From positions 1 through 62,847 of the forward strand of contig JBDRPX010000022.1 of the NCBI GenBank assembly GCA_043826565.1: a stretch of 62,847 bases of DNA, written 5' to 3'. Position 1 is the stretch's first letter. The number at the start of each line of letters is the position of its first letter. Source of the stretch: Candidatus Omnitrophota bacterium. GTDB taxonomy: Bacteria > Omnitrophota > Gorgyraeia > B26-G9. Below the pieces are notes generated by a model that was not told where the DNA came from, did not search any database, and saw only the letters and a program-made list of their open reading frames with translations. This document shows, piece after piece, positions 1 through 62,847 of this stretch. The translations under genes were made by a program, and so were the position numbers.

Positions 1-16
1 ATAATATAATTAAATA

Positions 17-141
17 ATAATAAATAAGTTTTAAATTTTGAATTGAATTTTTGAATTTTGCCTTCTGATTTTTGACTTATAAAGCAGGTTAGTCAGCAAA
101 ACTTACTGATAAATATTGAATTAACTCGAATTTTGACAATA
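17..141 (+). repeat. Copy A of a ~122-125 bp intergenic element (partner 27829-27950)
   Basis: Co-linear, same-strand match to 27829-27950 with about a dozen substitutions/indels by eye. Ends at the first ATG of the downstream operon. The 5' half is phased in 7-nt words (TTTGANN). Confidence 0.85.
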
Positions 142-758
142 TGTGTAAGATGCGCGAGAGGATGGTTATGAAAAAGATAAAAAATAAATTAATAATAATT
201 TTAGTTTTTGCTTTTATGCTTTCGGGGTGTCTGGGGATTGAAAAAGAAGCCACAACTATATTTCGTAACCCGGACGGAAGCGTCAAAGTGATCTGGCAGG
301 CTTACGGAGTGAAATCGGATCAAGGAAAATCAAAAGAAGAATTAGAAAAAGATTATCAGGCTTTGCTGAAAACCCTTAGTAAGGAAAATTACGAAGCGCA
401 AAAGGTTCCTTCCTATGTAAAAATCTGGATCAATGATCGAGGTTTTTTGGAGGGGGTAGCTGAGTATGACTATGCGGATTTTAAGAGTGTCTATGAGGAC
501 GGAGAGATCGTTACCGTGGAAGGGGATATTATTTTATTGAAATTGGCTTCCGAAATAGATAATAAAAAAAATGTTCAGACCAATGGCAAGAAAATGATCA
601 AGGAAAATGATTTCAGTATTCAGTGGTCCATGGATACACCGGTTTTAACCTGGTCGATTACTTATCCGGAAGAAGCTATGTATGATAATAAATTAGCGGA
701 GTTGTTTAAAAAAAAGAATCCTAAAGGGATGATCGAGAAACGTTTTGATGCTGAATGA
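141..758 (+). CDS. hypothetical lipoprotein
   Basis: 205-aa ORF. Lipoprotein signal MKKIKNKLIIILVFAFMLSGC with lipobox L-S-G-C. The GAGAGG RBS favours ATG 162/168 over 141. No family recognised. Confidence 0.6.
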   Translation: MCKMRERMVMKKIKNKLIIILVFAFMLSGCLGIEKEATTIFRNPDGSVKVIWQAYGVKSDQGKSKEELEKDYQALLKTLSKENYEAQKVPSYVKIWINDRGFLEGVAEYDYADFKSVYEDGEIVTVEGDIILLKLASEIDNKKNVQTNGKKMIKENDFSIQWSMDTPVLTWSITYPEEAMYDNKLAELFKKKNPKGMIEKRFDAE

Positions 759-777
759 TTTAAAAAGGAGGTCAGAT

Positions 778-1059
778 ATGTGCGAAGATAAAGATAAAAA
801 ATTTGAATGTCTGGAAAAAAAAGCCGGTGTTTTAGGCTGGTGCTTTGTTCTGAGTATGGTGCTGGTATTTTGGTGGTTTATCATGATGGTATTTGCCGGT
901 GATTTTATTTATGGCATGCATTCTAAATTCTTTGCCATGTCCCGGGAAACATTTAATGCTATCCATTATTCCGGAATAGCCATTTTGAAAACAATGATAT
1001 TTATTTTGTTTCTGGTTCCCTATATAGCGATTAAGATTGTCCTGAAAAAAAAGAAATGA
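778..1059 (+). CDS. small integral membrane protein, unknown function
   Basis: AGGAGG at 766-771 lies 6 nt before ATG 778 (the track ORF starts at 745). Two to three hydrophobic helices. No family recognised. Confidence 0.55.
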   Translation: MCEDKDKKFECLEKKAGVLGWCFVLSMVLVFWWFIMMVFAGDFIYGMHSKFFAMSRETFNAIHYSGIAILKTMIFILFLVPYIAIKIVLKKKK

Positions 1060-1493
1060 ATAAAAAAGCATTTACCATCGCGGAGTTGATCGTTGTCCTG
1101 TCCATAATGATCATTATTTTAGGTATGACCGGAGCCTATATATTTAATTACCGCTCCGGCAGTGCCTTAAATCTCTGCGCGAAAGAGATCGCCTCTGCGC
1201 TGGGGCAGGCCCGGGATCTGTCGATTACTACGCAGGAACAACACAGCGTTATAGTTGATATCGCTGCTGAGACCTACCAAATCAGAGACAGCGCTAATGG
1301 TTTGGTAGATTCATTTAAAGCCGAGGACGGAATAGATATTGTAAGTGTTACCGGGTATGCTTCCGACACAATTACTTTTAATACTACCGGCAGTGTGGGC
1401 GACGGCAGCGGTAATATCCAGCTGCGGAATAATCAGGGGAAGATCTGTACGATAAATATTTATAATGTTACCGGCCAGATAAAAATTCAGTGA
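1056..1493 (+). CDS. prepilin-type N-terminal cleavage/methylation domain protein (GspH/FimT-like pseudopilin)
   Basis: N-terminus MNKKAFTIAELIVVLSIMIIILG is a class III signal with F-T-x-x-E and a hydrophobic helix. ATGA start/stop overlap with the upstream gene. Confidence 0.8.
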   Translation: MNKKAFTIAELIVVLSIMIIILGMTGAYIFNYRSGSALNLCAKEIASALGQARDLSITTQEQHSVIVDIAAETYQIRDSANGLVDSFKAEDGIDIVSVTGYASDTITFNTTGSVGDGSGNIQLRNNQGKICTINIYNVTGQIKIQ

Positions 1494-1500
1494 AAACCTT

Positions 1501-2841
1501 GTGAATAAAAATATCTTACTTGTAAATCCTTGGATCTGCGATTTTGCCGCCTATGACCTGTGGATAGTTCCTTTAGGCCTTTTAAATATTGCCGCGTGTT
1601 TAAAAGCAAAAGGCATAAACCTGCAGCTGCTTGATCTGCTGAATAGATTTGAATATCCCGCAACCGATCATAAAAATGATAAATCCATAACCGCAGCTTT
1701 CGGCACCGGGCATTTTTTAAAGCGGGAAATCCCGAAGCCAAAAGTAATCAGCGATATGCCGCGCAAGTTTTTCCGCTATGGGATACCGGAGCCTGCCGCC
1801 CGGGAAAAGCTGTCCAAGATAAAGCCGGATATTATTTTAGTTACATCGGGTATGACTTATTGGTATGTCGGGATTCAGCAGACGATCGATCTAATGCGCA
1901 GTGTCTATGGGAATGAATGCCCGATCATCTTAGGCGGGACATACGCGACATTATGCCCGGAACATGCTCAGGCAAACACAAAAGCGGATATTGTTTTCCG
2001 CGGTACGGATATTCCAGAGATCATTAAATGTGTAAATCAAAAGCTGGATATCAAGATCAAAGAGGATCACAATGAAAATATATTTCCCGCGTTTGAACTG
2101 CTCACCAATACTCAGGCTTTGCCGGTGCTGGCTAGTTTGGGTTGTCCGTTTCAATGCACATATTGCGCTTCCAGATTACTTTACCCGGAATTTAAACAGC
2201 GCCAGCCTGGTGATTTAATTGCTTATCTTCAAAGATGCGTATCCGAATTTAAAACCAAAGACTTTATTTTTTATGATGATGCCTTGTTTGTTAATAGTGA
2301 TAAGTTTATAAAACTAGTCTTAAAGGGTGTAATTGAAAAAAAACTTGAGGCGCGTTTTCACACCCCTAACGGATTGCATGCCCGATTCATTGACCAGGAG
2401 CTGGCCCAGCTGATGTATAGATCCGGATTTAAAAGTATCCGTTTGTCTTTAGAGTCCAGTGGAGATTTTTTGAAGACAAAAAGCAGTAGTAAGGTAACTA
2501 ATGAACATCTAAAAAATGCGGTTAAACTGCTTCAGAATGCCGGGTTTACTAAATCTCAGATCGGAGTTTATACTTTGGCGGGATTTCCCGGGCATTCCCC
2601 GGAAGATATTCAAAATGACATGGAGTTTGTGTCTTCTCTGGGAGCAAGTGTCCATTTGTCCAGTTTTTCCCTGGTCCCGAGAACAGAGGAATGGGAATCC
2701 TTTATTAATAAAGGCATGATCACCAAAGATACCGATCCTTTGCGCTTAGGTCATACCGCTTTTCCGGTATTATATGCCGGGTTTGAGGAAGCGCAAATGC
2801 GTCAGTTAAGACGCCGGGCCGCGGAGTTTAATCGAAAATAG
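1501..2841 (+). CDS. B12-binding-domain radical SAM protein (paralog 1 of 7)
   Basis: GTG start. N-terminal ILLVNPW Rossmann-like domain, GGTYATLCPE motif, and radical SAM cluster motif CPFQCTYC (CX3CX2C). Confidence 0.8.
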   Translation: MNKNILLVNPWICDFAAYDLWIVPLGLLNIAACLKAKGINLQLLDLLNRFEYPATDHKNDKSITAAFGTGHFLKREIPKPKVISDMPRKFFRYGIPEPAAREKLSKIKPDIILVTSGMTYWYVGIQQTIDLMRSVYGNECPIILGGTYATLCPEHAQANTKADIVFRGTDIPEIIKCVNQKLDIKIKEDHNENIFPAFELLTNTQALPVLASLGCPFQCTYCASRLLYPEFKQRQPGDLIAYLQRCVSEFKTKDFIFYDDALFVNSDKFIKLVLKGVIEKKLEARFHTPNGLHARFIDQELAQLMYRSGFKSIRLSLESSGDFLKTKSSSKVTNEHLKNAVKLLQNAGFTKSQIGVYTLAGFPGHSPEDIQNDMEFVSSLGASVHLSSFSLVPRTEEWESFINKGMITKDTDPLRLGHTAFPVLYAGFEEAQMRQLRRRAAEFNRK

Positions 2842-2844
2842 TTT

Positions 2845-2873
2845 TTGCAATATTATACTAGGTAAGTTAAAAT
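2845..2873 (+). promoter_or_regulatory. candidate sigma70 promoter TTGCAA-17-TAAAAT
   Basis: -35 TTGCAA at 2845-2850, 17-nt spacer, -10 TAAAAT at 2868-2873. About 58 nt upstream of ATG 2932. Confidence 0.4.
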
Positions 2874-2931
2874 AAAGATCTTAATACTTATTTAAGTAAA
2901 ATTTAATATTTAATTGATCGGAGAAAAGCCA

Positions 2932-3252
2932 ATGCTTAGTTTTGACGATTTTAAAAAAGTAGAACTGAAGACCGCTATGATCATAGAAGCTGAGGACCAT
3001 CCGAACGCGGATAAACTCTATGTCCTGAAGATCCAGGTCGGCGATGAGCAAAAGCAGATCGTTGCCGGTATCCGGGCTCATTATGCCAAGGAAGATCTAG
3101 TCGGTAAGACGATTGTTGTGGTAAATAATCTGGAGCCGGTTATTTTAAGGGGGCAGGAGAGCCAGGGTATGCTGCTTTGCGCTTCCAACGGAGAAAGCCT
3201 GGCTTTACTTACTCCGGAAAAAGATATGCCTTCGGGAGCTCAGATCAGGTAA
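2932..3252 (+). CDS. tRNA-binding OB-fold protein (CsaA / MetRS C-terminal EMAP-like domain)
   Basis: MLSFDDFKKVELKTAMIIEAEDHPNADKLYVLKIQVGDEQKQIVAGI...LRGQESQGMLL is the typical tRNA_bind domain pattern. GGAGAAAAG RBS before ATG 2932 (the track ORF starts at 2914). Confidence 0.8.
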   Translation: MLSFDDFKKVELKTAMIIEAEDHPNADKLYVLKIQVGDEQKQIVAGIRAHYAKEDLVGKTIVVVNNLEPVILRGQESQGMLLCASNGESLALLTPEKDMPSGAQIR

Positions 3253-3256
3253 AGGA

Positions 3257-3323
3257 CAATTATCAATTAGCAATTATCAGTTATCAATTAGCAATTATCA
3301 GTTAGCAATTAGCAATTATCAAG
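3257..3323 (+). repeat. tandem array: 21-nt unit ATCAATTAGCAATTATCAGTT x2 plus a degenerate third, built from 7-nt words CAATTAK
   Basis: 3262-3282 and 3283-3303 are identical; 3304-3323 is AGCAATTAGCAATTATCAAG. 7-nt phase throughout. Located just after the stop at 3252. Confidence 0.9.
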
Positions 3324-3355
3324 GGGCATTGATATTCAATACTCAATAAAAACTA

Positions 3356-3383
3356 TTGACTTAGGAGATTTTTTTTGTATAAT
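3356..3383 (+). promoter_or_regulatory. candidate sigma70 promoter TTGACT-16-TATAAT
   Basis: -35 TTGACT at 3356-3361 and -10 TATAAT at 3378-3383. This places the TSS downstream of the track ORF ATG at 3375 and supports a TTG 3420 start for the secretin. Confidence 0.6.
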
Positions 3384-3419
3384 AATATATGTAAAATCAA
3401 TTTTAACAGGAGAGGGATC

Positions 3420-4913
3420 TTGAAGCTAAAAAAAGGATTTTTAGTCATATCACTTCTTTTCATCCTTTGTGGTTTATTCTGTCCAAAAGTATTTGCCCTT
3501 GAAAAGATAATTACTGTTAATGCCGAGCATACAGATATTGTCGCGGTACTTAAAACCATCGCCGAGCAGGCCGGGAGTAATCTTGTCGTCAGTAAAAATG
3601 TTATCGGGATCGTTACGGTTAACTTAAAAGATGTAACCCTGACCCAGGCCTTGGACTCAGTTATAAAATCCAATAATTACCTCTATACTTTTGAGGAGGG
3701 GATCATCAATGTTTATTCTTATGAAGAGGTAAAGCAGGAAGAGCGGTTTTCTAAAATCGCTACTCGTGTTTACACTTTAAAATATGCCGACGTAGCTGAC
3801 CTGCGCCGTATATTGCTTTCGATGAAATCAAACCGCGGACGTATTGAACTTAATGAAAAAGCCAATCAGGTGATTGTTACCGATACTCAGGAAAAAATCG
3901 AGGATATTGAAGTGGCTATTTCACGTTTGGACCAACAGGCGGTTTTAAAAAAATACCGTTTATTATTTGCCAAGCCCAGCGATGTAAAGAGCAAGCTTCA
4001 GCAGGTTATCCCGGATGCCAAAGGAGAAATCTTTGTTGATGACCGCACAAATAGTCTGGTGGTAAAAGCAACTCCGGTGATCCTAAATGATGTGGATGAG
4101 CTGATCAGCGGATGGGATGTGCAAAGCCGTCAGGTATTGATCGAAGCTAAAATTCTGCAGGTAACTCTGGATAAGAACCGGAAAACCGGGATTGACTGGC
4201 AGTATTTAAAAGGAAAGTATAATCTTAAGGGAGCATTTTCCCAGGATATTACCTCCGGCGGTATTTTTCAGGTCGGGATGATGGGACGCCGGGATTATCA
4301 ATCAGTATTAGAACTTTTGGAAGCTTCCTCGGATACGGATGTCTTATCCTCGCCGCGCATTGTGGTCATGGACGGAAAACAGGCGAGTATATTAGTCGGC
4401 AGCAGCGAACCTTATGTTGTTCAGCAGAAAGACATCGATACCGGATTGATCACGACCGAAACTAAATTTCTTGATGTCGGGATTAAACTTAAAGTTACTC
4501 CGAGTATTACCGAAGACGGATTTGTGATTATGAATATTCAGCCGGAAGTCAGTTCCGCGCGCCGTGTCGCGGAAGTTGATAATGCTTTGGCTGTAGATAC
4601 TACCGAAGCAGATACTACGATGATGGTAAAACACGGGGAAACAGTACTCCTGGGCGGCTTGATCAAGGACTCCAATAAATTAACAACAAATAAAGTTCCG
4701 ATACTCGGGAATATTCCGCTGATCGGATTGTTTTTTCGTAATGATGTAAAAGAAAAAGTCAAACAGGAATTAGTTGTCTTTATCACGCCGCATATAATCG
4801 GAACTAGAGGGGATGATGATATATTGCTGGAAGAGGCCAAAAGGGTAGAAGAGCTGACGAAAAGAAGTATGGAATTACGTGAAATTGTAAATAGTAGCAC
4901 TGTTAAGGAGTAA
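3420..4913 (+). CDS. secretin (GspD/PilQ family) with STN-like N-terminal domain
   Basis: AGGAGAGGG RBS then TTG 3420. Signal peptide LKLKKGFLVISLLFILCGLFCPKVFA. STN-like block DIVAVLKTIAEQAGSNLVVSKNV. C-terminal secretin domain VLSSPRIVVMDGKQASILVG ... VPILGNIPLIGLFFRN ... ELVVFITPHII. Confidence 0.85.
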   Translation: MKLKKGFLVISLLFILCGLFCPKVFALEKIITVNAEHTDIVAVLKTIAEQAGSNLVVSKNVIGIVTVNLKDVTLTQALDSVIKSNNYLYTFEEGIINVYSYEEVKQEERFSKIATRVYTLKYADVADLRRILLSMKSNRGRIELNEKANQVIVTDTQEKIEDIEVAISRLDQQAVLKKYRLLFAKPSDVKSKLQQVIPDAKGEIFVDDRTNSLVVKATPVILNDVDELISGWDVQSRQVLIEAKILQVTLDKNRKTGIDWQYLKGKYNLKGAFSQDITSGGIFQVGMMGRRDYQSVLELLEASSDTDVLSSPRIVVMDGKQASILVGSSEPYVVQQKDIDTGLITTETKFLDVGIKLKVTPSITEDGFVIMNIQPEVSSARRVAEVDNALAVDTTEADTTMMVKHGETVLLGGLIKDSNKLTTNKVPILGNIPLIGLFFRNDVKEKVKQELVVFITPHIIGTRGDDDILLEEAKRVEELTKRSMELREIVNSSTVKE

Positions 4914-4924
4914 TATAATTTTTT

Positions 4925-6523
4925 GTGAAAGAATCTTTTTCCAAATCCCAGGCAACTGTAAGAGATTTTCTCTTGATCTTATTTCACCGCAAGAAGTATT
5001 TTTTACTTCCGGCCTTAGTTGTTTTTTTTACCGCGTCATTCGGCAGTTTTTTTCTTCCTAAATATTATTCTTCGTCGGTATTACTCTTAGTGCAAGAAGA
5101 AAAAGTCATTAATCCTTTATCTAAAGAACCGGAGTACCTTCGTACAGCTCCTCAGAGTTTAGGAGAACAGCTTAGAACTTTGAGCGAAAAAATTCTTAAT
5201 TATCCGCAATTAGTTCTTGTAGTTAATAGCCTTGACCTTGGGGATAAGATTAAAAACCCCTTAGAACAAGAAAAAATGGTTTTTTCCATACGTAACCGGA
5301 CGAGGATTAAATTACGTTCTTCGGAAGTTATCGAGATTAGTTATGAAGACAAAGATCCGAATATGGCGAAGAAACTGGTAAATATTCTAGTAAACAGTTT
5401 TATTGAATATAATCGTTTTAAAAAAGAAAAACTTGCTTTAACCGGAGTTACTTTTGCCGAAGAGCAGGCTGAGGTATATCGGGAAAAACTAGAAGAATCG
5501 GAAAAAGTTTTGTATGAGTTTCAAAGCAAATTTCTTCTGCAAAAACCTGGTAAAGATACTGATATTAATATTTCGATGCTGGTCAATTATCAGACTATCC
5601 TTACGAATACCCAATTAAGTTTAGAAGAACTGCAAACTCAGCTAAACAGAATTAATGACCAGCTAAGCGGTCAGGAGCCGGTTGTGCTTAGTGAAGAACT
5701 GCTGAATTCCAGTCCGATTATTACTACGCTTAATGAACAGCTGCAGAACCGGCAGATATATATGGATAATTTGATATATAAAGATCCGTCTTCTTCCCAG
5801 GTTATGGATGTCGAGCTGGAAATAGATAATTTGCGCGGCCGGTTATCCGAAGAGACCGATAAAATGGTCGACAGTCAGACCAGACAGACTGCCCCGCTTT
5901 TCTTTAAACAGCTTGAACAGAAAAGAGATGAATTAGAAGTAAGGGTTAATGACTATAAAAAAAGAGAATATGATTTAAGACTGCTGGTGGATAAGTACGA
6001 AAGCCGGATAGCCAGCTTACCTGAGCAAGATAGAATTTATGTTAATTTACAAAGGGATAGCCGGGTAAATAGTAATATCTATGAAATGCTTCGTTTTAAA
6101 GTTGAAGAAAATCGTTTGGATACAATTGAAATACAACAAAAAGGTACACAGTATGAAGTGATCGAAGAAGGACGTGTTGCCTTAAAATCGTCTCGTCCAA
6201 AAAAGCTGATCATATCTATTGTTGCGTTTATTTTGGGTATTCTTACTGGATTTGGTTGTGTTTTCCTCGTTGAAATGGGTGATCATTCTTTCCGCAATCC
6301 AGAAGATGCTCTTAATTTTTTGAATGTGCCGGTAGTTTTCTCCACGATGAAAATTTTGACAAGAACGGAATATTTTAATCAAAAACGGAAACAACGTAAA
6401 AATGTTGCAATTTTGGTCGTTATCTTTGCGCTCTTTTTTATTGCTGCCTTAATGACTTCATATGTTCAGGAAAAGAAACTGACAGAAAAGGTTATCAGAG
6501 AGAAAATTCAAGATGGCGATTGA
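4925..6523 (+). CDS. polysaccharide chain-length determinant (Wzz/GumC-like PCP, PEP-CTERM-locus type)
   Basis: N-terminal TM after a charged leader, a long coiled-coil periplasmic region, and C-terminal TM helices (LIISIVAFILGILTGFGCVFLV). Immediately precedes a BY-kinase. Confidence 0.75.
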   Translation: MKESFSKSQATVRDFLLILFHRKKYFLLPALVVFFTASFGSFFLPKYYSSSVLLLVQEEKVINPLSKEPEYLRTAPQSLGEQLRTLSEKILNYPQLVLVVNSLDLGDKIKNPLEQEKMVFSIRNRTRIKLRSSEVIEISYEDKDPNMAKKLVNILVNSFIEYNRFKKEKLALTGVTFAEEQAEVYREKLEESEKVLYEFQSKFLLQKPGKDTDINISMLVNYQTILTNTQLSLEELQTQLNRINDQLSGQEPVVLSEELLNSSPIITTLNEQLQNRQIYMDNLIYKDPSSSQVMDVELEIDNLRGRLSEETDKMVDSQTRQTAPLFFKQLEQKRDELEVRVNDYKKREYDLRLLVDKYESRIASLPEQDRIYVNLQRDSRVNSNIYEMLRFKVEENRLDTIEIQQKGTQYEVIEEGRVALKSSRPKKLIISIVAFILGILTGFGCVFLVEMGDHSFRNPEDALNFLNVPVVFSTMKILTRTEYFNQKRKQRKNVAILVVIFALFFIAALMTSYVQEKKLTEKVIREKIQDGD

Positions 6524-6536
6524 ATCAGGAGATAGG

Positions 6537-7241
6537 ATGTTTACAAAATATATAGCAAAGGAAAAAGATGAAAGTCAAATAGATTCACGTATTGTCGCCT
6601 ATTATGATGCTGGTTCTACGATAGTTGAGCAATATCGGAGTATTCGTACATATATTAATTCCCTAAAAGGAGAGAATTTAGCTCGTTCTATAGTGATTTC
6701 CAGTGCCAATCGTTTCGAGGGAAAAACTATTACAAGCATTAACCTTGCGATTGTGATGGCAGAGGAAAGGGGAAAACGTGTTGTTTTAGTTAATGCTGAT
6801 TTTCGTTTTCCGGCTGTTGAAAAATTATTAAATATATCAGATTCATCAGGATTGTCAGAATACCTTCAAGATAAAATAACTTTAGATGAAGCCTTGAGTA
6901 AGGCTGATATTAAAGGGGTAACTGTTTTACCCTCGGGAAGGCTTCCTTTAAAACCAGCTGAACTTTTAGCCGGACAGAAAATGAAGGATCTTATTGAGGC
7001 ACTGGAAAAACGTTTTGATTATGTTTTGATAGATACTCCGGCAATAATACCTGTAGCCGATGTCCGCATTTTAGGTTCGTTGGTTGATGGTGTCATATTG
7101 GTAGTACAGGCTTCGAGAACGCGCCGGGAAGTGGTATTGAGAGTTCAGGAGCAGCTGAACAGTCTCAAGGCAAGGCTGTTGGGTGTTGTCTTAAGTAATG
7201 TTGAATATCATATCCCCGAATATATACATCGCCATTTGTAA
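6537..7241 (+). CDS. CpsD/CapB-family tyrosine autokinase ATPase (BY-kinase)
   Basis: Walker A-like SSANRFEGKTITSINLA and Walker B YVLIDTPA. AGGAG RBS at 6527-6531 favours ATG 6537 (the track ORF starts at 6513). Partner of the upstream Wzz-like gene. Confidence 0.85.
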   Translation: MFTKYIAKEKDESQIDSRIVAYYDAGSTIVEQYRSIRTYINSLKGENLARSIVISSANRFEGKTITSINLAIVMAEERGKRVVLVNADFRFPAVEKLLNISDSSGLSEYLQDKITLDEALSKADIKGVTVLPSGRLPLKPAELLAGQKMKDLIEALEKRFDYVLIDTPAIIPVADVRILGSLVDGVILVVQASRTRREVVLRVQEQLNSLKARLLGVVLSNVEYHIPEYIHRHL

Positions 7242-7344
7242 TAATTTCGGACTTCCAGCAGAACATCCACATACCTGTCTGAGGATAATTAAACCAATTT
7301 CTGAATAAATTAATGAATATTATTTAAGGGATGAATCATACAAA

Positions 7345-8745
7345 ATGAAATATAAGAGTATAAGCTTAGAGGAACAGCCCTTATTTGAGTTACCACAGCT
7401 TATCATGTTTTGTATTTTACTTTTCTCGTTTTTTTTGGGTTTGAGTTTACTTGTTGTTCCCTGGTATTTAGTAGTATCTATTTTTCTTGTGATGGTTACC
7501 ACGGCAGCAATTTTTTTAAACCTATATGTGGCGTTGATAATCTTTCTTATTGGGGCTTTTTTCCACCCTACATACCATTTTCCGATGCTGCAAGGACTGC
7601 ACATAGCTCGTAATATGTCTCTTTTCATAATAATTATCTGGGCCGGACACTCTATGGTCTATCGTGATTTAAAGTTTCCCAAGGATGTTCAGCATCTTTA
7701 TATAGCGGGATTTTTAGTATTTGTTTTTCTCGCTTGTTTTAAGTATTTTGATGTGAGTTTTTCGTATTTTACGGAATTTGGAACCAAAGCTATTGTCCTG
7801 TATTTTGCGATCATTTGCTTATTGAATACTCGCGGCAGAGTAATAAACTTTGTTTCCTTTTTAATTTTATTTAGTACGATTTCGGCTTTAATTGGGATCT
7901 ATCAGTATATAAATCATATCGGTCTTTATTATGCTCAAGAAGGGATATTAAGAATATCCGGTCCTGATGAAGATGCTAATATTTTTGCGACGAATTTAAC
8001 TCTTTCTGTTCCGATAGTCATTAATGTGTTTATGGGAACTAAAAGAAAGGTTATAAGAAGTGTATTGTTTTCAGTACTGACAGTACTTGTACTTACAATT
8101 ATTTTAACTTTTTCCCGTGCCGGCATGATTCAGCTGGTTGCGGGTTTGTGGCTTACAATAGGAATTCGTATGATAAAAAAATATAAGGCGTTGGGAGTGA
8201 TTGTTTTTCTTGTGCTTTTTATGTTTATGCTTCCTTTTGTCCCGTCTAAATATTTTGATCGTATGGGAACTATTCTTAATTTCCAGGATCAAGCAATTGC
8301 TGCCCGCTTAGAAGGATGGCGTCTCGGAACAACAATGATTGCGGATCATCCTATTCGAGGAATTGGGTTTGCAATTTTTCGGTTTGAATTCTTAAAAAGA
8401 TCTGTAACCGGAATTGATACGCATTTTAAAAGAGCATTGGATGCGCATAATGTATTTATTCATACCGGAGCTGAAGTAGGACTGATCGGTTTGGGATTTT
8501 TGCTCTTACTTATAAGGCAGAGTTTCATTAATCTAAAATATGCTCGAGATAAATTAAAGCGACAGGGTGATATCCTATTATCAAACATAGCCGATGGTCT
8601 AAGGATAGGCCTATTAATTTATCTTATCGGAGGTATTTTTATATCATATTTGGAGTTGTTAATCTTTTGGATAATAATTCCGACTTCTGTAGTTTTAAAA
8701 CATTTAAGTGATAAATTGGAGAATCAGCAATGCCCAGAGATATGA
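7345..8745 (+). CDS. O-antigen ligase/polymerase-like (Wzy_C-type) membrane protein
   Basis: About 10-12 TM helices with a periplasmic loop carrying FSRAGMIQL...ARLEGWR...HAHNVFIH, typical of O-antigen ligase-like proteins. Confidence 0.7.
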   Translation: MKYKSISLEEQPLFELPQLIMFCILLFSFFLGLSLLVVPWYLVVSIFLVMVTTAAIFLNLYVALIIFLIGAFFHPTYHFPMLQGLHIARNMSLFIIIIWAGHSMVYRDLKFPKDVQHLYIAGFLVFVFLACFKYFDVSFSYFTEFGTKAIVLYFAIICLLNTRGRVINFVSFLILFSTISALIGIYQYINHIGLYYAQEGILRISGPDEDANIFATNLTLSVPIVINVFMGTKRKVIRSVLFSVLTVLVLTIILTFSRAGMIQLVAGLWLTIGIRMIKKYKALGVIVFLVLFMFMLPFVPSKYFDRMGTILNFQDQAIAARLEGWRLGTTMIADHPIRGIGFAIFRFEFLKRSVTGIDTHFKRALDAHNVFIHTGAEVGLIGLGFLLLLIRQSFINLKYARDKLKRQGDILLSNIADGLRIGLLIYLIGGIFISYLELLIFWIIIPTSVVLKHLSDKLENQQCPEI

Positions 8746-9899
8746 AAAAGATCAGCATAATGTATTTAAGAAGCGGCGTGCGTGATGCTGATGTGCTTTT
8801 AGGCGCTGATACGGTTGTTTTAGGTATTGCCCGGGGATTGGACCGAGAGCGATTTAATCCGGTGATTGTTTATTTAACCGATACTGAAAAACAAAAAACA
8901 CCAATACTTGCAGAAGCTGCAAAGTACAAAATTGAAAATGAGAGGGTTTGCCTTAAGTTTAAATTCGATATTATCAGAGCTTTTTTACAGATTAAAAATC
9001 TTATAAAAAAACACGATATTGATATCCTGCACTGCCAGGAATACAAAAGTAATCTAGTGGGCTTTTTGGTTGTAGTCTTTATGAAGAAAAAGGTAATTAC
9101 TACAGTTCACGGGTGGGTTGGCTGTGACTGGAAAGTGAAACTATATGAATTTATTGATTCCTGGGTGATTAGATCATTTGCCAAAATAATCGCTGTTTCA
9201 AAAGTAATGAGTGAAGTTTTAAAAGAAAAGAAAATTTCAGATAAAAAAGTGGAAGTTATTAATAACGGAATAGATAGTGAGGCTTGGGCTCCGGAGAGAG
9301 AAAAAGCAATAATAGCAGATCTTAAGTCTCAGTTGAAGATTGCTGATGATTTTGCGGTTGTCGGTACTGTGGGACGTTTAAGCATTGAAAAAGGCCAGGA
9401 TATCTTTATCCGGGCGGCTTCTGAAGTTTTTCAGGAAAATCCCCGAGTACATTTTATTATTGTCGGCGACGGTCCGTATTTGGAAAAATTTAAAAAATTA
9501 GCTCATGAGTTATTGATGGCTAAGCATATAACTTTTCTGGGGTTTAAAAAAAATATTTCCGAGTATTTGAAAATGATGGATGTTTTTGTACTGCCTTCCC
9601 GCAAGGAAACATTTGGATTGGCGTTACTGGAGGCATTTTATATGAAAAAGCCTGTTGTTTGTACGCCGGTAGGGATTGCCAGCGAAATGGTTATTAATGG
9701 GAACAATGCTATATTGAGCGAAATCGGAGATATTAAAAGCATGTCTGGGGCAATCATCAGCCTTTTGAACGATAAGGAATTTGCCTCTGAATTAGGAAAA
9801 AAGGCATATATTAAGGCAAAGGACTGCTTTTCCTTAAAAAATATGGCGGAAAGCTACTCGCGGCTCTATTGCAGACTTATGGAAACGGAGGATGTTTGA
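8730..9899 (+). CDS. glycosyltransferase family 4 (GT-B)
   Basis: GRLSIEKGQDIFI, IVGDGP, and LPSRKETFGLALLEAFYMKKPVV (EX7E region). Confidence 0.85.
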   Translation: MPRDMKKISIMYLRSGVRDADVLLGADTVVLGIARGLDRERFNPVIVYLTDTEKQKTPILAEAAKYKIENERVCLKFKFDIIRAFLQIKNLIKKHDIDILHCQEYKSNLVGFLVVVFMKKKVITTVHGWVGCDWKVKLYEFIDSWVIRSFAKIIAVSKVMSEVLKEKKISDKKVEVINNGIDSEAWAPEREKAIIADLKSQLKIADDFAVVGTVGRLSIEKGQDIFIRAASEVFQENPRVHFIIVGDGPYLEKFKKLAHELLMAKHITFLGFKKNISEYLKMMDVFVLPSRKETFGLALLEAFYMKKPVVCTPVGIASEMVINGNNAILSEIGDIKSMSGAIISLLNDKEFASELGKKAYIKAKDCFSLKNMAESYSRLYCRLMETEDV

Positions 9900-11143
9900 A
9901 AATAATACGATCTTTGAATATTTTATTGGTTACTGATTCATTTTATCCTGATGGGTTTGGCGGGTGTCACACTTACGTTTACTATTTGGCACGTGGATTA
10001 ATAAAAAAAGGTCATAATGTAGTTGTGGCTACAATAAAACTTAATGATAAACTGCCCACAGAAGAGATAATTGATCAGATAAAAATATTTCGCTATAATA
10101 CGCCAGTAAAAGGAAAGCTGCTTTTTTTATTACGGCCGTTTAATATGTATCTAAACTTGGGGGTAAAAGCGCCCTGGAAGGTGTCAGATTTTGATATTGT
10201 TCATCATCATGATCTTATTGCCGCTTCGGCAATGTATCAACTGAGCCGCTTAAAAAGTGTCCCGGCGTGTTATACCTTCCATTCTTCGGTATATGATGAT
10301 GTAACACATCAGCTAAAGAGAAAATCTTATGGTTTAAAACTCTTTAATAAATTAGTACTGGCAGCAATAAAATCCATGGAAAATTATGTACTAAAAAAAA
10401 GTAAGAAAATTATGGTGTTAAGTGACTTTAGTAAAGGTTATGTTCTTGATAATTATCCAAAGACGCTACCTAGTAAAATTGAAAAAGTCCCGGGTGGGGT
10501 AGATGGGAAGAACTTTTATTATATCGATCGTAGTAAAATGAACTGGGATGAGCAGAGAGATAGATTGGGACTTCCGAAAGATAAAAAAATTGTTTTTACC
10601 GCTCGGAGGTTAGTTGCAAGGATGGGGATTGAGAATCTTATAGAAGCAGCAGTCTTATTGCGCAAAAAGAGAAACGATTTTTTTATAGCTGTTTTTGGGG
10701 ACGGCTTTTTAAAGGGGCAACTCCAGGAAATGATTAACCTTAAAGGGTTGCAGGATAATTTTAAGTTAATGGGAAGGTTTGATTTTAAGGAATTGCCGTC
10801 TTTTTATCATGCTTGTGACCTTTTTATTATGCCGTCTGAATTTTCGGAATGGTTTGGGTTAGCTACCATTGAAGCCCTTTCTTGCGGACTCCCGGTTATT
10901 GGAACTCCCGCAGGCGCAACAGGTGAAATCCTTGAAGGCCTGGATAAGCGTTTAGTTATTTCCGGAGTAACTTCTGCTCATATCGCTGAAAAGATATCTG
11001 AGTTTTTAGGGATGAATAGAAGTGAACTGCTGGAGTTAGGCCGAATCGGCCGGGAATATGTTGAGGCTAAGTACTCCTGGGAAAAAGTTGTAGATGGAGT
11101 AGAGGCTGTTTATTTAAAGATGTTGGATACTAATACAAATTAA
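9896..11143 (+). CDS. glycosyltransferase family 4 (GT-B)
   Basis: ILLVTDSFYPDGFGG N-terminus and MPSEFSEWFGLATIEALSCGLPVIGT. GGAGGA RBS before TTG 9896, overlapping the upstream stop. The track ORF starts at TTG 9869. Confidence 0.8.
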   Translation: MKIIRSLNILLVTDSFYPDGFGGCHTYVYYLARGLIKKGHNVVVATIKLNDKLPTEEIIDQIKIFRYNTPVKGKLLFLLRPFNMYLNLGVKAPWKVSDFDIVHHHDLIAASAMYQLSRLKSVPACYTFHSSVYDDVTHQLKRKSYGLKLFNKLVLAAIKSMENYVLKKSKKIMVLSDFSKGYVLDNYPKTLPSKIEKVPGGVDGKNFYYIDRSKMNWDEQRDRLGLPKDKKIVFTARRLVARMGIENLIEAAVLLRKKRNDFFIAVFGDGFLKGQLQEMINLKGLQDNFKLMGRFDFKELPSFYHACDLFIMPSEFSEWFGLATIEALSCGLPVIGTPAGATGEILEGLDKRLVISGVTSAHIAEKISEFLGMNRSELLELGRIGREYVEAKYSWEKVVDGVEAVYLKMLDTNTN

Positions 11144-11157
11144 GTTATGAATTTAAA

Positions 11158-12843
11158 ATGAATATTAAGAAAATAAAAATTCTATTAATATGCGGAGTGT
11201 TTTTGTTTTTAAAGGTGGATTTATATGCCGGAGCACAAAGCATTATTTCGGATATTAATATTGAGCCGGAGCCGAAACAAATTACTTTTAGTGAGGAACT
11301 GATTGTCCTTGATGGGGCCTGGCGAGTTGTAGTTGAGGATGAGCTGTTAAACATAGCGCAGATACTATCCCAAAAGATAAATGAAAAATTTAAGGTGAAC
11401 ATACCTGTAGAAAAATTTTCCCCCGGCATGCAGGGTAAAAATATAGTTTTAAGCTTGATTCAAAATGACAGCTGGCTGGAAAAAAATGGAGTGTTTTCTG
11501 ATGCAGATCAGGTGGTTATCGGGCAGCAGGGATATATTTTAACGGTGTCGGCGGGTAAGATTGCCATCTTTGCTAATACCGATAGAGGGGTTTTTTACGG
11601 GGTCCAGAGTTTGCTGCAGCTTTTTAATGAAAATAATTCTCGCTTATGTGTGCCGGGAGTTACTGTGATTGATTATCCGGACACTAGCGTGAGGGGTATA
11701 CACCTTTGCGGATTAGATTATAATACTATTTATAAACAGATTGATCGATTGGCAGAATTGAAGATCAATATGCTGATTTTTGGAGCATGGGATTTCTTTT
11801 ATCTTGATGATTTTAAGAAAAAGATGCAGATGGAGAAAGTATTCCAATATGCCCGGGAACGTTACATTGAGCCGGTTCCGGAGATTCCCGGGTATAGTCA
11901 TGTGATTCCGCTTTTGGAAAGAAATCCTAATTGTGCTGAAGGCCGCTGGATAAAGGACGAAAAATATAGGTTTAAAAATAATATTGCGGAGGCAGAACCG
12001 GATAATAAATATGATTTGAATAATGTTTTAATTTCAGATAGTTCTTCGGTTGTACTTATCTCTGAAGTGACCGGGCAGATATTTGAGCCGGGAATTGATT
12101 ATGAGATTATTCCGGCAGAACTTAGCTATCCTTATCGTGAAGATAATCCGGAAATTAAAATTAAACGTCTTGTAGGAAGCCGGATAAAAGATAAGGAAGT
12201 TGTGTTTGTAGAATACAACTGTGTTCCGGAGGATTGCGAATGGATCCCTTATTGTCCATCGGAAAAAGCAACTTATGAGATTATGTTTTCAACAATTGAT
12301 CGTGTAATTGAGTTACTTAAGCCTAAGTATATAAATATTGCACATGATGAGATCATGGGAATAAATGCCGATAGCCGGTGCCGAAAAAGAGGATTAAGTA
12401 ATGCTCAGCTCTTGGCTGAAGATATTAATAAAATATATGCCTATATTAAAATGAAGGATTCTTCAATTAAAGTTATGATGTGGGATGATATGCTTAATCC
12501 ATGGCATAACGGTGGTAATGAGAATCTTCATCTTGTCGCTGGTGGTAAGAAGGGGGGTACCGCCCAGGCGATTAAAATGATTTCTAAGGAAATAAGTATA
12601 TTATTATGGTGGTATGAGGGGAATGACCGCCTGGAAAAGCTGAGTAAAAGCCCGGCTTTTTTTGCCGATTATGGTTTTGAGTTTTTTGTCTGTCCTTGGA
12701 AGAATAAAAAGAATATTAACGAATGGGCAGAAATATCACAAAAGGAAGATATGTGTGCCGGGATTATTGGAACGGCCTGGGAGGGATGGGATAAGAACCT
12801 TTCTTCCATAATATATGTGGCAAAAAAGGCTTGGCGTAATTAA
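11158..12843 (+). CDS. secreted GH20-like glycoside hydrolase (putative beta-N-acetylhexosaminidase-like)
   Basis: Signal peptide. GH20b-like block GYILTVSAGKIAIFANTDRGVFYGVQSLLQLF. TIM-barrel start VIDYPDTSVRGIHL..IDRLAELKINMLIF. Candidate D-E pair in NIAHDEIMG. The family call is tentative. Confidence 0.45.
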   Translation: MNIKKIKILLICGVFLFLKVDLYAGAQSIISDINIEPEPKQITFSEELIVLDGAWRVVVEDELLNIAQILSQKINEKFKVNIPVEKFSPGMQGKNIVLSLIQNDSWLEKNGVFSDADQVVIGQQGYILTVSAGKIAIFANTDRGVFYGVQSLLQLFNENNSRLCVPGVTVIDYPDTSVRGIHLCGLDYNTIYKQIDRLAELKINMLIFGAWDFFYLDDFKKKMQMEKVFQYARERYIEPVPEIPGYSHVIPLLERNPNCAEGRWIKDEKYRFKNNIAEAEPDNKYDLNNVLISDSSSVVLISEVTGQIFEPGIDYEIIPAELSYPYREDNPEIKIKRLVGSRIKDKEVVFVEYNCVPEDCEWIPYCPSEKATYEIMFSTIDRVIELLKPKYINIAHDEIMGINADSRCRKRGLSNAQLLAEDINKIYAYIKMKDSSIKVMMWDDMLNPWHNGGNENLHLVAGGKKGGTAQAIKMISKEISILLWWYEGNDRLEKLSKSPAFFADYGFEFFVCPWKNKKNINEWAEISQKEDMCAGIIGTAWEGWDKNLSSIIYVAKKAWRN

Positions 12844-12869
12844 GAAATGAATAGCAAAAGGAGCTTTAA

Positions 12870-13964
12870 ATGAAAAAGAAAGTACTTGTCGTAGCCGGCG
12901 CGCGTCCGAATTTTATGAAAATCGCGCCATTGATGAAACAATTTGCCAAGAGCAGTAAATTCCAGGCTTTGCTGGTACATACCGGCCAGCATTATGATTA
13001 TAAAATGTCTAAGATATTTTTTGAGAATCTGCATATTCATGCTCCGGATATCTATCTGCGGGTGGGCTCAGCTTCCCATGCGGTACAGACAGCAAAAATT
13101 ATGGAGTCATTTGAAAAGGTTCTTATAAAGGAAAAGCCGGATCTGGTTATGGTTGTCGGTGACGTTAACTCCACGCTGGCTTGTTCTTTAACCGCAGCTA
13201 AATTAGGCGTAAAAACAGCGCATGTCGAAGCAGGATTGCGCAGTTTCGACCGCCGAATGCCTGAGGAGATCAACCGGTTGGTTACGGATGCTCTGTCCGA
13301 TTATTTATTTGTCAGTGAAGAGAGCGGGCTTAAGAATTTAAAAAAAGAAGGTGTGAGCCCGGCTAAGGTTTATTTTGTCGGTAATATCATGATTGATACT
13401 TTACTTGATAATATGCCGGCAATTGAGCGGTCATTGATTTTAAAAAAACTCGGGATAAAACCAAAAACTTATGGCGCGATGACTTTGCATCGCCCGGGAA
13501 ATGTAGATTCCCGCAAGGCTCTGGAACAGATTTATACGATCTTAAAAGAGGTTACCCGTAAGACAGTTATTATTTATCCCCTCCATCCGCGGACGAAAAA
13601 GATGATTGAAAAACATAAATTCTTAGCGAAATTTAAAGCGCTTAAAAATCTGCGCATGATCGAGCCCCTTGGCTATATTAATTTTGTTAAACTGGTTAAA
13701 AACTCCTGTTTTGTTCTTACTGATTCGGGTGGAATTCAGGAAGAGACTTCAGTTTTAAATATTCCCTGTTTAACGATGCGGGAGAATACCGAGCGTCCGC
13801 TGACTATCACAGAGGGAACTAACTATCTTGTGGGAAGAGACAAAAAAGAAATTATGGCAAAGATTAACATAGTATTAACGGGAAAGGCAAAAAAGAAAAG
13901 GACTCTTACCTTATGGGATGGTAAAACTGCCCAGCGTATTATGGGAGCCCTTAAGAAATTATGA
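12870..13964 (+). CDS. wecB: UDP-N-acetylglucosamine 2-epimerase (non-hydrolysing), copy 1
   Basis: VVAGARPNFMKIAPL, HTGQHYD, GDVNSTLA, VEAGLRSFDRRMPEEINR, DSGGIQEE. Confidence 0.9.
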   Translation: MKKKVLVVAGARPNFMKIAPLMKQFAKSSKFQALLVHTGQHYDYKMSKIFFENLHIHAPDIYLRVGSASHAVQTAKIMESFEKVLIKEKPDLVMVVGDVNSTLACSLTAAKLGVKTAHVEAGLRSFDRRMPEEINRLVTDALSDYLFVSEESGLKNLKKEGVSPAKVYFVGNIMIDTLLDNMPAIERSLILKKLGIKPKTYGAMTLHRPGNVDSRKALEQIYTILKEVTRKTVIIYPLHPRTKKMIEKHKFLAKFKALKNLRMIEPLGYINFVKLVKNSCFVLTDSGGIQEETSVLNIPCLTMRENTERPLTITEGTNYLVGRDKKEIMAKINIVLTGKAKKKRTLTLWDGKTAQRIMGALKKL

Positions 13965-15901
13965 AGATAGACTCGTTAGGTACAATTATGTTAAATATAA
14001 GTAAACAGTTTTTTCAGCAAATACGGTATTTCTTTGAATACATATTTTATTGTTTTTTCTATTTTCGGCCAAAAAACGTGGATTTTCCCGAGATAAAAAA
14101 TATACTGCTTTGCAACGGTGCCGGCATCAGTGAGATAGAGCAGGACTTTAAAATAATTTTTCCTGAAACAGAGGAAAAAAAAATCAAAGATGCGGATTTA
14201 ATATCTAAGCATGTATTTGATGTTTTAGGAAGCGGCTCTCAAAAGGTAAGCGCTGACGGTCAAGAATATCAGTTAATTAATTGGCAGAGTGATTTCAAGT
14301 CTGGTTTTAAATGGAATCCCAGAACTTTTTTTCGGTATGTTAGGTTTGGCGATAAACGTGGAGTTGATATAAAAGTTCCCTGGGAATTATCGAGGTTCCA
14401 TCATTTGCATAGTTTGGGTCAGGCATATGTTTTAACTCATCAAAGCTGTTATGCCCGTGAGTATGTGAATCAGATAAAAGATTGGGTAATGCAAAATCCG
14501 GTAGGGTTTGGAGTGAACTGGGTTTCCCCTATGGAGGCATCTATTCGGGCTGTAAACTTATTGACATCCTTAGAATATTTCTCTCAAGCCAGGGAAGTCC
14601 AGAACCGAGAATTCCTGGGCGAGTTTTATCAGAGTATTTGTGAACATGGCTTATTCATATACAGACACCGGGAATACTCTTCTTGTTTGAGAACAAATCA
14701 TTATTTAAGTAATCTTGCAGGCTTATTTATTATTTCCGTGTATTGCCCGTTCTTTTCTCATAGTAAAAGTTGGCTGCAGTTTGCTATTAGAGAGCTTAAT
14801 CAGGAGATGGTACATCAAATTTATTCTGATGGATGTGACTTTGAGGCGTCCACAGCATATCACCGGTTAGTGGTAGAGATGTTATTTTACGCGGAACTGA
14901 TTGGAAAAAGGAAAGGGGTTGAAATAGGGACATTTTTTAATGAAAAACTTAAAACTATGTTTGAGTTTATTCTTTATGGAATTAAACCGAAAGGAACAAT
15001 ACCTCAGATCGGGGATAATGATAGTGGCCGGTTTTTGTGTTTTAACCCGAGATCTTCTTTAGATTGTGAGTATCTATTGTTGTTGGCAGCAGTCTATTAC
15101 CGGATGAATGATTTTAAATTGTCTGGCGCGGTGTTTGACGAAGAAGTTTTTTGGGTTTTTGGCGGCTCAGGAAAGAAAATTTTTGATGAATTGTCCCCTC
15201 GTCGTCAGGAGCGTTTATCCCGGGCTTTTTCTGATGCGGGGTGGTATGTGTTACGGCATAAAGATATTTATTGTTTTATTTCGTGTGGTCCGAATGGGCA
15301 GGATGGTATTGGTGGGCATGCGCATAATGATAAACTGAGTTTTGAGTTAACAATAAATGGCGAAGATGTTTTTGTGGATCCGGGAACCTATGTTTACACT
15401 GCTTATCCGGAACAGCGGAATGATTTCAGGTCTACAGGATATCATAATACCATTGTTTTTGAAAACATAGAACAAAATAGAATTTCTGACAAACATATGT
15501 TTACTTTATCCGACAGACTGATCAGAAAAAATATTATTTTAGAAGAAAACGATTCGACAATAAATTTTTCCGGTGAAATTTATTATGCGGGGTGTAGCCA
15601 TAAAAGAAAGCTGGTAATTGAGAAAGATAGTAGTGAGATAAAAATACTGGATGTTGTTTCTCCTGAGAGAATTAAAACGGCAAAGCTGATTTTGCATTTG
15701 TCTCCGGGGGTTATTTTCTCCGAAGGGATTATTATGTCTAAAGAGACCAAACAGAAAGTGCTGTCAATTTCTGCGCCGGAGTGTTATTTTAAAATAGAGA
15801 ACTATGATTATTCTCCAGGTTACGGGAAAAAGATAAATGCTCAGCGATTGGTTATTAGTAACTTTACTAAAAATTTAATTCAGATATCTTTCATAGTTTA
15901 A
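13961..15901 (+). CDS. heparinase II/III-like protein
   Basis: ATGA overlap with wecB. Central WELSRFHHL and C-terminal GGHAHNDKLSFEL motifs are typical of heparinase II/III-like proteins found in O-antigen/EPS loci. Confidence 0.65.
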   Translation: MKIDSLGTIMLNISKQFFQQIRYFFEYIFYCFFYFRPKNVDFPEIKNILLCNGAGISEIEQDFKIIFPETEEKKIKDADLISKHVFDVLGSGSQKVSADGQEYQLINWQSDFKSGFKWNPRTFFRYVRFGDKRGVDIKVPWELSRFHHLHSLGQAYVLTHQSCYAREYVNQIKDWVMQNPVGFGVNWVSPMEASIRAVNLLTSLEYFSQAREVQNREFLGEFYQSICEHGLFIYRHREYSSCLRTNHYLSNLAGLFIISVYCPFFSHSKSWLQFAIRELNQEMVHQIYSDGCDFEASTAYHRLVVEMLFYAELIGKRKGVEIGTFFNEKLKTMFEFILYGIKPKGTIPQIGDNDSGRFLCFNPRSSLDCEYLLLLAAVYYRMNDFKLSGAVFDEEVFWVFGGSGKKIFDELSPRRQERLSRAFSDAGWYVLRHKDIYCFISCGPNGQDGIGGHAHNDKLSFELTINGEDVFVDPGTYVYTAYPEQRNDFRSTGYHNTIVFENIEQNRISDKHMFTLSDRLIRKNIILEENDSTINFSGEIYYAGCSHKRKLVIEKDSSEIKILDVVSPERIKTAKLILHLSPGVIFSEGIIMSKETKQKVLSISAPECYFKIENYDYSPGYGKKINAQRLVISNFTKNLIQISFIV

Positions 15902-15910
15902 GGAGGTAAT

Positions 15911-18040
15911 GTGAAACAAATTCTTATCAAAAAAGGTAAAATCTATGCGGAGGATGTTCCTGTGCCGACAGTGAGTAAAGATTCCGTATTAGTTGAAGTT
16001 GAGTATTCGTGTATTAGCGCCGGGACTGAGCTTTCTAATATTTATAACTCTAAGCAGACGATTATGGAGGCGGCCATAAAGCAGCCGAAAAAAATAGAGA
16101 AGGCTATAGATACTCTGAAAAATGAGGGTTTTTTGAAAACAATTCGAAAAATTAATAATTTTCAAAAAAATTCTGAGCAGGTCCAACAATTGGGCTATAG
16201 TGCAGCAGGAAGAGTAATCGAGGTAGGAGAAAATATAAGCGATATAATCGTGGGAGATATGGTTGCTTGTGGCGGAGCCGGAGTGGCAAATCATGCCGAA
16301 TATATAGAGGTTCCGAGAAATCTTTTAGTGAAACTTTCCGCGGGAATTGAGCTAGACTTGGCTTCAACTGTGAGTTTGGGAGCTATTGCGTTGCAGAGTG
16401 TTCGACGGGCTGACGTTAAAATTGGAGAATATGTTGCGGTTATCGGTCTGGGGATTTTAGGGCAAATTACGGCTCAATTACTTAAAGCAAATGGCTGTAG
16501 AGTGATGGGAGTCGATATAAATCAAAGGCGTATCAAAAAAGCCCTTGCTTTGGGGCTGGATAAAGCAATTGATGCGTCATGCGAAGATGTTGTAACTGCG
16601 GCAGTTTCTTTTGCGAATGGATTGGGGGTTGATGCGGTAATTATTACTGCTTCGGATAATTCCAGTACTTTACTTAATCAGTCTTTTCAAATTTCTCGGA
16701 AAAAAGGGAAAGTAGTGGTCGTGGGGGCGGTAGGGATGGAAATAGACCGTGAGAGAATGTACAGAAAAGAATTAGATCTGCTTATTTCGACTTCTTATGG
16801 CCCAGGCCGTTATGATGAAAATTATGAGCAAAAGGGGATAGATTATCCGTATGCCTATGTGCGATGGACGGAAACGAGAAATATGCAGGCGTACCTCAAT
16901 CTTATTGCCGATGAGAAAATCAATATTAGGCCTTTGGTTGAGGAAGTGTATGAGATAGAAGATGTGGAGAAAGCTTATGCGTGTCTTTCAAGAGCCGAAG
17001 ATAAACCACTGATTGTTTTGTTGAAGTACAGTCGGAGACACAATATATCTAAAATCATTGAGGTTCAACCGCGGTTAGTGAAAAAAAACGGCTTAATTAA
17101 TATTGCGGTTATTGGTGCGGGTAATTTAGCGAAGGGAGTGCATTTGCCCAATTTAATGAAATTAAAAAAATTATTTAATATATATGCCATAGTAAGCAAA
17201 ACCGCCAGTAATGCGAAAATTACCGCTCAGCAATTCGGAGCACAATATGCGACTACTGATTTCCGAAAAATAATAGAGGACGAAAAGGTTGATGCTGTGT
17301 TGATTGCGACAAGACATGATTTGCATGCGGAAATGGCCAGGGAATCATTACTTTCCGGAAAGGCAGTTTTTTTGGAAAAACCCATGGCTATACACAAAGA
17401 AGAGCTCGATAAATTGGTTAAATTAATCAAAGACAAGAATCTGCCTTTTATGGCAGGATTTAACCGAAGATTTTCTCCATATGCGCGGGAAATAAAAAAA
17501 CATATTCTATCCAGAGTTAACCCTCTCATAATTAACTATCAAATGAACGCTGGATATATTTCTCCGGAACACTGGGTCTATTCCGAAGAAGGTGGAGGCA
17601 GAATCATTGGCGAAGCTTGCCATATATTTGATTTATTTACCTATTTTACCGATTCGACAATTAAAACTGTTTCACTGGACAGATTAACCCCCAAGACAGA
17701 TTACTATAAAGCGCAGGATAATATTGTTATTACGCTACAGTTTACTGACGGCAGCGTGGGCACATTATTATATACTACTCTTGGCCCGGAACAGTATCCT
17801 AAAGAAATGTGTAATGTGTTTTGTGACAACAAGGTGTTTGTTATTAAAGATTATAAACAGTTGGAAGGTTATGGAATTTCCGTGAAAAATGTTTCATCGG
17901 CTTATCCTGATAAAGGACAGTATGAAGAATTGATAGAATTTGCTCGCTTTGTTAGAGGTGATATTGAACAGCCGATACCTCTTTGGCAAATGGTTCAGAC
18001 AACGGAAATTAGTATAGATATAGAAAAAAATAAATATTAA
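15911..18040 (+). CDS. bi-domain oxidoreductase (Zn-ADH/GroES-like + Gfo/Idh/MocA)
   Basis: GGAGG RBS plus GTG start. N-terminal half has the Rossmann motif VIGLGILGQ. C-terminal half has INIAVIGAGNLAKGVHLP and the Gfo/Idh/MocA EKP motif (VFLEKPMA). Confidence 0.8.
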   Translation: MKQILIKKGKIYAEDVPVPTVSKDSVLVEVEYSCISAGTELSNIYNSKQTIMEAAIKQPKKIEKAIDTLKNEGFLKTIRKINNFQKNSEQVQQLGYSAAGRVIEVGENISDIIVGDMVACGGAGVANHAEYIEVPRNLLVKLSAGIELDLASTVSLGAIALQSVRRADVKIGEYVAVIGLGILGQITAQLLKANGCRVMGVDINQRRIKKALALGLDKAIDASCEDVVTAAVSFANGLGVDAVIITASDNSSTLLNQSFQISRKKGKVVVVGAVGMEIDRERMYRKELDLLISTSYGPGRYDENYEQKGIDYPYAYVRWTETRNMQAYLNLIADEKINIRPLVEEVYEIEDVEKAYACLSRAEDKPLIVLLKYSRRHNISKIIEVQPRLVKKNGLINIAVIGAGNLAKGVHLPNLMKLKKLFNIYAIVSKTASNAKITAQQFGAQYATTDFRKIIEDEKVDAVLIATRHDLHAEMARESLLSGKAVFLEKPMAIHKEELDKLVKLIKDKNLPFMAGFNRRFSPYAREIKKHILSRVNPLIINYQMNAGYISPEHWVYSEEGGGRIIGEACHIFDLFTYFTDSTIKTVSLDRLTPKTDYYKAQDNIVITLQFTDGSVGTLLYTTLGPEQYPKEMCNVFCDNKVFVIKDYKQLEGYGISVKNVSSAYPDKGQYEELIEFARFVRGDIEQPIPLWQMVQTTEISIDIEKNKY

Positions 18041-18057
18041 GGATGGGGTTATATTAA

Positions 18058-19992
18058 ATGTGCGGAATTGTCGGAATTTTGAACTGTTCTAATAACACAC
18101 CGGTTGATGAAGAAGTCCTGAAGAAAATGCGTGAAACCATGATTCATCGCGGTCCGGACGGGGCCGGGATTTGGATATCTTCTGATAAACGGATTGGTTT
18201 TGCGCACCGCAGGCTTTCTATTATTGATTTGTCAGATGCGGCTACTCAGCCAATGTGTAATGAGGACCGGTCTGTCTGGATAGTGTTTAACGGAGAAATA
18301 TATAATCATGCGGAATTAAGGCAGGAATTACTGCAAAAGGGTCATAAATTTAAAACCGACCACAGCGATACGGAAGTGATTATTCACGCATATGAACAAT
18401 GGGGTAAAGCCTGTGTGCTAAGGTTTAGAGGCATGTTTGCTTTTGTGATTTGGGATGAAAAATCCCGAAGCTTGTGGTTTTGCCGTGATTATATCGGGAT
18501 TAAACCGTTATATTATACTTTTTTTCAGGGGAAATTTATTTTTGCTTCGGAGATTAAAGCTATTTTGGCATACCCGGGGATGCATAAAACTGTTGATGAG
18601 GTAGCTTTTTATCACTACTTATCGTTTTTAACAACTCCTGCCCCGCAGACTTTATTTGCCGGAATCCAAAAACTTCCTTCAGGATGCTCCGGAAGCTTAA
18701 ATAGTGATGGGCAGGTTATCGTAGAGCGTTATTGGGATGTGGCAGATAATAGAGAGTCATTACACGGTGTAAGTGAGCAGAAAATAGCAGAAAAGTTATT
18801 AGCGGAATTAAGAACATCTGTTGCCTATCGCAAAGTTAGTGATGTGCCCGTAGGAATTTTTCTTTCCGGGGGATTGGATTCCAGCACTAATGCCGTGCTT
18901 TTTGCTGAAGGAGAGAGGAAAAAGATTAAAACCTTTTCTATTGGATATGACCAGGAATACGCTAGTTATACTAATGAATTTGCTTATGCCCGAACAGTAG
19001 CTAAACTTATCGGGGCAGAACATCACGAAAAAATTCTTTCTTCCTCTGACCTTCTGGATTTTTTACCGCAGCTTGTTTATTACCAGGATGAACCGATTGC
19101 TGATCCGGTATGTGTGCCGATTTATTTTATCTCCAGGTTAACCAGGGATCAGGGGGTAATTGTTGCGCAAGTAGGCGAGGGGAGTGACGAGTTGTTTTGT
19201 GGATATCCTTTTTGGAAAACTTTTATCAAACTTCAAGAGCTAAGCAATTTGCCTTTTATGAATTCTTTAAAAAAGATGGGGATGTTTTTTTTAGAAAATA
19301 GTGGGCAGGAGTTGGATATGAAATATGAATTGCTTCGCCGGTCAATTCATCAGGAACCAGTTTTTTGGGGGGGCGCAGAAGGTTTTAATGAAAATGAAAA
19401 AAAATATCTTCTTTCTGATCGACTGAAAAAAAAGTTTAAATCGTACAGTTCGTTTGAGGCAATCAAACCTATCTGGGAACGGTTTAACGCAAAAGTCGAA
19501 GAAAAATCACCTTTAACCTGGATGGGGTATCTTGATTTGAATTTGCGTTTGCCTGAACTCCTGTTAATGCGTGTGGATAAGATGACAATGATTGCCTCTC
19601 TGGAGGCGCGGGTTCCTTTTCTTGATCATAAATTTGTGGAATTAGCTATGAGCATTCCGCAGTCCCTAAAAATAAAAAAGGGGGTGCTTAAATATATTCT
19701 GAAACAGTCAGTAAAAAAAATTCTTCCTGCGGAATTAGTTACTAGAAAAAAACAAGGGTTTACGGTGCCGGTAACCGAATGGTTTTTAGATAAGCTCGGC
19801 ACTTTCGGGAGGGAAAAAATTTTTACTTTTTGCCGAAGAACAGATTTTTTTAATAAACAGTATATTGAGAAACTGTTTCAAATGAATAATGGGTATAAAC
19901 TTTGGTATATATTGAATTTTATTTTATGGCATGAATTTTGGGTCGAAGGTAAAAACGAAAATGATTGGTTAACTAAAAAAAATAATTATTAG
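18058..19992 (+). CDS. asnB: asparagine synthase (glutamine-hydrolysing)-type amidotransferase
   Basis: MCGIVG N-terminal nucleophile and the PP-loop FLSGGLDSS. AsnB-like amidotransferases are known members of exosortase/PEP-CTERM EPS loci. Confidence 0.9.
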   Translation: MCGIVGILNCSNNTPVDEEVLKKMRETMIHRGPDGAGIWISSDKRIGFAHRRLSIIDLSDAATQPMCNEDRSVWIVFNGEIYNHAELRQELLQKGHKFKTDHSDTEVIIHAYEQWGKACVLRFRGMFAFVIWDEKSRSLWFCRDYIGIKPLYYTFFQGKFIFASEIKAILAYPGMHKTVDEVAFYHYLSFLTTPAPQTLFAGIQKLPSGCSGSLNSDGQVIVERYWDVADNRESLHGVSEQKIAEKLLAELRTSVAYRKVSDVPVGIFLSGGLDSSTNAVLFAEGERKKIKTFSIGYDQEYASYTNEFAYARTVAKLIGAEHHEKILSSSDLLDFLPQLVYYQDEPIADPVCVPIYFISRLTRDQGVIVAQVGEGSDELFCGYPFWKTFIKLQELSNLPFMNSLKKMGMFFLENSGQELDMKYELLRRSIHQEPVFWGGAEGFNENEKKYLLSDRLKKKFKSYSSFEAIKPIWERFNAKVEEKSPLTWMGYLDLNLRLPELLLMRVDKMTMIASLEARVPFLDHKFVELAMSIPQSLKIKKGVLKYILKQSVKKILPAELVTRKKQGFTVPVTEWFLDKLGTFGREKIFTFCRRTDFFNKQYIEKLFQMNNGYKLWYILNFILWHEFWVEGKNENDWLTKKNNY

Positions 19993-19999
19993 CAATAAA

Positions 20000-21280
20000 A
20001 TGTTTGGTACAAATATCTATAAAAAATCAAATCTAATCCGTAATTTGAGTAAAGTATATAGTGGAGACGTTCTCTCAAAAGTTATCGGGGCGTGTACAAC
20101 ACTCATAGTTATACGCGGCTTGGACAAAACTGAATATGCCATGTTTACGGCATTTTACGGGGTACTGGTTTTAATCCCCGAATTAATCGGCTGCGGGATT
20201 AATTTTTCCTTGGTAAGATTTTCCACAGAATTAATTTTTAAGACGAAAAGACGGCCGATTGAATTATATGTTTTTAGTTTTTTATTTCAAATAAGTCTCT
20301 ATTTGGCAATCGGCTCGATCCTGTTTTTCTTAGCCGCTTCCGTGAATAATGTTTTGTTTGGCAATAAGGATTTTGTTTTGCCTTTGAAATACGGATTAAT
20401 TGCCGGATTTGGATATTTGATTACACAAGCTGCCCGGGGGACTTTTCAAGCGGAGGAAAAGTTTAACTATTACATTAAAACTTTGTTGGCTAGGCAGTGC
20501 GTTACTTTTTTGATTATTTTGTTGTTACTTAAAATCCGACAGTTTGGTTTCTATCAAATAGCGAAGTCTATTATTATCGTGGAAATATTTATCGGCAGTT
20601 TGGTCGTATCCCATATGTTTCGCAAATTTAGTTTTAATGGAGCAATAGAAATTTTTAGGGAAAATCATGAGCTGCTAAAAGGGTTTTTTTCGGCAACGGG
20701 ATGGTTGATGGCATATTTCTTTGCTCTATCCAGTTTTCAAAGGCTGGATATCTTTATGCTTGCGCATCTTTCTACAATGGAAGAGATTGCTAACTATGGT
20801 GTTGCTTATAAATATTATATGTTGGCATTATTGCCGCTGGCTTCAATTCATACGGTACTTTTGCCAAGGTTTTCCAAAGAAAATATGCAGGATTTTGCCT
20901 TACAGCGCAAATTTACCTATAAGTGGCTTAAAATATCTGTTTGGGTTATAATCCCTATTGCAATTTTTGATATTTGGGGGAAAAATCTTTTTGTTTGGCT
21001 AAATGGCACACAATATGAAAAATCATTTCCCATACTAATTATATTTTCAATTGGGATTTGGCTTAGCCTAATGTTTAGTCCTCTAGTTAATATAATGATC
21101 AGCAGAAAAAATTTTAAACTTCTTTTTGTTTTGGGATTAAGTGCATTAGTTCTTAACTTCGTCGGGAATTATTTCCTGATTCCTGTTTGGGGTGGAGGGG
21201 CCGCGGCGATAGTTACGGTTGCCTCTTATGCTTTAATAAATTTAATTTCCGGAATGAAAATATTATTTTGGGCAAAGTAA
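20000..21280 (+). CDS. oligosaccharide flippase (Wzx/MOP superfamily-like)
   Basis: About 12 hydrophobic helices, size and locus position typical of Wzx. No soluble domain. Confidence 0.65.
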   Translation: MFGTNIYKKSNLIRNLSKVYSGDVLSKVIGACTTLIVIRGLDKTEYAMFTAFYGVLVLIPELIGCGINFSLVRFSTELIFKTKRRPIELYVFSFLFQISLYLAIGSILFFLAASVNNVLFGNKDFVLPLKYGLIAGFGYLITQAARGTFQAEEKFNYYIKTLLARQCVTFLIILLLLKIRQFGFYQIAKSIIIVEIFIGSLVVSHMFRKFSFNGAIEIFRENHELLKGFFSATGWLMAYFFALSSFQRLDIFMLAHLSTMEEIANYGVAYKYYMLALLPLASIHTVLLPRFSKENMQDFALQRKFTYKWLKISVWVIIPIAIFDIWGKNLFVWLNGTQYEKSFPILIIFSIGIWLSLMFSPLVNIMISRKNFKLLFVLGLSALVLNFVGNYFLIPVWGGGAAAIVTVASYALINLISGMKILFWAK

Positions 21281-21281
21281 G

Positions 21282-22424
21282 ATGCAGGATAAAAATATAA
21301 TATTATTGATAAGGTCATATGAAGATGAATCTGATATGGGCAGTTTGCGCTGGCAGAGGTTTCGAAAGTATTTAAGCCGGGCTGGATGGACTATCCACTG
21401 GGTTTGTGTCCGTTTTCCGGAAGCTAACCGGTCAGGATGGGGGCTCAAGCGTGTTTTTGTAACTCTTGGGGAGTTGCGTAAAACGTATAAGCAGGCAAAG
21501 GCTTTGATTGTCTCTCAGAATATTTCGGTAGTGATCGCGACAATTCCTTATGTTAGTCCGATGATTCTTGGGGTAATTTTGAAGTTTAAATTAAAAAATA
21601 AAATAAAACTGATAATGGAACTCAGAGATATATATGCTCGTAATATGCTGATATGTTCCGGGGGGCTTGCCGGGGTAATTAATCAAATAAAGGAAAACTT
21701 GTTTATTAGAAATGCCGATGTGTTCTGGTTTTTGACACCGGGGATAAAAGAACATTATTTGAAATATTACCCTGGAATTGATAAAATTAAGCGTGGTGAT
21801 GTCGTAACTAATGGTTTTGATATTGAGGAATATCCGGAAGTCCTGGAGTCTTCGGGGGGTAAGAATAAATTAGAAATAAATTATTTTGGTACTTTTTACG
21901 GTTCCCGTAATCCTGAGTCATTATTGGAGGCATTGAATGCAATGAAGGATACTCCATTTATTAAGGATGGCAAGCTTAAATTAAATGTTTACGGCCGTAT
22001 GCTAAAGTATCCTTTAGCGGAAAGAATAAAATTTTTTCAGCTCGAGACAATCGTAGAGTTTCATGGATTAAAATCGCATGATTTTATACTAAATAAATAT
22101 AATGAATCGGATGTGCTTCTTATTATTACGCATAAGGCGGGAAGTGAATATGCTTTGCCGGGAAAACTATTTGAGTATATGGGGTCAACTCGACCGGTAT
22201 GGGTAATAACCGAGGATAAATTGTTGGTTGAAGCTATTGAGAAATATAAGCTTGGTTTTATAAGCGGGCATGAGACAGACCTAATTCGTAAAACGCTTGA
22301 GCAAATAATACACAGTTATATCCAAAACAAGGGAAACCTTAAGGCGATTGAGTCTCCGGATGAATTTAATGTTTGTAATATTTCAAAAAAGATTGATAAT
22401 TTATTGGAAACATTGCTGATTTAA
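21282..22424 (+). CDS. putative glycosyltransferase (GT-B-like)
   Basis: C-terminal ALPGKLFEYMGSTRPVWVIT resembles the GT-B EX7E region. Otherwise weak. Confidence 0.45.
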   Translation: MQDKNIILLIRSYEDESDMGSLRWQRFRKYLSRAGWTIHWVCVRFPEANRSGWGLKRVFVTLGELRKTYKQAKALIVSQNISVVIATIPYVSPMILGVILKFKLKNKIKLIMELRDIYARNMLICSGGLAGVINQIKENLFIRNADVFWFLTPGIKEHYLKYYPGIDKIKRGDVVTNGFDIEEYPEVLESSGGKNKLEINYFGTFYGSRNPESLLEALNAMKDTPFIKDGKLKLNVYGRMLKYPLAERIKFFQLETIVEFHGLKSHDFILNKYNESDVLLIITHKAGSEYALPGKLFEYMGSTRPVWVITEDKLLVEAIEKYKLGFISGHETDLIRKTLEQIIHSYIQNKGNLKAIESPDEFNVCNISKKIDNLLETLLI

Positions 22425-22487
22425 TATAAAATAAATCTATTCAAAATAATTGAGAATATGGACAAGTTGAAAGTAGGGAAGAAATAA

Positions 22488-24338
22488 ATGTGTAGTAAAA
22501 CATCGATAAGGATAGATAAGGTATTATTTGTAATTATCGTTCTTACGCATATTTTTTTAGGAGTAATACCGGCGTGTGCTCAGGAAGTTCCTTCTCAGTA
22601 TGAAGTATGGGGTAAACAAATTTCCCGGATGAATATCCCCAAAGGCTTAAAAGAGGTTCAAGACCGTGAGGATAGTGAATATTTATTCACGAATGCCGAA
22701 AGAAAAAATGGGTATGTGATATTTTTTAATAACTACCTGGACCTGGTATATTATCATACTCTGCCTAATGCGGATTCGATTAAGAAAAAACTGGAAACTT
22801 CCATAGCCCTAGGTGAATATGAGCCGATGACTTTTAGTGTAAGGTCTTTGGAAGATTTAAAAAATGTTACGGTAACCGCAAGTGATTTAAAAGGCCGGGG
22901 AAAGGATTTAATCGCCAAAGAGAATATAGATATCCGGGTTGTCCGCCATGTGCCGGTTTTAAAAAAGAACAAAGCGGACAGGTTTTCTTATAAGCCGATT
23001 GTTTTAGAGAAAAGAGAAACCTGTAACATTACAAAAGGCAAGACCAAGCGTTTTTGGATCACGATTTATGTTTCCCGGGATACTGCTCCGGGAAAATATA
23101 CGGGAAAGATAAAATTTCAGCCGGAAAAAAAGAAAGCGGATTATATCCCTATAGAGGTGGAAGTATTACCGATATTGTTAAAGGACCCCCAGAGGCGCTA
23201 CGGGATTTACTATAATAATGATAATCGCTGGGAAGGTTTTTATCCGGAAAATATTAATAAACATTTTGCCGATATTCGCGAACACGGCCTTTCTGTAGTT
23301 ACACTTTATGGTGTGCCGGAAATAAAAAAAACAGAAGATGGTTTGGAATTGGATTTTTCTACTCCGGGTTTTACTTCTTCCTGGTCGATAGAGACTTTTT
23401 TGGAAAACTATACCCAGGCCGGCTTAAAAGGCCCGCTGATATTTATGGGGCTTGATTATCTGCTGCGCTTTAAAATAGCGTCGGCTTTAGAATATGAAAT
23501 GTATACTAAGGAGTTTGACCAGGCTTATAAGGAATTAGTTAAAAAAATTCAGGAGAACGCGGGGATCGAAAGCTGGCCGGAACTGATTTTTTCACCGGTT
23601 GATGAGCCGGCAACGGATTCGGAAAAGATGCGTACCGCCCGCTGTTACCTGCAGTTACTAAAAGAAGCAATTCCTGATGCTCAGACTTATATTACTTGTT
23701 ACGGCGGCTGGAAAGGGATTGACGATGCTAAGGTTCTAGATGAGTGGCTGGATATCCGATGTTATGATTGGCTCAATGAACAGTTTATTCAGCAGACCAG
23801 AAAGGCCCGGGATAAGCTCTGGGTTTATAACGGAGGTTCTTTCGGCAGGAATCCGGTATTGGATAGATTTTTTTACGGATTTTACGCGGAATGTATCGGA
23901 GCGGACGGAGTAATGCAGTGGGGATACCAGTGGCCTAAAGAGCTCGGAGTTAGTCCTTATGACGAGCTTAAAGTGGGAGCGCAGGGATGGTATTATACCT
24001 ATCCTACGGCCTGGGGTCCGATTCCTACGGCCGGCTGGGAAGGCGTAAGGGAAGGCGTCGATGATGCCCGCTATGTCGCTACCTTAAAGGCCTTAATTAG
24101 CGAGGTGGAAAGAGTGGGTACTCCGGAATTCATTGAAAAGGCAGAAGCAGCGAAAAAAATAATAAAGGACATCCTAAAGAATATTGATATTGATTCACAA
24201 ACCGCAAAACGTTATGAGATTGCTATAAATATTACAAATAATTCCGCGCAATTTGACCAGTGGAGACAACAGATAATTACAGAAATTATTAGTTTACAGA
24301 AGGCATTAAAAAAAAATAAACCTAAGGAGAAAAAGTAG
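22488..24338 (+). CDS. secreted hypothetical protein, possible glycan-active enzyme
   Basis: Signal peptide (VLFVIIVLTHIFLGVIPACAQE). An N-terminal beta-rich region and a W/Y-rich central region suggest a glycoside-hydrolase-like fold. The family is not confidently recognised. Confidence 0.5.
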   Translation: MCSKTSIRIDKVLFVIIVLTHIFLGVIPACAQEVPSQYEVWGKQISRMNIPKGLKEVQDREDSEYLFTNAERKNGYVIFFNNYLDLVYYHTLPNADSIKKKLETSIALGEYEPMTFSVRSLEDLKNVTVTASDLKGRGKDLIAKENIDIRVVRHVPVLKKNKADRFSYKPIVLEKRETCNITKGKTKRFWITIYVSRDTAPGKYTGKIKFQPEKKKADYIPIEVEVLPILLKDPQRRYGIYYNNDNRWEGFYPENINKHFADIREHGLSVVTLYGVPEIKKTEDGLELDFSTPGFTSSWSIETFLENYTQAGLKGPLIFMGLDYLLRFKIASALEYEMYTKEFDQAYKELVKKIQENAGIESWPELIFSPVDEPATDSEKMRTARCYLQLLKEAIPDAQTYITCYGGWKGIDDAKVLDEWLDIRCYDWLNEQFIQQTRKARDKLWVYNGGSFGRNPVLDRFFYGFYAECIGADGVMQWGYQWPKELGVSPYDELKVGAQGWYYTYPTAWGPIPTAGWEGVREGVDDARYVATLKALISEVERVGTPEFIEKAEAAKKIIKDILKNIDIDSQTAKRYEIAINITNNSAQFDQWRQQIITEIISLQKALKKNKPKEKK

Positions 24339-25462
24339 TGAAAAAAAAGATAAAAGTATTCACGATTTTAGGTACCCGGCCGGAAGTTATAAAACTGGCT
24401 CCGGTAATCCAGGAACTCAAAAAACATCAGAAAACGATTATTTCCAAGGTTGTGCTTACCGGACAGCACCGGAGCATGGTTGATCAGTTTCTTGATCTCT
24501 TCGGGATAAAGCCGGATTTTGATCTGGATATCATGCTGAAAAACCAGACGCTTTTTGATGTTTCCAGCCGGTGTATCAGCCGGTTGTCGGTTATTTTGCA
24601 GAAAGAAATGCCGGACATTATTCTGGTGCAGGGGGATACGACAACGGCTTTTATCGCGGCTCTCTGCGGTTTTTATTTAAAAATACCTACCGGGCATGTG
24701 GAAGCCGGATTGCGCACTTATGATAAGTTCCGGCCGTACCCTGAGGAAGTTAACCGTCAGCTTATTTCCGTTGTCGCGGACATGCATTTTGTTCCGACGA
24801 AAGTTTCCCGGGATAATTTGTTAAAAGAAAAGATAAGCAGCCGGAGTATCTATCTTACGGGTAATACGGTTGTCGACGCATTATACTCGATCGCTAAAAG
24901 AAAACATGAATTTACTGATCCGGTGCTTAAAAAAATCGATTTTAAAAATAAAAAGGTTATCCTGGTAACCGCGCATAGAAGGGAAAGTTTCGGCGGGCCG
25001 TTTCAATCGATCTGCCGGGCGCTCGAGAGCATTGCGGATATTGAAAATACCGAGATCATATATCCGGTACATTTAAATCCTAATGTGCAGAAACCGGTGC
25101 ATGAGCTGTTAAAGAGTAAGAAGAATATTCATCTCTTAAAGCCGTTGGATTATTTATCTCTGGTGCATATCCTGAAGGATTGTTATTTTGTCTTAAGTGA
25201 TTCCGGCGGGATACAGGAAGAAGCTCCGACTTTCGGAAAACCGATTCTGGTTATGAGAGAAGTTACCGAACGTCCGGAGGGAGTTTCTTCCGGGATTGCC
25301 AAATTAGTGGGCATGGATCACGAGAGAATTATCAAGGAAACAAAAAAACTTCTCAATTCTAAAGCAGCTTATGATAAAATGGCCCGGGTGGTTAATCCTT
25401 ACGGAGACGGAAAAGCGGCAAAACGGATTGTCTCGGCGATACAAGGGAGATTTAGCGTATAA
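24338..25462 (+). CDS. wecB: UDP-N-acetylglucosamine 2-epimerase (non-hydrolysing), copy 2
   Basis: GTG start. ILGTRPEVIKLAPV, TGQHRSMVDQ, QGDTTTAF, VEAGLRTYDKFRPYPEEVNR, DSGGIQEEAP. Confidence 0.9.
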   Translation: MKKKIKVFTILGTRPEVIKLAPVIQELKKHQKTIISKVVLTGQHRSMVDQFLDLFGIKPDFDLDIMLKNQTLFDVSSRCISRLSVILQKEMPDIILVQGDTTTAFIAALCGFYLKIPTGHVEAGLRTYDKFRPYPEEVNRQLISVVADMHFVPTKVSRDNLLKEKISSRSIYLTGNTVVDALYSIAKRKHEFTDPVLKKIDFKNKKVILVTAHRRESFGGPFQSICRALESIADIENTEIIYPVHLNPNVQKPVHELLKSKKNIHLLKPLDYLSLVHILKDCYFVLSDSGGIQEEAPTFGKPILVMREVTERPEGVSSGIAKLVGMDHERIIKETKKLLNSKAAYDKMARVVNPYGDGKAAKRIVSAIQGRFSV

Positions 25463-26604
25463 TGATCAAAATAATATTCTGGTTTATTTTTGCGCTGGTG
25501 TTGTTTATCTATTTCGGCTATCCTCTGGTAATGGCGGTTTTGGCGATACTGTTTAAAAAAGAACATCGCTATGACGATGGGTTTACTCCCAGCGTTACAA
25601 TGCTTATCCCCGCGTATAATGAAGAAAGTGTGATCAAAGAAAAACTGGAGAATACTCTTATTCTGGATTATCCCAAAGACAAATTAGAAGCGATCGTTAT
25701 GATCGACCAAAGCAGTGATAAGACCGAAGAGATTGTGAGAAGTTTTGCGGGTAAAGGCATAAAAATGTGGGTGCAGGTCCCGCGCCAGGGAAAAATGTCG
25801 GCTTTAAATTATATGCTGCCGAAGGCTCAGGGAGAAATAATCGTATTATCTGACGCTAATTCCATGTATAAGCCGGATGCGATCAAAAAGCTGGTGCGGC
25901 ATTTTAGTGACCCGAAGATCGGACTGGTTTGCGGAGAGCTGCGGCTGATTGATCCGAATACTCTGGTGGGATTAGGGGAGAATTTTTATTGGCGGTATGA
26001 GAAGTTTGTTAAAATCAGAGAAAGCCTTATGCATCAGTTATTAGTTGTGAACGGTTCGATTTATTCAATAAGAAAAGAGTTGTTTTCCGAAGTAGATCCG
26101 GCTTTAGCGGATGACTTTGTTCTGCCGATGCGCATTGCCGTTAAAGGATATGGATTGATCTATGAACCGGAAGCAATAAACGAGGAAAAAGTTTCCGATA
26201 CGGCTCAGGACCAGTTTAACCGTAAGGTAAGGATCATCAGCCAGGGTGTGGGTGCTTCATTTTCGGTGATGGGTATTTTGTTTAAATCTTCAGCTTTAAG
26301 GATATTTGAGTTTTTCTTTCATAAATTTCTGCGCTGGTTTGTTTTTCTTTTTACCAGCATACTATTCGGCCTGAATATACTCTTATTATCATCACCGCTT
26401 TATCTGAAGATATTTATCGCGCAGATAGTGTTTTATCTGTTTTCCCTGATCGGCTATATTTTACAGAAAAAGGGAAAGCATATTAAAATATTCTTTGTAC
26501 CGTTTTATTTTTTTCTGGTTAACTTTGCTTCTTTTTGCGGGGTATTGGGTTTCTTATTTGGTAAGAAAAAAGCAACTTGGGAGAAGGCGGAAAGCACACG
26601 ATGA
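25462..26604 (+). CDS. glycosyltransferase family 2 with N- and C-terminal TM helices (synthase-like)
   Basis: IPAYNEESVI, LSDANS (DxD-like), and a C-terminal cluster of 3-4 TM helices. Confidence 0.8.
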   Translation: MIKIIFWFIFALVLFIYFGYPLVMAVLAILFKKEHRYDDGFTPSVTMLIPAYNEESVIKEKLENTLILDYPKDKLEAIVMIDQSSDKTEEIVRSFAGKGIKMWVQVPRQGKMSALNYMLPKAQGEIIVLSDANSMYKPDAIKKLVRHFSDPKIGLVCGELRLIDPNTLVGLGENFYWRYEKFVKIRESLMHQLLVVNGSIYSIRKELFSEVDPALADDFVLPMRIAVKGYGLIYEPEAINEEKVSDTAQDQFNRKVRIISQGVGASFSVMGILFKSSALRIFEFFFHKFLRWFVFLFTSILFGLNILLLSSPLYLKIFIAQIVFYLFSLIGYILQKKGKHIKIFFVPFYFFLVNFASFCGVLGFLFGKKKATWEKAESTR

Positions 26605-27647
26605 ATAATATTACTGCGTATATACTGTTGTTTATTTGCGCGTTTTTAGGAGCATATGGCGCTACTTTTATTGTGCGTAAGTGGGCAGAGTCTAAGCAAT
26701 TATTTGATAAGCCCGCTCGGCGCAAGGTCCATACCCGCAAGATTCCTACCCTCGGCGGAATAGCGATTTGGCTGGGATTTAATCTGGCTATGTGGCTGGC
26801 TTTTTTTCTGCTGCCGGAATTAAGAGCCGGGTTCGGCTTTCAGTTTATGGGGATCAGCATCGGATTATTTGTAATTTTTGTTACCGGGATTGTCGATGAT
26901 CTGCGGGATTTAAACGCGAAATTTAAGCTGGTTATCCAAATCGTCGTGGCCATAATGCTGATCATTTATGGTTTTGAGATCGACCTGATCACAAATCCCT
27001 TAGGTGACGGCAGTCAGGCTTTGGGGATCTTAAGCGTGTTCATAACCATAATCTGGATAGTCGGCATGATCAACGCGATCAATTTATTGGACGGTTTAGA
27101 TGGTTTGGCCGCGGGAGTAAGCGCGATCGCTGTTTTTTTTCTTTTTATCGCGGCTGTTCAGATGAACATGCTCGCGGTAGCGGTCTTGAGTATATGTCTT
27201 ATCGGAGCTTTAGCCGGATTCCTCCCTCATAATTTTTTTCCCGCGAAGATATTTATGGGTAATACCGGAAGTATGTTCTTAGGCCTGATTCTTTCGATTA
27301 TCGCGATTGCCGGGTTTCAAAAAAGAACCGCGGTGTTTACATTGTTTGTACCGTTTATGGCTATGGCCATTCCTATCCTCGATACTTTTTTATCCATCTT
27401 TAGGCGTTTTATGAGAAGGCAGCCGATCTTTAAAGCGGATAAAGAACATATTCACCATAAATTGCTCAAGCTTGAACATTCTCAGTCCCGGGTCGTGATC
27501 TCGCTTTATTTTCTCACCGGGTGTTTCGGATTGATCGCTTTAGGTTTTTCCCGTTTACAGGGAGGGTACGCGCTGATCGCTTTAGTTATTGTTGCCGTGG
27601 TTACGATCAAATGGCTCAAGAGCTGGGGTTTTCTTGACTTTAAATAA
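26601..27647 (+). CDS. polyprenyl-phosphate HexNAc-1-phosphate transferase (WecA/MraY family)
   Basis: GIVDDLRDL (DDxxD) and INAINLLDGLDGLAAG motifs. About 10 TM helices. ATG 26601 preferred over the track start at 26577. Confidence 0.85.
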   Translation: MNNITAYILLFICAFLGAYGATFIVRKWAESKQLFDKPARRKVHTRKIPTLGGIAIWLGFNLAMWLAFFLLPELRAGFGFQFMGISIGLFVIFVTGIVDDLRDLNAKFKLVIQIVVAIMLIIYGFEIDLITNPLGDGSQALGILSVFITIIWIVGMINAINLLDGLDGLAAGVSAIAVFFLFIAAVQMNMLAVAVLSICLIGALAGFLPHNFFPAKIFMGNTGSMFLGLILSIIAIAGFQKRTAVFTLFVPFMAMAIPILDTFLSIFRRFMRRQPIFKADKEHIHHKLLKLEHSQSRVVISLYFLTGCFGLIALGFSRLQGGYALIALVIVAVVTIKWLKSWGFLDFK

Positions 27648-27704
27648 TACATGAGATAAACTTTTAAATACGTTCAAACGAGGGTAATGTCAAGAGGAGG
27701 GAAT

Positions 27705-27732
27705 TCAAAAGTCAAAGGTCAAAACTCAAAAG
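27705..27732 (+). repeat. 7-nt phased array TCAAAAG TCAAAGG TCAAAAC TCAAAAG
   Basis: Read directly. Four in-phase heptamers in the spacer after the stop at 27647. Confidence 0.85.
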
Positions 27733-27828
27733 TGCCAGCCTCGCCAGCTCAGCTAGGCGGGCAAGTTAAAAGTAAAAATAATCAGAAAAGATTTTAATTT
27801 ATATTATTTTTAATAATATGAATTTATG

Positions 27829-27950
27829 ATAATAAATAAGTTTTAAATTTTAAATTGAATTTTTGAATTTTGCCTTTTGATTTTAGACTTATAAAGCAGG
27901 TTAGTTAAAAAAACTAATAAATATTGAATCAACCTTGAATTTTGACAATA
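27829..27950 (+). repeat. Copy B of the ~122-125 bp intergenic element (partner 17-141)
   Basis: See copy A. Ends 28 nt before ATG 27979. Confidence 0.85.
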
Positions 27951-27978
27951 CGCTAATGAGAAATAGGGGAATAATATT

Positions 27979-28839
27979 ATGGAGCAGGGTAAAAAAAGTT
28001 TAATAAAGGTCTGGGGCAGCAGTATCGGTTTGATTTTAAAGCATCCGTCTGTGGTTTTGCCGTTTTTTATTTTGTTTACGCTGGAAGCATTATGGTTAAG
28101 CATGTCTTATTATGCTCCGCGGCCGCCGGTTTCCATATTTATGGGGCCGCTCATAAAAGCGTTTATGGGCGAACAATTCCTTCATTATCCGTTTAATTTT
28201 CTCACTTTGCCGCGTTTGCTTATTATTGGAAGGGTCTTCGGGCATCTTAGTTTCGGGGTTATTGCTTTGGCGATGACAGCTTTGGCAACTCAGCAGCTTA
28301 CGCAGGATCACAGCGGAGTGAGATTATTCGGAAACTTTAACCGGTCATTTCGCCGATATCCGTCGCTGGTATCCGTCGGATTATTATTCGGTTCGGGATG
28401 TCTGATCTTTCATAAAGTACCCCGGATAATTTTCGCGAGATTCATTGCCGGGGGTGTTGATGATCAATTCGGGATTATTTTTGTATTTATTCTTTCGTTT
28501 TTACTGATCGTACTGCTGGAGATGTTTCTGGTTTACGCGCCGATATTTATTATAATTATGCGGCAGAAACTCTGGACAGCAGTGAGGAATTCAATTATGT
28601 TTTGCCTTGAATTTTTTTGGCAAACGCTCTCATTTGTTTTGCTTTTTAGAGCGTTGAATCTTATAACTATTTTTATGAAGAATAATCTAAAGGTGATTAT
28701 GCAGGTTCAGTTTCCGCAGTTTCCGGAAGTGGCATTGTTTATTATGTCTGCGGATATTCTGCTATTATTTATAACTCATGTCGCGATCGCGGTAATGGCG
28801 GCGCAGCGGGTATTAACACATAGGGAAATCAAATCATGA
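27979..28839 (+). CDS. multi-pass membrane protein, unknown function
   Basis: AGGGGA RBS. 6-7 hydrophobic helices. First gene of the exosortase operon. Confidence 0.5.
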   Translation: MEQGKKSLIKVWGSSIGLILKHPSVVLPFFILFTLEALWLSMSYYAPRPPVSIFMGPLIKAFMGEQFLHYPFNFLTLPRLLIIGRVFGHLSFGVIALAMTALATQQLTQDHSGVRLFGNFNRSFRRYPSLVSVGLLFGSGCLIFHKVPRIIFARFIAGGVDDQFGIIFVFILSFLLIVLLEMFLVYAPIFIIIMRQKLWTAVRNSIMFCLEFFWQTLSFVLLFRALNLITIFMKNNLKVIMQVQFPQFPEVALFIMSADILLLFITHVAIAVMAAQRVLTHREIKS

Positions 28840-29690
28840 AGAGAAAAATAATTTTAGTTACACTTATGGCTGTCATTGCCGGAGTTTGTTCGGGCTGCGG
28901 AGAGGGCGAGTATGTCGCGGAGAAAAAGTATTTTCATGCTAACCGTAAGCTGGCCATCCTGGAAAAATCGGCGAAGGAGGGTAAAGAACTGGATAAAGCC
29001 TTGATCAATGAATTGGTCTTTGCTTATAAAGAGATTATCTTGCGTTATCCATTTTGGGATAATGCGATACCAGCGCAGTTTAATGTGGCTTTGCTTTACC
29101 GGATGAAAAACGATCTGGAACAGGCGCGCAAAGAATATGAGCGTATTTGCAAGGATAATAGTAGGGATAAGGAAAACTGCGCCAATGCCTTAAGGCATAT
29201 CGCGAATATCTGGGAACAGGAAAACAATTGGGAGGAAGCGGAGAAAGTCTATAAAAAGATCCATGAGGAATATAGATTTACGATCGTCGGCACATTAGTG
29301 CCGATCTATCTGGCGCAGAAGTATTATATACGCGGAGAAATTGAAAAATCAAAAATTGCGACGGAATACGCTTATAATTTTTATAAGGAATTTATCAGCT
29401 CACAGCCGGAAAATATCGCTTCGATAACAGCGATTGATTTTCTTATCGAATGCGCCCGTAGTTTGGGCGCAACCGATGATATGGCGGTCTTCATCCAAGC
29501 ATTGGCGGATAAACATCCGAATACTGTAATTGAGCTTAGATGCTTATATAAATTAGGCCGGTTTTATCAGGACGTGGAAAAGCAGAGCCAGGCTGCGCTT
29601 AAATATTATACGGAAGTTTTGCAAAAATATCCGGATTCAAAGATCGCGCAGGATTTGAGTAAAGAAATTAAAACTTTTTCTAAGGAATAA
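28836..29690 (+). CDS. TPR-like repeat lipoprotein
   Basis: Lipoprotein signal MKRKIILVTLMAVIAGVCSGC. Helical repeat content. ATGA overlap with the upstream gene. Confidence 0.6.
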   Translation: MKRKIILVTLMAVIAGVCSGCGEGEYVAEKKYFHANRKLAILEKSAKEGKELDKALINELVFAYKEIILRYPFWDNAIPAQFNVALLYRMKNDLEQARKEYERICKDNSRDKENCANALRHIANIWEQENNWEEAEKVYKKIHEEYRFTIVGTLVPIYLAQKYYIRGEIEKSKIATEYAYNFYKEFISSQPENIASITAIDFLIECARSLGATDDMAVFIQALADKHPNTVIELRCLYKLGRFYQDVEKQSQAALKYYTEVLQKYPDSKIAQDLSKEIKTFSKE

Positions 29691-29697
29691 ACAGAAT

Positions 29698-30522
29698 ATG
29701 ACGATTACCAGAGCTAAGTTAATAATCCTCGCCGCATTATTAATCGTAATTTTTCTTCAGGTATTTCATTGGATGAATTTGCGGTTTTCCGAGCCCGATT
29801 CTTTTTACGCGCATGGTTTTCTTATACCCTTTGTTGTGGGGTATCTGGTATTTTCTAAGAAAGAGGAGATTAAATCCGTTAAGCCGCATTCGCAAAAAAA
29901 CGGATTATTCATATTAATCATTAGTTTATTAATACATGTATTTGCCGGATTTTTTGAAATTAATTTCTTAAGCGGGTTCGCGCTTATCGGCGTACTTTGC
30001 GGCCTGGTGATCTATAATTGCGGATTTGAGATTATCCGCTTAATATCTTTTCCTTTGTTTTTTATATCATTTATGGTGCCGATTCCTAAGGTTATGACTT
30101 TAGGAATTAGTTTTTATATGAAAATATTCGCCGCGAATGCGGCCACGGCTTTAATCGGGCTGGTTATTCCGCTTAAAAGTGCCGGAAGCATGGTTTATTT
30201 GCCGAATGGCGTATTGACTGTCGGCGCTCCCTGCAGCGGATTAAAATCATTGATCACTTTAACGGCATTGAGTTTATTGTTTGCTCATCTGACGGGGTTT
30301 TCTCTTAAAAAGAAGATATTATTTTTCATCGGCACTATACCGATCGCTCTAATAGCTAATATCATCAGAATTATGCTGTTAATTCTGGTATTTTATGTTT
30401 ACGGCTCGGAAGTGGCCATGGGAAAATTTCATGATATATCCGGATTTTTATTGTTTGTGATCGCGTTTGTGGGATTGGTTTTATTAAGGAAATTGTTTTT
30501 ACTATGGGAAGAAAAAAATTAG
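29698..30522 (+). CDS. exosortase (EpsH/Xrt family)
   Basis: Eight-TM-type protein with the conserved catalytic-region residues: Cys in GAPCSGLKSL, Arg in ANIIRIMLL, His in GKFHDISGF. Confidence 0.85.
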   Translation: MTITRAKLIILAALLIVIFLQVFHWMNLRFSEPDSFYAHGFLIPFVVGYLVFSKKEEIKSVKPHSQKNGLFILIISLLIHVFAGFFEINFLSGFALIGVLCGLVIYNCGFEIIRLISFPLFFISFMVPIPKVMTLGISFYMKIFAANAATALIGLVIPLKSAGSMVYLPNGVLTVGAPCSGLKSLITLTALSLLFAHLTGFSLKKKILFFIGTIPIALIANIIRIMLLILVFYVYGSEVAMGKFHDISGFLLFVIAFVGLVLLRKLFLLWEEKN

Positions 30523-31139
30523 ATAGTCTAACTATAAGCATTATAATATTAGCTGTTTTTGCTGTTGTGGTCAGCTTTCTGAACACCAGCCGGGCTAATG
30601 TCTCTGCGGAGGCGGAAAAACCCGCTTTACCGCTGCAGCTTAGCGACTGGAAATTGCTTAGAGATGTGGTTATCCCGGAGGATATTCTAGCTGTTCTCGG
30701 CACCAAAGCTGCTTCACTCGGTGAATATGCTAATGCTCTGGGTGAGAAAGTTAATCTTTATATTTTAAAAAGCTCAGGAAGGAGATCGACAATACATCCT
30801 CCGGAATATTGTTATTTAGGCTCCGGCAAGAATGAATTGCTTAAAAAGGGAAAATTTCCTATGAACATCGACGATAAACAGACAATTAAGGTTAATTATA
30901 TGTTTATCCAGATCGAGGGTGGATTTCAGACTGTAGTGTATTTTTATACCGCTAATGAGCTGATCACCAATAATTACTACAAACAACAGCTATTTTTCCT
31001 CCTAAAACGATTGAAAAGCGCAGAAGTGCAAGGGAGTTTAATAAGAATTTCAAAATTTTCCAAAAATAATGATTTTTTAGCAGAAATCAATTCTCTCCAA
31101 CCTATTGTAAAATCTATAGTTAACACACTTACCTACTAG
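30504..31139 (+). CDS. epsI: exosortase-associated EpsI family protein
   Basis: N-terminal TM and the conserved HPPEYCYLGSG motif. 19-nt overlap with the exosortase gene. Confidence 0.8.
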   Translation: MGRKKLDSLTISIIILAVFAVVVSFLNTSRANVSAEAEKPALPLQLSDWKLLRDVVIPEDILAVLGTKAASLGEYANALGEKVNLYILKSSGRRSTIHPPEYCYLGSGKNELLKKGKFPMNIDDKQTIKVNYMFIQIEGGFQTVVYFYTANELITNNYYKQQLFFLLKRLKSAEVQGSLIRISKFSKNNDFLAEINSLQPIVKSIVNTLTY

Positions 31140-31174
31140 CATTTAAAAAACTTTTATAAAATCTTGATTAATGC

Positions 31175-31203
31175 TTGACAATACCCATTTTGTGTGATAT
31201 ACT
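31175..31203 (+). promoter_or_regulatory. strong sigma70-type promoter TTGACA-17-TATACT
   Basis: -35 TTGACA at 31175-31180, 17-nt spacer, -10 TATACT at 31198-31203. About 60 nt upstream of the GH26-like PEP-CTERM gene. Confidence 0.65.
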
Positions 31204-31260
31204 TTCAATACCTTTTTTATTATGCAGCTAAAGCACTAATGTTAACAGCTACTTACGAAG

Positions 31261-32976
31261 GTGATGAAAATGAAGACAAAAACCAAAAGAAATTCACAGA
31301 TCGCTCTGATGGCAGTAGGAATACTGTTTATCAGCACTAATTTGTGGGCTGCCAGTTGTGAGATCGGGGCTTTCTTGGGTAATGGAAATCACACATCACC
31401 AACAAGTTATGAAGTTCAATCTTTTGAAGATCTCGTTGGCCAGCATTTAAGCACAGTTCAGGTTTTTTGGGCATGGAACGACGGAGCTTTCCCCGGAGCA
31501 GATTTGACCTCCGGTATTATTAATCATGATGGATACAATACTCAGACCAGTTTACAGCTTACCTGGGAGCCTTGGACAAGAAATCCCAGTGAAGATCCTT
31601 ATTCGCTCTCTAAAATTATAAATGGTGATTATGATTCCTACATCACTGAATTCGCTAATGATTGTTATGATTATGACGCGCCTATCCGTTTACGTTTTGC
31701 CCATGAAATGATCACCCCTGACGGTGTGGATACCTGGTATCCCTGGCAGAACAAGCCGGTTGAATATGTTCAGGCCTGGCAGCATATTTACAATATTTTT
31801 GAAAATGAATCCGCTAATCACGCGGTAGATAATGTTGATTTTGTTTGGGCGCCTTTAGGAGCGGTTGGCGACCTGCAGACTTTTCAGGCATATTATCCGG
31901 GACAGGATTATGTTGACTGGATCGGAATGGGCGGCCATAATGCCGGAGAGGACGGAGAACCGGGATTTCCTTACTGGCAGAATTTTGATGACTTATTCGC
32001 TAATTTATATAATAGTGTTATAGATCATCCGGAAGTTTTTGGTGATAAAGAAATGATGATCGCGGAATTTTCTTCCGCGGAAGATCTGACTGATCCGGCG
32101 CGTAAGGGTGAATGGGTCAGCAGAATGTTTATGGCTTTAAAAGACAGATATACAAAGATCAGTGCTATGTACTGGTTTAATGTAGATAAAGAATATGATT
32201 GGCGCGTGGATTCAAGTGAAGCGAGTTTGGCGGCTTTTCAGTACTGGCTGGCTGATGAATATTTTACATCGCATGTTGTTCCTGAACCGAGTAGTATGAT
32301 ATTATTCTTTACAGGTATTGCTTATATCGCAGCTAATTTTAAAAAAAATAATCTAAGAAAGGGGGGAAATACGTTGAATAAGAAGTTATTGGCATTATTA
32401 ATAGTTTTAATTATGGTAAGCACACTGGTGATTCCTGCGGCTGTTAAGGCGGTTGAAGAATTTACATCTTTCGGAGTTTATTTAGACCGCGGCAGCAGAT
32501 CAAACCATTATTGTCCGTCTGGATACATGGGCGATTATGGTGATCTGCAAGTTAACAGCGCGGCATCCAATGACCCATATTCCGGAAAGACTTGTCTTAA
32601 GTTTACTTACACAGCTGAAGGAAAACAGGGCGCGAATTGGGCCGGTATTTACTGGCAGTGGCCGCCGAACAACTGGGGAGAAAAGAGTGGAGGTTTTGAC
32701 CTCACGGGAGCGACAAAATTGACATTCTGGGCAAAAGGTGAAAAAGGCGGAGAACAGATCATTGAGTTTAAGATGGGCGGTTTGACCGGAACCTATTCTG
32801 ATACTGATTCTAATAGTATTGGACCTGTTGAATTAAGTACCGAATGGAAACAGTACACAATCGATTTGACTGATCTTGATATGTCCTACATCAGTGGCGG
32901 TTTCGCGTGGGTTACGAATTCTATGGCTAATCCAAATGGGTGTACATTCTATCTCGATGATATAAAGTATGAATAA
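31261..32976 (+). CDS. single uninterrupted ORF that looks like two genes: GH26-like glycoside hydrolase with PEP-CTERM signal, fused in frame to a signal-peptide CBM-like protein
   Basis: Likely start ATG 31270 after GAAGGTGA. Signal peptide. GH26-like catalytic Glu contexts RFAHEM and MIAEFSS. PEP-CTERM signal VPEPSSMILFFTGIAYIAANFKKNN at aa 339-364. Then AAGGGGGG RBS plus TTG 32374 and a second signal peptide LNKKLLALLIVLIMVSTLVIPAAVKA, followed by a beta-sandwich/CBM-like domain. Confidence 0.7.
   Translation: MMKMKTKTKRNSQIALMAVGILFISTNLWAASCEIGAFLGNGNHTSPTSYEVQSFEDLVGQHLSTVQVFWAWNDGAFPGADLTSGIINHDGYNTQTSLQLTWEPWTRNPSEDPYSLSKIINGDYDSYITEFANDCYDYDAPIRLRFAHEMITPDGVDTWYPWQNKPVEYVQAWQHIYNIFENESANHAVDNVDFVWAPLGAVGDLQTFQAYYPGQDYVDWIGMGGHNAGEDGEPGFPYWQNFDDLFANLYNSVIDHPEVFGDKEMMIAEFSSAEDLTDPARKGEWVSRMFMALKDRYTKISAMYWFNVDKEYDWRVDSSEASLAAFQYWLADEYFTSHVVPEPSSMILFFTGIAYIAANFKKNNLRKGGNTLNKKLLALLIVLIMVSTLVIPAAVKAVEEFTSFGVYLDRGSRSNHYCPSGYMGDYGDLQVNSAASNDPYSGKTCLKFTYTAEGKQGANWAGIYWQWPPNNWGEKSGGFDLTGATKLTFWAKGEKGGEQIIEFKMGGLTGTYSDTDSNSIGPVELSTEWKQYTIDLTDLDMSYISGGFAWVTNSMANPNGCTFYLDDIKYE
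32281..32352 (+). other. internal PEP-CTERM sorting signal (PEP, TM helix, basic cluster) ending in an A8 tract
   Basis: PEP codons at 32281-32289. Hydrophobic SSMILFFTGIAYIAA. KKNN is encoded by aaaaaaaataat at 32341-32352. Confidence 0.8.
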
Positions 32977-33056
32977 CTTTTAACCTAAGAAAAGGGGTGA
33001 TTGGGATGAAGACTTTATTATTAAATAAAATGAACGAAAAAACGAAAGGAGGTGAA

Positions 33057-33743
33057 ATGATGAAGAAATTAATCGCAATTATAGCTGTTATAACATTGTT
33101 AGGAATACCGTGTGTTGCTCAGGCAAACATGCTGACCAATGGTGGTTTTGAAACTACGTCAACAGCTAACACAGCAACCGGTAAGTTTCCTGGATGGACT
33201 ATTCTGTGGGGTGGAGCTGCTCCTTCTTACAATAACTGGCAGAGAACAGCTGCTGCTCCGTTTTCAACTGAAGGAAGCTGGTATGCTAAGTGTTGGTGGG
33301 ATGGCGGAATCAGCCAGGTTGTTAACGTAGTTGGCGGAACAACTTACTCATTGGTAACGGATGCGTTTTTGAATGGTAATGCTGGTACTCTGGGAACTTG
33401 GGAAATGTCCGCGAAAGTTAATTACTACAACGCTGCTGATGTATTGATCGAAGAGCAGACAGTATTATATCTCAATGATATTACCAAGAATGTTTGGCAG
33501 ATGAATCTGACAGGTTCTTCTTTAGCTCCGACACCGGCTGTTAAAGCAGAAATCATACTTTCCACATATTGGGAAGACCCAGGCATATTATCTACTGACC
33601 CGAGATTTGATGACTATGCGCCGGCTAATCCAACAGCATGGGATGACGTAAACTTTGATGTTATTCCTGAGCCGAGCAGTTTGTTACTGTTAGGAACTGG
33701 TATCATGGGCATGATCTCAGCAATGAGAAAGAAAAAAGCATAA
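33057..33743 (+). CDS. PEP-CTERM protein with CBM_4_9-like carbohydrate-binding domain
   Basis: AAAGGAGGTG RBS plus ATG 33057. Signal peptide MMKKLIAIIAVITLLGIPCVAQA. NMLTNGGFE opening typical of CBM4/9-like modules. C-terminal VIPEPSSLLLLGTGIMGMISAMRKKKA. Confidence 0.85.
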   Translation: MMKKLIAIIAVITLLGIPCVAQANMLTNGGFETTSTANTATGKFPGWTILWGGAAPSYNNWQRTAAAPFSTEGSWYAKCWWDGGISQVVNVVGGTTYSLVTDAFLNGNAGTLGTWEMSAKVNYYNAADVLIEEQTVLYLNDITKNVWQMNLTGSSLAPTPAVKAEIILSTYWEDPGILSTDPRFDDYAPANPTAWDDVNFDVIPEPSSLLLLGTGIMGMISAMRKKKA

Positions 33744-33775
33744 CATAATAGTATTATTTTATAGGTAAGACTAAC

Positions 33776-33806
33776 GGGGCAGGAGAAATCCTGCCCCGTT
33801 TTCTTT
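33776..33806 (+). terminator. rho-independent terminator
   Basis: GGGGCAGGA (33776-33784), loop GAAA, TCCTGCCCC (33789-33797), followed by GTTTTCTTT. Confidence 0.75.
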
Positions 33807-33830
33807 GGAGACAATATTGGTTTTTGACAT

Positions 33831-34009
33831 CTCAAAAACACGTCTTTGAGCTAAGTTCGCTGCGGCATCGTGCCTTGCAGACGCGCGTTCTCACTATTTT
33901 GACGTCCTTGTCAAAATTACCGCGCCTAGAAACTTTTACATCCTGTAAATCGGCCCGATTATTTCGTCCTGAAAATACGTTCGAAAGCGCCGCTCAAAGA
34001 GAATCTTTG
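33831..34009. ncRNA. candidate structured RNA: six consecutive hairpins (strand unresolved; minus-strand loops carry GGA motifs)
   Basis: Hairpins at 33831-33850, 33860-33880, 33897-33916, 33935-33949, 33960-33977 and 33995-34009. The region is noticeably more GC-rich than neighbouring spacers. The overlapping 67-aa ORF has no coding character. Confidence 0.35.
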
Positions 34010-34018
34010 TGCTGTCCT

Positions 34019-34046
34019 GAACGCTAGACGCTCTACGCTAAACGCT
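34019..34046 (+). repeat. 7-nt phased array GAACGCT AGACGCT CTACGCT AAACGCT
   Basis: Read directly. Four in-phase NNACGCT heptamers. Confidence 0.85.
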
Positions 34047-34055
34047 AATAAGGGG

Positions 34056-34084
34056 ATGAAAATAGCTGATTAGTGTGGTATAAT
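34056..34084 (+). promoter_or_regulatory. candidate extended -10 promoter (TGgTATAAT)
   Basis: TG at 34076-34077, TATAAT at 34079-34084, weak -35 ATGAAA at 34056-34061. Lies inside the track ORF N-terminal extension, which supports an ATG 34103 start. Confidence 0.5.
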
Positions 34085-34102
34085 TTTTCTAAGAGAAAAA
34101 AC

Positions 34103-36418
34103 ATGAAAAACAAAAGATCCGGAATAGCCTTAATCTTAGCTGTGGGAATACTCTGCATCCTGGCCATGGTGGCCGTGGGATTCTCCGTGGTTACCAAGGT
34201 CGAACTTAAATCATCGACTAATTTTGCCAGCCAGCTAAAAGCCCAATATATTGCTGAAGCCGGGATTGCTCGGGCTATTGAAGAGCTTAAATACGGAGCA
34301 GCCGGGGTTAAACAGCATCCTTATGATACGGAAATGGAAAACTGGTTTTATAAGGGGAATAATAATCCGGACCCGGTAGGTATTGATTTAAAAGATGCAA
34401 CACATCCTTCTTTTGATAATTTAAATGGTGCTTTGGGTGATAGTATTTCACAAAAAGATTTTCTCCCCACAAGTATTTTAAAGTTAAAAGTTTTAGACTG
34501 CGCCAGCCTGATAAATATAAATACTTCTTTAGCCAGTACCAGCGCGGAAACAGGCCTTAAAAATATGCTCATCGAACTGGGCTTAAATTCCACTCAGACT
34601 CAGGAGCTTATTGATTATCGCAATGCCGGCAATAAATTCAGTACTAAAGAAGAAGTAAAAAATGTTTTTTCTTCCGGCGCTGTGCCAGCGTATAACCGGA
34701 TAAAAGATTTTATTACTTTATATGGGGTTGAAGATACCGGAGCTGATCATACGGAAATGACTTTTGTAAATATAAATACCGCACCGAAAACTGTATTAAG
34801 GGCGGTGTTAAATCCGATCATGAGCTCTTCTGATCCTGAAACTTTAGCAAATGCGATCATTGCGCGAAGACAGGCTAATCCTTTTGACGGAGGCCCGGCG
34901 GGAAATGCCGCATATTCCTCAGCTTTAGGCGAGTATATAGATTTTTTAGAAAATCAGGGATTAATTGCCGCTGATCTAAAGGCTTTAAAAAACTATACTA
35001 ATCCGAATAGATTTGAAGCCGGTGTTTTGGTTACTCCGAGTACATATTTTTCTTTTGACGGGGGCGGAAATTATGAAATTGAAGCCTTGGCTTCTTACCG
35101 GGGCGCGAATAAGCGGGTTAAAACCGCAATAAAAATATTTAAGAAGATATATAAGACGACTACTGCTGAATTTGATGCGGGAGGTGAATTTGCTAGAGTA
35201 ACATCAAAAGATACCTGCCCGACAAAATATTCCAGTTTTAATCAGTTTAATTATGATCCTGCCACAGCCGATCCCATTAAAGGCGCTCTTAAACCCGGAT
35301 TTTGGGATGATTTTGAAGATACGGCTTATTCAACATCAGTCTGGAAAAAAGTTTCCGGGTTATTAGGATTTTTTCATGATGATATTAATAATATATATTA
35401 TTTGACTACCTTGGGAGCTCTTGATGCAAATCCTGTTATAACTATTGGGGATAAGGATGATTTAAATAAAAAATGGTTTTTTACAGATTTTTCGGGAGTA
35501 ATGAAAATTAAAGATGATGGAGGTTTGAGAGCCGGAGTGCCGCGTAATTGGAGAGAGCCTATAACTCCCGGCCCTCCCGGACCTGTTGAAAACAGTAATT
35601 ACTATGACTTTACTACTAATGAGGCGAATATACATCAAAAGTATATGTGTGCGGGGCATTTCATTTATAGGCGTCTTGGTGAAAGCGAAGGAACAGCGTT
35701 TATATCTAATATTCAGACCTCTACGGAATCAGGCTGGACGTCGTATCATAAACCACCACTACCAAGTCCACTTGCTATAGAATATTGGATGTATTACAAG
35801 CCGGATCTTTATAATTTAAGTAATAAATTTCTTTTGGATTCAGAGGCAGATGCGAGCCCTCCTGCTAGTGTTGATTGTACATATCAAGTCGATAAAACAA
35901 TTAGATTGACTTGCAAGGGATCTAATGTTGATGCAACTGCGTATTTAAACCCTTCAGATTCTTTATCAATAACTAAAAATTTTACTGGTCTGCCTGGAAA
36001 TGGACAAGTAGCTATATATGGTTCCGCAAATAGGCCGTGGGTAGAACATATTCGCATAATTCCTGTACAGGGTATATATACATCACCTACATATGATTTT
36101 TCCACTTTGGGTGCTATAGAATGGGGAACGATTTCCTGCGGTGTTGCTTTGCCTGACGGAGCTTCAGCTTTAAGTGAGCAGGTTGCAATTCAAACGAAAT
36201 CTGAAGCGTTTGCAGCTATTCCTCAACCAAATGACATTGCTATAGGAGGGTATTATAACCCGAGTGGAGGTATTATTGCAGGAACTAATTCAATAATTGC
36301 CTACAGGGTTTGGATGCTTTCCGGAGCAGGTACTAATTTTGAAAAGATTCCGGTTGTTGAGGATGTGACAATTACTTATATGCCAAAGACGGAAGTATTG
36401 TTTCAATCTTATAACTAG
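34103..36418 (+). CDS. GspK/PilX-like minor pseudopilin with a very large uncharacterised C-terminal region
   Basis: MKNKRSGIALILAVGILCILAMVAVGF pseudopilin-type N-terminus. AQYIAEAGIARAIEEL. HhH-like INTAPKTVLRAVL as in T2SS protein K. About 450 C-terminal residues with no recognisable family. Confidence 0.65.
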   Translation: MKNKRSGIALILAVGILCILAMVAVGFSVVTKVELKSSTNFASQLKAQYIAEAGIARAIEELKYGAAGVKQHPYDTEMENWFYKGNNNPDPVGIDLKDATHPSFDNLNGALGDSISQKDFLPTSILKLKVLDCASLININTSLASTSAETGLKNMLIELGLNSTQTQELIDYRNAGNKFSTKEEVKNVFSSGAVPAYNRIKDFITLYGVEDTGADHTEMTFVNINTAPKTVLRAVLNPIMSSSDPETLANAIIARRQANPFDGGPAGNAAYSSALGEYIDFLENQGLIAADLKALKNYTNPNRFEAGVLVTPSTYFSFDGGGNYEIEALASYRGANKRVKTAIKIFKKIYKTTTAEFDAGGEFARVTSKDTCPTKYSSFNQFNYDPATADPIKGALKPGFWDDFEDTAYSTSVWKKVSGLLGFFHDDINNIYYLTTLGALDANPVITIGDKDDLNKKWFFTDFSGVMKIKDDGGLRAGVPRNWREPITPGPPGPVENSNYYDFTTNEANIHQKYMCAGHFIYRRLGESEGTAFISNIQTSTESGWTSYHKPPLPSPLAIEYWMYYKPDLYNLSNKFLLDSEADASPPASVDCTYQVDKTIRLTCKGSNVDATAYLNPSDSLSITKNFTGLPGNGQVAIYGSANRPWVEHIRIIPVQGIYTSPTYDFSTLGAIEWGTISCGVALPDGASALSEQVAIQTKSEAFAAIPQPNDIAIGGYYNPSGGIIAGTNSIIAYRVWMLSGAGTNFEKIPVVEDVTITYMPKTEVLFQSYN

Positions 36419-36443
36419 AAATCTTATAAAAAACAAGATTTCT
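36417..36443 (+). other. perfect 9-bp inverted repeat AGAAATCTT / AAGATTTCT (AT-rich hairpin) overlapping the stop codon
   Basis: Stems at 36417-36425 and 36435-36443 with a 9-nt loop. No T-run follows, so terminator function is uncertain. Confidence 0.3.
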
Positions 36444-36444
36444 T

Positions 36445-36481
36445 GATTACAAAGATTAAACAGGAGATTACAGTGATTAAA
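36445..36481 (+). repeat. GATTACA-word element, left flank of the GxxExxY gene (W1 GATTACAAAGATTAAA, W2 GATTACAGTGATTAAA)
   Basis: W1 at 36445-36460 and W2 at 36466-36481. Perfect reverse complements occur at 36840-36855 and 36862-36875. Confidence 0.85.
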
Positions 36482-36844
36482 GAAAGTGATCCATTAACTG
36501 AAAGGATAATCGCCTGCGCTTATAAAGTACATAGTGAACTTGGCCCGGGGTTTAATGAGAAGATATATCATAATGCTTTAAAAATATCCTTAAAAGATCA
36601 GGGTTTGAATTATGAAACTGAGAAAAGTTTTAATGTTTCTTTTCAGGATGAAAAGATTGGTAACTTCAGGCTGGATTTAATCATAGAAGACAAGATTGTC
36701 ACTGAACTGAAAGCTCTAACCGGGAATATCCCGGCATTATGTGAATTGCAGGTTTTATCGTACTTGAAAGCATCAAAATATAAAGTCGGACTATTAATAA
36801 ACTTTGGTAATAAAAGCTGTCAAGTTAGAAGGTTAATGATTTAA
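36473..36844 (+). CDS. GxxExxY protein (PD-(D/E)XK nuclease-like small protein family)
   Basis: ELGPGFNEKIYHNAL (GxxExxY), LDLIIEDKIVTELKA, LLINFG. GGAG RBS 6 nt before GTG 36473 (the track ORF starts at TTG 36443). Confidence 0.85.
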   Translation: MIKESDPLTERIIACAYKVHSELGPGFNEKIYHNALKISLKDQGLNYETEKSFNVSFQDEKIGNFRLDLIIEDKIVTELKALTGNIPALCELQVLSYLKASKYKVGLLINFGNKSCQVRRLMI

Positions 36845-36875
36845 TCTTTGTAATCTATACATAATCACTGTAATC
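36840..36875 (-). repeat. GATTACA-word element, right flank of the GxxExxY gene (inverted)
   Basis: TTTAATCTTTGTAATC (36840-36855) is the reverse complement of W1. TAATCACTGTAATC (36862-36875) is the reverse complement of the W2 core. Confidence 0.85.
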
Positions 36876-36921
36876 AGGTATAATCTTAATTTTTTGTGAA
36901 GATTATACCGGGGAGAACAAT

Positions 36922-37233
36922 ATGAAAGAGAAGAGAAAATATAACCGTTTACAGCAAACAGTTCCCGTCAGGCATAGCCTGGAAAATGAGGAAAATATCC
37001 GGAATTCCCAGGCTAAGGATATTTCCACCGGCGGTATGCGCATTGCTTCAGATTTTGCTATGGATATCGGCAGCCGCCTAAACCTGGAAATGCATGTAAC
37101 GCCCACAGGCATGCCGTATTATGCGCGGGGAGAAGTTGTCTGGTGCCGGGAAAATGGAGATAATAAACAGAAATTCGATATTGGTGTAAAGTTTGTTAAA
37201 TTAATTCATAAAAAGGATGTAAAGGGATTTTGA
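36922..37233 (+). CDS. PilZ domain protein (c-di-GMP receptor-type)
   Basis: RKYNR (RxxxR) and DISTGG (DxSxxG) motifs. 103 aa, stand-alone. Confidence 0.8.
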   Translation: MKEKRKYNRLQQTVPVRHSLENEENIRNSQAKDISTGGMRIASDFAMDIGSRLNLEMHVTPTGMPYYARGEVVWCRENGDNKQKFDIGVKFVKLIHKKDVKGF

Positions 37234-37237
37234 TTCT

Positions 37238-37346
37238 CAGATGACAGAAGTCAGAAGACAGAGGACATACGACAGAATGTTTTAAGTCACAAGTCACAAG
37301 CTGCAAGTAGAAAACCGGAAAACAAGTAATAAGTGGTAAGGATTAA
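37238..37346 (+). repeat. two adjacent 7-nt phased arrays (CAGANNN x6, then AAGTCAC-type x9)
   Basis: 37238-37279: CAGATGA CAGAAGT CAGAAGA CAGAGGA CATACGA CAGAATG. 37284-37346: AAGTCAC AAGTCAC AAGCTGC AAGTAGA AAACCGG AAAACAA GTAATAA GTGGTAA GGATTAA. Confidence 0.85.
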
Positions 37347-37372
37347 GAATTTCTGGGTCTTGAGACTGGTTT

Positions 37373-38890
37373 ATGAAAATGGATTTTAATAAAAATATAT
37401 ATAAGTTTATAAGTGTTTCGATCATTGCCTTCTGGCTGGTAATGATGGGAATATTAATTTCCCGCAATGTTATTTTTACTAACCGGGTAAAAGATTATCA
37501 GCCGTTTCTTTCCAAAGATACACTTCTTTCCGATCAGTGGATGGGAATTTATTTTAATAATGCGTCTGTTGGTTTTGTGCATACCTCCATTGAACCTTTT
37601 CAGATAAAAGCCGGGGTTTCCGGATTCCGCATTGTAAACCGTACGAATATGAATTTTTTATTGCTTAGAAAGCGGCAAAAGGTCTGGTTCGGCGCCGAAG
37701 CTATTGTCGACGAGGATTATCAAATGCGCAGTTTTGATTTTAATCTGCGTTCCGGTGCGCACAGTATGAATGTAAAGGGAGTTGTTACGGGTGGAAGTGT
37801 AATGAATTTGGAAATTGATTCTCAAGGAAGGGTCATTAAAAAACAAATTATCCTGCCCCAGCGCGAAGGTGTGATCTTAGCGAATATAATCAGTCCGTTC
37901 AGTTCCTTTGGTAAGCTTTCGGTAGGCGCGCATTATAAACTGCAGGTATTTAACCCGTTCAGTCTGGAACTGGAGCCTTTGGAGATAGTTGTTTCCGGAA
38001 AAGATGAAATTGAATATGCGGGGAAGCTGACGGAAGTTTTTGTGGTAAAGTCGGATTACCGCGGTTATGAGCAGACCGCCTGGATCAATGCTCAGGGCGA
38101 GGTATTAAAGGAAGAAACAGCTTTAGGCTGGATCCTTGTTAAAGAATCTCCGGATACCGCCAGTAAAATGTTCAGCAGTTTTTCTAAAACAGATCTAGAG
38201 TTGGCGGATTTTGTCTCGATTGTTCCGAATGTCTTGCTGGAAAATCCGGATGCTGATTATTTAAAGGTTTCAGTTTCCGGGATTGGTGATGATTTTAATC
38301 TGGAAAGTAGCCGTCAGAAAATTTTAGAAACTACTGAGGATAACAAAAAAGTTTTGGAAATCATCCGGCAAACCATGGATATTACTCAGGCATTGCCTTT
38401 GCCGGTGACGGAATATCCGGACTTACTTAAAGGTTCTGAGTTTTTACAGATCGATGATGAAAATATTAAAAAAACCGCCCAAAAAATAATCGGTAAGGAA
38501 ACCAATAGTTTTGTCGCCGCGAGAATGATCAATACCTGGGTTTATAATAATATCCGGAAAGTTCCGGTGGTAAGTATTCCTTCGGCTTTGGATGTTTTAA
38601 TGACCAGAGAAGGCGATTGCAATGAACATACGATTTTGTTTACTGCTTTGGCGCGGGCAGTGGGCATTCCGGCACAGATCAATGTCGGGCTTACTTATAC
38701 TGGAGGCCGGTTTTATTATCATGCCTGGCCGAGTGTGTATGTGGGTAAATGGATAGAGATGGACCCTACGTTTGGACAGGATTTTGTGGATGTTTCCCAT
38801 ATAAAACTTTTAGAAGGAGATCTGAATAAGCAATTGGACATTATTAAGCTTATCGGCAAGATTTCCGTGGAGGTGATTGAGTACAGATGA
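37373..38890 (+). CDS. membrane-anchored transglutaminase-like domain protein
   Basis: N-terminal TM. C-terminal transglutaminase-like core REGDCNEHTILFTALARAVGIP ... YHAWPSVY. Confidence 0.8.
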   Translation: MKMDFNKNIYKFISVSIIAFWLVMMGILISRNVIFTNRVKDYQPFLSKDTLLSDQWMGIYFNNASVGFVHTSIEPFQIKAGVSGFRIVNRTNMNFLLLRKRQKVWFGAEAIVDEDYQMRSFDFNLRSGAHSMNVKGVVTGGSVMNLEIDSQGRVIKKQIILPQREGVILANIISPFSSFGKLSVGAHYKLQVFNPFSLELEPLEIVVSGKDEIEYAGKLTEVFVVKSDYRGYEQTAWINAQGEVLKEETALGWILVKESPDTASKMFSSFSKTDLELADFVSIVPNVLLENPDADYLKVSVSGIGDDFNLESSRQKILETTEDNKKVLEIIRQTMDITQALPLPVTEYPDLLKGSEFLQIDDENIKKTAQKIIGKETNSFVAARMINTWVYNNIRKVPVVSIPSALDVLMTREGDCNEHTILFTALARAVGIPAQINVGLTYTGGRFYYHAWPSVYVGKWIEMDPTFGQDFVDVSHIKLLEGDLNKQLDIIKLIGKISVEVIEYR

Positions 38891-39612
38891 TAAAAACAGA
38901 AAATCTTACAAAAGAATTCGGAGATTTAATCGCGGTTAATGATCTGTCCCTGGATATCAAAGAAGGGGAGTTTTTTGCGTTTTTGGGCCCTAATGCCGCG
39001 GGTAAAACCACAACTATTAAACTGCTTACCGGTTTATTAGCACCGACTAAAGGCCGGGCGTATATCTGCGGTTATGATATGCAGACTAATTATATTGAAG
39101 CGAAGCGCCTGATAAGTTATATCCCGGATTTTCCTTATCTTTATGAAAAGCTTACGGCCCGGGAATTTCTTAATTTTGTCTGTGAATTGTATTCACGTCA
39201 GGATATGAAGAAACAGCAGGAGGAGATTAGCGAACTTTTAAGTGTTTTTGGGTTAGAAGAGCATCAGCATAATTTAGTGGAGCAGTATTCGCATGGGATG
39301 CGCCAGAAACTGGTTTTTGCGGCGTCTTTAATTCATGATCCCCGGGTTATGATCATTGATGAGCCCATGGTGGGATTAGACCCTCATTCTTCAAGGGTGG
39401 TCAAAGATATTTTAAAGAAAAAATCTAAGGACGGGGTGACGATCTTTTTGTCGACGCATACGCTTAGTGTGGCTGAGGAGCTGGCCGACCGGATCGCGAT
39501 CATTGATCACGGCAAGCTTCTGGCTGTGGGAACGCAGGCGGAATTGGAGAGATCTTCCGGGGCAAAAGGGAAATTGGAAGACATTTTCTTGAGATTAACG
39601 GAAGAGGAATAG
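38887..39612 (+). CDS. ABC transporter ATP-binding protein
   Basis: Walker A GPNAAGKTT, signature-like YSHGMRQKL, Walker B MIIDEP. ATGA overlap with the upstream gene. Confidence 0.9.
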   Translation: MIKTENLTKEFGDLIAVNDLSLDIKEGEFFAFLGPNAAGKTTTIKLLTGLLAPTKGRAYICGYDMQTNYIEAKRLISYIPDFPYLYEKLTAREFLNFVCELYSRQDMKKQQEEISELLSVFGLEEHQHNLVEQYSHGMRQKLVFAASLIHDPRVMIIDEPMVGLDPHSSRVVKDILKKKSKDGVTIFLSTHTLSVAEELADRIAIIDHGKLLAVGTQAELERSSGAKGKLEDIFLRLTEEE

Positions 39613-39646
39613 AGACGAAAGACACAAGACACAAGACACAAGGGGG
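39612..39646 (+). repeat. 7-nt phased array (AAGACAC x3 plus degenerate units), left flank of the Avd-like gene
   Basis: GAGACGA AAGACAC AAGACAC AAGACAC AAGGGGG, read directly. Confidence 0.85.
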
Positions 39647-39660
39647 ACGATAGGTGAATT

Positions 39661-40023
39661 ATGAGGAGAAATTTTAGAAATATAAAAGCATGGCAGCGTT
39701 CAGATGATATGGTGATGTTGGTTTATAAGAAAAGCAGATCTTTTCCCCGAGAAGAATTGTATGGCTTGACTTCTCAGTTAAGAAGAGCAGCTTTATCGGT
39801 TCCAACAAATATTGCGGAGGGAGCAAGCAGAGACTTCCAAAAGGAATATCTTCAATTTTTAAATATAGCTAGTGGTTCAATTTCTGAGGTAGAGTATTTG
39901 TTGCATGTATCAAAAAGATTAAATTATTTAAATGAAAAAGATTATTTTGAGATAGAAATTGCTAGGAAAGAAGCAGCTAAACTTTTGCATGGACTTATTG
40001 TTTCTGTGAAAAATGACAAATAA
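39661..40023 (+). CDS. four-helix-bundle protein (23S rRNA intervening-sequence protein / Avd-like family)
   Basis: IKAWQRSDDMVMLVYK, YGLTSQLRRAALSVPTNIAEG and GSISEVEYLL are hallmark blocks of this family. 120 aa. GGTGA RBS. Confidence 0.85.
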   Translation: MRRNFRNIKAWQRSDDMVMLVYKKSRSFPREELYGLTSQLRRAALSVPTNIAEGASRDFQKEYLQFLNIASGSISEVEYLLHVSKRLNYLNEKDYFEIEIARKEAAKLLHGLIVSVKNDK

Positions 40024-40039
40024 ATCTAGAATTTTTTAT

Positions 40040-40074
40040 CCTGAGTCTTGAGTCCTGAGTCTTGAGTCTTATTT
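40040..40074 (+). repeat. 7-nt phased array CCTGAGT CTTGAGT CCTGAGT CTTGAGT CTTATTT, right flank of the Avd-like gene
   Basis: The reverse complement (ACTCAAG/ACTCAGG) differs from the left-flank word ACACAAG at one or two positions per heptamer, giving an imperfect inverted repeat. Confidence 0.85.
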
Positions 40075-40088
40075 GTGAGAAAATATCT

Positions 40089-41768
40089 ATGAATATAATT
40101 AATTCAATATTTAATCTTAGAATTCGTATTTTGCACAATAAATTCGCGAATGTGCGCAGCCATTCAAAACTGAAGATATTGTTTGTCCTGTTTATGGCTG
40201 TGGGTATTATCGCGGGGATATTCTATGTGCCGTACCGGGCTTTTTTATTTTTGCAGTCCATGGGGCATTTAGGTTCGGTGATCATTGAAAGATTGATGTA
40301 TTTGTTGTTTATGGGCTTGTTCGTGATGCTCATTTTTTCCAACTGCATAATCTGCTATTCCACGAATTACCGGGCTAAGGAGACGGATTATTTCTTTTCT
40401 CTGCCCATAGATTTTCAAAGTATTTTTTTTATAAAATCTTTTGATTCATTAGTTATGAGTTCCTGGGCATTTTTGTGTTTTCTTCTGCCGATAATGGCCG
40501 CTTATGCTCTGGTGAATCATCTGGGTTTATTTTTTTATGTGTCTTTAATTGTATTTTTCATTCCGTTCGCAATAATTGCTTGCTGTATCGGCTGTACGGT
40601 TACCATGTTCATTGTGCGGTTTTTACCGCGTAAGCTGTATAAATTTTTAGCTATAATTATCGGTTCGGTATTTGCTGGGGGTATAGTCTGGATGATCATC
40701 ACCGGTAAAGCCGCGGCCAAGACGGAAAATGAATTTATGTTTTTACTGACGAATATAATCCCGCAGTTCGGCTTTACCCAATTTGTGTTCGCGCCGAATT
40801 ACTGGATCAGTGAAGGGTTGTTTAATGCTATTTCCTGTGATTATAAAAGCAGTTTATTCTGGTGGTTATTGCTTATGAGTAATGCTTTGTTTTTAGGCCA
40901 GGTAATGCTGTTTTTCTCAAAAAAATTCTATTATCCGGGATGGGTGGGAGCAGCGTCTGCAGGCTCGGTGAAAAAATATTTACCGGGAAAGAGTTTAAGC
41001 GAAAAGTTCTCGCGCCGGCTTTGGTTTGTGGACCCGTGGATGCGCAGTATTATTGTTAAGGATATTAAGGTGTTCTGGCGGGATCCGTTGCAGTGGACGC
41101 AGTTTTCCGTGTTTTTCGGCTTGCTGGCGATCTATTTCGCGAATATTCGCAATTTCGGTTATGAAAGCCTGATCCCGTTTTGGAAAAATATAATCAGTTT
41201 TTTAAATCTCTCTTCAACTAATCTGACTTTAGCGTCATTATCCGTGCGTTTTGTTTTTCCCCAGCTTAGTTTAGAAGGCAAGCGGTTTTGGATATTAAGG
41301 CTGGCGCCGATAAAAAAGGAAAGCCTTTTATATGAAAAATTCTGGCTCAATAGTATTATCGCGCTGTTTATCAGTTTGCCTTTAATCGTGCTTTCTAATC
41401 TGATGCTGGAAGTATCGGCGCAGTTAATGGTTTTATCGATCATTGTGGTGATCCTGATGTGTTTTTCTCTGATCAGTCTTTGTGTGGGCTTAGGAGCAAT
41501 ATTTCCTAATTTTAAGGAAGATAATCCAGCGCAGATCGTTTCCGGGTTCGGCGGAACCCTGGCTTTGATCTTATGCCTGTTATATATCGCGGTTAACGTG
41601 GCGGCTTTGGCCGCGCCATACCATTTATTAGCTACGGAGCAGATCGGGCCGGAGTTTTTCCATAAACTTCTGTTTATCGCCGGAAGTTTTGTGTTTCTCT
41701 TAAGCGGCCTAACCATCGGCTTATCCCTGTTTTTCGGCTGCCGGGCATTAAAACGGCTGGAATTGTAA
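40089..41768 (+). CDS. putative ABC exporter permease (multi-pass membrane protein)
   Basis: About 12 or more hydrophobic helices. Follows the ABC ATPase. ATG 40089 preferred over the track start at TTG 40062, which lies inside the heptamer array. Confidence 0.6.
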   Translation: MNIINSIFNLRIRILHNKFANVRSHSKLKILFVLFMAVGIIAGIFYVPYRAFLFLQSMGHLGSVIIERLMYLLFMGLFVMLIFSNCIICYSTNYRAKETDYFFSLPIDFQSIFFIKSFDSLVMSSWAFLCFLLPIMAAYALVNHLGLFFYVSLIVFFIPFAIIACCIGCTVTMFIVRFLPRKLYKFLAIIIGSVFAGGIVWMIITGKAAAKTENEFMFLLTNIIPQFGFTQFVFAPNYWISEGLFNAISCDYKSSLFWWLLLMSNALFLGQVMLFFSKKFYYPGWVGAASAGSVKKYLPGKSLSEKFSRRLWFVDPWMRSIIVKDIKVFWRDPLQWTQFSVFFGLLAIYFANIRNFGYESLIPFWKNIISFLNLSSTNLTLASLSVRFVFPQLSLEGKRFWILRLAPIKKESLLYEKFWLNSIIALFISLPLIVLSNLMLEVSAQLMVLSIIVVILMCFSLISLCVGLGAIFPNFKEDNPAQIVSGFGGTLALILCLLYIAVNVAALAAPYHLLATEQIGPEFFHKLLFIAGSFVFLLSGLTIGLSLFFGCRALKRLEL

Positions 41769-41816
41769 TCCCTTTAAATTTGCTTGAACTTGTGGTACAC
41801 TATATCATAGAAAATA

Positions 41817-41897
41817 AGGGCCATTCTTATTCAGGGTGAAAGAGTGTAGAATGACCCTGATTACAGTGATTAAAAAATTGATTACACCGATTGGATA
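41817..41897 (+). repeat. 81-bp direct repeat, copy 1 (upstream of PilZ 41960)
   Basis: AGGGCCATTCTTATTCAGGGTGAAAGAGTGTAGAATGACCCTGATTACAGTGATTAAAAAATTGATTACACCGATTGGATA. About 7 mismatches to copy 2, by eye. Confidence 0.9.
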
Positions 41898-41959
41898 ATT
41901 TATCTTAGGAGGCAGGGAGCGGTAGGAAAACAAGATCTTCTTAACTTTAAGGAGGAAAC

Positions 41960-42445
41960 ATGGGTTTACCGCGGATTTTAAGAACCGGACGGGTTATGGT
42001 CCGGAAATTACGTAATGAAATCAATAAGCGTAAAAAGAATTTGCTCTCGTTTCAGCAGGCAGCCGGTAAACATGTTCTCCAGAGATCAAAGGTTATAATT
42101 GACGACCGCAGGAAATATTTCCGGCTGGAAGCTTTGCTTGATGGAACCTTTAATACTGCCTCCGGGAATAAGGGCTTGATCATGCTTAAGGACATCACCC
42201 GTGATGGGATCCGCGCCTGCCTGGATAAAAAAGTTAATATCGGACAATTAATTAATATGGAAATATGGTTCCCGGGAAAGGTGGCTACAGCTTATGCTCA
42301 GGGAAAAGTTGTCTGGCTTAGGAAAAGCAAAAAGGACTGGGCCGGCAAGTTTGACGCGGGTGTTAGATTTGAAAGAATGGCTCCGGATGATAAATACCGC
42401 ATATTAGATTATGCGTATGAATACTGGAAACAAGCAAAAATTTAG
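41960..42445 (+). CDS. PilZ domain protein (c-di-GMP receptor-type)
   Basis: AAGGAGG RBS. RKYFR (RxxxR) and DITRDG (DxS/TxxG) motifs. The C-terminal half is paralogous to the PilZ protein at 36922. Confidence 0.8.
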   Translation: MGLPRILRTGRVMVRKLRNEINKRKKNLLSFQQAAGKHVLQRSKVIIDDRRKYFRLEALLDGTFNTASGNKGLIMLKDITRDGIRACLDKKVNIGQLINMEIWFPGKVATAYAQGKVVWLRKSKKDWAGKFDAGVRFERMAPDDKYRILDYAYEYWKQAKI

Positions 42446-42524
42446 GGCCATTATTATTTCGGGTGAAATACTGTAGAATGACCCTGATTACAATGATTAA
42501 AAAATTGATTACACCGATTGGATA
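42444..42524 (+). repeat. 81-bp direct repeat, copy 2 (starts within the PilZ stop codon)
   Basis: See copy 1. Confidence 0.9.
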
Positions 42525-42531
42525 GAATAAT

Positions 42532-42567
42532 ATCTTTGTAATCCTTTAAAAATCTCTGCAATCAGGT
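42532..42567 (-). repeat. inverted partial copy of the GATTACA-word element
   Basis: ATCTTTGTAATC...ATCTCTGCAATCAGGT. It pairs in nested fashion with 42484-42511 (outer 11/14 matches, inner perfect 7 bp GATTACA/TGTAATC). Confidence 0.8.
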
Positions 42568-42608
42568 TCTTTTATCCAATTTAAACAAAAAAGAACCAAA
42601 ATTTAAAA

Positions 42609-44030
42609 ATGAAACAATATTGGAATAAGACTAAGGTGATCTGCACTATCGGGCCGGCGTCTGCTGAGCCCGATATTTTAAAAAAGATGATTCTGGCCGG
42701 GATGGATGTGGCCAGGTTTAATTTTTCCCACGGAGTCCCTTCTGAACACGTTATCAAGATCCGGATGCTGCAAGCTCTGGCGGCTAAACTGAAAATGCCC
42801 ACCGCAATTTTGCAGGATCTGCCCGGGCCGAAAATTCGTATCGGTTTATTAAAGGATAATGTTTTAGTGCTAAAAGAAGGCCAGAAGTTTTTCCTGACCA
42901 GTAAAAAGATCATGGGTACGGCTAGCGGCGTACACTTAAATAATCCAAAATTTTTGAAGTCCTTAAAGCCGAATAATCTTGTCTACCTTAATGACGGCCT
43001 GGTAAAGCTTATTGTTAAAAAGACCAGAAAAGATACGGTTGATTGTGAAGTTGTTGCCGGAGGAAAAATCTATTCTAAAAAAGGCGTGAACTGTCCGGGG
43101 AAAATATATGATTTTGACCCGGTAACTCCGTATGATTTTAAATGCCTTAAATACGGGATCAAGGCCGGAGTTGATTTTGTGGCGGTTTCTTTTGTCCAGC
43201 GGGCCGAAGATATCCTGAAAGTAAAAAAATATTTAAAAAAACACGGCAGTACGGCTTTAATTATCGCTAAGATCGAGAGAAAAGTAGCGTTTGATAATAT
43301 TGATCAGATTATTAAAGTCAGTGACGCGGTTATGGTGGCGAGGGGAGATTTGGGGATCGAGGCAAATTTAGAAGAAGTTCCGTTTTTACAAAAAGAAATT
43401 ATCAGTAAATGCAATGTTCTGGGGCGTCCGGTGATTACCGCGACCCAGATGCTTGATTCAATGGTGACCAATCCGCGTCCGACACGAGCTGAGGTTACGG
43501 ATATTGCTAATGCGATAATTGATGGAACTGATGCTTTAATGCTTTCTGAAGAAACAGCTATCGGGAAGTATCCGGTAAATACAATACAGGTAATGCTGAA
43601 TATTGCCTTAAAGACCGAGGGAAAAAGAAAAAGTTTTGCTAGGCCGGTTAGTTTTTCCGTGTGCGAAGATGCCGGGCTGGTAAAAGAACTTAGCCGTTCC
43701 GCGGTTTATGTAGCGAATAATTTAGCGGCTAAAGCGATTGTTGTACCCACGAATAATGTGCATTCTGTATCCTGGTTAAGCCGCTTGCGTCCGGATAGTG
43801 TGGTTGCCGGGGTTACCAGCGATAAGGAAGTGTTTAAGAAATTAATACTTTTCTGGGGCGTGTATCCGCAGTTGGTTAAAAAGTTTGGTGGTCTGCGGGA
43901 TACATTGAAAATGAGTATTGATATTCTCAGACACAAAGGTATGCTTAAGAAAAAAGATAATGTTGTGATACTATTAACCGACGATAATCACCTGTTTTCG
44001 TCAAATATTATGGAAGTGCGAAGGGTGTAG
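42609..44030 (+). CDS. pyk: pyruvate kinase
   Basis: KTKVICTIGPAS, FNFSHG, MVARGDLGIE. Length 473 aa. Confidence 0.95.
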   Translation: MKQYWNKTKVICTIGPASAEPDILKKMILAGMDVARFNFSHGVPSEHVIKIRMLQALAAKLKMPTAILQDLPGPKIRIGLLKDNVLVLKEGQKFFLTSKKIMGTASGVHLNNPKFLKSLKPNNLVYLNDGLVKLIVKKTRKDTVDCEVVAGGKIYSKKGVNCPGKIYDFDPVTPYDFKCLKYGIKAGVDFVAVSFVQRAEDILKVKKYLKKHGSTALIIAKIERKVAFDNIDQIIKVSDAVMVARGDLGIEANLEEVPFLQKEIISKCNVLGRPVITATQMLDSMVTNPRPTRAEVTDIANAIIDGTDALMLSEETAIGKYPVNTIQVMLNIALKTEGKRKSFARPVSFSVCEDAGLVKELSRSAVYVANNLAAKAIVVPTNNVHSVSWLSRLRPDSVVAGVTSDKEVFKKLILFWGVYPQLVKKFGGLRDTLKMSIDILRHKGMLKKKDNVVILLTDDNHLFSSNIMEVRRV

Positions 44031-44086
44031 GTAACAAGTTACAGGTGACAAGTTACAGGTGACAAGTGACAGGTTAAAAGCTAAAA
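44031..44086 (+). repeat. 7-nt phased array GTAACAA GTTACAG GTGACAA GTTACAG GTGACAA GTGACAG GTTAAAA GCTAAAA
   Basis: Starts at the first base after the pyk stop codon. 14-nt super-unit GTTACAGGTGACAA x2. Confidence 0.9.
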
Positions 44087-44116
44087 ATCGAAAATAAAAT
44101 ATATGAAATATAAAGA

Positions 44117-45370
44117 ATGAAAAATTTATTGAGAATTTTTATTATAGTTGTTTATGTTTTTCTTAGTTTAAGTAATGTCTATGCCTCCGAAGAAGCTTTC
44201 CCGGTGATAACATCTGTATATCCGGAATACGGTGCTTCGAGTATTGATACAACGATTAAAATATCAATTTCTTTTAGCGGCCCCATGGATAAGCGTTCGG
44301 TTGAGGATATGTTTTATATTTTCCCGGAGATCAAAGGTAAATTCAAGTGGGATGGAAATACTCTGAAATTTGAACCTCAGAAGCCGTTACTGCCGTCAAC
44401 CTCGTATTTTGTCAGCTTTACATCCAGCATTAAATCCAGCGCGGGTATGCCTGTGATCTTAACCTATTTTAGTACTACTCCCCAAGCGCTTTGTGTCGGC
44501 CCGGACGGGAATATTCAGATTGTCGGTCTGAATAAGCAGGTAGAGAAACTTGATGTGCAGGGGAATAATCCGGTGTGGTCGGCGGATAATAGCCGGATAG
44601 TCTATGATTATGAGGGAGATATCTGGACAGTTTACAGTAATGGTAAGCAGAAGGAAAAGCTGACGGAGGATGAAACGATTACCGCGACTAATCCTTTATG
44701 GAATCCTCATGTTGATCTAATCGCGTTTGTGGGAAATAATGCTGCCGACGTAGCTAATATTTATATGGTGGAGCCGGAATCAAAAATTGTTACTCAGCTT
44801 ACGGCTTTTTTTCAGCCGACTACGATTAATGAAATTAAATGGTCACCGGACGGATTGTATTGTGCTTTTTTAAGAGACGGCCAGATATGGATCATGGATC
44901 CCGACGGAAATAATATGCGCCGGCTTACTACTGATGATTTAAACTGTAAAGGCAATTTTTCCTGGTCTCCGGCCGGGACAAAGATAGCTTTCTCCGGAGA
45001 TCTTAATGTGTGGGTCGGGGATATTTATTCTTTTGAGTTTAGGAAAATGTCTTTTGATAATACGAAGACTGGTAAGCTGGATTGGTCAAAGAGCAATATG
45101 GTAGTTTTTGAGTCGGAAGGGATAACCATAATGGAAGCTGACGGAAGCAGTGAAATTCAGATTGCGACTGCCGGTAAAGAGCCGTTGTGGATCAATTCCG
45201 GAAAGCATTTAAGTTATATCCTGCCTTTGCATAATCAGGAAAACACATCTCAGCTGTGGCTGCTGAGTTCTGACGGACTGACTAAAGAGAAAATCGCGGT
45301 TATCGGCGCGCAGAGCAATTCGGTCGCCTGGTCTAAAAATATCGGTTTTAAACTTCCTCAAGCTAAGTAA
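44117..45370 (+). CDS. secreted protein: Ig-like (SbsA-type) domain + TolB-like beta-propeller
   Basis: Signal peptide. N-terminal VITSVYPEYGASSIDT...ISFSGPMD pattern of bacterial Ig-like domains. Repeated W(S/N)PDG / WSP.G propeller blades. Confidence 0.6.
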   Translation: MKNLLRIFIIVVYVFLSLSNVYASEEAFPVITSVYPEYGASSIDTTIKISISFSGPMDKRSVEDMFYIFPEIKGKFKWDGNTLKFEPQKPLLPSTSYFVSFTSSIKSSAGMPVILTYFSTTPQALCVGPDGNIQIVGLNKQVEKLDVQGNNPVWSADNSRIVYDYEGDIWTVYSNGKQKEKLTEDETITATNPLWNPHVDLIAFVGNNAADVANIYMVEPESKIVTQLTAFFQPTTINEIKWSPDGLYCAFLRDGQIWIMDPDGNNMRRLTTDDLNCKGNFSWSPAGTKIAFSGDLNVWVGDIYSFEFRKMSFDNTKTGKLDWSKSNMVVFESEGITIMEADGSSEIQIATAGKEPLWINSGKHLSYILPLHNQENTSQLWLLSSDGLTKEKIAVIGAQSNSVAWSKNIGFKLPQAK

Positions 45371-45375
45371 TAAAA

Positions 45376-46824
45376 CTATCCTTTGCGCAGGTGCGCAGCC
45401 GGGATTTTTAACGCGTTGCGGTATTTTGTTACTGTTCTTCGGGAAATATGGATCCCTTTTTCAGATAATATCCCCATGATCTGCAAATCACTTAAAGGTG
45501 ATTCCGATGATTCGGTTTTAACCAGCTCATCTATGGTTGCTTTTACTTTTTGGTTGGAAAGATCTCCGCCTTCGGAAGATATTGATTGGCTGAAGAAATT
45601 TTTCAAAGCAAATGTTCCGTAAGGAGTTTGAATATATTTATTAGCCACGGTCCGGCTGATCGTGGAAGGGTGAACCTCAAGTTTTTCCGCGATTTCCTTT
45701 AAGGTTAACGGTTTCATGCTGGCAGTGCCTTTTTCAATAAAATCCTGCTGATAATCAATTATACATCGGGTAACTTTTTCTAAAGTTTGTTCTCTTTGGG
45801 ATATTCCGGAAATGAGATTCTGGGCGTTCTGCATTTTTTCCTTAATGAACTTTAGAGTTTCCGTAGGACAGGATTTATCTTTAAGCATTTTTTTGTATAA
45901 CTGGCTAATGGAAAACTGCGGTAATGATTTGCTGTTTATAGTGATGTCATATCCTGAGCCGGTTTTCTCAAGCAGTATATCCGGTACTATGCGCAAAGCT
46001 ATCTGGCTGAAATTACGGCAGGGTTTGGGGTCTAAACGTCCGATGTTTTCTACGTGCTTTTTTATTTGGGTCAGGGGAATTTTTAATGCCTTACTGATTT
46101 TGGCATATTTCTTGGCGGCAAGTTCCGGAAGAAACTGCTGGATTATTACTGCTTCCGTTGAATTTTCCTTGCCCTGGCGTCTTAACTGAATAATTAAACA
46201 TTCTTTCAGATCTCTTGCGGCGACTCCGGCAGGATCAAGCTCCTGGACCATTTTCAGCACTTCTTCAGTGCGGGCAACTGCGCAGTCCAAGGTTTGGGCG
46301 ATTTCTTCGAGTTTTACGCTCAGGTAACCGTTTTCTTCAATATTGCCGATTAATTGTTCGGCAATTCTCCAATCTTCAGGATTACTGTTAATAATATGAA
46401 ACTGCTGGGTTAATTCATCCTGCAGGGTAGAAGATTTAGTTAGCAGGGACTGCTGATAGTCATGTTTTTCTGAACTAAGATTAGCTTTATTTTTATCCGT
46501 AAAATCAGTACTCCATATATTATCATTACTCATCCATTCCAGTTCTAATTTAGAATCAGCCTGACCCTGTTTTATTTTTTGATCTACGGCCGCGGAGTCA
46601 CTAGCGGAAGAAGAGGGTATTTCCATTGCCGGGATTTCGGTTATTTCCAGGGTATTATCGGGAGTCTGAGATTCTTCGAGTAAAGGGTTTGTGGATATTT
46701 CTTCAGCGATAAGTTCATTTAATTCTATTAGGGGAAGCTGTAAAATATGCATAGACTGCTGCATCTTTACAGACATGATCATTTTTTGTACTTGTTTCTG
46801 CTGCAATCGCTGCTCCAATGCCAT
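45376..46824 (-). CDS. rpoN: RNA polymerase sigma-54 factor
   Basis: N-terminal MALEQRLQQKQVQKMIMS..LQLPLIELNELI (region I). C-terminal HTH and RpoN box ISRRTVTKYRNALKIP. Confidence 0.95.
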   Translation of the reverse strand: MALEQRLQQKQVQKMIMSVKMQQSMHILQLPLIELNELIAEEISTNPLLEESQTPDNTLEITEIPAMEIPSSSASDSAAVDQKIKQGQADSKLELEWMSNDNIWSTDFTDKNKANLSSEKHDYQQSLLTKSSTLQDELTQQFHIINSNPEDWRIAEQLIGNIEENGYLSVKLEEIAQTLDCAVARTEEVLKMVQELDPAGVAARDLKECLIIQLRRQGKENSTEAVIIQQFLPELAAKKYAKISKALKIPLTQIKKHVENIGRLDPKPCRNFSQIALRIVPDILLEKTGSGYDITINSKSLPQFSISQLYKKMLKDKSCPTETLKFIKEKMQNAQNLISGISQREQTLEKVTRCIIDYQQDFIEKGTASMKPLTLKEIAEKLEVHPSTISRTVANKYIQTPYGTFALKNFFSQSISSEGGDLSNQKVKATIDELVKTESSESPLSDLQIMGILSEKGIHISRRTVTKYRNALKIPAAHLRKG

Positions 46825-46846
46825 AAGTTGACTCCTTTCAATGATA

Positions 46847-46875
46847 ATTATAGCTTAAGTTGAATTTTAAATCAA
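46847..46875 (-). promoter_or_regulatory. candidate sigma70 promoter for rpoN (TTGATT-17-TATAAT on the minus strand)
   Basis: The plus-strand sequence ATTATA at 46847-46852 and AATCAA at 46870-46875 correspond to the -10 and -35 on the minus strand. AAAGGAG RBS downstream. Confidence 0.45.
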
Positions 46876-46894
46876 GATATAGTAAACCCAAAAG

Positions 46895-46981
46895 ATCGAA
46901 AATTGAGTATTGAGAATTGAATGTTGTAAACTGTTTAAATATTTTCCAATTTTCTACTTTCAACTTTCAACCCTCATTTTT
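46895..46981. repeat. two oppositely oriented 7-nt phased arrays (ATTGAGN x5; CAACTTT-type x5)
   Basis: 46895-46929: ATCGAAA ATTGAGT ATTGAGA ATTGAAT GTTGTAA. 46947-46981: CAATTTT CTACTTT CAACTTT CAACCCT CATTTTT. Read in a shifted phase, both are NNNNTTG words on opposite strands. Confidence 0.8.
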
Positions 46982-47044
46982 ATAAAGTAATTCTGATGTT
47001 TTGCTTATGGTAAAACCGCGCAAGTTGTGTTATATTATAACTTA

Positions 47045-48457
47045 ATGAAAAAGATACTTTTGCTTAATCCACCGGGTAAATATCCTTATCTGCGCGATCA
47101 GTACTGCAGTTCCGCGGCCAAGGCAGGGTATTATTGGCCGGCTGTGGATTTGCTGGTTTTAAGCGGTATTCTAAGCCCGCATTTTGAGCTAAAAGTACTT
47201 GATGCAATTGTCGAAAAATCAAATTTGGGTGATGTTCTCGATATATTACAGAAAGATAAATATTCAGCGGTTATTTCTCTGGCTTCTTCGGCTAGTAAAG
47301 ACGAAGACTTTGAGCTGTTTAAACAAATCAAATTTCAACTAAATATACCGGTTATAGCAAACGGTGGTTTTTTACGTCTTAACCCCCAGGGCTATCTTCA
47401 AAATTTTAAATTTCTGGAAGCGGTTATTACCGATTATACCCAAGCCGGAATAGTAGATTTTCTAAACGGTCAAACTGTTGATCTTGAGGGTATTTGTATT
47501 CGCGGTGGTCAGGAAGTTAAGGGCAGTTATGATCCGCAAAAATATTTTTCTTATCCGGTACCCCGGCATGATCTATTTCCTTTAGAAAAGTATTTCACTC
47601 CCCAGTCTAAAGGGAGGAAGTTTTCCAGTGTTTTAACTTCTTATGGATGTTCATATAATTGCCGATTTTGCGCAAGTGCGAAAATTGAATATAAACTAAG
47701 GGATATCCCGAACCTTATTCAAGAACTTAAGAGCTTGACCAAGCTTGGTGTAAAAGAAATACATTTTCCTGATTTTACATTTACGGCAAATCGCTTGCAC
47801 TGTTTTAAGGTGTGCGAAACGATAATCAGGGAAAGACTGAATATTAGTTGGGATTGTCTTACCCGGTCGGATTGTTTTGATGAGCAGCTTCTGCGGTCTA
47901 TGAAAAAAGCCGGGTGCCACACTATTCAGGCCGGAGTAGAAACAAAAAACGAAAATGTTCTCAAAAATATGGGTAAGTATATTAGTAATAGCACTGTCCG
48001 CCAGGCTTTTGCTCTATGTCGAAAACATGAAATTGAAACAATAGGTTTTTTTATTATCGGATTGCCTGGAGAAGATAAAAAAAGTATTAAGCAGACAATA
48101 AAGTTTGCGAAGGAATTAAATTGTGATTATGCTTCGTTTTCCGTATTTGTGCCGGATTTCGGCAGTGATATCCGCCAAGAATTAGTCGCGGCTAATCCGC
48201 AGGTTGAATGGATATATGATTTTGACCGTACGAAATTTCCGGTTATTTCTAATGGATTTTTAAGCCCGAAGCAGATATGGAGTTTGCGTAATAAGGCGAT
48301 ACGGGATTTTTATTTTAGGTGGAGCTATGTTTGGAAGCGGTTAAGAGGCATTACTAATTTTAAAGCTCTCATAAATGCATTTAAAATATTTTGGTCGCTG
48401 TTTTATGATCAAATAAATGTTTGCGGGTCTCGCTACTTTAAAGGGGGGCAGTCATGA
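47045..48457 (+). CDS. B12-binding-domain radical SAM protein (paralog 2)
   Basis: MKKILLLNPPG N-terminus and SYGCSYNCRFCAS (CX3CX2C). The track ORF starts at GTG 47027. Confidence 0.85.
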   Translation: MKKILLLNPPGKYPYLRDQYCSSAAKAGYYWPAVDLLVLSGILSPHFELKVLDAIVEKSNLGDVLDILQKDKYSAVISLASSASKDEDFELFKQIKFQLNIPVIANGGFLRLNPQGYLQNFKFLEAVITDYTQAGIVDFLNGQTVDLEGICIRGGQEVKGSYDPQKYFSYPVPRHDLFPLEKYFTPQSKGRKFSSVLTSYGCSYNCRFCASAKIEYKLRDIPNLIQELKSLTKLGVKEIHFPDFTFTANRLHCFKVCETIIRERLNISWDCLTRSDCFDEQLLRSMKKAGCHTIQAGVETKNENVLKNMGKYISNSTVRQAFALCRKHEIETIGFFIIGLPGEDKKSIKQTIKFAKELNCDYASFSVFVPDFGSDIRQELVAANPQVEWIYDFDRTKFPVISNGFLSPKQIWSLRNKAIRDFYFRWSYVWKRLRGITNFKALINAFKIFWSLFYDQINVCGSRYFKGGQS

Positions 48458-49704
48458 AAATAGCGGTTATCGGAGCGGGATTCAGTGGTTTGCTTACCGC
48501 ATATTATCTGACCGGCAGGGCTGATGTTACGGTGTATGAAAAAGAAACATATACCGGAGGCCTGATCTCCGGGATTGAGTATGAAGGGGCAAGGATTGAC
48601 AAGTATAATTTGTTTCTAAGCCGAAATGATCGGGAGCTTATCGGACTGGTCAATGACCTGGGGCTTGAAGATGAACTTCTCTGGGCTGATGTTAATCAGG
48701 CTAAGATAATGGATAGTTGTTTTTTTCGGATGAGCATGCCTTGGGATATATTTTCTTTTTCTAATTTAAACTTTGCGCAAAAGTGTATGCTGGGGAGATT
48801 TATTCTGAAGAATAAGCTGATTAAGAACGCGGATTCATTGCGGGAAACCAAAGTGAAGGATTGGATAATAAATGAGTGCGGAGAAAAGATCTTTGAAGTT
48901 TTTTTTGAACCGCTTTTAAAATTTAAATTTGGTGAGTTTAATGATGTCAGCGCGGCTTATTTATGGGCTCGCTTTAATGAAGAAAAGAGAAACCGGATCG
49001 GATATTTTCGCAATGGGACAAGTTTGCTGACGTGTGCGCTTGAAGATACGATTAAAAGAGCCGGGGAAAAGGTTATCCTGGGAAAACCGGTTAATGAAAT
49101 AATCTTAGAAGATAATAAATGCCGGGTTATTACCGGAAGACAGGATGAATGCTATGACGCGGTGATTTCCTGTATCCCGGCAAATGAAACCGCGTTTTTG
49201 TGCCGGCAATGCCGGGAGCTTGAACCGCTGAAAAAACTGGAGTATTTATCAGTCGGTTCTTTTCTTATTGTCTTATCACAACCTTTAAAACCCGGTTATT
49301 GGCTGTTTACTGTGGAAGATAAAAACAATGGCGGCTTAAATGTGGTGGTGGATACTTCCGCGGTTAATGGCCGGAATATTATTTATTTTCCGGTATATCG
49401 AAGACAAAAGCCCGGACAGATGATCGATGAGGATGAGATCTTTCAGCAATGCCTGAAAGCGCTTAAGCGGATTAATCCGGAATTCTCGAAAGAATGGATT
49501 AAAGATAAATTCTTTTTTACTAACAGTAGTGTCGAGCCGGTATTAAGTTCTGAATTTTTCGAACAATTAACCGGTTCCGGCAAAAAAGGTATTTATATTC
49601 AGGAGATGGCGGCGCATCCGGATTTACTTAAGACGCTTAATACCGCGGTAATTAAAAGCAAGATCATCGCGAATAAAGTTTTGGCTCAAGGAAAGGTGAG
49701 TTAA
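48454..49704 (+). CDS. NAD(P)/FAD-dependent oxidoreductase (amine oxidase / protoporphyrinogen oxidase-like fold)
   Basis: KIAVIGAGFSGLLTAYYL dinucleotide-binding motif followed by VTVYEKETYTGG. ATGA overlap with the upstream radical SAM gene. Confidence 0.75.
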   Translation: MKIAVIGAGFSGLLTAYYLTGRADVTVYEKETYTGGLISGIEYEGARIDKYNLFLSRNDRELIGLVNDLGLEDELLWADVNQAKIMDSCFFRMSMPWDIFSFSNLNFAQKCMLGRFILKNKLIKNADSLRETKVKDWIINECGEKIFEVFFEPLLKFKFGEFNDVSAAYLWARFNEEKRNRIGYFRNGTSLLTCALEDTIKRAGEKVILGKPVNEIILEDNKCRVITGRQDECYDAVISCIPANETAFLCRQCRELEPLKKLEYLSVGSFLIVLSQPLKPGYWLFTVEDKNNGGLNVVVDTSAVNGRNIIYFPVYRRQKPGQMIDEDEIFQQCLKALKRINPEFSKEWIKDKFFFTNSSVEPVLSSEFFEQLTGSGKKGIYIQEMAAHPDLLKTLNTAVIKSKIIANKVLAQGKVS

Positions 49705-49706
49705 CG

Positions 49707-50609
49707 ATGTACGGAACCGTGCAGGTAGATTTAGACGGATTATGGACATACTGCCGGTACTTAGGCCGGGAAGTATCTCCGGAAAAAACCGATCCGGTTT
49801 ACACGGAAGGCCTTGTGCGTTTTCTTGAGCTTTTTAATAAATACAATATAAAAGCGACTTTTTTTATTGTCGGTAAAGACGCGCATAATCCCGTACACCG
49901 GGTATTGATCGAACAAATAGCCGGACAGGGACATGAAATAGCTAATCATACCATGACTCATCCGGAACGTTTTAGCTGTCTTTCGGAAAATGAAATCAAC
50001 AAGGAAATATCCCTGTGTTCGGATGTATTGCAAAAGATCAGCGGCCAGGAACCCGCGGGCTTCCGGGCGCCGACCTTCGGGGTGAATGAGAAAGTGCTTT
50101 CGGTGCTTTCGGATCGAGGTTATACCTATGATTCTTCCTTAGTCCCGTCCGGGATTTTACCTTTAATTATGGATGCCGCGCATTCGTTTTGGCGTAAGCG
50201 GATCATGAGTGTTCGGGCCGGACGATTAAGTTTCGGCCTGGCGCCTTTAGATATCTACCGGCCGCAAAAAAAAGTTCTTTGGAAAAGGGGACAGAACAGA
50301 TTAGTGGAAGTGCCGGTTTCGGTTATTCCGGGGCTGCGTTTGCCGATGCATAGTTCTTATGTTTTTTTGTTCGGTTTGAAGTATTTTGAATACGGGTTGA
50401 AAAAAATGCGAAAAGCTAATGTATCAATGAATTATTTATTTCATGGAATTGACCTGGTGGATCTTAGTACGCAGGATTTGAGATTGCCCGGAGCTAAACC
50501 GGTTAAAGACAGAATAATTTTGTGTGAACAGATTTTAAAAAAATTGCGGTTAGCGTTTGATCTAATGACCACAAAAAAACTGGTAACTAGGAGTGAGAAG
50601 AAAATATGA
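49707..50609 (+). CDS. polysaccharide deacetylase family protein (NodB homology)
   Basis: VDLDG, KATFFIVGKDA and GHEIANHTMTHP motifs. Confidence 0.8.
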   Translation: MYGTVQVDLDGLWTYCRYLGREVSPEKTDPVYTEGLVRFLELFNKYNIKATFFIVGKDAHNPVHRVLIEQIAGQGHEIANHTMTHPERFSCLSENEINKEISLCSDVLQKISGQEPAGFRAPTFGVNEKVLSVLSDRGYTYDSSLVPSGILPLIMDAAHSFWRKRIMSVRAGRLSFGLAPLDIYRPQKKVLWKRGQNRLVEVPVSVIPGLRLPMHSSYVFLFGLKYFEYGLKKMRKANVSMNYLFHGIDLVDLSTQDLRLPGAKPVKDRIILCEQILKKLRLAFDLMTTKKLVTRSEKKI

Positions 50610-51343
50610 TTTATGTGCTTTTGCCCGCGTATAATGAGGCTAAAAACATTAAGGCTCTCGTTTCTAAGATCAAGGAGGTTTTGACTAAAGAGCGTGAAAA
50701 GTTTTGTATTGTTATTGTTAATGACGGGAGTACGGATAATACCCAGGAGATTCTAAGAGAAACAGCGCTGAATATGCCGGAGCTTAAGGTGATTAACTTT
50801 GCGCAGAATAAAGGTGTGGGCGCGGTCTTTCGTGAGGGTATTGATCATATTTGCTCTCTGGCTAAAGATATTGATGTTATTATTTCGCTTGATTGCGATC
50901 TGAGCCATTCACCGGATGCTTTTCCCGGTGTGATCAAAGCCATAAAAGCCGGAAATGATATTGTTGTCGCGTCGCGTTATCATCGGATGAGTTCGACGGT
51001 CGATCTTCCGTTCAAACGGGAATTTTTAAGTAATAGTATAAATTTGCTTTTAAAGGTGATTTTTCCCATACCGGGGGTAAAAGACTATACGACTTTTTTC
51101 CGCGCTTACCGGGTAAGAATATTGAAAAAGGCGAAAGAGTTTTACCAAGACAGGTTTATCCGGCAGAAAGGATTTCCCGCGATGGCGGAGATTCTGATCA
51201 AATTAAGAAGGTTTAAACCTAAAGCTGATGAGGTAGCGATGTCCTTACGGTTTGATCTGCGTACGGGGGAAAGTAAGATGAATAAATTGGAAACAGTCAT
51301 TGATTATTTGAAGTTGATCGCTAGGTGCGCTTTTCGAAAATAA
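50606..51343 (+). CDS. GT2 polyprenyl-phosphate glycosyltransferase-like (DPM1/ArnC/GtrB-type catalytic domain, no TM)
   Basis: VLLPAYNEAKNI, VIVNDGSTDNT, ISLDCDLSH (DxD). 245 aa. ATGA overlap with the deacetylase gene. Confidence 0.8.
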   Translation: MIYVLLPAYNEAKNIKALVSKIKEVLTKEREKFCIVIVNDGSTDNTQEILRETALNMPELKVINFAQNKGVGAVFREGIDHICSLAKDIDVIISLDCDLSHSPDAFPGVIKAIKAGNDIVVASRYHRMSSTVDLPFKREFLSNSINLLLKVIFPIPGVKDYTTFFRAYRVRILKKAKEFYQDRFIRQKGFPAMAEILIKLRRFKPKADEVAMSLRFDLRTGESKMNKLETVIDYLKLIARCAFRK

Positions 51344-52739
51344 GATAAGAGAGCAGGTAGACCCCCAGTTTCCCCAGATGCAGCAGTTCTCTGGGATTTA
51401 AAGCCTTCTTTAAGATCCAGCCCAAAAATGACAAACTTAATATATAGCGCAGATAAATTTTTTTTTGAAATTTAGTTAGATCAGCTGCTTTAATATATTT
51501 CGTGCCCCACTGGGGAGTAGAGTGCATAAAGTTGAATTTTGACCAGTCGAGGTCTGTAATCATACCTTCTTTTTTCATTATGGAATAGATCTCTGTTCCC
51601 GGATAAGGACAGATTATGCCTAATTGAAAGATATCCGGTTTTATCTCGCGGAGCAGTTCTTCGGTCATTTTTATATCTTCAATTTTTTCTTCCGGATGAG
51701 TACCCAGAATAAAAAAAGCGCAGGCGACGATCTTTGCTTTATGGGTTAGCGCAAAAGCTTTTTTTACCTGCTCTAGGGTGATATTTTTTTTCATAAGTTT
51801 AAGCATTTTCGGACTGCCGGATTCTACGCCGTAAGCAATTTTTAAACAGCCGCAAGCTGCCATCTTTTTAATGAATTCTTCGTCGACAAAACTGACTTTT
51901 GTCTGGCAATCCCAGGTGAGTTTTAATTTTTTTAATCCATCGCAGATCGCGAACAGTCTTTTTCTGTCTAAAGTAAAGTTAGTATCCTCAAAAGTAATAT
52001 GGTTGTAACCATATTTTTCTTTACACTCACTTAATTCCCGGATAACGTTTTCCGCGCTGCGAAAACGTACGGTTGGCCCGGAGGTTTTTTTTACCGAGCA
52101 AAAAGTACAGTCTTGCGAACAGCCCCGGGAGGTGAACAGAACCGTAGACTTTTTCCCGGACATATTAATGCCCGCGGCATAAATATTTTTATAGAGACTG
52201 CGGTTTAATAATGAACGGTCGGGGAACGGCAGGGAATCTAAATCACTGATTGCTAAGCCGGGCTTATTTACTAAGACAGTATTATCTTTTTTATAAACAA
52301 TGCCGGGGATATTTTCCAAAGGTTTATTTTCCTTAAGATGCCGGCAGAGAGCCAGAAGGGAAATTTCTCCTTCGCCAATAATACCGAAATCAAATTCCGG
52401 AAAACTTTGCAGGGTATCTTCGGGTAAAGCGGATATATGCGGGCCGCCGCAGATGGTTTTAATTTCCGGGTTTACTTTTTTTATTAATTGCGCTACGTTT
52501 GAGGCATTATGGACTGTCGGGGTCATAAAGGTGATTCCGGCTAGGGAAATATCCTGATCTTTGATTTTTTGCCGGATGATTACTTCCGTGCAAGGTTCAA
52601 CTTCAAAGTCCCAAATGAATACTTTAAAGCCGTTATTTTGAAGATAAGCAGACAGGTAGAGTAGATTTATGGGTTCCTGAATAAGTATCTTTTCAAAAGC
52701 ACCGCTGATCTTGGGAGGCCGAATTAATGCGATATTCAT
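51321..52739 (-). CDS. B12-binding-domain radical SAM protein (paralog 3)
   Basis: MNIALIRPP N-terminus, CGGPHISALPE, SRGCSQDCTFCSV. Its 3' end overlaps the convergent GT2 gene by 23 nt. Confidence 0.85.
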   Translation of the reverse strand: MNIALIRPPKISGAFEKILIQEPINLLYLSAYLQNNGFKVFIWDFEVEPCTEVIIRQKIKDQDISLAGITFMTPTVHNASNVAQLIKKVNPEIKTICGGPHISALPEDTLQSFPEFDFGIIGEGEISLLALCRHLKENKPLENIPGIVYKKDNTVLVNKPGLAISDLDSLPFPDRSLLNRSLYKNIYAAGINMSGKKSTVLFTSRGCSQDCTFCSVKKTSGPTVRFRSAENVIRELSECKEKYGYNHITFEDTNFTLDRKRLFAICDGLKKLKLTWDCQTKVSFVDEEFIKKMAACGCLKIAYGVESGSPKMLKLMKKNITLEQVKKAFALTHKAKIVACAFFILGTHPEEKIEDIKMTEELLREIKPDIFQLGIICPYPGTEIYSIMKKEGMITDLDWSKFNFMHSTPQWGTKYIKAADLTKFQKKIYLRYILSLSFLGWILKKALNPRELLHLGKLGVYLLSYLIFEKRT

Positions 52740-52922
52740 ATCTTAGTTTAATGTAGATAATAAGTTATGGTTTTATATATAGTTGTATCTGCTTTGATAT
52801 TGTGATAAAATCTAGTAGACTTTTATTCATATGTTACTATTAATTTATGGATAAGTCAACGTTGGGGGTATTTGATAAAATAACGCTAACTTTAGAGAAT
52901 AAATCAAATTAGGACAAATTTC

Positions 52923-54422
52923 TTGAGAATATTACTGTTAAATCCCATTGATATAAATGTTGCTTGGCCGGTTAAAAATGATTTTGCCAAATATCTTTTC
53001 TGCAATCCTGGCGTTACTTTCCCTCTTTTGAGCGCGTTAATCCCCAAAAAGCATGAAGTTTTCTTTTTTGATGGTTTTTTTTATCAAATCAGTATCAAGA
53101 AATACAAAGCTTTGATAAAACAATATGATATTATTTTCCTGAGTATTGTTGATTCTTTGGTTTCTTTGAATTATGAAATAACCATAAAATTAATAAAAAA
53201 ACTCTATCCGGAAAAAATAATTATTGCCGGGGGAATACATGCTAACATTTATGCAAAAGATTGGCTGCAAAAAGGGGTCGACATTATTGTGAAAGGAGAA
53301 GCTGAAAAGAGTTTAGCAAAACTAATTGAAGCTATAGAGCAAAAAAGTTCTTGGCGGGAAATTAATGGGTTGATGTATTTGGAAAATAACATGATTAAAG
53401 AAACTGCCTCTTTTGGATTGTTGGATAATCTTGATGATTCGCCAATGCCTAATTGGGATATTGTGAATTTTAAATTATACAATTTAATGTTTAGAAAAGA
53501 AGGATATACCGCGGCTTTGGAAACTTCGCGGGGATGTATTAATGGTTGTAATTTTTGTTTAGTGAATTCATTTTGGGGAAAGAAACAGAGATATAAATCA
53601 ATACCACGCGTTTTAGAGGAATTGAAAGTTTTAAAGCGCTATGGTGTTTCTCAATTTGCTTTGCTTGATGATGGTTTTGCGAATGATGTTAATCGCGATG
53701 CGCAGCTTTTAGAAGCAATGTTAAGTGCGGGGCTGGATTTTAATTGGGGTGGTTTTTTAAGAATTGATACTATTATTGAGCATCCAGAGTTTGTTGATTT
53801 GGCCGCAAAGAGTGGTTTAAAACGGGTCGTTATCGGGTTTGAGCATACTAATGCCGATGTTTTGAATCGAATTAATAAAGGATTGAGTACTGTTATTGGC
53901 GATGAGCAATATGCTAAAGCTGTGGATGTATTAAAAAAGAATAATATATTCGCTGTAGGGCTTTTTATCTCGGGGTATCCCGGGCTTAAAAAGGATGAAA
54001 AACTTAAGTATAGTAAGGCTAGGAAATATTGTACAGACGCTCGGGCCGGTAATTATAAGGCTTTGCCCAGTACTTTTGGCTATAATAATATTTCCCGGGA
54101 TTTTGAGATCGAGGATATGTTTTATCATGACGCCAGATTGACATCTTCACCGCAAGCTTCCAAAGAACATTTTATCTTCAATCTCTTGGCTACATTAGAT
54201 CCGATTAAATACCTGCTTTTATTTGATCATCGTTATCACTTCCGTGAGTATTTTTATAAAAGTCTTTTACTGCTTTTTAAACAAATGTTTAATTTTAATT
54301 TGTCTAAAATTAGAGAGTTTATAGTTATGAAATTTTCAAAAAGGCCTATTAAAGAGAAGAAGCAGTACTTAATAAAAAAATATTTGTCAGATGAGTTTAT
54401 TAATCGGCTAATTGCAAAATAA
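52923..54422 (+). CDS. B12-binding-domain radical SAM protein (paralog 4)
   Basis: TTG start. RILLLNP, AGGIHANIY, SRGCINGCNFCLV. Confidence 0.8.
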   Translation: MRILLLNPIDINVAWPVKNDFAKYLFCNPGVTFPLLSALIPKKHEVFFFDGFFYQISIKKYKALIKQYDIIFLSIVDSLVSLNYEITIKLIKKLYPEKIIIAGGIHANIYAKDWLQKGVDIIVKGEAEKSLAKLIEAIEQKSSWREINGLMYLENNMIKETASFGLLDNLDDSPMPNWDIVNFKLYNLMFRKEGYTAALETSRGCINGCNFCLVNSFWGKKQRYKSIPRVLEELKVLKRYGVSQFALLDDGFANDVNRDAQLLEAMLSAGLDFNWGGFLRIDTIIEHPEFVDLAAKSGLKRVVIGFEHTNADVLNRINKGLSTVIGDEQYAKAVDVLKKNNIFAVGLFISGYPGLKKDEKLKYSKARKYCTDARAGNYKALPSTFGYNNISRDFEIEDMFYHDARLTSSPQASKEHFIFNLLATLDPIKYLLLFDHRYHFREYFYKSLLLLFKQMFNFNLSKIREFIVMKFSKRPIKEKKQYLIKKYLSDEFINRLIAK

Positions 54423-54441
54423 ATCTAAAGTGTTTTCTATT

Positions 54442-55920
54442 ATGAGTAATAAAGCAAATGTAGTTTTGATTTATCCTAAAATCGGGGGGCCGTTTGTTAA
54501 TCTCCGTAAAAAGAGGCCGATGCCTCTGGGATTATTAAATGCCTCGGTATATTTAGTTGATGATTATGAGGTCAAAATATTTGATCAAGCCATACATCCT
54601 GACTGGAAACAAGCTCTTAAGAATATAATCAATTCCAATACTTTGATCGTGGGCATTCATGCCATGGCGGGATATCAGCTTCTGCATGCTTTAGAGGTAT
54701 CCGAATTTGTAAAATCCAGTTGGAATGTGCCGATAATTTGGGGAGGTGTGCACCCATCATTAATCCCGGAAACAGTTTTAAAAGAACCTGTTGTTGATTA
54801 TGTTTGCGTCGGAGAAGGGGAAAAGACCTTCCCGGAGTTGGTAAAAGCAATCCAGTTTAAAAAAGATATAAGTTCTGTTAAAGGGCTTTATTATCGAGAA
54901 AACAATAAGAATATTTTTACTGGAGAGCGGGAGTTAGTTAATTTAAATGATCTTCCGGAATTGCCATATCATTTGCTCTCAGTTTCTGATTACAATGTCA
55001 GCGGAGGGACGAGATTCGATGAAAACGAAATGAAACTAACTATCGAAACATCCCGCGGTTGTCCTAACGATTGCATTTTTTGTTACAATCCCGTATTTAA
55101 TAAACGAAAATGGCGGGCTCAGGACGCAAACAGGGTCGTTGAGCGCATTGAGTACTTAGTAAAAAATTATCGCGTGACTTATTTAGATTTTATTGACGAT
55201 GCTTTTTTTACAGATTTAGGCCGGGTGGAAAAAATTGCGAAAGCATTAATCGCTAAGAAAATCAATATCAAGTGGTTTTTGCAGGGAGTCGATATCCATA
55301 AGCTGATGCAGGCCGATGACGCTTATTTAGGCCTATTGGATAAAGCCGGCTGCCGCGTAATGCGCATGGGAGCAGAATCCGGGTCGGCCAGGCTCCTTAA
55401 CCAAATGCGGAAGAAAAGCTCCATTGATGAGGTAATTAATGTCAATAAGCGATTGCGAAATACAAACATTGTTTGCTATTACTATTTTACAATTGGTATG
55501 CCTGGTGAAACAGAATCTGATTTAAAAAAGACGGTGGATTTAATGCTAACTCTGCTAGCGGATAATCCCAAGGCCCGAATAGTGTCGGCTTTTTGTTTAA
55601 CTCCTCAGCCGGGTACTCGTTTGCTTAAAGAAGCCCAAAAAGAAGGTTTTTCTTTGCCTAAGTCAGTGAAAGAATGGGCTAAAATTGACGGGACGACGAT
55701 TATCACTCCCTGGTTTGATGATCAGATGAAAAAAAAGCTGAATTTTCTTTTTTTTACAAGCTTATTTATTGATAAAAAAAACCAGGATATTGTTGATTCA
55801 GCTCTTGTTAGATTTTTATGCTTTCTTTATCGTCCGGTCGCCTTATATCGTACTAAGCATCTTAATTTTAAATTCCCGCTGGAATTTGCTATGTTTAACT
55901 TGCTTAAGAAGATGTTTTAA
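54442..55920 (+). CDS. B12-binding-domain radical SAM protein (paralog 5)
   Basis: MSNKANVVLIYPK, WGGVHPSLIPE, SRGCPNDCIFCYN. The track ORF starts at 54412. Confidence 0.85.
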   Translation: MSNKANVVLIYPKIGGPFVNLRKKRPMPLGLLNASVYLVDDYEVKIFDQAIHPDWKQALKNIINSNTLIVGIHAMAGYQLLHALEVSEFVKSSWNVPIIWGGVHPSLIPETVLKEPVVDYVCVGEGEKTFPELVKAIQFKKDISSVKGLYYRENNKNIFTGERELVNLNDLPELPYHLLSVSDYNVSGGTRFDENEMKLTIETSRGCPNDCIFCYNPVFNKRKWRAQDANRVVERIEYLVKNYRVTYLDFIDDAFFTDLGRVEKIAKALIAKKINIKWFLQGVDIHKLMQADDAYLGLLDKAGCRVMRMGAESGSARLLNQMRKKSSIDEVINVNKRLRNTNIVCYYYFTIGMPGETESDLKKTVDLMLTLLADNPKARIVSAFCLTPQPGTRLLKEAQKEGFSLPKSVKEWAKIDGTTIITPWFDDQMKKKLNFLFFTSLFIDKKNQDIVDSALVRFLCFLYRPVALYRTKHLNFKFPLEFAMFNLLKKMF

Positions 55921-55984
55921 AGGCAAAAGACTTGATATGAGAATAAATTAAATATGAAGAGATGCACGGATTGGAGAAAAATGC

Positions 55985-57481
55985 ATGCAGTTTAAGAAAA
56001 AAATAAAGAAGGTTATGTTGATCTTTCCCACGGGAAAAGTTATGAAGTGGCGTTTTCACCATTGCGAAATCCCCATGGGGCTGGCATATTTAGCCGCGGT
56101 TTTGCGCGAGGACTTTGAGGTTAAGGTGCTTGATGGCCGGGCTAAGTTTCAAAGGATCGTACCGAAAAACAGTAAATGGGAATATTTTGGATATACTCCG
56201 AAGGAGATTGTTGAGCAGATTAAAGATTATGCTCCGGATGTGGTGGGGATTAGCTGCCTTTCTTCGTTCCACTTTCCCGATGTTGTTGATTTGTTTGAGC
56301 GGATCAAGAAAATCGATAATGAGATTGTTACCGTAACCGGTGGAACTCATCCGACGTTTTTAGCTGATGAAGTTATGCAAAAGCATCCCGGTATTGATTT
56401 TATTGTTATGGGGGAAGGGGAGGAAACTTTTCATCAACTTCTTCTGAATATAAATTCTGAAAAAGAATATGATCAGCTTGATGGCCTGGCTTTTCGTAAT
56501 AATGGTACTTATCAAATTAATCCTAAAACAAAATATATTAAAAACCTGGATGACTTGCCGTATCCGGCATTTGATCTTTTCCCTTTAGATTTTTATGAAA
56601 AGAAAAGCATTCCGTTTAGTGTGACTTTTCGCAGTAAAAAGACAATTCCGATTATAACCAGCCGCGGTTGTGCGGCCCAGTGTGTATTCTGTGCTTCAAA
56701 AAATTTCTGGGGTAAGCGTTACCGCATGCGTTCCGCGGAAAATGTATTAAATGAAATAGAATATGTTGTTAAAAAATACGGGGTCGAGGAGATCCAGTTT
56801 ATCGACGATAATCTCACCTTAGATAAAAATAGATCCTGTAAGATTTTTCAAGGCCTGATTGACCGGAATATAAATATCCACTGGAATACGCCTAATGGCA
56901 TCGCGGTCTGGACGCTGGATGAACCGATGCTGGAGCTGATGAAAAAAAGCGGATGTTATGAATTAACCGTTGCTTTTGAAAGCGGGGATCAGGAAGTCCT
57001 TAACCGGATAATTAAGAAACCGCTGGATTTAAAGTACGCGGCAAAGATGGTCCATAAGATGAAGGAGCTCGGAATACAGGTTCATTCATTTTTTATTTCC
57101 GGATTTCCCGGGGAAACTAAGGAGCAGATACTCCGGACTTTTTCTTTTGCCGAAAAAATGGATTTAGACAGTGCCTGGTTTTTTATCGCTAACCCGACCC
57201 CGGGATCGGAATTATACGAGATCTGCAAGAACGAAGGATATATAAAGGATGGTTTTTCGTTTGACGATATCGAATATAATATGTCCCATATAGAGACTAA
57301 TGAGTTTACTTCCGGGGAAATGGAGAAACTTGTGGTGGCACAGTTCAATAGGTATAATTTAGGTCAGATGGCAAAACATCCTATACGTTTTTTTAAAAAA
57401 TATCTTGGGGTGATTATTGCTCATCCGATCATGTCTTTGCGGACTGTTTTGGCTGACATCCTGAAAGTTACGGGTAAATGA
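55985..57481 (+). CDS. B12-binding-domain radical SAM protein (paralog 6)
   Basis: KKVMLIFP, TGGTHPTFLAD, SRGCAAQCVFCAS, DDNLTLDK, WNTPNGIA. Confidence 0.85.
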   Translation: MQFKKKIKKVMLIFPTGKVMKWRFHHCEIPMGLAYLAAVLREDFEVKVLDGRAKFQRIVPKNSKWEYFGYTPKEIVEQIKDYAPDVVGISCLSSFHFPDVVDLFERIKKIDNEIVTVTGGTHPTFLADEVMQKHPGIDFIVMGEGEETFHQLLLNINSEKEYDQLDGLAFRNNGTYQINPKTKYIKNLDDLPYPAFDLFPLDFYEKKSIPFSVTFRSKKTIPIITSRGCAAQCVFCASKNFWGKRYRMRSAENVLNEIEYVVKKYGVEEIQFIDDNLTLDKNRSCKIFQGLIDRNINIHWNTPNGIAVWTLDEPMLELMKKSGCYELTVAFESGDQEVLNRIIKKPLDLKYAAKMVHKMKELGIQVHSFFISGFPGETKEQILRTFSFAEKMDLDSAWFFIANPTPGSELYEICKNEGYIKDGFSFDDIEYNMSHIETNEFTSGEMEKLVVAQFNRYNLGQMAKHPIRFFKKYLGVIIAHPIMSLRTVLADILKVTGK

Positions 57482-59007
57482 ATAAATTTAAAAAAAATAT
57501 CAAGAAAGTTTTACTGATATTTCCGCCGGTCGTGTGTTCGAATGAAAGTCCTAAGCAGATCATGCCGCCGTTGGGAATAAGTTATCTGGGGGCATATTTA
57601 GAGCCTTATTATGAAGTAAAACTTCTGGATGCGGCATTAGAAGGGTATAATTATGAACGCCGGGTATGCCCGGGATTTTTTCAGTATGGCCTAAGTGATG
57701 AAAAGATCAAAAAAATAATATCCGAATTTTTACCGGATGTTGTGGGAGTGTCCTGCTTATATTCAAGCCAGTTTCCCGCGGTGGCCAATATCTGCAGTAT
57801 TGCCAAAGCGGTGTCTAGTGAGATAATTACTTTTATCGGCGGTACGCATCCTACTTTTTTGCCCAGAGAGTGTCTGGAGTATAAGACAATAGATTTTATT
57901 ACCTTAGGTGAAGGTGAATTGCCGGCGAAAGCTTTACTGGACGCTCTTAATCACGGAACCTCTTATGAAAAATTAGACGGCCTGGCGTACCGGTCGGACA
58001 ATAGTATTTATGTTAATCCGCAGAAAAGAATTATTGAAGATATCGATACTTTACCTTTTCCGGCAAGGCATTTACTGCCTCTGGAAAAATATTTTCGTAT
58101 CGGCTTGCCTATGGGGCTGGTAAGCCGGCAAACACCGGCAATCAATATCGTGACTTCCCGGGGATGCCCGTTTAACTGTTCATTTTGTTCCTCATGCCAT
58201 TTTTGGAGTAGGCGATACCGCACCCGTTCAGTGAAAAACGTTTTAGCGGAAATGGAAGAACTTAAGAAGATGGGGGTGCGGGAACTAAAGTTTTTTGATG
58301 ATAATCTAACTTTAGATAAACAGCGGGCCAAGGATTTGTTTAAAAGTATGATTGCCAGGAAATTCAATTTTACCTGGAATACTCCCAATGGAATAGCGGC
58401 CCAGACCTTGGATGAAGAATTACTTATTTTAATGAAAGACAGCGGCTGTTATGAAGTAACCTTGGCAATTGAGAGCGGGGATGAGCGGGTATTAAAAGAT
58501 GTGCTGAAAAAACCGATTGATCTAACCCATACTTTAGCTATGGCTAAACTTATTAAAAAACACCGGATGGACACATATGGTTTTTTTATTATCGGGTTCC
58601 CTCAGGAAACAAAAAAACAAATATATAATACTTTGGCTTTTATCAATAAAATCAAGCTGGATAGGATTTCCCTGTTTATTGCCAATCCTTTGCCCGGTAC
58701 GGAAATTTACGATATTTGTAAGAAAGAGGGATACTTGCCGGAAACAGTAACCGGCAAGTCTTTGGATTACTTTAGTTCGGTTTTTGCAACGCCGGAGTTT
58801 GATTCCGCGTTCTTAGAAAAAATCCGGCGCCGGTGGTATTGGGAGTATAATCTGAAACTCTTATTAAGAAATCCGTTTAAGTTTTTCCAAAAGTATAGTA
58901 TATTTATAATCAAGCGTCCGCTGTTTATGCTGCGGATTTTAATTAACAAAATTATCATGCCGAGTATAAGCCATGCAAAATGCAGAACAGCAAAAAACAA
59001 AATTTAA
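57478..59007 (+). CDS. B12-binding-domain radical SAM protein (paralog 7, closest to paralog 6)
   Basis: KKVLLIFPP, IGGTHPTFLPR, SRGCPFNCSFCSS, DDNLTLDK, WNTPNGIA. ATGA overlap with paralog 6. Confidence 0.85.
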   Translation: MNKFKKNIKKVLLIFPPVVCSNESPKQIMPPLGISYLGAYLEPYYEVKLLDAALEGYNYERRVCPGFFQYGLSDEKIKKIISEFLPDVVGVSCLYSSQFPAVANICSIAKAVSSEIITFIGGTHPTFLPRECLEYKTIDFITLGEGELPAKALLDALNHGTSYEKLDGLAYRSDNSIYVNPQKRIIEDIDTLPFPARHLLPLEKYFRIGLPMGLVSRQTPAINIVTSRGCPFNCSFCSSCHFWSRRYRTRSVKNVLAEMEELKKMGVRELKFFDDNLTLDKQRAKDLFKSMIARKFNFTWNTPNGIAAQTLDEELLILMKDSGCYEVTLAIESGDERVLKDVLKKPIDLTHTLAMAKLIKKHRMDTYGFFIIGFPQETKKQIYNTLAFINKIKLDRISLFIANPLPGTEIYDICKKEGYLPETVTGKSLDYFSSVFATPEFDSAFLEKIRRRWYWEYNLKLLLRNPFKFFQKYSIFIIKRPLFMLRILINKIIMPSISHAKCRTAKNKI

Positions 59008-61048
59008 ACACACGGATCTAATCATTTCAATAGGCATTTTCTTTTTTGCGTATTTTCTGCGCATGGTTTATCTGCATCAGTATAAAAATAATCCTTTTTT
59101 TGACAGCCCGGTAATTGATGCTTTGACAAATTATTTGTTTGCCGTGCGGGCCAGCGCGGGAGATTGGTTTGTCAAAGGTGAAGTAGTCGGCCGGGGGCCG
59201 GTATATGTCTATTTTCTGGCTTTTCTATTTAAAATTTTCGGGACCGGTTTTAGTGCCGCGCGAGTGGCCCAGATGGTTCTAGGCTCAGTTAATTGTATTT
59301 TGGTATATTTTCTGGGGAAAAAGATTTTCCGCCGTTCGGTAGGCGTAATCAGTGCGCTTATCTGTAGTGCGTATGGAGTGTTGATTTATTTTGACGCGGA
59401 GTTCTTATATGTGGGGCTTTCAATATTTTTGAATTTGTTATTACTCCTATCTTTATTAAATACAATTGAAAAACCTAAGATTTGGAAATGGGTTGGCTGC
59501 GGCATGCTGCTCGGGGGGTGTCTTCAAACCAACGCGACCGTAATTTTGTTTATTCCGCTGCTTTTTGTGTGGATATTTCTATTTATTGATAAAAAGGAAA
59601 AGAAAGAAAAGGAAGCAGAGCCGGAAAGTAGGAAACTGCGTTTTAAAAAAGCTGTTTGTATATTCTTAATAGTTGTTTTGGGTATAGGCATTATTGTGCT
59701 GCCGTTTACCTTAAGGAATTACCTTATGGGCGGGGATTTGGTAATGATCGGTTCAGCTATCGGAATTAACCTGCATATCGGGAATAATCCGGAAGCTGAC
59801 GGTAAGAGCGTAGCTGTACCGACACGGGATTTTTCTTATGATTCGAAATGGTACGATAATGTGCTGACGTCTGCTTTAAAAGCCGCGGAAAGAGATGTCG
59901 GCAGGGAACTATTGCCTTCTGAAGTTTCTAATTATTGGATGATGAAATCCCTGGGGTTTATTATAACTCATCCCATAGCTACTTTGGGTCTTGCGGCACG
60001 AAAGATTTTTTACTTTTTTAATGCTTATGAGATCGCGGAAAATCAAAGTATTTATTTTTACCGGATCTGGTCGCCGTTACTGAAAATATTGGTTTTTCAC
60101 AATAAGGTATTGGCTTTTCCTTTTGGGATAATTTGTCCATTAGCTTTATTGGGGATCGCGGTTTCTTTAAAAAGGGATAAGGCAACTATGCTGCTGATTA
60201 TTTTTATCGGGGCATATCTTATTCTGATGGTGATATTCTTTGTTTGCAGCCGCTACCGGGCGAGTGTTATCCCATATTTTATAATTTTTGCCGTGTCTGC
60301 TCTTGAGTGGTATCGACAGCAAATTATCGAACGTAAATTTAAGCTCATACTATTTTCGTTTATCCCTCTGCTTTGGTTTTTTGTTTTTTGCAATGCGACA
60401 ATCTTTGAAGTTCGCCAAGAGGATAATTCCCGCTGGTTTTTGAATATGGGTACAGCTTATCGGAATAAAGGGCAGAATGAAAAGGCACTTAAATCTTTTA
60501 AAGCGGCCCAAAAAGTAAACCCGCATAATCCTGATGCGATGTATAATCTCGGTGTTTTGTATTTAGAAAAGGGAGAATATGAAAAGGCTATAGAGGAATT
60601 TAAAAATTCAATTAATATGGATAAGGATGATTCCGCGGCTTATTCTAATATGGGCTTGGCCTTGTTTAAACAAAATAAGCTGGAGGAGGCTGTTTCCAGT
60701 TTTGAATCAGCCCTGAGAATTGACCCTGCTGATGTGGGAGCAGCGGCAAACCTGGGAGCTGCTTTTATTGCCAAAGGCGACTTTCCGGCAGCGCTGCGGG
60801 TACTTAAAAACGGGCTGGCGAAAGATTCGAAGTTTCCGCCGCTTTACCTGCATTTGGGTATATTGTTTGAAAATACCGGTAAGTTTGCGGATGCCGAGAA
60901 GGCCTATTTAACCGCGATAAAATTTAACCAAAAATATTTTCAGGCTCATTACAATCTATATGAACTTTATGATAAAATGGGCTTAGCGGAACAGGCTCTG
61001 CAGGCAAGGATCAGAGCGATGGAAATATTTCCGGATATGTATAAATAA
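58973..61048 (+). CDS. GT-C fold glycosyltransferase (ArnT/PMT_2-like) fused to C-terminal TPR repeats
   Basis: About 470 aa with roughly 11 TM helices, then about 200 aa of canonical TPRs (AMYNLGVLYLEKGEYEKAIEEFKNSI..., AYSNMGLALFKQNKLEEAVSSFESAL...). 35-nt overlap with paralog 7. Confidence 0.8.
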   Translation: MQNAEQQKTKFKHTDLIISIGIFFFAYFLRMVYLHQYKNNPFFDSPVIDALTNYLFAVRASAGDWFVKGEVVGRGPVYVYFLAFLFKIFGTGFSAARVAQMVLGSVNCILVYFLGKKIFRRSVGVISALICSAYGVLIYFDAEFLYVGLSIFLNLLLLLSLLNTIEKPKIWKWVGCGMLLGGCLQTNATVILFIPLLFVWIFLFIDKKEKKEKEAEPESRKLRFKKAVCIFLIVVLGIGIIVLPFTLRNYLMGGDLVMIGSAIGINLHIGNNPEADGKSVAVPTRDFSYDSKWYDNVLTSALKAAERDVGRELLPSEVSNYWMMKSLGFIITHPIATLGLAARKIFYFFNAYEIAENQSIYFYRIWSPLLKILVFHNKVLAFPFGIICPLALLGIAVSLKRDKATMLLIIFIGAYLILMVIFFVCSRYRASVIPYFIIFAVSALEWYRQQIIERKFKLILFSFIPLLWFFVFCNATIFEVRQEDNSRWFLNMGTAYRNKGQNEKALKSFKAAQKVNPHNPDAMYNLGVLYLEKGEYEKAIEEFKNSINMDKDDSAAYSNMGLALFKQNKLEEAVSSFESALRIDPADVGAAANLGAAFIAKGDFPAALRVLKNGLAKDSKFPPLYLHLGILFENTGKFADAEKAYLTAIKFNQKYFQAHYNLYELYDKMGLAEQALQARIRAMEIFPDMYK

Positions 61049-61050
61049 AA

Positions 61051-62565
61051 TTATAATTTTTTAATCAAAGACCTTGAGAGTATCCATCCGGAAAGCATTG
61101 CCGTAGTTACTCCTGTTCCGGGAATAGTCCAATGCCCGGATAAATAAAGATTTTTAATCGGAGTGGTTTGCCTTAATCGGTATATTAACGACTGATCAGG
61201 AGTATTAGCCCAGCCGTACATCGCTCCTTGGTGGCTTGATGAAAAATTATTCAGGTCCTGCGGTGTGAATACTTTCTTAACCACAATATGATCAGATAGG
61301 TTTTTGACTTTTTGTTCTGCCATTTTAATCATTTCTTCGGCAATTTCCTCTTTTGCTTTACGCCAATCACGTTCTGTATTCCAGGGGAGAAAAGCGGTTA
61401 AGATCAAAGTACTGTGTCCCTTTGGCGCTAAACCTGGTTCAATATGGGTTGGGGTATAGGCACTTAAGCAGGAAATATAACCTTTTTCGAGTTTTTCAAA
61501 GCACTTGGTGAAATCAAGTGAATCGTAAAAAAAGTATTCGTGTTTATCAAGGCCGTTTTTTGCAATATCAAAATCAAGGCCGAGAAATAATTTAAAAGGT
61601 CCCACCGCCGGAGTCAGCTTTGACAGTTTTTTTATATATTTTTTAGGTGCGGCTTCAGGATCAATCAGTTTTGTAAAAGTCTGGGTAACGTCCGCGTTGG
61701 AAATGATTGTTTTAGCAAATAGCTTTTGCCCGTTTTCTAAAATTACTCCTTGGGCAGTATTGTCTTGAACGATTATTTTTTTAACACCCGATCTAAGTAA
61801 AACTTTGCCCTGGTTTTCCTCAATGGCTTGAACAAAGACATCAGCAATTTTTTGTGAATTGCCTTGCGGATAATACGTGTGTTCGCCATACAGGCCGCTC
61901 ATGCACGACATTAACATTAATCCGGAAATTCTATCCGGCGGTAATCCCAGGTATGGCCAGCACGCTGTAAACAACGTTATTAAGTATTTATTTTTAGTTA
62001 ATATGCTGAAAAATTTGTCCGCGGTTTTTAGAGAATTGAATAACCAGAACAAGCCGGTAAAAGGATAGGTTAGTTTTTTTAATAATCCTATTTTTTCATA
62101 ATCACTCTTTTCTACTGCTTGCTTGCCCTGAAAAATCCGCGCGGTAATCATGATGTCCTGACGCCAGGCTAGCATTATCTTGAAAAATTTACGGATATCT
62201 TTCTTGCTCTTCGGAGACTGCGCAATCATGATTTTTTCAAGGTCAGCATAATTGCCGGGGAGGGGAATTTCCTGATCAGGTAAGATTAAGGTAACAAAAG
62301 GGTCAATTTTGAAAAATTTAAGTTTATCTTTAATGCCATAAGCCTCAAGGATACGCGCACAATTGCCTCGTTCGTCAATTCCGGCTAATTGGTGCACGGC
62401 TAAATCAAAAGTATAGTCGCCAAGCTGAAAGGCAGAGCAATTGCCTCCGGGAACCGGGTTGCGTTCACAAACAACAACTTTTTGTCCTGTCCGGGCTAAG
62501 CCTAAAGCAGCGGATAAACCGCCCATACCGCTGCCGATAACTATTACATCTACGTGATCCTGCAT
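61051..62565 (-). CDS. phytoene desaturase-family (CrtI/CrtD-like) FAD-dependent oxidoreductase
   Basis: DVIVIGSGMGGLSAA dinucleotide motif. About 500 aa. C-terminal LYLSGHWTIPGTGVTTAMLSG, typical of the family. Confidence 0.75.
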   Translation of the reverse strand: MQDHVDVIVIGSGMGGLSAALGLARTGQKVVVCERNPVPGGNCSAFQLGDYTFDLAVHQLAGIDERGNCARILEAYGIKDKLKFFKIDPFVTLILPDQEIPLPGNYADLEKIMIAQSPKSKKDIRKFFKIMLAWRQDIMITARIFQGKQAVEKSDYEKIGLLKKLTYPFTGLFWLFNSLKTADKFFSILTKNKYLITLFTACWPYLGLPPDRISGLMLMSCMSGLYGEHTYYPQGNSQKIADVFVQAIEENQGKVLLRSGVKKIIVQDNTAQGVILENGQKLFAKTIISNADVTQTFTKLIDPEAAPKKYIKKLSKLTPAVGPFKLFLGLDFDIAKNGLDKHEYFFYDSLDFTKCFEKLEKGYISCLSAYTPTHIEPGLAPKGHSTLILTAFLPWNTERDWRKAKEEIAEEMIKMAEQKVKNLSDHIVVKKVFTPQDLNNFSSSHQGAMYGWANTPDQSLIYRLRQTTPIKNLYLSGHWTIPGTGVTTAMLSGWILSRSLIKKL

Positions 62566-62644
62566 ATGAATAAATGGGGCCTTGAATGTTAGATTTATTA
62601 TTCTTTATCATTGAACACCTTCATTTTATGGAAGGAATTTATTT

Positions 62645-62673
62645 ATATTACAGTAAGTTTCCGGCGTTGTCAA
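62645..62673 (-). promoter_or_regulatory. strong sigma70-type promoter TTGACA-17-TAATAT (minus strand)
   Basis: The plus-strand sequence TGTCAA at 62668-62673 and ATATTA at 62645-62650 correspond to the -35 and -10 on the minus strand, with a 17-nt spacer. About 75 nt upstream of the CrtI-like ATG. Confidence 0.6.
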
Positions 62674-62806
62674 GGTACAAGGCCTGCTCCGGGCGCGGAA
62701 ATTAAACTGTAGATTGTAATTACAAGTGCGACAAGAAAAAGCTCCACAGATCGTAAGAAACCTGTTATTTTGTAAGTGACAAACAAAACAAAAAACAGGA
62801 GATCAT

Positions 62807-62847
62807 ATGGAGCAAGAAAATTGTAGCATTAAAAGGCAAAAATATAA
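62807..62847 (+). CDS. 5' end of an unidentified gene (truncated by the window edge)
   Basis: AGGAG RBS 6 nt before ATG 62807. Open to the window end (MEQENCSIKRQKY...). Confidence 0.3.
   Translation, partial: MEQENCSIKRQKY

Follow-up and report, generated by a model that had tools for sequence, protein, structure and literature searches.

Within the window analysed here (the whole stretch of 62,847 nucleotides, from a Candidatus Omnitrophota bacterium), a PEP-CTERM gene (ORF 32997-33743) is followed by its rho-independent terminator, by a hairpin-rich repeat unit of 185 bp, and by the extended -10 promoter of a GspK-like gene (Table 1). The limits of the repeat unit are the positions at which other contigs of the same genome begin or cease to match it. 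The terminator is its left neighbour and lies outside the repeat (the stem ends at 33800 and the T run at 33806, and the element starts 23 nt past that T run), the promoter is its right neighbour, and the element is co-oriented with the upstream PEP-CTERM gene. The initial annotation had called the spacer unusually GC-rich, and its G+C content does exceed that of the window (45.5% vs 39.1%), but among 255-nt windows this is just the 91st percentile. It had also seen no convincing promoter or terminator for an RNA of the spacer's own, and a consensus scan combined with manual reading agrees, finding no sigma-70-type promoter or terminator on either strand. The only ORF of the element (67 aa) had no relatives in a protein database search, and the concatenated translations of the other five frames had no match in the protein database; a protein-coding reading was rejected because the ORF lacks homologs and the repeat boundaries are variable. 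A tRNA or tmRNA reading was rejected as well, as none was detected.

Table 1. Coordinates of the repeat unit, its hairpin modules, and its immediate neighbours in the window
Feature	Position	Strand	Remarks
Rho-independent terminator of the upstream PEP-CTERM gene	33773..33806	+	12-bp GC-rich stem, then T run
Hairpin GTTTTTGA-CATC-TCAAAAAC	33820..33839		5' arm TTTTGACATC
Repeat unit	33829..34013		Multi-copy, modular; depth climbs from 182 to about 2000-2500; unrelated flanks on pieces and loose ends
Left terminal palindromic module CTCAAAAAC-AC-GTCTTTGAG	33831..33850		Same module as right end
H1, CTGCGGCA-TCG-TGCC(TT)GCAG	33860..33880		2-nt bulge; loop is a decayed UCCU loop
H2, ATTTTGAC-GTCCTT-GTCAAAAT	33896..33917		Most stable AU-rich module
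Rfam RF01690 (Bacillaceae-1) match	33910..33975	+	Full model 1-67; 33.5 bits vs gathering 35
Stem P1 of covariance-model alignment, CCGCGCC / GGCCCGA	33920..33958	+	Encloses H3; 5/7 pairs
H3, TTTACA-TCC-TGTAAA	33935..33949		Minus strand: CAGGAUG
H4, TATTTC-GTCCT-GAAAATA	33960..33977		Minus strand: CAGGACG
Small hairpin CGTT-CGAA-AGCG	33978..33989	+	U.G pair 33980/33987
Right terminal palindromic module GCTCAAAGA-GAA-TCTTTGTGC	33992..34012		Same module as left end
Half-module remnant GTCCTGAA	34014..34021		Exact repeat of H4 loop and 3' arm start (33966-33973)
Extended -10 promoter of the GspK-like gene (ATG at 34103)	34056..34084	+	ATGAAA, 17 nt, TGgTATAAT

All six inverted repeats described in the initial annotation were recovered within 1 nt of the sites it gave (the two terminal modules and H1 to H4), and the plus-strand loops read GTCCTT, (A)TCC(T), and GTCCT, as it had claimed. 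A fourth minus-strand motif, CAGGACA, was also present where it had been placed (TGTCCTG at 34013-34019); it is carried by the half-module remnant and lies outside any hairpin, and the minus strand of this copy has three GGA motifs in loops and one unpaired. Two of the six hairpins (33831-33850 and 33995-34009) contain no GGA/UCC. They belong to the one palindromic module found at both ends, so the element ends read as direct and inverted terminal repeats alike, with a 9-nt perfect inverted pair (33843-33851 complementary to 33992-34000) and, by eye, about 17 of 23 positions matching across the ends. H2, H3, and H4 share a 13-nt start (AYTTTNAC/TCRTCCT) and are therefore duplicated modules. 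The hairpin that overlaps the left limit of the element shares 90% identity in its 5' arm with the 5' arm of H2 and the beginning of the H2 loop, and so resembles an H2-type module whose loop is truncated; in the copy on contig 33085, the match begins already at 33821.

Copy number and copy structure were read from run X1 (SRR26275510 in the Logan record), which is a DNA run, the sole public run with this genome, and covers the window at about 180x. Depth over 33807-34028 climbs to 700-2500, and the Logan contig of the window is broken inside the element, at 33963. Six further contigs (361974, 87194, 281522, 33085, 569519, and one 150x contig) have depths of 150-186, and each matches part of the element at 80-95% identity and carries its own unrelated flanks; since their depth is equal and their flanks differ, they are paralogous copies, not alleles. 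Rather than a single sRNA gene, the segment 33829-34013 is one of at least seven copies that this Omnitrophota genome has of a dispersed repeat of about 185 bp. The make-up of the other copies, as reconstructed from depth-resolved variants and 30-nt loose ends, varies: one has 33898-33975 swapped for CTCGCCCATCCATGGGCGGAT, another has H2 fused directly to 33977, and further copies begin at 33923 or 33933, or stop at 33955 or 33977. H3 is the most abundant module of the genome (summed depth about 2000-2500 vs a genome depth of about 180). Among the visible differences between copy A (contig 361974) and the window, seven of eight fall in loops or linkers, and the sole stem change leads to a U.G pair; H1 of this copy (33863T, 33867C, 33870C, and 33876G) reads GGC-CUCCU-GCC. 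The same hairpin reads ..TC/CTTGCC in copy E (contig 33085), and a C at 33980 in copy C (contig 281522) gives a C-G pair in the small hairpin.

Further copies were sought with exact patterns in two collections that lack the source genome, where a 19-mer scan of genome contigs gave 7 chance matches and an 18-mer scan of metagenome contigs gave 23, all with no similarity past the seed; these scans thus revealed the family in no other genome. A blastn comparison of the element with plasmids gave no match, and neither the metatranscriptome (X3) nor the second metagenome (X2) from the study that produced X1 contains the organism. The initial annotation had proposed a search for the hairpins in related genomes, and the outcome was negative: in three relatives, the syntenic spacer does not contain the element and measures 134 nt (L002), about 100 nt (L033), and about 90 nt (L034), vs 360 nt in the window, and no hairpin cluster occurs in 55 kb of the relatives' DNA. 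In L002, the terminator and the extended -10 promoter, which is of the same type as that of the GspK-like gene in the window, are about 35 nt apart. As part of the dispersed-repeat explanation developed below, the copy in the window is thus probably an insertion into the PEP-CTERM/GspK-like spacer.

Compared with shuffled versions of itself, the element folds better on both strands (z = -2.22 on the plus strand and -2.29 on the minus strand), and to this extent the chain of hairpins seen by the initial annotation holds; the wider span 33800-34060 folds no better than shuffles (z = -1.2 and -0.8), and H4 is thermodynamically marginal as RNA (-0.3 kcal/mol). The minimum free energy is lower on the minus strand (-55.4 vs -47.8 kcal/mol for the plus strand), but the minus-strand shuffles are lower too and the z-scores equal, for which reason a choice of strand by thermodynamics was rejected. 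Overall, the strand evidence is weak and mixed, with two G.U wobbles for the plus strand vs one for the minus strand and equal fold z-scores.

The modules share a loop motif that reads C-N-UCC-(N)-U-G on the plus strand and C-A(N)GGAN-G on the minus strand. Plus-strand loops on unrelated stems are CUCCU (H1 of copy A), AUCCUU and AUCCCU (H2 in other copies), AUCCU (H3), GUCCU (H4), and AUCCA(U) (the swapped module), and the six loop types on the minus strand are AAGGAC, AGGAU, AGGAC, AGGAG, AAGGAU, and AUGGAU, all of which read C-A(N)GGAN-G. The GGA/UCC loop motif, which paralogous copies carry on hairpins whose stems are unrelated, is a genuine and selected-looking feature. Its minus-strand form fits the CsrA/RsmE site of the literature. 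On that strand, H2 is ACAAGGACGU and matches (A/U)CANGGANG(U/A), i.e., WCANGGANGW, at 10 of 10 positions, and CAGGAUG and CAGGACG (at 33939 and 33965, in H3 and H4) are exact to the CAGGA(U/C/A)G repeat, as the initial annotation had stated. Its further claim that UUUACAGGAUGUAAA agrees with the SELEX consensus RUACARGGAUGU at 11 of 12 positions did not survive, since that figure needs a 1-nt gap and the ungapped agreement is 8 of 12; the best ungapped match to this consensus in the region is 9 of 12, at UGACAAGGACGU.

Several explanations can be set against these observations. Hairpins arising by chance in a spacer and without biological meaning would be unremarkable one at a time, as hairpins with a TCC loop are individually frequent (about 23 on each strand per 62.8 kb) and H4 is barely stable. 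However, at least three TCC-loop hairpins (of at least 5 bp) within 100 nt occurred in just 2 of 300 first-order Markov simulations of the whole window, no cluster of three such hairpins was present in about 500 kb of other loci, and the element has a fold z of about -2.2; the recurrence of its sequence in the genome at 80-95% identity effectively refutes chance, the probability of which we regard as virtually nil. A tentative candidate, although on the unlikely side, is a CsrA/RsmA decoy, in which the element or some of its copies would be transcribed leftwards and the A(N)GGA loops would titrate CsrA dimers from mRNAs like CsrB/RsmZ. The uniformity of all six module loop types on the minus strand, the 10-of-10 match of H2, and the exact repeats of H3 and H4 speak for it, as does an invariant GGA core whose 0/1-nt spacing after the A is the known A(N)GGA degeneracy and goes unexplained by a plus-strand reading; moreover, a multi-copy repeat would offer many sites, others have made the same proposal for Bacillaceae-1 read in reverse complement (PMC4333381), and CsrA is common in Planctomycetota, a phylum related to Omnitrophota (PMC13443453). 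The minus strand, however, has no promoter and the left end no terminator in the consensus scan, and nearly all genes of the window lie on the plus strand, so read-through would yield the plus strand. No CsrB, CsrC, RsmX, RsmY, or RsmZ family match was obtained at E <= 10 on either strand, and tblastn with CsrA, FliW, and Hfq found nothing in the 62.8-kb window or the relatives' loci. Copy boundaries and module content are variable, unlike in paralogous sRNA genes, two stem wobbles favour the plus strand and one terminal pair the minus strand, and the papers searched contain no validation of the Bacillaceae-1/CsrA proposal. Of the sponge-like sRNA put forward in the initial annotation, what stands is therefore the recurring GGA loop motif, but not a discrete sRNA locus, given a multi-copy repeat and the missing Csr/Rsm family match.

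Quite improbable, in our view, is an RNA element on the plus strand (the strand on which Bacillaceae-1 is annotated), made by read-through from the upstream gene or as part of a 3' UTR, whose RUCCU loops would bind a homodimeric protein or pair with AGGA-type Shine-Dalgarno sequences as an anti-Shine-Dalgarno mimic. The Rfam Bacillaceae-1 match is on this strand, the element is oriented like its upstream gene, as are most Bacillus copies read (with a same-strand stop codon upstream), and the loop variant CCUCCU is the anti-Shine-Dalgarno core. Two wobbles possible on the plus strand only, U33863.G33877 in copy A and U33980.G33987 in the window (C-G in copy C), bring matching small folding advantages (-5.2 vs -4.3 and -1.2 vs 0 kcal/mol). 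Against this, little read-through is expected past a strong terminator 23 nt upstream, there is no plus-strand promoter within the element, AUCCA-type loop variants pair poorly with Shine-Dalgarno sequences, RUCCU loops have no known partner protein, and the fold z-scores favour neither strand. A double-stranded DNA operator array would have the palindromes TTGAC-N6-GTCAA, TTTACA-N3-TGTAAA, and TTTC-N5-GAAA bind factors that control the GspK-like gene, and the element does lie directly upstream of the promoter with palindromes that are perfect. We consider this very improbable, as conservation lies in the palindrome centres (the would-be dimer spacers) and not in the half-sites, which differ from one palindrome to the next, the modules recur at six or more further loci whose flanks are unrelated, and the orthologous gene of the relatives has a promoter with no such array.

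Rather, 33829-34013 is probably one copy of a non-coding, dispersed, and modular repeat, with features comparable to those of MITE, BOX, or REP-cluster elements. Its architecture would consist of two copies of one palindromic module that bound a string of short hairpins, whose stems differ and whose loop motif is common. A copy would have landed in the gap between the PEP-CTERM terminator and the GspK-like promoter, which in relatives is about 35 nt. We suggest that this copy is a passenger rather than a dedicated sRNA gene, because it lacks transcription signals and decay has already reached two of its loops; genome annotation should not list the spacer as a unique sRNA gene. The combination of a constant loop with varying stems suggests that a dimeric or multimeric protein would recognise the hairpin loops in single-stranded nucleic acid; this may be an RNA-binding protein of the host that acts on transcripts made by read-through, or a protein that mobilises the element. 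Since a CsrA-binding RNA would display just such a constant A(N)GGA loop, the dispersed repeat and the protein decoy are not mutually exclusive. Although distinctly unlikely, a mobile modular repeat might spread A(N)GGA-loop arrays through an Omnitrophota genome, and those that are transcribed might serve as CsrA decoys or CsrA-responsive 3'/5' UTR modules; by analogy, so might the Bacillaceae-1 repeats of Bacillus. If true, Csr-type titration would for the first time be known outside Gammaproteobacteria, in a system spread by a repeat element instead of encoded by a dedicated sRNA gene.

BOX elements of Streptococcus pneumoniae, REP/BIME clusters, and MITEs such as Correia elements are mosaic intergenic repeats; they are short (<300 bp), non-coding, multi-copy, and hairpin-rich, with inverted or palindromic ends, and their copies gain, lose, and swap modules, all of which likens them to the element described here. 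The element has MITE-like traits in its length of 185 bp, its non-coding character, and its many copies with different flanks. The difference is that here the loop is conserved and not the stem. No GTAG-type REP signature or common tetranucleotide flanks H2, H3, or H4, and no target-site duplication was seen, as the flanks (..GGTTTTTGAC / element / GTCCTGAACGC..) share nothing duplicated; because both ends are the same palindromic module, the inverted ends are weak evidence for a classical MITE. [quoted passage not shown] It differs from them in offering just three to four sites per copy, in having no promoter, upstream activating sequence, or terminator, and in being a dispersed mosaic repeat, not a gene, from outside Gammaproteobacteria. 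The GUCCY-hairpin motif was rejected as a counterpart, as its consensus flanks the hairpin and is not in the loop.

Two motifs described by Weinberg et al. (2010) come nearer, Desulfotalea-1 and Bacillaceae-1, both of which have been orphans since then, with function and strand unknown. Desulfotalea-1, which is not in Rfam, has many copies per genome and paired hairpins with UCC loops (UGCC-AUCCA-UGGCA, CCUC-AUCCC-UGAGG, and GCAC-GUCCA-UGUGC), and its AUCCA loop also appears in the swapped module CGCCC-AUCCAU-GGGCG of another copy of our element. Its stems and spacing are different, and it occurs in Desulfotalea and Desulfitobacterium, often beside rRNA operons, of which the window has none.

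The closest described relative is the Bacillaceae-1 motif together with the Bacillus repeat of about 180 nt that carries it. The presumed partner of Bacillaceae-1 is a homodimeric protein, and B. subtilis carries 8 copies of the motif (PMC8208703); a published but unvalidated suggestion has CsrA bind its reverse strand, and its discoverers were unsure of the strand (PMC4333381). RF01690 was the only notable Rfam match (E = 2.6e-4 for the region and 0.025 for the whole window vs all families), although no match reached the gathering score. Like Bacillaceae-1, the element has two adjacent hairpins with RUCCU loops (H3 AUCCU and H4 GUCCU, to which H2 adds GUCCUU), the first possibly within an outer stem, and the model aligns end to end. 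Both are multi-copy and intergenic in many gene contexts (here at least six other loci), and the reverse strand of both matches the CsrA site model. In the Weinberg alignment, the motif sits inside a 178-182-nt repeat with inverted ends that lies just after host terminators, and the element here is 185 bp long, has palindromic ends, and follows a terminator. The differences are a score below threshold, with two of the seven outer-stem pairs broken here (C.A and C.C mismatches in CCGCGCC/GGCCCGA, a stem unused in the minimum free energy fold), and a host from Omnitrophota, not Bacillaceae. There is also no primary-sequence similarity outside the motif, and an nhmmer profile of four Bacillus repeats had no match on 33829-34013. 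Moreover, the element has at least five UCC-loop module types, not two, with a content that varies among copies, and it lacks the host terminator duplicated on both flanks of two Bacillus copies. The same loop motif in a PVC-group candidate phylum suggests a recurrent and possibly convergent class that extends beyond Bacillus, with UCC/GGA loops on variable stems, arranged as hairpin pairs or arrays, within repeats of about 180 bp that closely follow a terminator.

The 185-bp unit at 33829-34013, between a PEP-CTERM gene and a GspK-like gene, is a single copy of a non-coding repeat that is modular and present in multiple copies, and not the discrete sRNA locus proposed by the initial annotation. 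Among public sequencing runs, only X1, a groundwater metagenome, contained the window sequence; there, word depth was ~180 in the flanking genes and summed depth over 33807-34028 climbed from 380 through 720 to 1500-2500, the surplus coming from further contigs of the same depth class and from short unitigs at 2-3x genome depth. Contigs 361974 and 87194 (both 176x), 281522 (186x), 569519 (160x) and a further one (150x) matched the element partially, as did the 24.9-kb contig 33085 (172x), which carries its copy in its interior; all had their own flanks, with 80-95% identity to part of 33821-34013 giving way to unrelated sequence. Equal depth together with differing flanks indicates paralogous copies in one genome, and neither alleles nor other organisms. 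As is usual for assemblers at repeats, the window's own Logan contig is interrupted within the element, at 33963. The copies are mosaic: in one, 33898-33975 is exchanged for CTCGCCCATCCATGGGCGGAT; in another, the H2 hairpin is fused straight to 33977; still others start at 33923 or 33933, or stop at 33955 or 33977. Most abundant of all pieces was the H3 hairpin together with its 3' flank, and no second copy was found within the 62.8-kb window.

Features of the hairpin repeat and its surroundings (window coordinates)
Feature	Position	Strand	Details
PEP-CTERM gene, ORF end	33743	+	
Strong rho-independent terminator after PEP-CTERM gene	33773-33800		stem; T run to 33806
Module remnant outside unit	33820-33839		GTTTTTGA-CATC-TCAAAAAC; arm H2-like
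Left palindromic end module	33831-33850		CTCAAAAAC-AC-GTCTTTGAG
H1	33860-33880		
H2	33896-33917		
H3	33935-33949		within weak outer stem 33920-33926/33952-33958
H4	33960-33977		
Small hairpin	33978-33989		
Right palindromic end module	33992-34012		GCTCAAAGA-GAA-TCTTTGTGC
Module remnant outside unit	34014-34021		GTCCTGAA; exact repeat of H4 loop and arm start
Extended -10 promoter of GspK-like gene	34056-34084		ATGAAA, 17 nt, TGgTATAAT
GspK-like gene, start	34103		

The element sits exactly between the PEP-CTERM terminator and the promoter of the GspK-like gene, in a window (62.8 kb, GC ~39%) whose + strand carries nearly all genes. Upstream lies an exosortase/EpsI/PEP-CTERM cluster; the downstream gene encodes a 771-aa GspK/PilX-like pseudopilin, whose relatives are annotated Omnitrophota or PVC-group MAGs (the best only 43% identical). 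The hairpins are not conserved in three relatives, where the orthologous spacer between the PEP-CTERM-type and GspK-like genes measures 134, ~100 and ~90 nt versus 360 nt here, and in one of them (locus L002) it holds a terminator, a TGaTATAAT promoter ~35 nt on, and nothing else. The repeat has been inserted between terminator and promoter. Abutting the -35 of the latter upstream are four tandem ACGCTNN heptads (ACGCTAG, ACGCTCT, ACGCTAA, ACGCTAA; 34020-34048), and similar heptads with different flanks occur on contigs of a second metagenome, X2 (depth ~280-290). In L002 (9960-10000), a CCCC-TTCC-GGGG hairpin lies just 5' of the GspK-like start codon in a short 5' UTR, and the window's 5' UTR has no counterpart.

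Elsewhere in the window, a PDDEXK_3 (GxxExxY-type) gene (36443-36844) and a 23S_rRNA_IVP (four-helix-bundle) gene (39661-40023) are missing from the otherwise syntenic loci L002, L033 and L034 and look like small insertions into intergenic gaps of this lineage, like the hairpin repeat. Inside the PDDEXK_3 ORF, TCTTTTCAGGATGAAAAGA (36638-36656, +) forms an 8-bp-stem hairpin with a GGA loop that is near-identical to the H4 reverse complement TTTTCAGGAYGAAA, at chance level by BLAST statistics. Five short stretches (26482-26514, 27841-27884, 36829-36887, 37238-37277 and 42485-42519) have 85-95% matches, with unrelated flanks, in contigs from unrelated samples (X2 DNA and the metatranscriptome X3), and may represent further short intergenic elements, either dispersed or widely conserved, with some of them transcribed elsewhere. 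The single 571-aa ORF at 31261-32976 (GH26-like domain, internal PEP-CTERM motif at residues 340-354, second domain) probably represents either a fusion or two genes joined by in-frame read-through, since relatives have two separate genes at this position (7450-8559 and 8566-9171 in L002).

Both ends of the element are the same palindromic module, so the terminal repeats are direct and inverted at once (33992-34000 is perfectly complementary to 33843-33851). Judged by sequence, the H2-H4 modules are duplicates: their first 13 nt are 77% identical, and their arms differ by changes on both sides of the stem. All six inverted repeats of the initial annotation were recovered to within 1 nt, as were its + strand loops GTCCTT, (A)TCC(T) and GTCCT and the TGTCCTG at 34013-34019. 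The hairpin chain it described as a fold is significant on both strands over 33829-34013 (z -2.22 and -2.29) but unremarkable over the wider span it had delimited (-1.2 and -0.8), and the GC richness it called unusual is real but modest (45.5% vs 39.1%, 91st percentile of 255-nt windows). The cluster is not due to chance: single TCC-loop hairpins (stem >=5 bp) are common (~23 for each strand of a window), but just 2 of 300 Markov simulations placed three of them inside 100 nt, and ~500 kb of other loci examined contained no such triple. Both the hairpins and the loop motif they share are real and non-random, and we give little weight to chance hairpins or to an operator array.

Loop variants in other copies, resolved by depth in X1, identify the conserved part. 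H1 reads GGC-CUCCU-GCC in the copy on contig 361974 (33863T, 33867C, 33870C, 33876G) and ..TC|CTTGCC in that on contig 33085, so the window's H1 loop AUCGU is a decayed UCCU loop; the H2 loop, GUCCUU in the window, is AUCCUU or AUCCCU in other copies, and a swapped-in module, CGCCC-AUCCAU-GGGCG, has a stem that is rich in GC and bears no relation to the AU-rich H2-H4. What stays constant across copies, on unrelated stems, is therefore C-N-UCC-(N)-U-G (+), or C-A(N)GGAN-G (-). Of eight visible differences between the copy on contig 361974 and the window, in a stretch that is 46% stem, seven lie in loops or linkers, and the sole stem change retains a U.G pair.

We favor, with moderate confidence, the reading that this copy of the dispersed repeat is no dedicated regulatory gene but a passenger, and that its loops would serve as recognition sites for a protein reading hairpin loops in single-stranded nucleic acid. 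That the - strand acts as a CsrA decoy appears doubtful. Its loop motif is exactly A(N)GGA closed by C-G, with a 0/1-nt variable spacing that only CsrA readily explains, and the outer stem has one terminal pair that favors this strand. CAGGAUG and CAGGACG fit CAGGA(U/C/A)G exactly, and H2 (ACAAGGACGU) matches the RsmE/CsrA structural consensus, (A/U)CANGGANG(U/A), at 10/10 positions; the 11/12 SELEX match claimed for UUUACAGGAUGUAAA falls to 8/12 ungapped against RUACARGGAUGU, the region's best being UGACAAGGACGU (9/12). CsrA is frequent in Planctomycetota (PMC13443453); our literature search on CsrA in Omnitrophota found nothing, and csrA, fliW and hfq were found neither in the 62.8-kb window nor in the relatives' loci. 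Against a discrete RNA on either strand, as the initial annotation had itself observed, stands the lack of a sigma-70-type promoter or a terminator of its own. This also weighs on a + strand RUCCU RNA, which we regard as very unlikely, although the element is co-oriented with its upstream gene, as are most Bacillus copies examined, and only the + strand wobbles at two stem positions (U33863.G33877 on contig 361974; U33980.G33987 in the window, C-G on contig 281522), for a small gain in folding energy. Thermodynamics is indecisive on strand, as the lower - strand MFE is equalled by its shuffles, and the organism was not found in the metatranscriptome of the source study (X3). The repeat and decoy readings are mutually compatible, and their combined form, a repeat also acting as CsrA decoy, seems quite unlikely.

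Among known families, Rfam gave no match at gathering thresholds over the whole window and no Csr/Rsm family at E <= 10; at permissive thresholds the sole notable match was Bacillaceae-1 (RF01690; + strand, 33910-33975, full model), at 33.5 bits versus a gathering score of 35 (E = 2.6e-4 regionally, 0.025 when the whole window is set against all 4227 families). Bacillaceae-1 has 8 copies in B. subtilis (PMC8208703); its original description presents an RNA that occurs in many gene contexts, presumably acts in trans, and has two RUCCU loops hinting at homodimeric protein binding (PMC2864571, Additional file 1). Gardner and Eldai saw its reverse complement fit their CsrA-site model, pointed to the discoverers' uncertainty over the strand, and offered CsrA binding as a hypothesis to be tested (PMC4333381), of which our literature search found no later validation. 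Desulfotalea-1 has loops of the same kind (AUCCA, AUCCC, GUCCA). In the Weinberg flanked alignment, the Bacillus motif lies inside a conserved 178-182-nt repeat whose ends are inverted (TCAGCGTGTCGACAAACCCT and its near complement), directly 3' of host terminator hairpins, an arrangement that we have not seen pointed out before. In B. licheniformis (1209976) and B. subtilis (318464), two of the three full repeats examined (PMC2864571, Additional file 4), near-identical terminator hairpins stand on both sides, as if insertion had duplicated the host terminator. The element narrowly misses formal membership on score and falls clearly short of it on flanking sequence; outside the motif, the Bacillus and Omnitrophota repeats share no primary-sequence homology. 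The architecture is the same, here 185 bp with palindromic ends, 23 nt past the terminator T run. The Bacillus repeat is presumably the 190-bp element, in 10 copies, of the 1997 B. subtilis genome paper. By structure and architecture, the Bacillaceae-1 motif and repeat are the nearest described relative of the element.

Follow-up and report, generated by a model that had tools for sequence, protein, structure and literature searches.

A conserved Omnitrophota gene island joining six radical SAM genes to a glycosyl module, a candidate pathway for tailoring lipid-linked amino sugars

INTRODUCTION

HpnI, HpnK and HpnJ constitute a triad of a GT2 glycosyltransferase, a deacetylase and a radical SAM (rSAM) enzyme (PMC13459092). 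DPMS, GtrB and ArnC are polyprenyl-phosphate glycosyltransferases with a transmembrane (TM) anchor, and AprD4 is a B12-independent sugar diol-dehydratase. Here we analyze a 62,847-nt stretch from the genome of an uncultivated Candidatus Omnitrophota bacterium (the window), in which 15.5 kb contain six class-B-like rSAM genes, a density far above chance, together with genes for two flavoproteins, a CE4 deacetylase, a short DPMS/ArnC-type GT2 and a PMT_2 GT-C/TPR protein. Most likely, the island builds an amino sugar bound to a lipid carrier in the membrane, has it remodelled by up to six radical enzymes and attaches it to a target beyond the cytoplasm, a chemistry so far undescribed, and the core gene pairing of the island recurs in many uncultured phyla.

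RESULTS

Organization of the island

Gene positions were obtained from a mechanical ORF list combined with Pfam searches, which reproduced the gene content, places and overlaps described in an earlier sequence-only reading of this DNA (Table 1).

Table 1. Genes and intergenic regions of the island (positions in the window)
Feature	Position	Strand	Evidence and status
rS1, AprD4/HpnJ-like rSAM	47027/47045-48457	+	Pfam Radical_SAM; first gene of the operon; core
FAD1, amine-oxidase/PPO-fold flavoprotein	48454-49704	+	Pfam Amino_oxidase; core
CE4 (NodB-fold) deacetylase	49707-50609	+	Pfam Polysacc_deac_1; core
GT2, short soluble, polyprenyl-phosphate glycosyltransferase type	50606-51343	+	Pfam Glycos_transf_2; core
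rS2, B12-binding rSAM	51321-52739	-	Pfam B12-binding and Radical_SAM; core
rS3, class-B-like rSAM	52923-54422	+	Pfam Radical_SAM; accessory
rS4, B12-binding rSAM	54412/54442-55920	+	Pfam B12-binding and Radical_SAM; accessory
rS5, B12-binding rSAM, methyltransferase-like	55985-57481	+	Pfam, NCBIfam; core
rS6, B12-binding rSAM, methyltransferase-like	57478-59007	+	Pfam, NCBIfam; core
GT-C (PMT_2 plus TPR)	58973-61048	+	Pfam PMT_2 and TPR models; core
FAD2, distant CrtI/CrtD-family flavoprotein	61051-62565	-	NCBIfam crtI_fam; accessory; convergent with GT-C gene
Divergent intergenic region, rpoN (-) to rS1 (+)	46825-47026		ORF coordinates
Divergent intergenic region, rS2 (-) to rS3 (+)	52740-52922		ORF coordinates
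rpoN, flanking gene outside the island	45376-46824	-	ORF list

The genes are tightly coupled. ATGA-type overlaps of 4 nt connect rS1 to FAD1, CE4 to GT2 and rS5 to rS6, and these, together with the 35-nt overlap of the rS6 and GT-C genes, indicate putative co-translation; the 3' ends of GT2 and rS2 overlap convergently by 23 nt. The rS2-rS3 intergenic region presumably holds the promoters of a second transcription unit; it shows weak sigma-70-like matches, and the 21-aa ORFs within it have no conservation in relatives. A scan of the rpoN-rS1 region for the strict sigma-54 -24/-12 pattern gave no match. FAD2 had been credited with a strong promoter of its own; the upstream element TTGACA-17-TAATAT (62673-62645) is the best promoter-like match, but such sites are not enriched relative to shuffled sequences (37 found, 45.6 expected).

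A seventh class-B rSAM gene lies at 1501-2841 of the window. EPS and exosortase/PEP-CTERM loci are indeed present upstream (3.4-33.7 kb of the window), but the functional link to the island suggested earlier finds no support: about 13 kb of unrelated genes intervene, and the conserved neighbours of the island are rpoN and the pyr genes instead.

Conservation in Omnitrophota relatives

Five Omnitrophota/PVC relatives (L002-L005 and L094) share the order rpoN(-), rS1-FAD1-CE4-GT2-rS2(-)-rS5-rS6-(GT-C), pyrR/B/C as far as each locus extends, with L002 beginning inside FAD1 and L094 stopping inside rS6. The co-conservation expected for a single unit is thus found for a syntenic core of eight genes (rS1, FAD1, CE4, GT2, rS2, rS5, rS6 and GT-C) and not for rS3, rS4 and FAD2, which are accessory, lineage-specific additions. 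The best match of each rSAM paralog in the relatives is its own ortholog, with identities of 52-60% for rS1 (same position in L003, L004, L005 and L094), 65-74% for rS2 and 60-83% for rS5 (both in L002-L005), and 62-78% for rS6; CE4 orthologs occur in all five. The rS6/GT-C gene overlap is retained in four relatives (L002-L005), and rpoN adjacency in L003, L004, L005 and L094. Among the accessory genes, rS3 is shared by the window with just L002 (79% identity) and L094, and is missing from L003 and L005, while L004 carries an rSAM-SPASM gene in its place; the only relatives with an rS4 counterpart are L002 (85% identity) and L094; FAD2 was found only in the window (L001) and L002 and is missing from L003-L005, the L094 locus stopping short of it. 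The island keeps a fixed chromosomal place between the housekeeping genes rpoN and pyrR/B/C, and its inheritance looks vertical.

The radical SAM enzymes

The six paralogs are distant from each other (25-33% identity), with the exception of rS5 and rS6 (43.5%), and none attains the curated NCBIfam cut-off of any characterised family, HpnJ (134-213 bits versus a cut-off of 577.6) and Sden_1168 (311-335 bits versus 575) scoring best, in agreement with the undescribed pathway proposed earlier. All six had been described as having a B12-type domain, a GG-x-H motif and an SRGC cluster motif, a description that fails for rS1. This protein, the probable start of which is the ATG at 47045, matches Pfam Radical_SAM alone, with no match to the B12-binding domain; its N-terminal Rossmann domain is degenerate, NGGF is found where GGxH is expected, and the cluster motif is SYGC-x3-C-x2-C (SYGCSYNCRFC). 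The AF2 model of rS1 (pLDDT 90.8) has its best PDB match, over the full length, in AprD4 (6fd2, TM 0.76/0.79), in a structure carrying the bound amino-sugar substrate paromamine. Among NCBIfam models, HpnJ (134 bits) and AprD4 (106 bits) score highest, each well under cut-off, and all rS1 relatives tested have HpnJ as their top named family. We regard rS1 as an AprD4/HpnJ-like enzyme that probably does not depend on B12.

The B12-type domain is confirmed in rS2 (Pfam B12-binding 74.8 bits, Radical_SAM 79.9 bits), rS4 (55.5 and 77.2 bits), rS5 (94.5 and 95.1 bits) and rS6 (77.2 and 77.4 bits), whereas the B12-binding match of rS3 (29.6 bits; Radical_SAM 57.5 bits) falls just under the cut-off of 32.1. 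In NCBIfam, rS2 is closest to HpnJ (193 bits), ApyD (173 bits) and BchE (163 bits), all under cut-off, and rS4 to the ladderane-type lipid rSAM family TIGR04072 (141 bits versus a cut-off of 360). The Sden_1168 P-methyltransferase model, with a cut-off of 575, gives 311 bits for rS5, aligned over nearly the full length, and 335 bits for rS6, the best PDB match of which is the methylase MgmA (9ccb). The C-terminal helices of all six rSAMs and of GT2 are strongly amphipathic (no control set), a feature that weakly favours action at the membrane surface.

The glycosyl module and the flavoproteins

GT2 (245 aa; Pfam Glycos_transf_2, 95 bits) has its best PDB match in the P. furiosus DPMS (5mlz, E 5.7e-23, residues 2-240), followed by GtrB (5ekp) and ArnC, so that the closest solved structures are all polyprenyl-phosphate glycosyltransferases; this reinforces the analogy to Arn and Hpn drawn earlier for GT2, deacetylase and GT-C. 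HpnI is absent from its 18 NCBIfam matches at E <= 0.001, and HpnB reaches only 25 bits. In contrast to the anchored DPMS, GtrB and ArnC, no TM segment is predicted for the island GT2, and its lipid acceptor is therefore assigned from homology alone. The deacetylase (Pfam Polysacc_deac_1, 80.7 bits) shows an HTMTH metal-binding motif; its best NCBIfam model is the XrtA-system polysaccharide deacetylase (79 bits versus a cut-off of 276), with ArnD at 21 bits.

The GT-C protein (Pfam PMT_2, 55 bits versus a cut-off of 26.1; many TPR models also match) consists of a polytopic PMT_2-type membrane part (about residues 1-477) and a C-terminal TPR domain (about 480-691). It has about 11-13 hydrophobic segments, K/R-rich loops precede the last TM segments, and the TPR domain is predicted to face the periplasm. 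Sequence and profile searches against the PDB gave no match, and in a Foldseek search with the AF2 model (pLDDT 87.9) TPR matches dominated; the putative membership in GT-C thus rests on the PMT_2 match and on D49 in the first external loop, which is invariant in 30 homologs. The island lacks a flippase gene of the GtrA, ArnE/F or LPG_synthase_TM type.

FAD1 (Pfam Amino_oxidase, 84 bits) passes the cut-off of the uncharacterised family NF005560 (PRK07233; 271 bits versus 252). Its nearest PDB relatives, PF1083, PPO and LkcE, are all weak matches, it weakly resembles HpnE, and distant genes of its family elsewhere adjoin LPG_synthase_TM, GT2, DUF2298 and PMT_2 genes. FAD2 scores 175 bits with crtI_fam (cut-off 238) and matches 4rep (E 1.3e-32) and CrtI (4dgk).

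Neighbourhoods of the rS1 family across phyla

The rS1 family is widespread, with members in CPR, DPANN, Aminicenantes, Chloroflexi and Planctomycetota, and across phyla it is linked to GT2, GT-C, deacetylase and further class-B rSAM genes. Surveying 80 rS1-family loci from >10 phyla, we found a GT2 gene within 3 kb in 33 (41%), compared with a background of 2/602 ORFs (0.3%), and 31 of 34 such GT2 genes have the same orientation as the rS1 homolog. A GT-C gene lies within 10 kb in 21/80 loci, and a further class-B rSAM within 3 kb in 26/80, rS2-like genes being the most frequent rSAM partner in other phyla. CE4 or YdjC deacetylases recur, with YdjC (the HpnK/NaxD-type family) standing in for CE4 in five loci, and the recurring orders rS1-YdjC-GT2-GT-C and GT2-MT-rS1-YdjC-rS2-rS5/6-GT-C again strengthen the Arn/Hpn analogy. 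In three independent Pfam-annotated contexts (Falkowbacteria, Aminicenantales and another MAG), each rS1 homolog has a PMT_2 gene beside it, and two of the contexts also show a short GT2. Other recurring neighbours are of the sugar-tailoring kind: NAD epimerase/dehydratase, hexapeptide acyltransferase, AsnB and SAM methyltransferases. About 44% of the 80 loci have neither GT2 nor a detected GT-C nearby, and the nearest non-Omnitrophota relatives of rS1 (44-47% identity) are found in another context, Hexapep-rSAM-CpgS_N-LolA. Arrays of several rSAM genes that lack an obvious glycosyl module also exist, such as L071 with nine class-B rSAMs.

DISCUSSION

We hold with moderate confidence that a polyprenyl-P-HexNAc is made, deacetylated and radically tailored at the cytoplasmic face, and that this lipid-carrier-linked amino sugar then serves the GT-C/TPR enzyme as donor for transfer outside the cytoplasm. 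Every part of the following scheme, from substrates and chemistry to step order and acceptor, is inferred. GT2 would move HexNAc from a nucleotide sugar onto polyprenyl phosphate, and CE4 would strip the acetyl group; the deacylating counterparts in known systems are ArnD, NaxD, LgmC and HpnK. The probably B12-free rS1 would then take a hydrogen from the amino sugar, leading to dehydration/deoxygenation or ring contraction, with FAD1 possibly performing an associated redox step. The B12-dependent rS2, rS5 and rS6, joined in some lineages by rS3 and rS4, may carry out C-methylation or other radical modifications. After flipping, the PMT_2-type GT-C would transfer the modified sugar to an acceptor, plausibly a protein, that its periplasmic TPR domain picks out. 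Counted against this reading are the lack of a flippase in the island, the missing TM anchor of GT2, the lack of sequence or profile matches for GT-C in the PDB, and the rS1-family loci that lack GT2 and GT-C or have the Hexapep-rSAM-CpgS_N-LolA context; in addition, rS4 (lipid rSAM-like), FAD2 (CrtI-like) and FAD1 (weakly HpnE-like) hint at a hydrocarbon substrate.

The same lipid-like relatives of rS4 and FAD2 speak for a membrane-glycolipid head-group pathway of the HpnI/HpnK/HpnJ or calditol-synthase type, which we regard as rather unlikely. There, GT2 would glycosylate a resident membrane lipid and not a recyclable carrier, CE4 would deacetylate it, rS1 would contract the amino-sugar ring to a cyclitol, and the other rSAMs and the flavoproteins would methylate, cyclise or desaturate the lipid or its head group; the end product would be a membrane lipid, with the role of GT-C/TPR accessory or separate. 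The GT2, deacetylase and rSAM triad parallels HpnI/HpnK/HpnJ (PMC13459092), YdjC of the HpnK family takes the place of CE4 in five loci, lipid-modifying rSAM genes (Hbs, Mss) are reported in Omnitrophota, and rS1, rS2 and all rS1 relatives tested score higher with HpnJ than with any other named family; yet the HpnJ scores of the rSAMs and rS1 relatives span 134-222 bits, where the cut-off is 577.6, GT2 resembles DPMS, GtrB and ArnC with HpnI not among its matches, and the annotated window ORFs include no gene for SHC, HpnH, Tes or an Mss-like protein. Moreover, the GT-C gene appears translationally coupled to rS6, an arrangement kept in the four relatives that reach this position. GT-C enzymes use lipid-linked donors, which also argues against a glycolipid end product. 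It is quite improbable that the locus unites two or more separate modules, namely an Arn/Gtr-like amino-sugar transfer by GT2, CE4 and GT-C and an independent B12-rSAM/flavoprotein set acting on isoprenoid or alkyl lipids (for example the polyprenol carrier or core membrane lipids) or another metabolite: although rS2 is on the opposite strand, rS3, rS4 and FAD2 vary between genomes, arrays such as L071 exist, and isoprenoids or tetrapyrroles are typical substrates of CrtI-family and HpnE/PPO-like flavoproteins, rSAM and glycosyl genes are intermixed along the locus instead of lying side by side as blocks, there are overlaps at the rS1/FAD1, rS5/rS6 and rS6/GT-C junctions, the interleaved order is kept in five relatives, and same-strand adjacency of rS1 and GT2 recurs across phyla.

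Named relatives of the rSAMs also include RiPP methylases (ApyD, TIGR03975), the P-methyltransferases PhpK/Sden_1168 and the aminoglycoside enzyme AprD4, and the set of glycosyltransferase, deacetylase, FAD oxidase, AprD4-like enzyme and B12 methylases presumably resembles aminoglycoside tailoring. A secondary-metabolite cluster for an rSAM-matured RiPP or an aminoglycoside-, moenomycin- or phosphonate-like small molecule is nevertheless highly improbable. As anticipated by the sequence-only reading, the search in and beside the island gave neither a conserved small ORF nor a precursor peptide, and the window ORFs compared with Pfam showed no SHC, NRPS or PKS domain; pepM, 2-deoxy-scyllo-inosose synthase and exporter or resistance genes are likewise missing from the annotated ORFs. 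The locus occupies a fixed site with apparent vertical inheritance, and, to our knowledge, a GT-C with a periplasmic TPR domain is atypical of such clusters.

Tailoring of a carrier-linked amino sugar followed by GT-C transfer remains the reading we favour, under which the island would follow the Arn/Gtr/HpnIJK logic in a variant that is so far uncharacterised.

Organization of the island and its surroundings

Combining a mechanical ORF list with Pfam, we recovered almost exactly the gene map drawn in the sequence-only reading, comprising six radical SAM (rSAM) genes (rS1–rS6), two flavoproteins (FAD1, FAD2), a NodB-fold deacetylase (CE4), a short DPMS/ArnC-type glycosyltransferase (GT2) and a PMT_2 protein with TPR repeats (GT-C). 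The junctions described there also stand, with overlaps of 4 nt at rS1/FAD1, CE4/GT2 and rS5/rS6, of 35 nt at rS6/GT-C, and of 23 nt where GT2 and rS2 converge. Intergenic space in the island totals <750 nt. The only nested ORF longer than 100 aa lies antisense within rS6 (58008–58388, minus strand, 126 aa) and is most likely spurious.

Genes of the island with their positions in the window
Gene	Position	Strand	Source and remarks
rS1	47027–48457	+	ORF list and Pfam; probable start at ATG 47045, as in P0091, the database entry matching rS1
FAD1	48454–49704	+	ORF list and Pfam
CE4	49707–50609	+	ORF list and Pfam
GT2	50606–51343	+	ORF list and Pfam
rS2	51321–52739	-	ORF list and Pfam
rS3	52923–54422	+	ORF list and Pfam
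rS4	54412–55920	+	ORF list and Pfam
rS5	55985–57481	+	ORF list and Pfam
rS6	57478–59007	+	ORF list and Pfam
GT-C/TPR	58973–61048	+	ORF list and Pfam
FAD2	61051–62565	-	ORF list and Pfam

Upstream of FAD2 is the region's strongest sigma-70-like site, TTGACA-17-TAATAT; taken together, promoter-like sites showed no enrichment over shuffled sequence. The sigma-54 pattern TGGYWYR-N4-YTGCW has no match in the window, so the conserved adjacency to rpoN finds no regulatory support in this pattern. Neither Rfam (gathering threshold) nor ARAGORN detected an RNA element in the window, hence no cobalamin riboswitch. The search for a RiPP precursor among small ORFs, which the sequence-only reading had called for, yielded none conserved in relatives: no precursor peptide gene was found beside the maturases, the few ORFs of 20–41 aa have no counterpart in the related Omnitrophota/PVC loci L002–L005, and the sole small-ORF tblastn match (55769–55951) is an out-of-frame shadow of the conserved 3' end of rS4.

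Nearly all genes of the window lie on the plus strand, the minus strand carrying only rpoN, rS2 and FAD2, and GC skew is strongly positive throughout (0.07–0.26 in every 2-kb window). A Wzx/Wzy-type EPS locus (3375–33743) encodes a secretin, a GNVR chain-length protein, a ParA-like kinase, Wzy_C, GT4 and GT2 enzymes, a WecA-like Glycos_transf_4 protein, two UDP-GlcNAc 2-epimerases, a heparinase II/III-like protein, AsnB, and GH20- and GH123-like proteins, followed by exosortase EpsH, EpsI (DUF3485) and two PEP-CTERM proteins. These EPS and PEP-CTERM loci, whose products the sequence-only reading had put forward as possible acceptors, are present upstream of the island, separated from it by ~13 kb of unrelated genes, and are not its conserved neighbours. 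A seventh class-B-like rSAM gene (1501–2841, plus strand, 446 aa; B12-binding 34.7 bits; CPFQCTYC) heads the secretin/EPS locus; its product shares only 20–24% identity with the six island paralogs and is a singleton in the similarity network. Between an ABC ATPase gene and ABC_tran_2 lies a 23S rRNA-intervening-sequence protein gene (39661–40023, plus strand; PF05635, 119 bits); in the related locus L094 the same two ABC genes are adjacent, ~55 nt apart, with no called gene between them.

Conservation of the locus in related genomes

Among assemblies the only exact copy is a metagenomic contig of 6.3 kb. Scanning species-representative genomes with rS6 returned four loci from Candidatus Omnitrophota/PVC MAGs at 62–78% identity, and tblastn of the eleven island proteins against these loci gave one-to-one orthology in the shared order rS1-FAD1-CE4-GT2-rS2(-)-rS5-rS6-GT-C, with the L002 locus beginning within FAD1. 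In a sixth genome, GCA_004196255.1 (L094), the genes follow this order too, and rS3 and rS4 are among them, up to the end of its locus within rS6; upstream it carries the same genes as the window, encoding a transglutaminase, an ABC transporter, PilZ, pyruvate kinase, a Big_5/beta-propeller protein and RpoN. The recurrence of the gene set in other genomes, which the sequence-only reading had proposed to check, thus extends to other Omnitrophota/PVC genomes for the core genes. The accessory genes are more restricted: rS3 and rS4 are confined to the window, L002 and L094, FAD2 to the window and L002, and in L004 a gene for an rSAM-SPASM protein occupies the rS3/rS4 slot. The L002 ortholog of rS4 (6917–8393) was recovered as two tblastn pieces (6914–8188 and 8214–8393), its ORF stopping at 8272, which suggests a frameshift or assembly error in that MAG.

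In every relative with that side visible rpoN lies upstream, and pyrR/pyrB/pyrC lie downstream. Close orthologs of FAD1, rS1 and GT-C fall into ~12–30 distinct 90%-identity clusters, and all taxon-named ones belong to Omnitrophota or the PVC group. A mobile island was considered and rejected, since GC is flat at 0.36–0.41, tRNA genes are absent and the housekeeping flanks are conserved in the same order in relatives. Together, these flanks and the flat GC indicate a vertically inherited locus, consisting of an eight-gene core (rS1, FAD1, CE4, GT2, rS2, rS5, rS6 and GT-C) and a variable rSAM slot, with no mobile element.

The six radical SAM proteins

All six rSAM proteins belong to the radical SAM superfamily, scoring 57–95 bits with PF04055 (cut-off 29.5) and carrying C-x3-C-x2-C. 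The sequence-only reading had credited each of them with a B12-binding domain, a GGxH motif and SRGC. As to the B12 domain (PF02310, cut-off 32.1 bits), Pfam supports this for rS2 (74.8), rS4 (55.5), rS5 (94.5) and rS6 (77.2) and gives a marginal score just under the cut-off for rS3 (29.6); the description fails for rS1, which has no Pfam B12 match, lacks GGxH and has SYGC in place of SRGC. The six are old paralogs, with pairwise identities of 25–33% and a single exception in rS5/rS6 (43.5%). All of them, as well as GT2, end in amphipathic C-termini, which might fit work at the membrane surface.

Profile subgrouping, also suggested in the sequence-only reading, placed none of the six at the threshold of any curated NCBIfam family. 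The HpnJ model (TIGR03471, cut-off 577.6 bits) gives 134, 193, 84, 119, 213 and 170 bits for rS1 to rS6, and nine rS1-family members of other phyla score 136–222 bits, equally under the cut-off. For AprD4 (NF033070, cut-off 500 bits) the scores are 106 for rS1 and 32–113 for the remaining five, and for the Sden_1168 P-methyltransferase family (cut-off 575 bits; PhpK 600) they are 311 for rS5 and 335 for rS6, all below the family level; no pepM-type gene that would provide a phosphonate/phosphinate context for rS5/rS6 occurs among the annotated ORFs. The nearest named NCBIfam families are Sden_1168 for rS5 and rS6, HpnJ, ApyD and BchE for rS2, BchE for rS3, the ladderane-associated lipid rSAM TIGR04072 for rS4, and HpnJ, PhpK and AprD4 for rS1. 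In a similarity network at ≥300 bits, rS1 falls into a cluster of 61 members from 60 loci; rS5/rS6, rS2, rS4 and rS3 form small clusters confined to the window's close relatives.

The structural model of rS1 (pLDDT 90.8, from a 32-sequence alignment) has as its best PDB match AprD4 (6fd2), aligned over the full length (Foldseek E 1.4e-25, TM 0.76/0.79; 22% identity, 488 aligned columns), and shows an AprD4-like N-terminal Rossmann domain despite the absent Pfam B12 match. The likeness is one of fold, which does not establish function. In the rS1 family alignment (P0091 numbering), C202/C206/C209 make up the CX3CX2C motif, C257 is invariant, C21, C271 and C291 are ≥90% conserved, and the N-terminal motif R17-D18-x2-C21...K26...W31-P32...D35 is nearly invariant. 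The extra cysteines and the N-terminal motif could point to an auxiliary cluster or else to a site for the substrate.

Glycosyltransferases, deacetylase and flavoproteins

GT2 (245 aa; PF00535, 95 bits) has its top PDB matches in Pyrococcus DPMS (5mlz; E 5.7e-23, full-length to the catalytic domain), followed by GtrB and ArnC, and its top NCBIfam matches in ArnC, PgfS, a Halo Dol-P-hexose transferase, PpgS and AglJ, each under the equivalog cut-off. The closest relatives of its catalytic domain are therefore polyprenyl-phosphate glycosyltransferases of the DPMS/GtrB/ArnC type, and nearly all its named relatives load sugar on polyprenyl phosphate. The protein has no hydrophobic or TM segment, and hence none of the C-terminal TM anchor helices of polyprenyl-phosphate GT2s, and ends in an amphipathic helix. 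Short soluble DPM1-type enzymes exist, so the missing anchor does not rule out polyprenyl-phosphate GT2 activity. CE4 is a NodB-fold deacetylase with an HTMTH metal-binding motif, nearest in NCBIfam to XrtA-type polysaccharide deacetylases with a score far under the cut-off.

GT-C matches PMT_2 (PF13231) at residues 75–210 (55 bits vs a cut-off of 26.1) and is polytopic, with ~11–13 hydrophobic segments. Residue D49 (motif PVIDA) in the first extracytoplasmic loop is invariant in a 12-sequence alignment and ≥90% conserved in a 30-sequence one, and is presumably catalytic. The C-terminal TPR domain has about six to seven repeats and is periplasmic by the positive-inside rule. A Foldseek search of the full model against PDB returned only TPR proteins among its top 50 matches, and neither phmmer with residues 1–476 nor hmmsearch with a 12-sequence membrane-domain profile retrieved a PDB chain at E ≤ 1; TMTC1 appears among distant matches, via the TPR region.

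FAD1 matches PRK07233 (NF005560, cut-off 252), a family without assigned function, along its entire length with 271 bits. FAD2 reaches 175 bits with the CrtI family (TIGR02734), under the cut-off of 238.1, and matches 4rep in PDB (E 1.3e-32); from its sequence it is a distant CrtI/CrtD relative. In a genome scan for the FAD1 family, with matching to the N-terminal dinucleotide-binding motif only, ~37 of 72 loci hold true full-length relatives, and in ~20 of these 37, mostly Chloroflexota, the relative lies directly downstream of an LPG_synthase_TM gene. Operons in Methanomicrobiales read FAD-GT2-LPG_synthase_TM-DUF2298-DUF2298 and one in SAR202 reads DUF2298-PMT_2-LPG_synthase_TM-FAD-SDR; these observations come from loci L100–L133, L009/L010 (4788–12086), L119 and L122. 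Loci pairing a PRK07233-type flavoprotein with LPG_synthase_TM represent a second uncharacterised membrane glycosylation-type module.

The rS1 family across phyla

Homologs of rS1 account for 835 database matches at E ≤ 1e-10, many of them at ~40% identity in Aminicenantes, Coatesbacteria, Falkowbacteria and Micrarchaeia. In the Pfam-annotated contexts from three different phyla, a PMT_2 gene adjoins rS1 in all three and a short GT2 in two. When 185,579 species genomes were scanned by alignment, at least 421 rS1-family loci emerged, and the best 80 of these were analysed by calling neighbours from ORFs with home-made iterative HMMs, so that GT-C frequencies are lower bounds. Among these best 80 loci, GT2 lies ≤3 kb from the rS1 homolog in 33, with 31 of 34 GT2 genes on the same strand, against a background of 2 in 602 ORFs >5 kb away. 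Within the same 80, GT-C lies ≤10 kb away in at least 21, a further class-B rSAM ≤3 kb away in 26 and an FAD1-like gene ≤4 kb away in seven; 44% have neither GT2 nor a detected GT-C nearby.

Other recurrent neighbours, once clustered and annotated, are NAD epimerase/dehydratases, hexapeptide acyltransferases, AsnB amidotransferases, GDSL esterases, SAM methyltransferases, Bac_transf enzymes and YdjC deacetylases. The order GT2-rS1 recurs in many phyla, alongside rS1-YdjC-GT2-GT-C, GT2-MT-rS1-YdjC-rS2-rS5/6-GT-C and FAD1-rS2-rS1. The closest relatives outside Omnitrophota (44–47% identity, one from Coatesbacteria; L095 2943–6460 and L096 9216–13548) have another conserved setting, in the order hexapeptide acyltransferase, rS1-like rSAM, a 454-aa CpgS_N (PF27272) protein and LolA, and no GT2 or GT-C was found near the rS1-like rSAM gene in these two loci.

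Arrays of class-B-like rSAM genes were also observed in L071 (Nealsonbacteria, 2808–19000), with nine in 21 kb, and in L068 (an archaeon, 1–7195), with six in 7 kb together with a GT2, indicating that multi-rSAM islands recur in small-celled uncultivated lineages.

A proposed pathway and its alternatives

As a conserved, unexplained system the island is well supported, on the evidence of comparative genomics. GT-C enzymes by definition use lipid-linked donors, and finding one together with a GT2 of the polyprenyl-P type, a deacetylase (CE4 in the island, YdjC in other loci) and an rSAM like AprD4 and HpnJ points to a carrier-linked amino-sugar pathway. From the observed gene identities, coupling and co-conservation we infer its substrates, chemistry and acceptor as follows. 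GT2 would make a polyprenyl-P-HexNAc, which CE4 would deacetylate; rS1 would then set off radical chemistry, either deoxygenation or contraction of the ring, FAD1 would provide an associated redox step, and rS2, rS5 and rS6 (with rS3 and rS4 where present) would carry out B12-dependent methylation or related chemistry. The product would finally be flipped and transferred by the GT-C/TPR enzyme; the island has no flippase gene.

The alternative we take most seriously, though we consider it unlikely, is a pathway to a glycolipid head group of the HpnI/K/J or Cds kind. It would have its first three steps in common with the carrier-linked pathway, but the lipid would be another and GT-C would play a different part. 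Several observations count against the carrier-linked pathway: hints of lipid chemistry in rS4, FAD1 and FAD2, a GT2 with no TM anchor, an island with no flippase gene, the 44% of rS1 loci with neither GT2 nor a detected GT-C nearby, and the different setting of the nearest relatives outside Omnitrophota. That glycosyl and lipid-tailoring modules are separate and share one locus seems improbable, given a gene order that is interleaved, overlapping and conserved. A RiPP or small-molecule cluster would be a great surprise in a core-genome position with no precursor, scaffold genes or exporter. We also rejected a hopanoid or bacteriochlorophyll pathway, as HpnJ, HpnR and BchE scores lie far under cut-off and partner genes are absent; scanning the ORFs of the 63-kb window with Pfam and NCBIfam revealed no hopanoid genes (shc, hpnH, hpnI, hpnK).

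Extending the carrier-linked pathway beyond this locus is tentative, and we put it at somewhat below an even chance: the rS1 family and its B12-rSAM partners would constitute an unrecognised broad system performing radical chemistry directly on polyprenyl-phosphate-linked amino sugars, whose products dedicated GT-C enzymes would join to acceptors in the periplasm or at the surface, the TPR domain of GT-C selecting the acceptor in this Omnitrophota lineage. Such chemistry could remove oxygen, contract the ring to a cyclitol or add C-methyl groups, leading to new envelope sugars, and the system would range over Omnitrophota, CPR/Patescibacteria, DPANN archaea, Aminicenantes, Chloroflexota, Planctomycetota and Thermodesulfobacteriota.

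Pathways that use lipid-linked monosaccharides, among them Arn, Gtr, PMT and Lgm, shape resistance to antibiotics, serotype and the glycosylation of proteins, and we know of none in which radical SAM enzymes modify the sugar on its carrier. If the proposal is true, it adds a new class of enzymatic step to envelope glycobiology, gives a first functional context to a large orphan rSAM family (835 matches, at least 421 loci), and implies unusual surface sugars, which might be C-methylated, deoxygenated or carbocyclic, on ultra-small, mostly uncultivated bacteria and archaea, whose cell–cell attachment is of current interest. Enzymologists would find in the island a ready-made series of five or six divergent class-B-like rSAMs, presumably acting sequentially on one scaffold.

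Comparison with known systems

The island resembles Arn (ArnC/ArnD/ArnT) in having a GT2 of the kind that loads polyprenyl phosphate, a deacylase that works on the sugar while it is lipid-linked (a CE4 enzyme in Arn, a YdjC enzyme in NaxD) and a GT-C for periplasmic-side amino-sugar transfer; LgmA/C/B, FlmF2/NaxD/FlmK and PpgS/Rv3779 are analogues of Arn. GT2 matches both ArnC structures and the NCBIfam ArnC model. However, the island proteins do not qualify as ArnC, ArnD or ArnT, with scores well below equivalog level (ArnC 63.5 vs 529 bits, ArnD 21 vs 382 bits), the island's GT-C bears a TPR domain, and no ORF in the island resembles ArnA, ArnB, ArnE or ArnF, leaving it without the ArnA/B nucleotide-sugar genes and the ArnE/F flippase. 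To our knowledge, neither Arn nor its Lgm, Flm and PpgS analogues include an rSAM or flavoprotein step.

HpnI/HpnK/HpnJ, which make the bacteriohopanetetrol cyclitol ether, carry out HexNAc glycosylation, deacetylation and then radical SAM chemistry on the amino sugar (PMC13459092). The island would share this logic with HpnIJK and the calditol synthase Cds, HpnJ is the top-scoring named family for rS1 and rS2, and YdjC, the HpnK family, stands in for CE4 in some related loci. In contrast, island scores reach only between one quarter and one third of the HpnJ cut-off, hopanoid genes are missing from the window, GT2 is DPMS-like rather than HpnI-like, and the island adds a GT-C as well as another three to five rSAMs. 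Aminoglycoside tailoring offers a further comparison. AprD4, the partner of AprD3 and a cobalamin-independent 1,2-diol dehydratase of the glucosamine ring of paromamine, resembles rS1 in its full-length fold, and rS5 and rS6 recall GenK/GenD1 as methyltransferase-like B12-rSAMs; the island differs in lacking an AprD3-type reductase and aminocyclitol genes, in its presumed lipid-linked substrate and in being a core-genome envelope locus.

With GtrA/B/C and the PMT/TMTC enzymes the island shares a GtrB/DPMS-type GT2 and a GT-C drawing on a lipid-linked monosaccharide. TMTC1-4 combine an ArnT-like GT-C domain with C-terminal TPR repeats on the extracytoplasmic side (PMC7801869). The island GT-C would have the same ArnT-like-plus-TPR architecture as these eukaryotic O-mannosyltransferases, a fold that the structure search did not confirm. 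Unlike Gtr, the island has no GtrA flippase, and we know of no radical tailoring in Gtr, PMT or TMTC systems. The lipid-acting B12-rSAMs GrsA/B, Hgm, HpnP/HpnR and TIGR04072 share the class-B architecture, TIGR04072 being the best model for rS4 and HpnR a weaker match, but scores are low (TIGR04072 141 vs 360 bits, HpnR 66–103 vs 650) and no cognate lipid-core genes lie nearby.

By profile scores, the island falls outside ArnC, ArnD, HpnJ, AprD4, Sden_1168, CrtI and all other named equivalogs, and a full-text literature search returned no description of this cluster type or of rSAM enzymes within a GT2/GT-C module. By analogy, it would work like the three-component Arn, Lgm and Gtr systems and like HpnIJK. 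What would be new is a radical tailoring stage added to lipid-linked monosaccharide glycosylation, and the orphan rSAM family may be generally paired, in a manner so far unrecognised, with lipid-linked sugar metabolism across uncultivated phyla.
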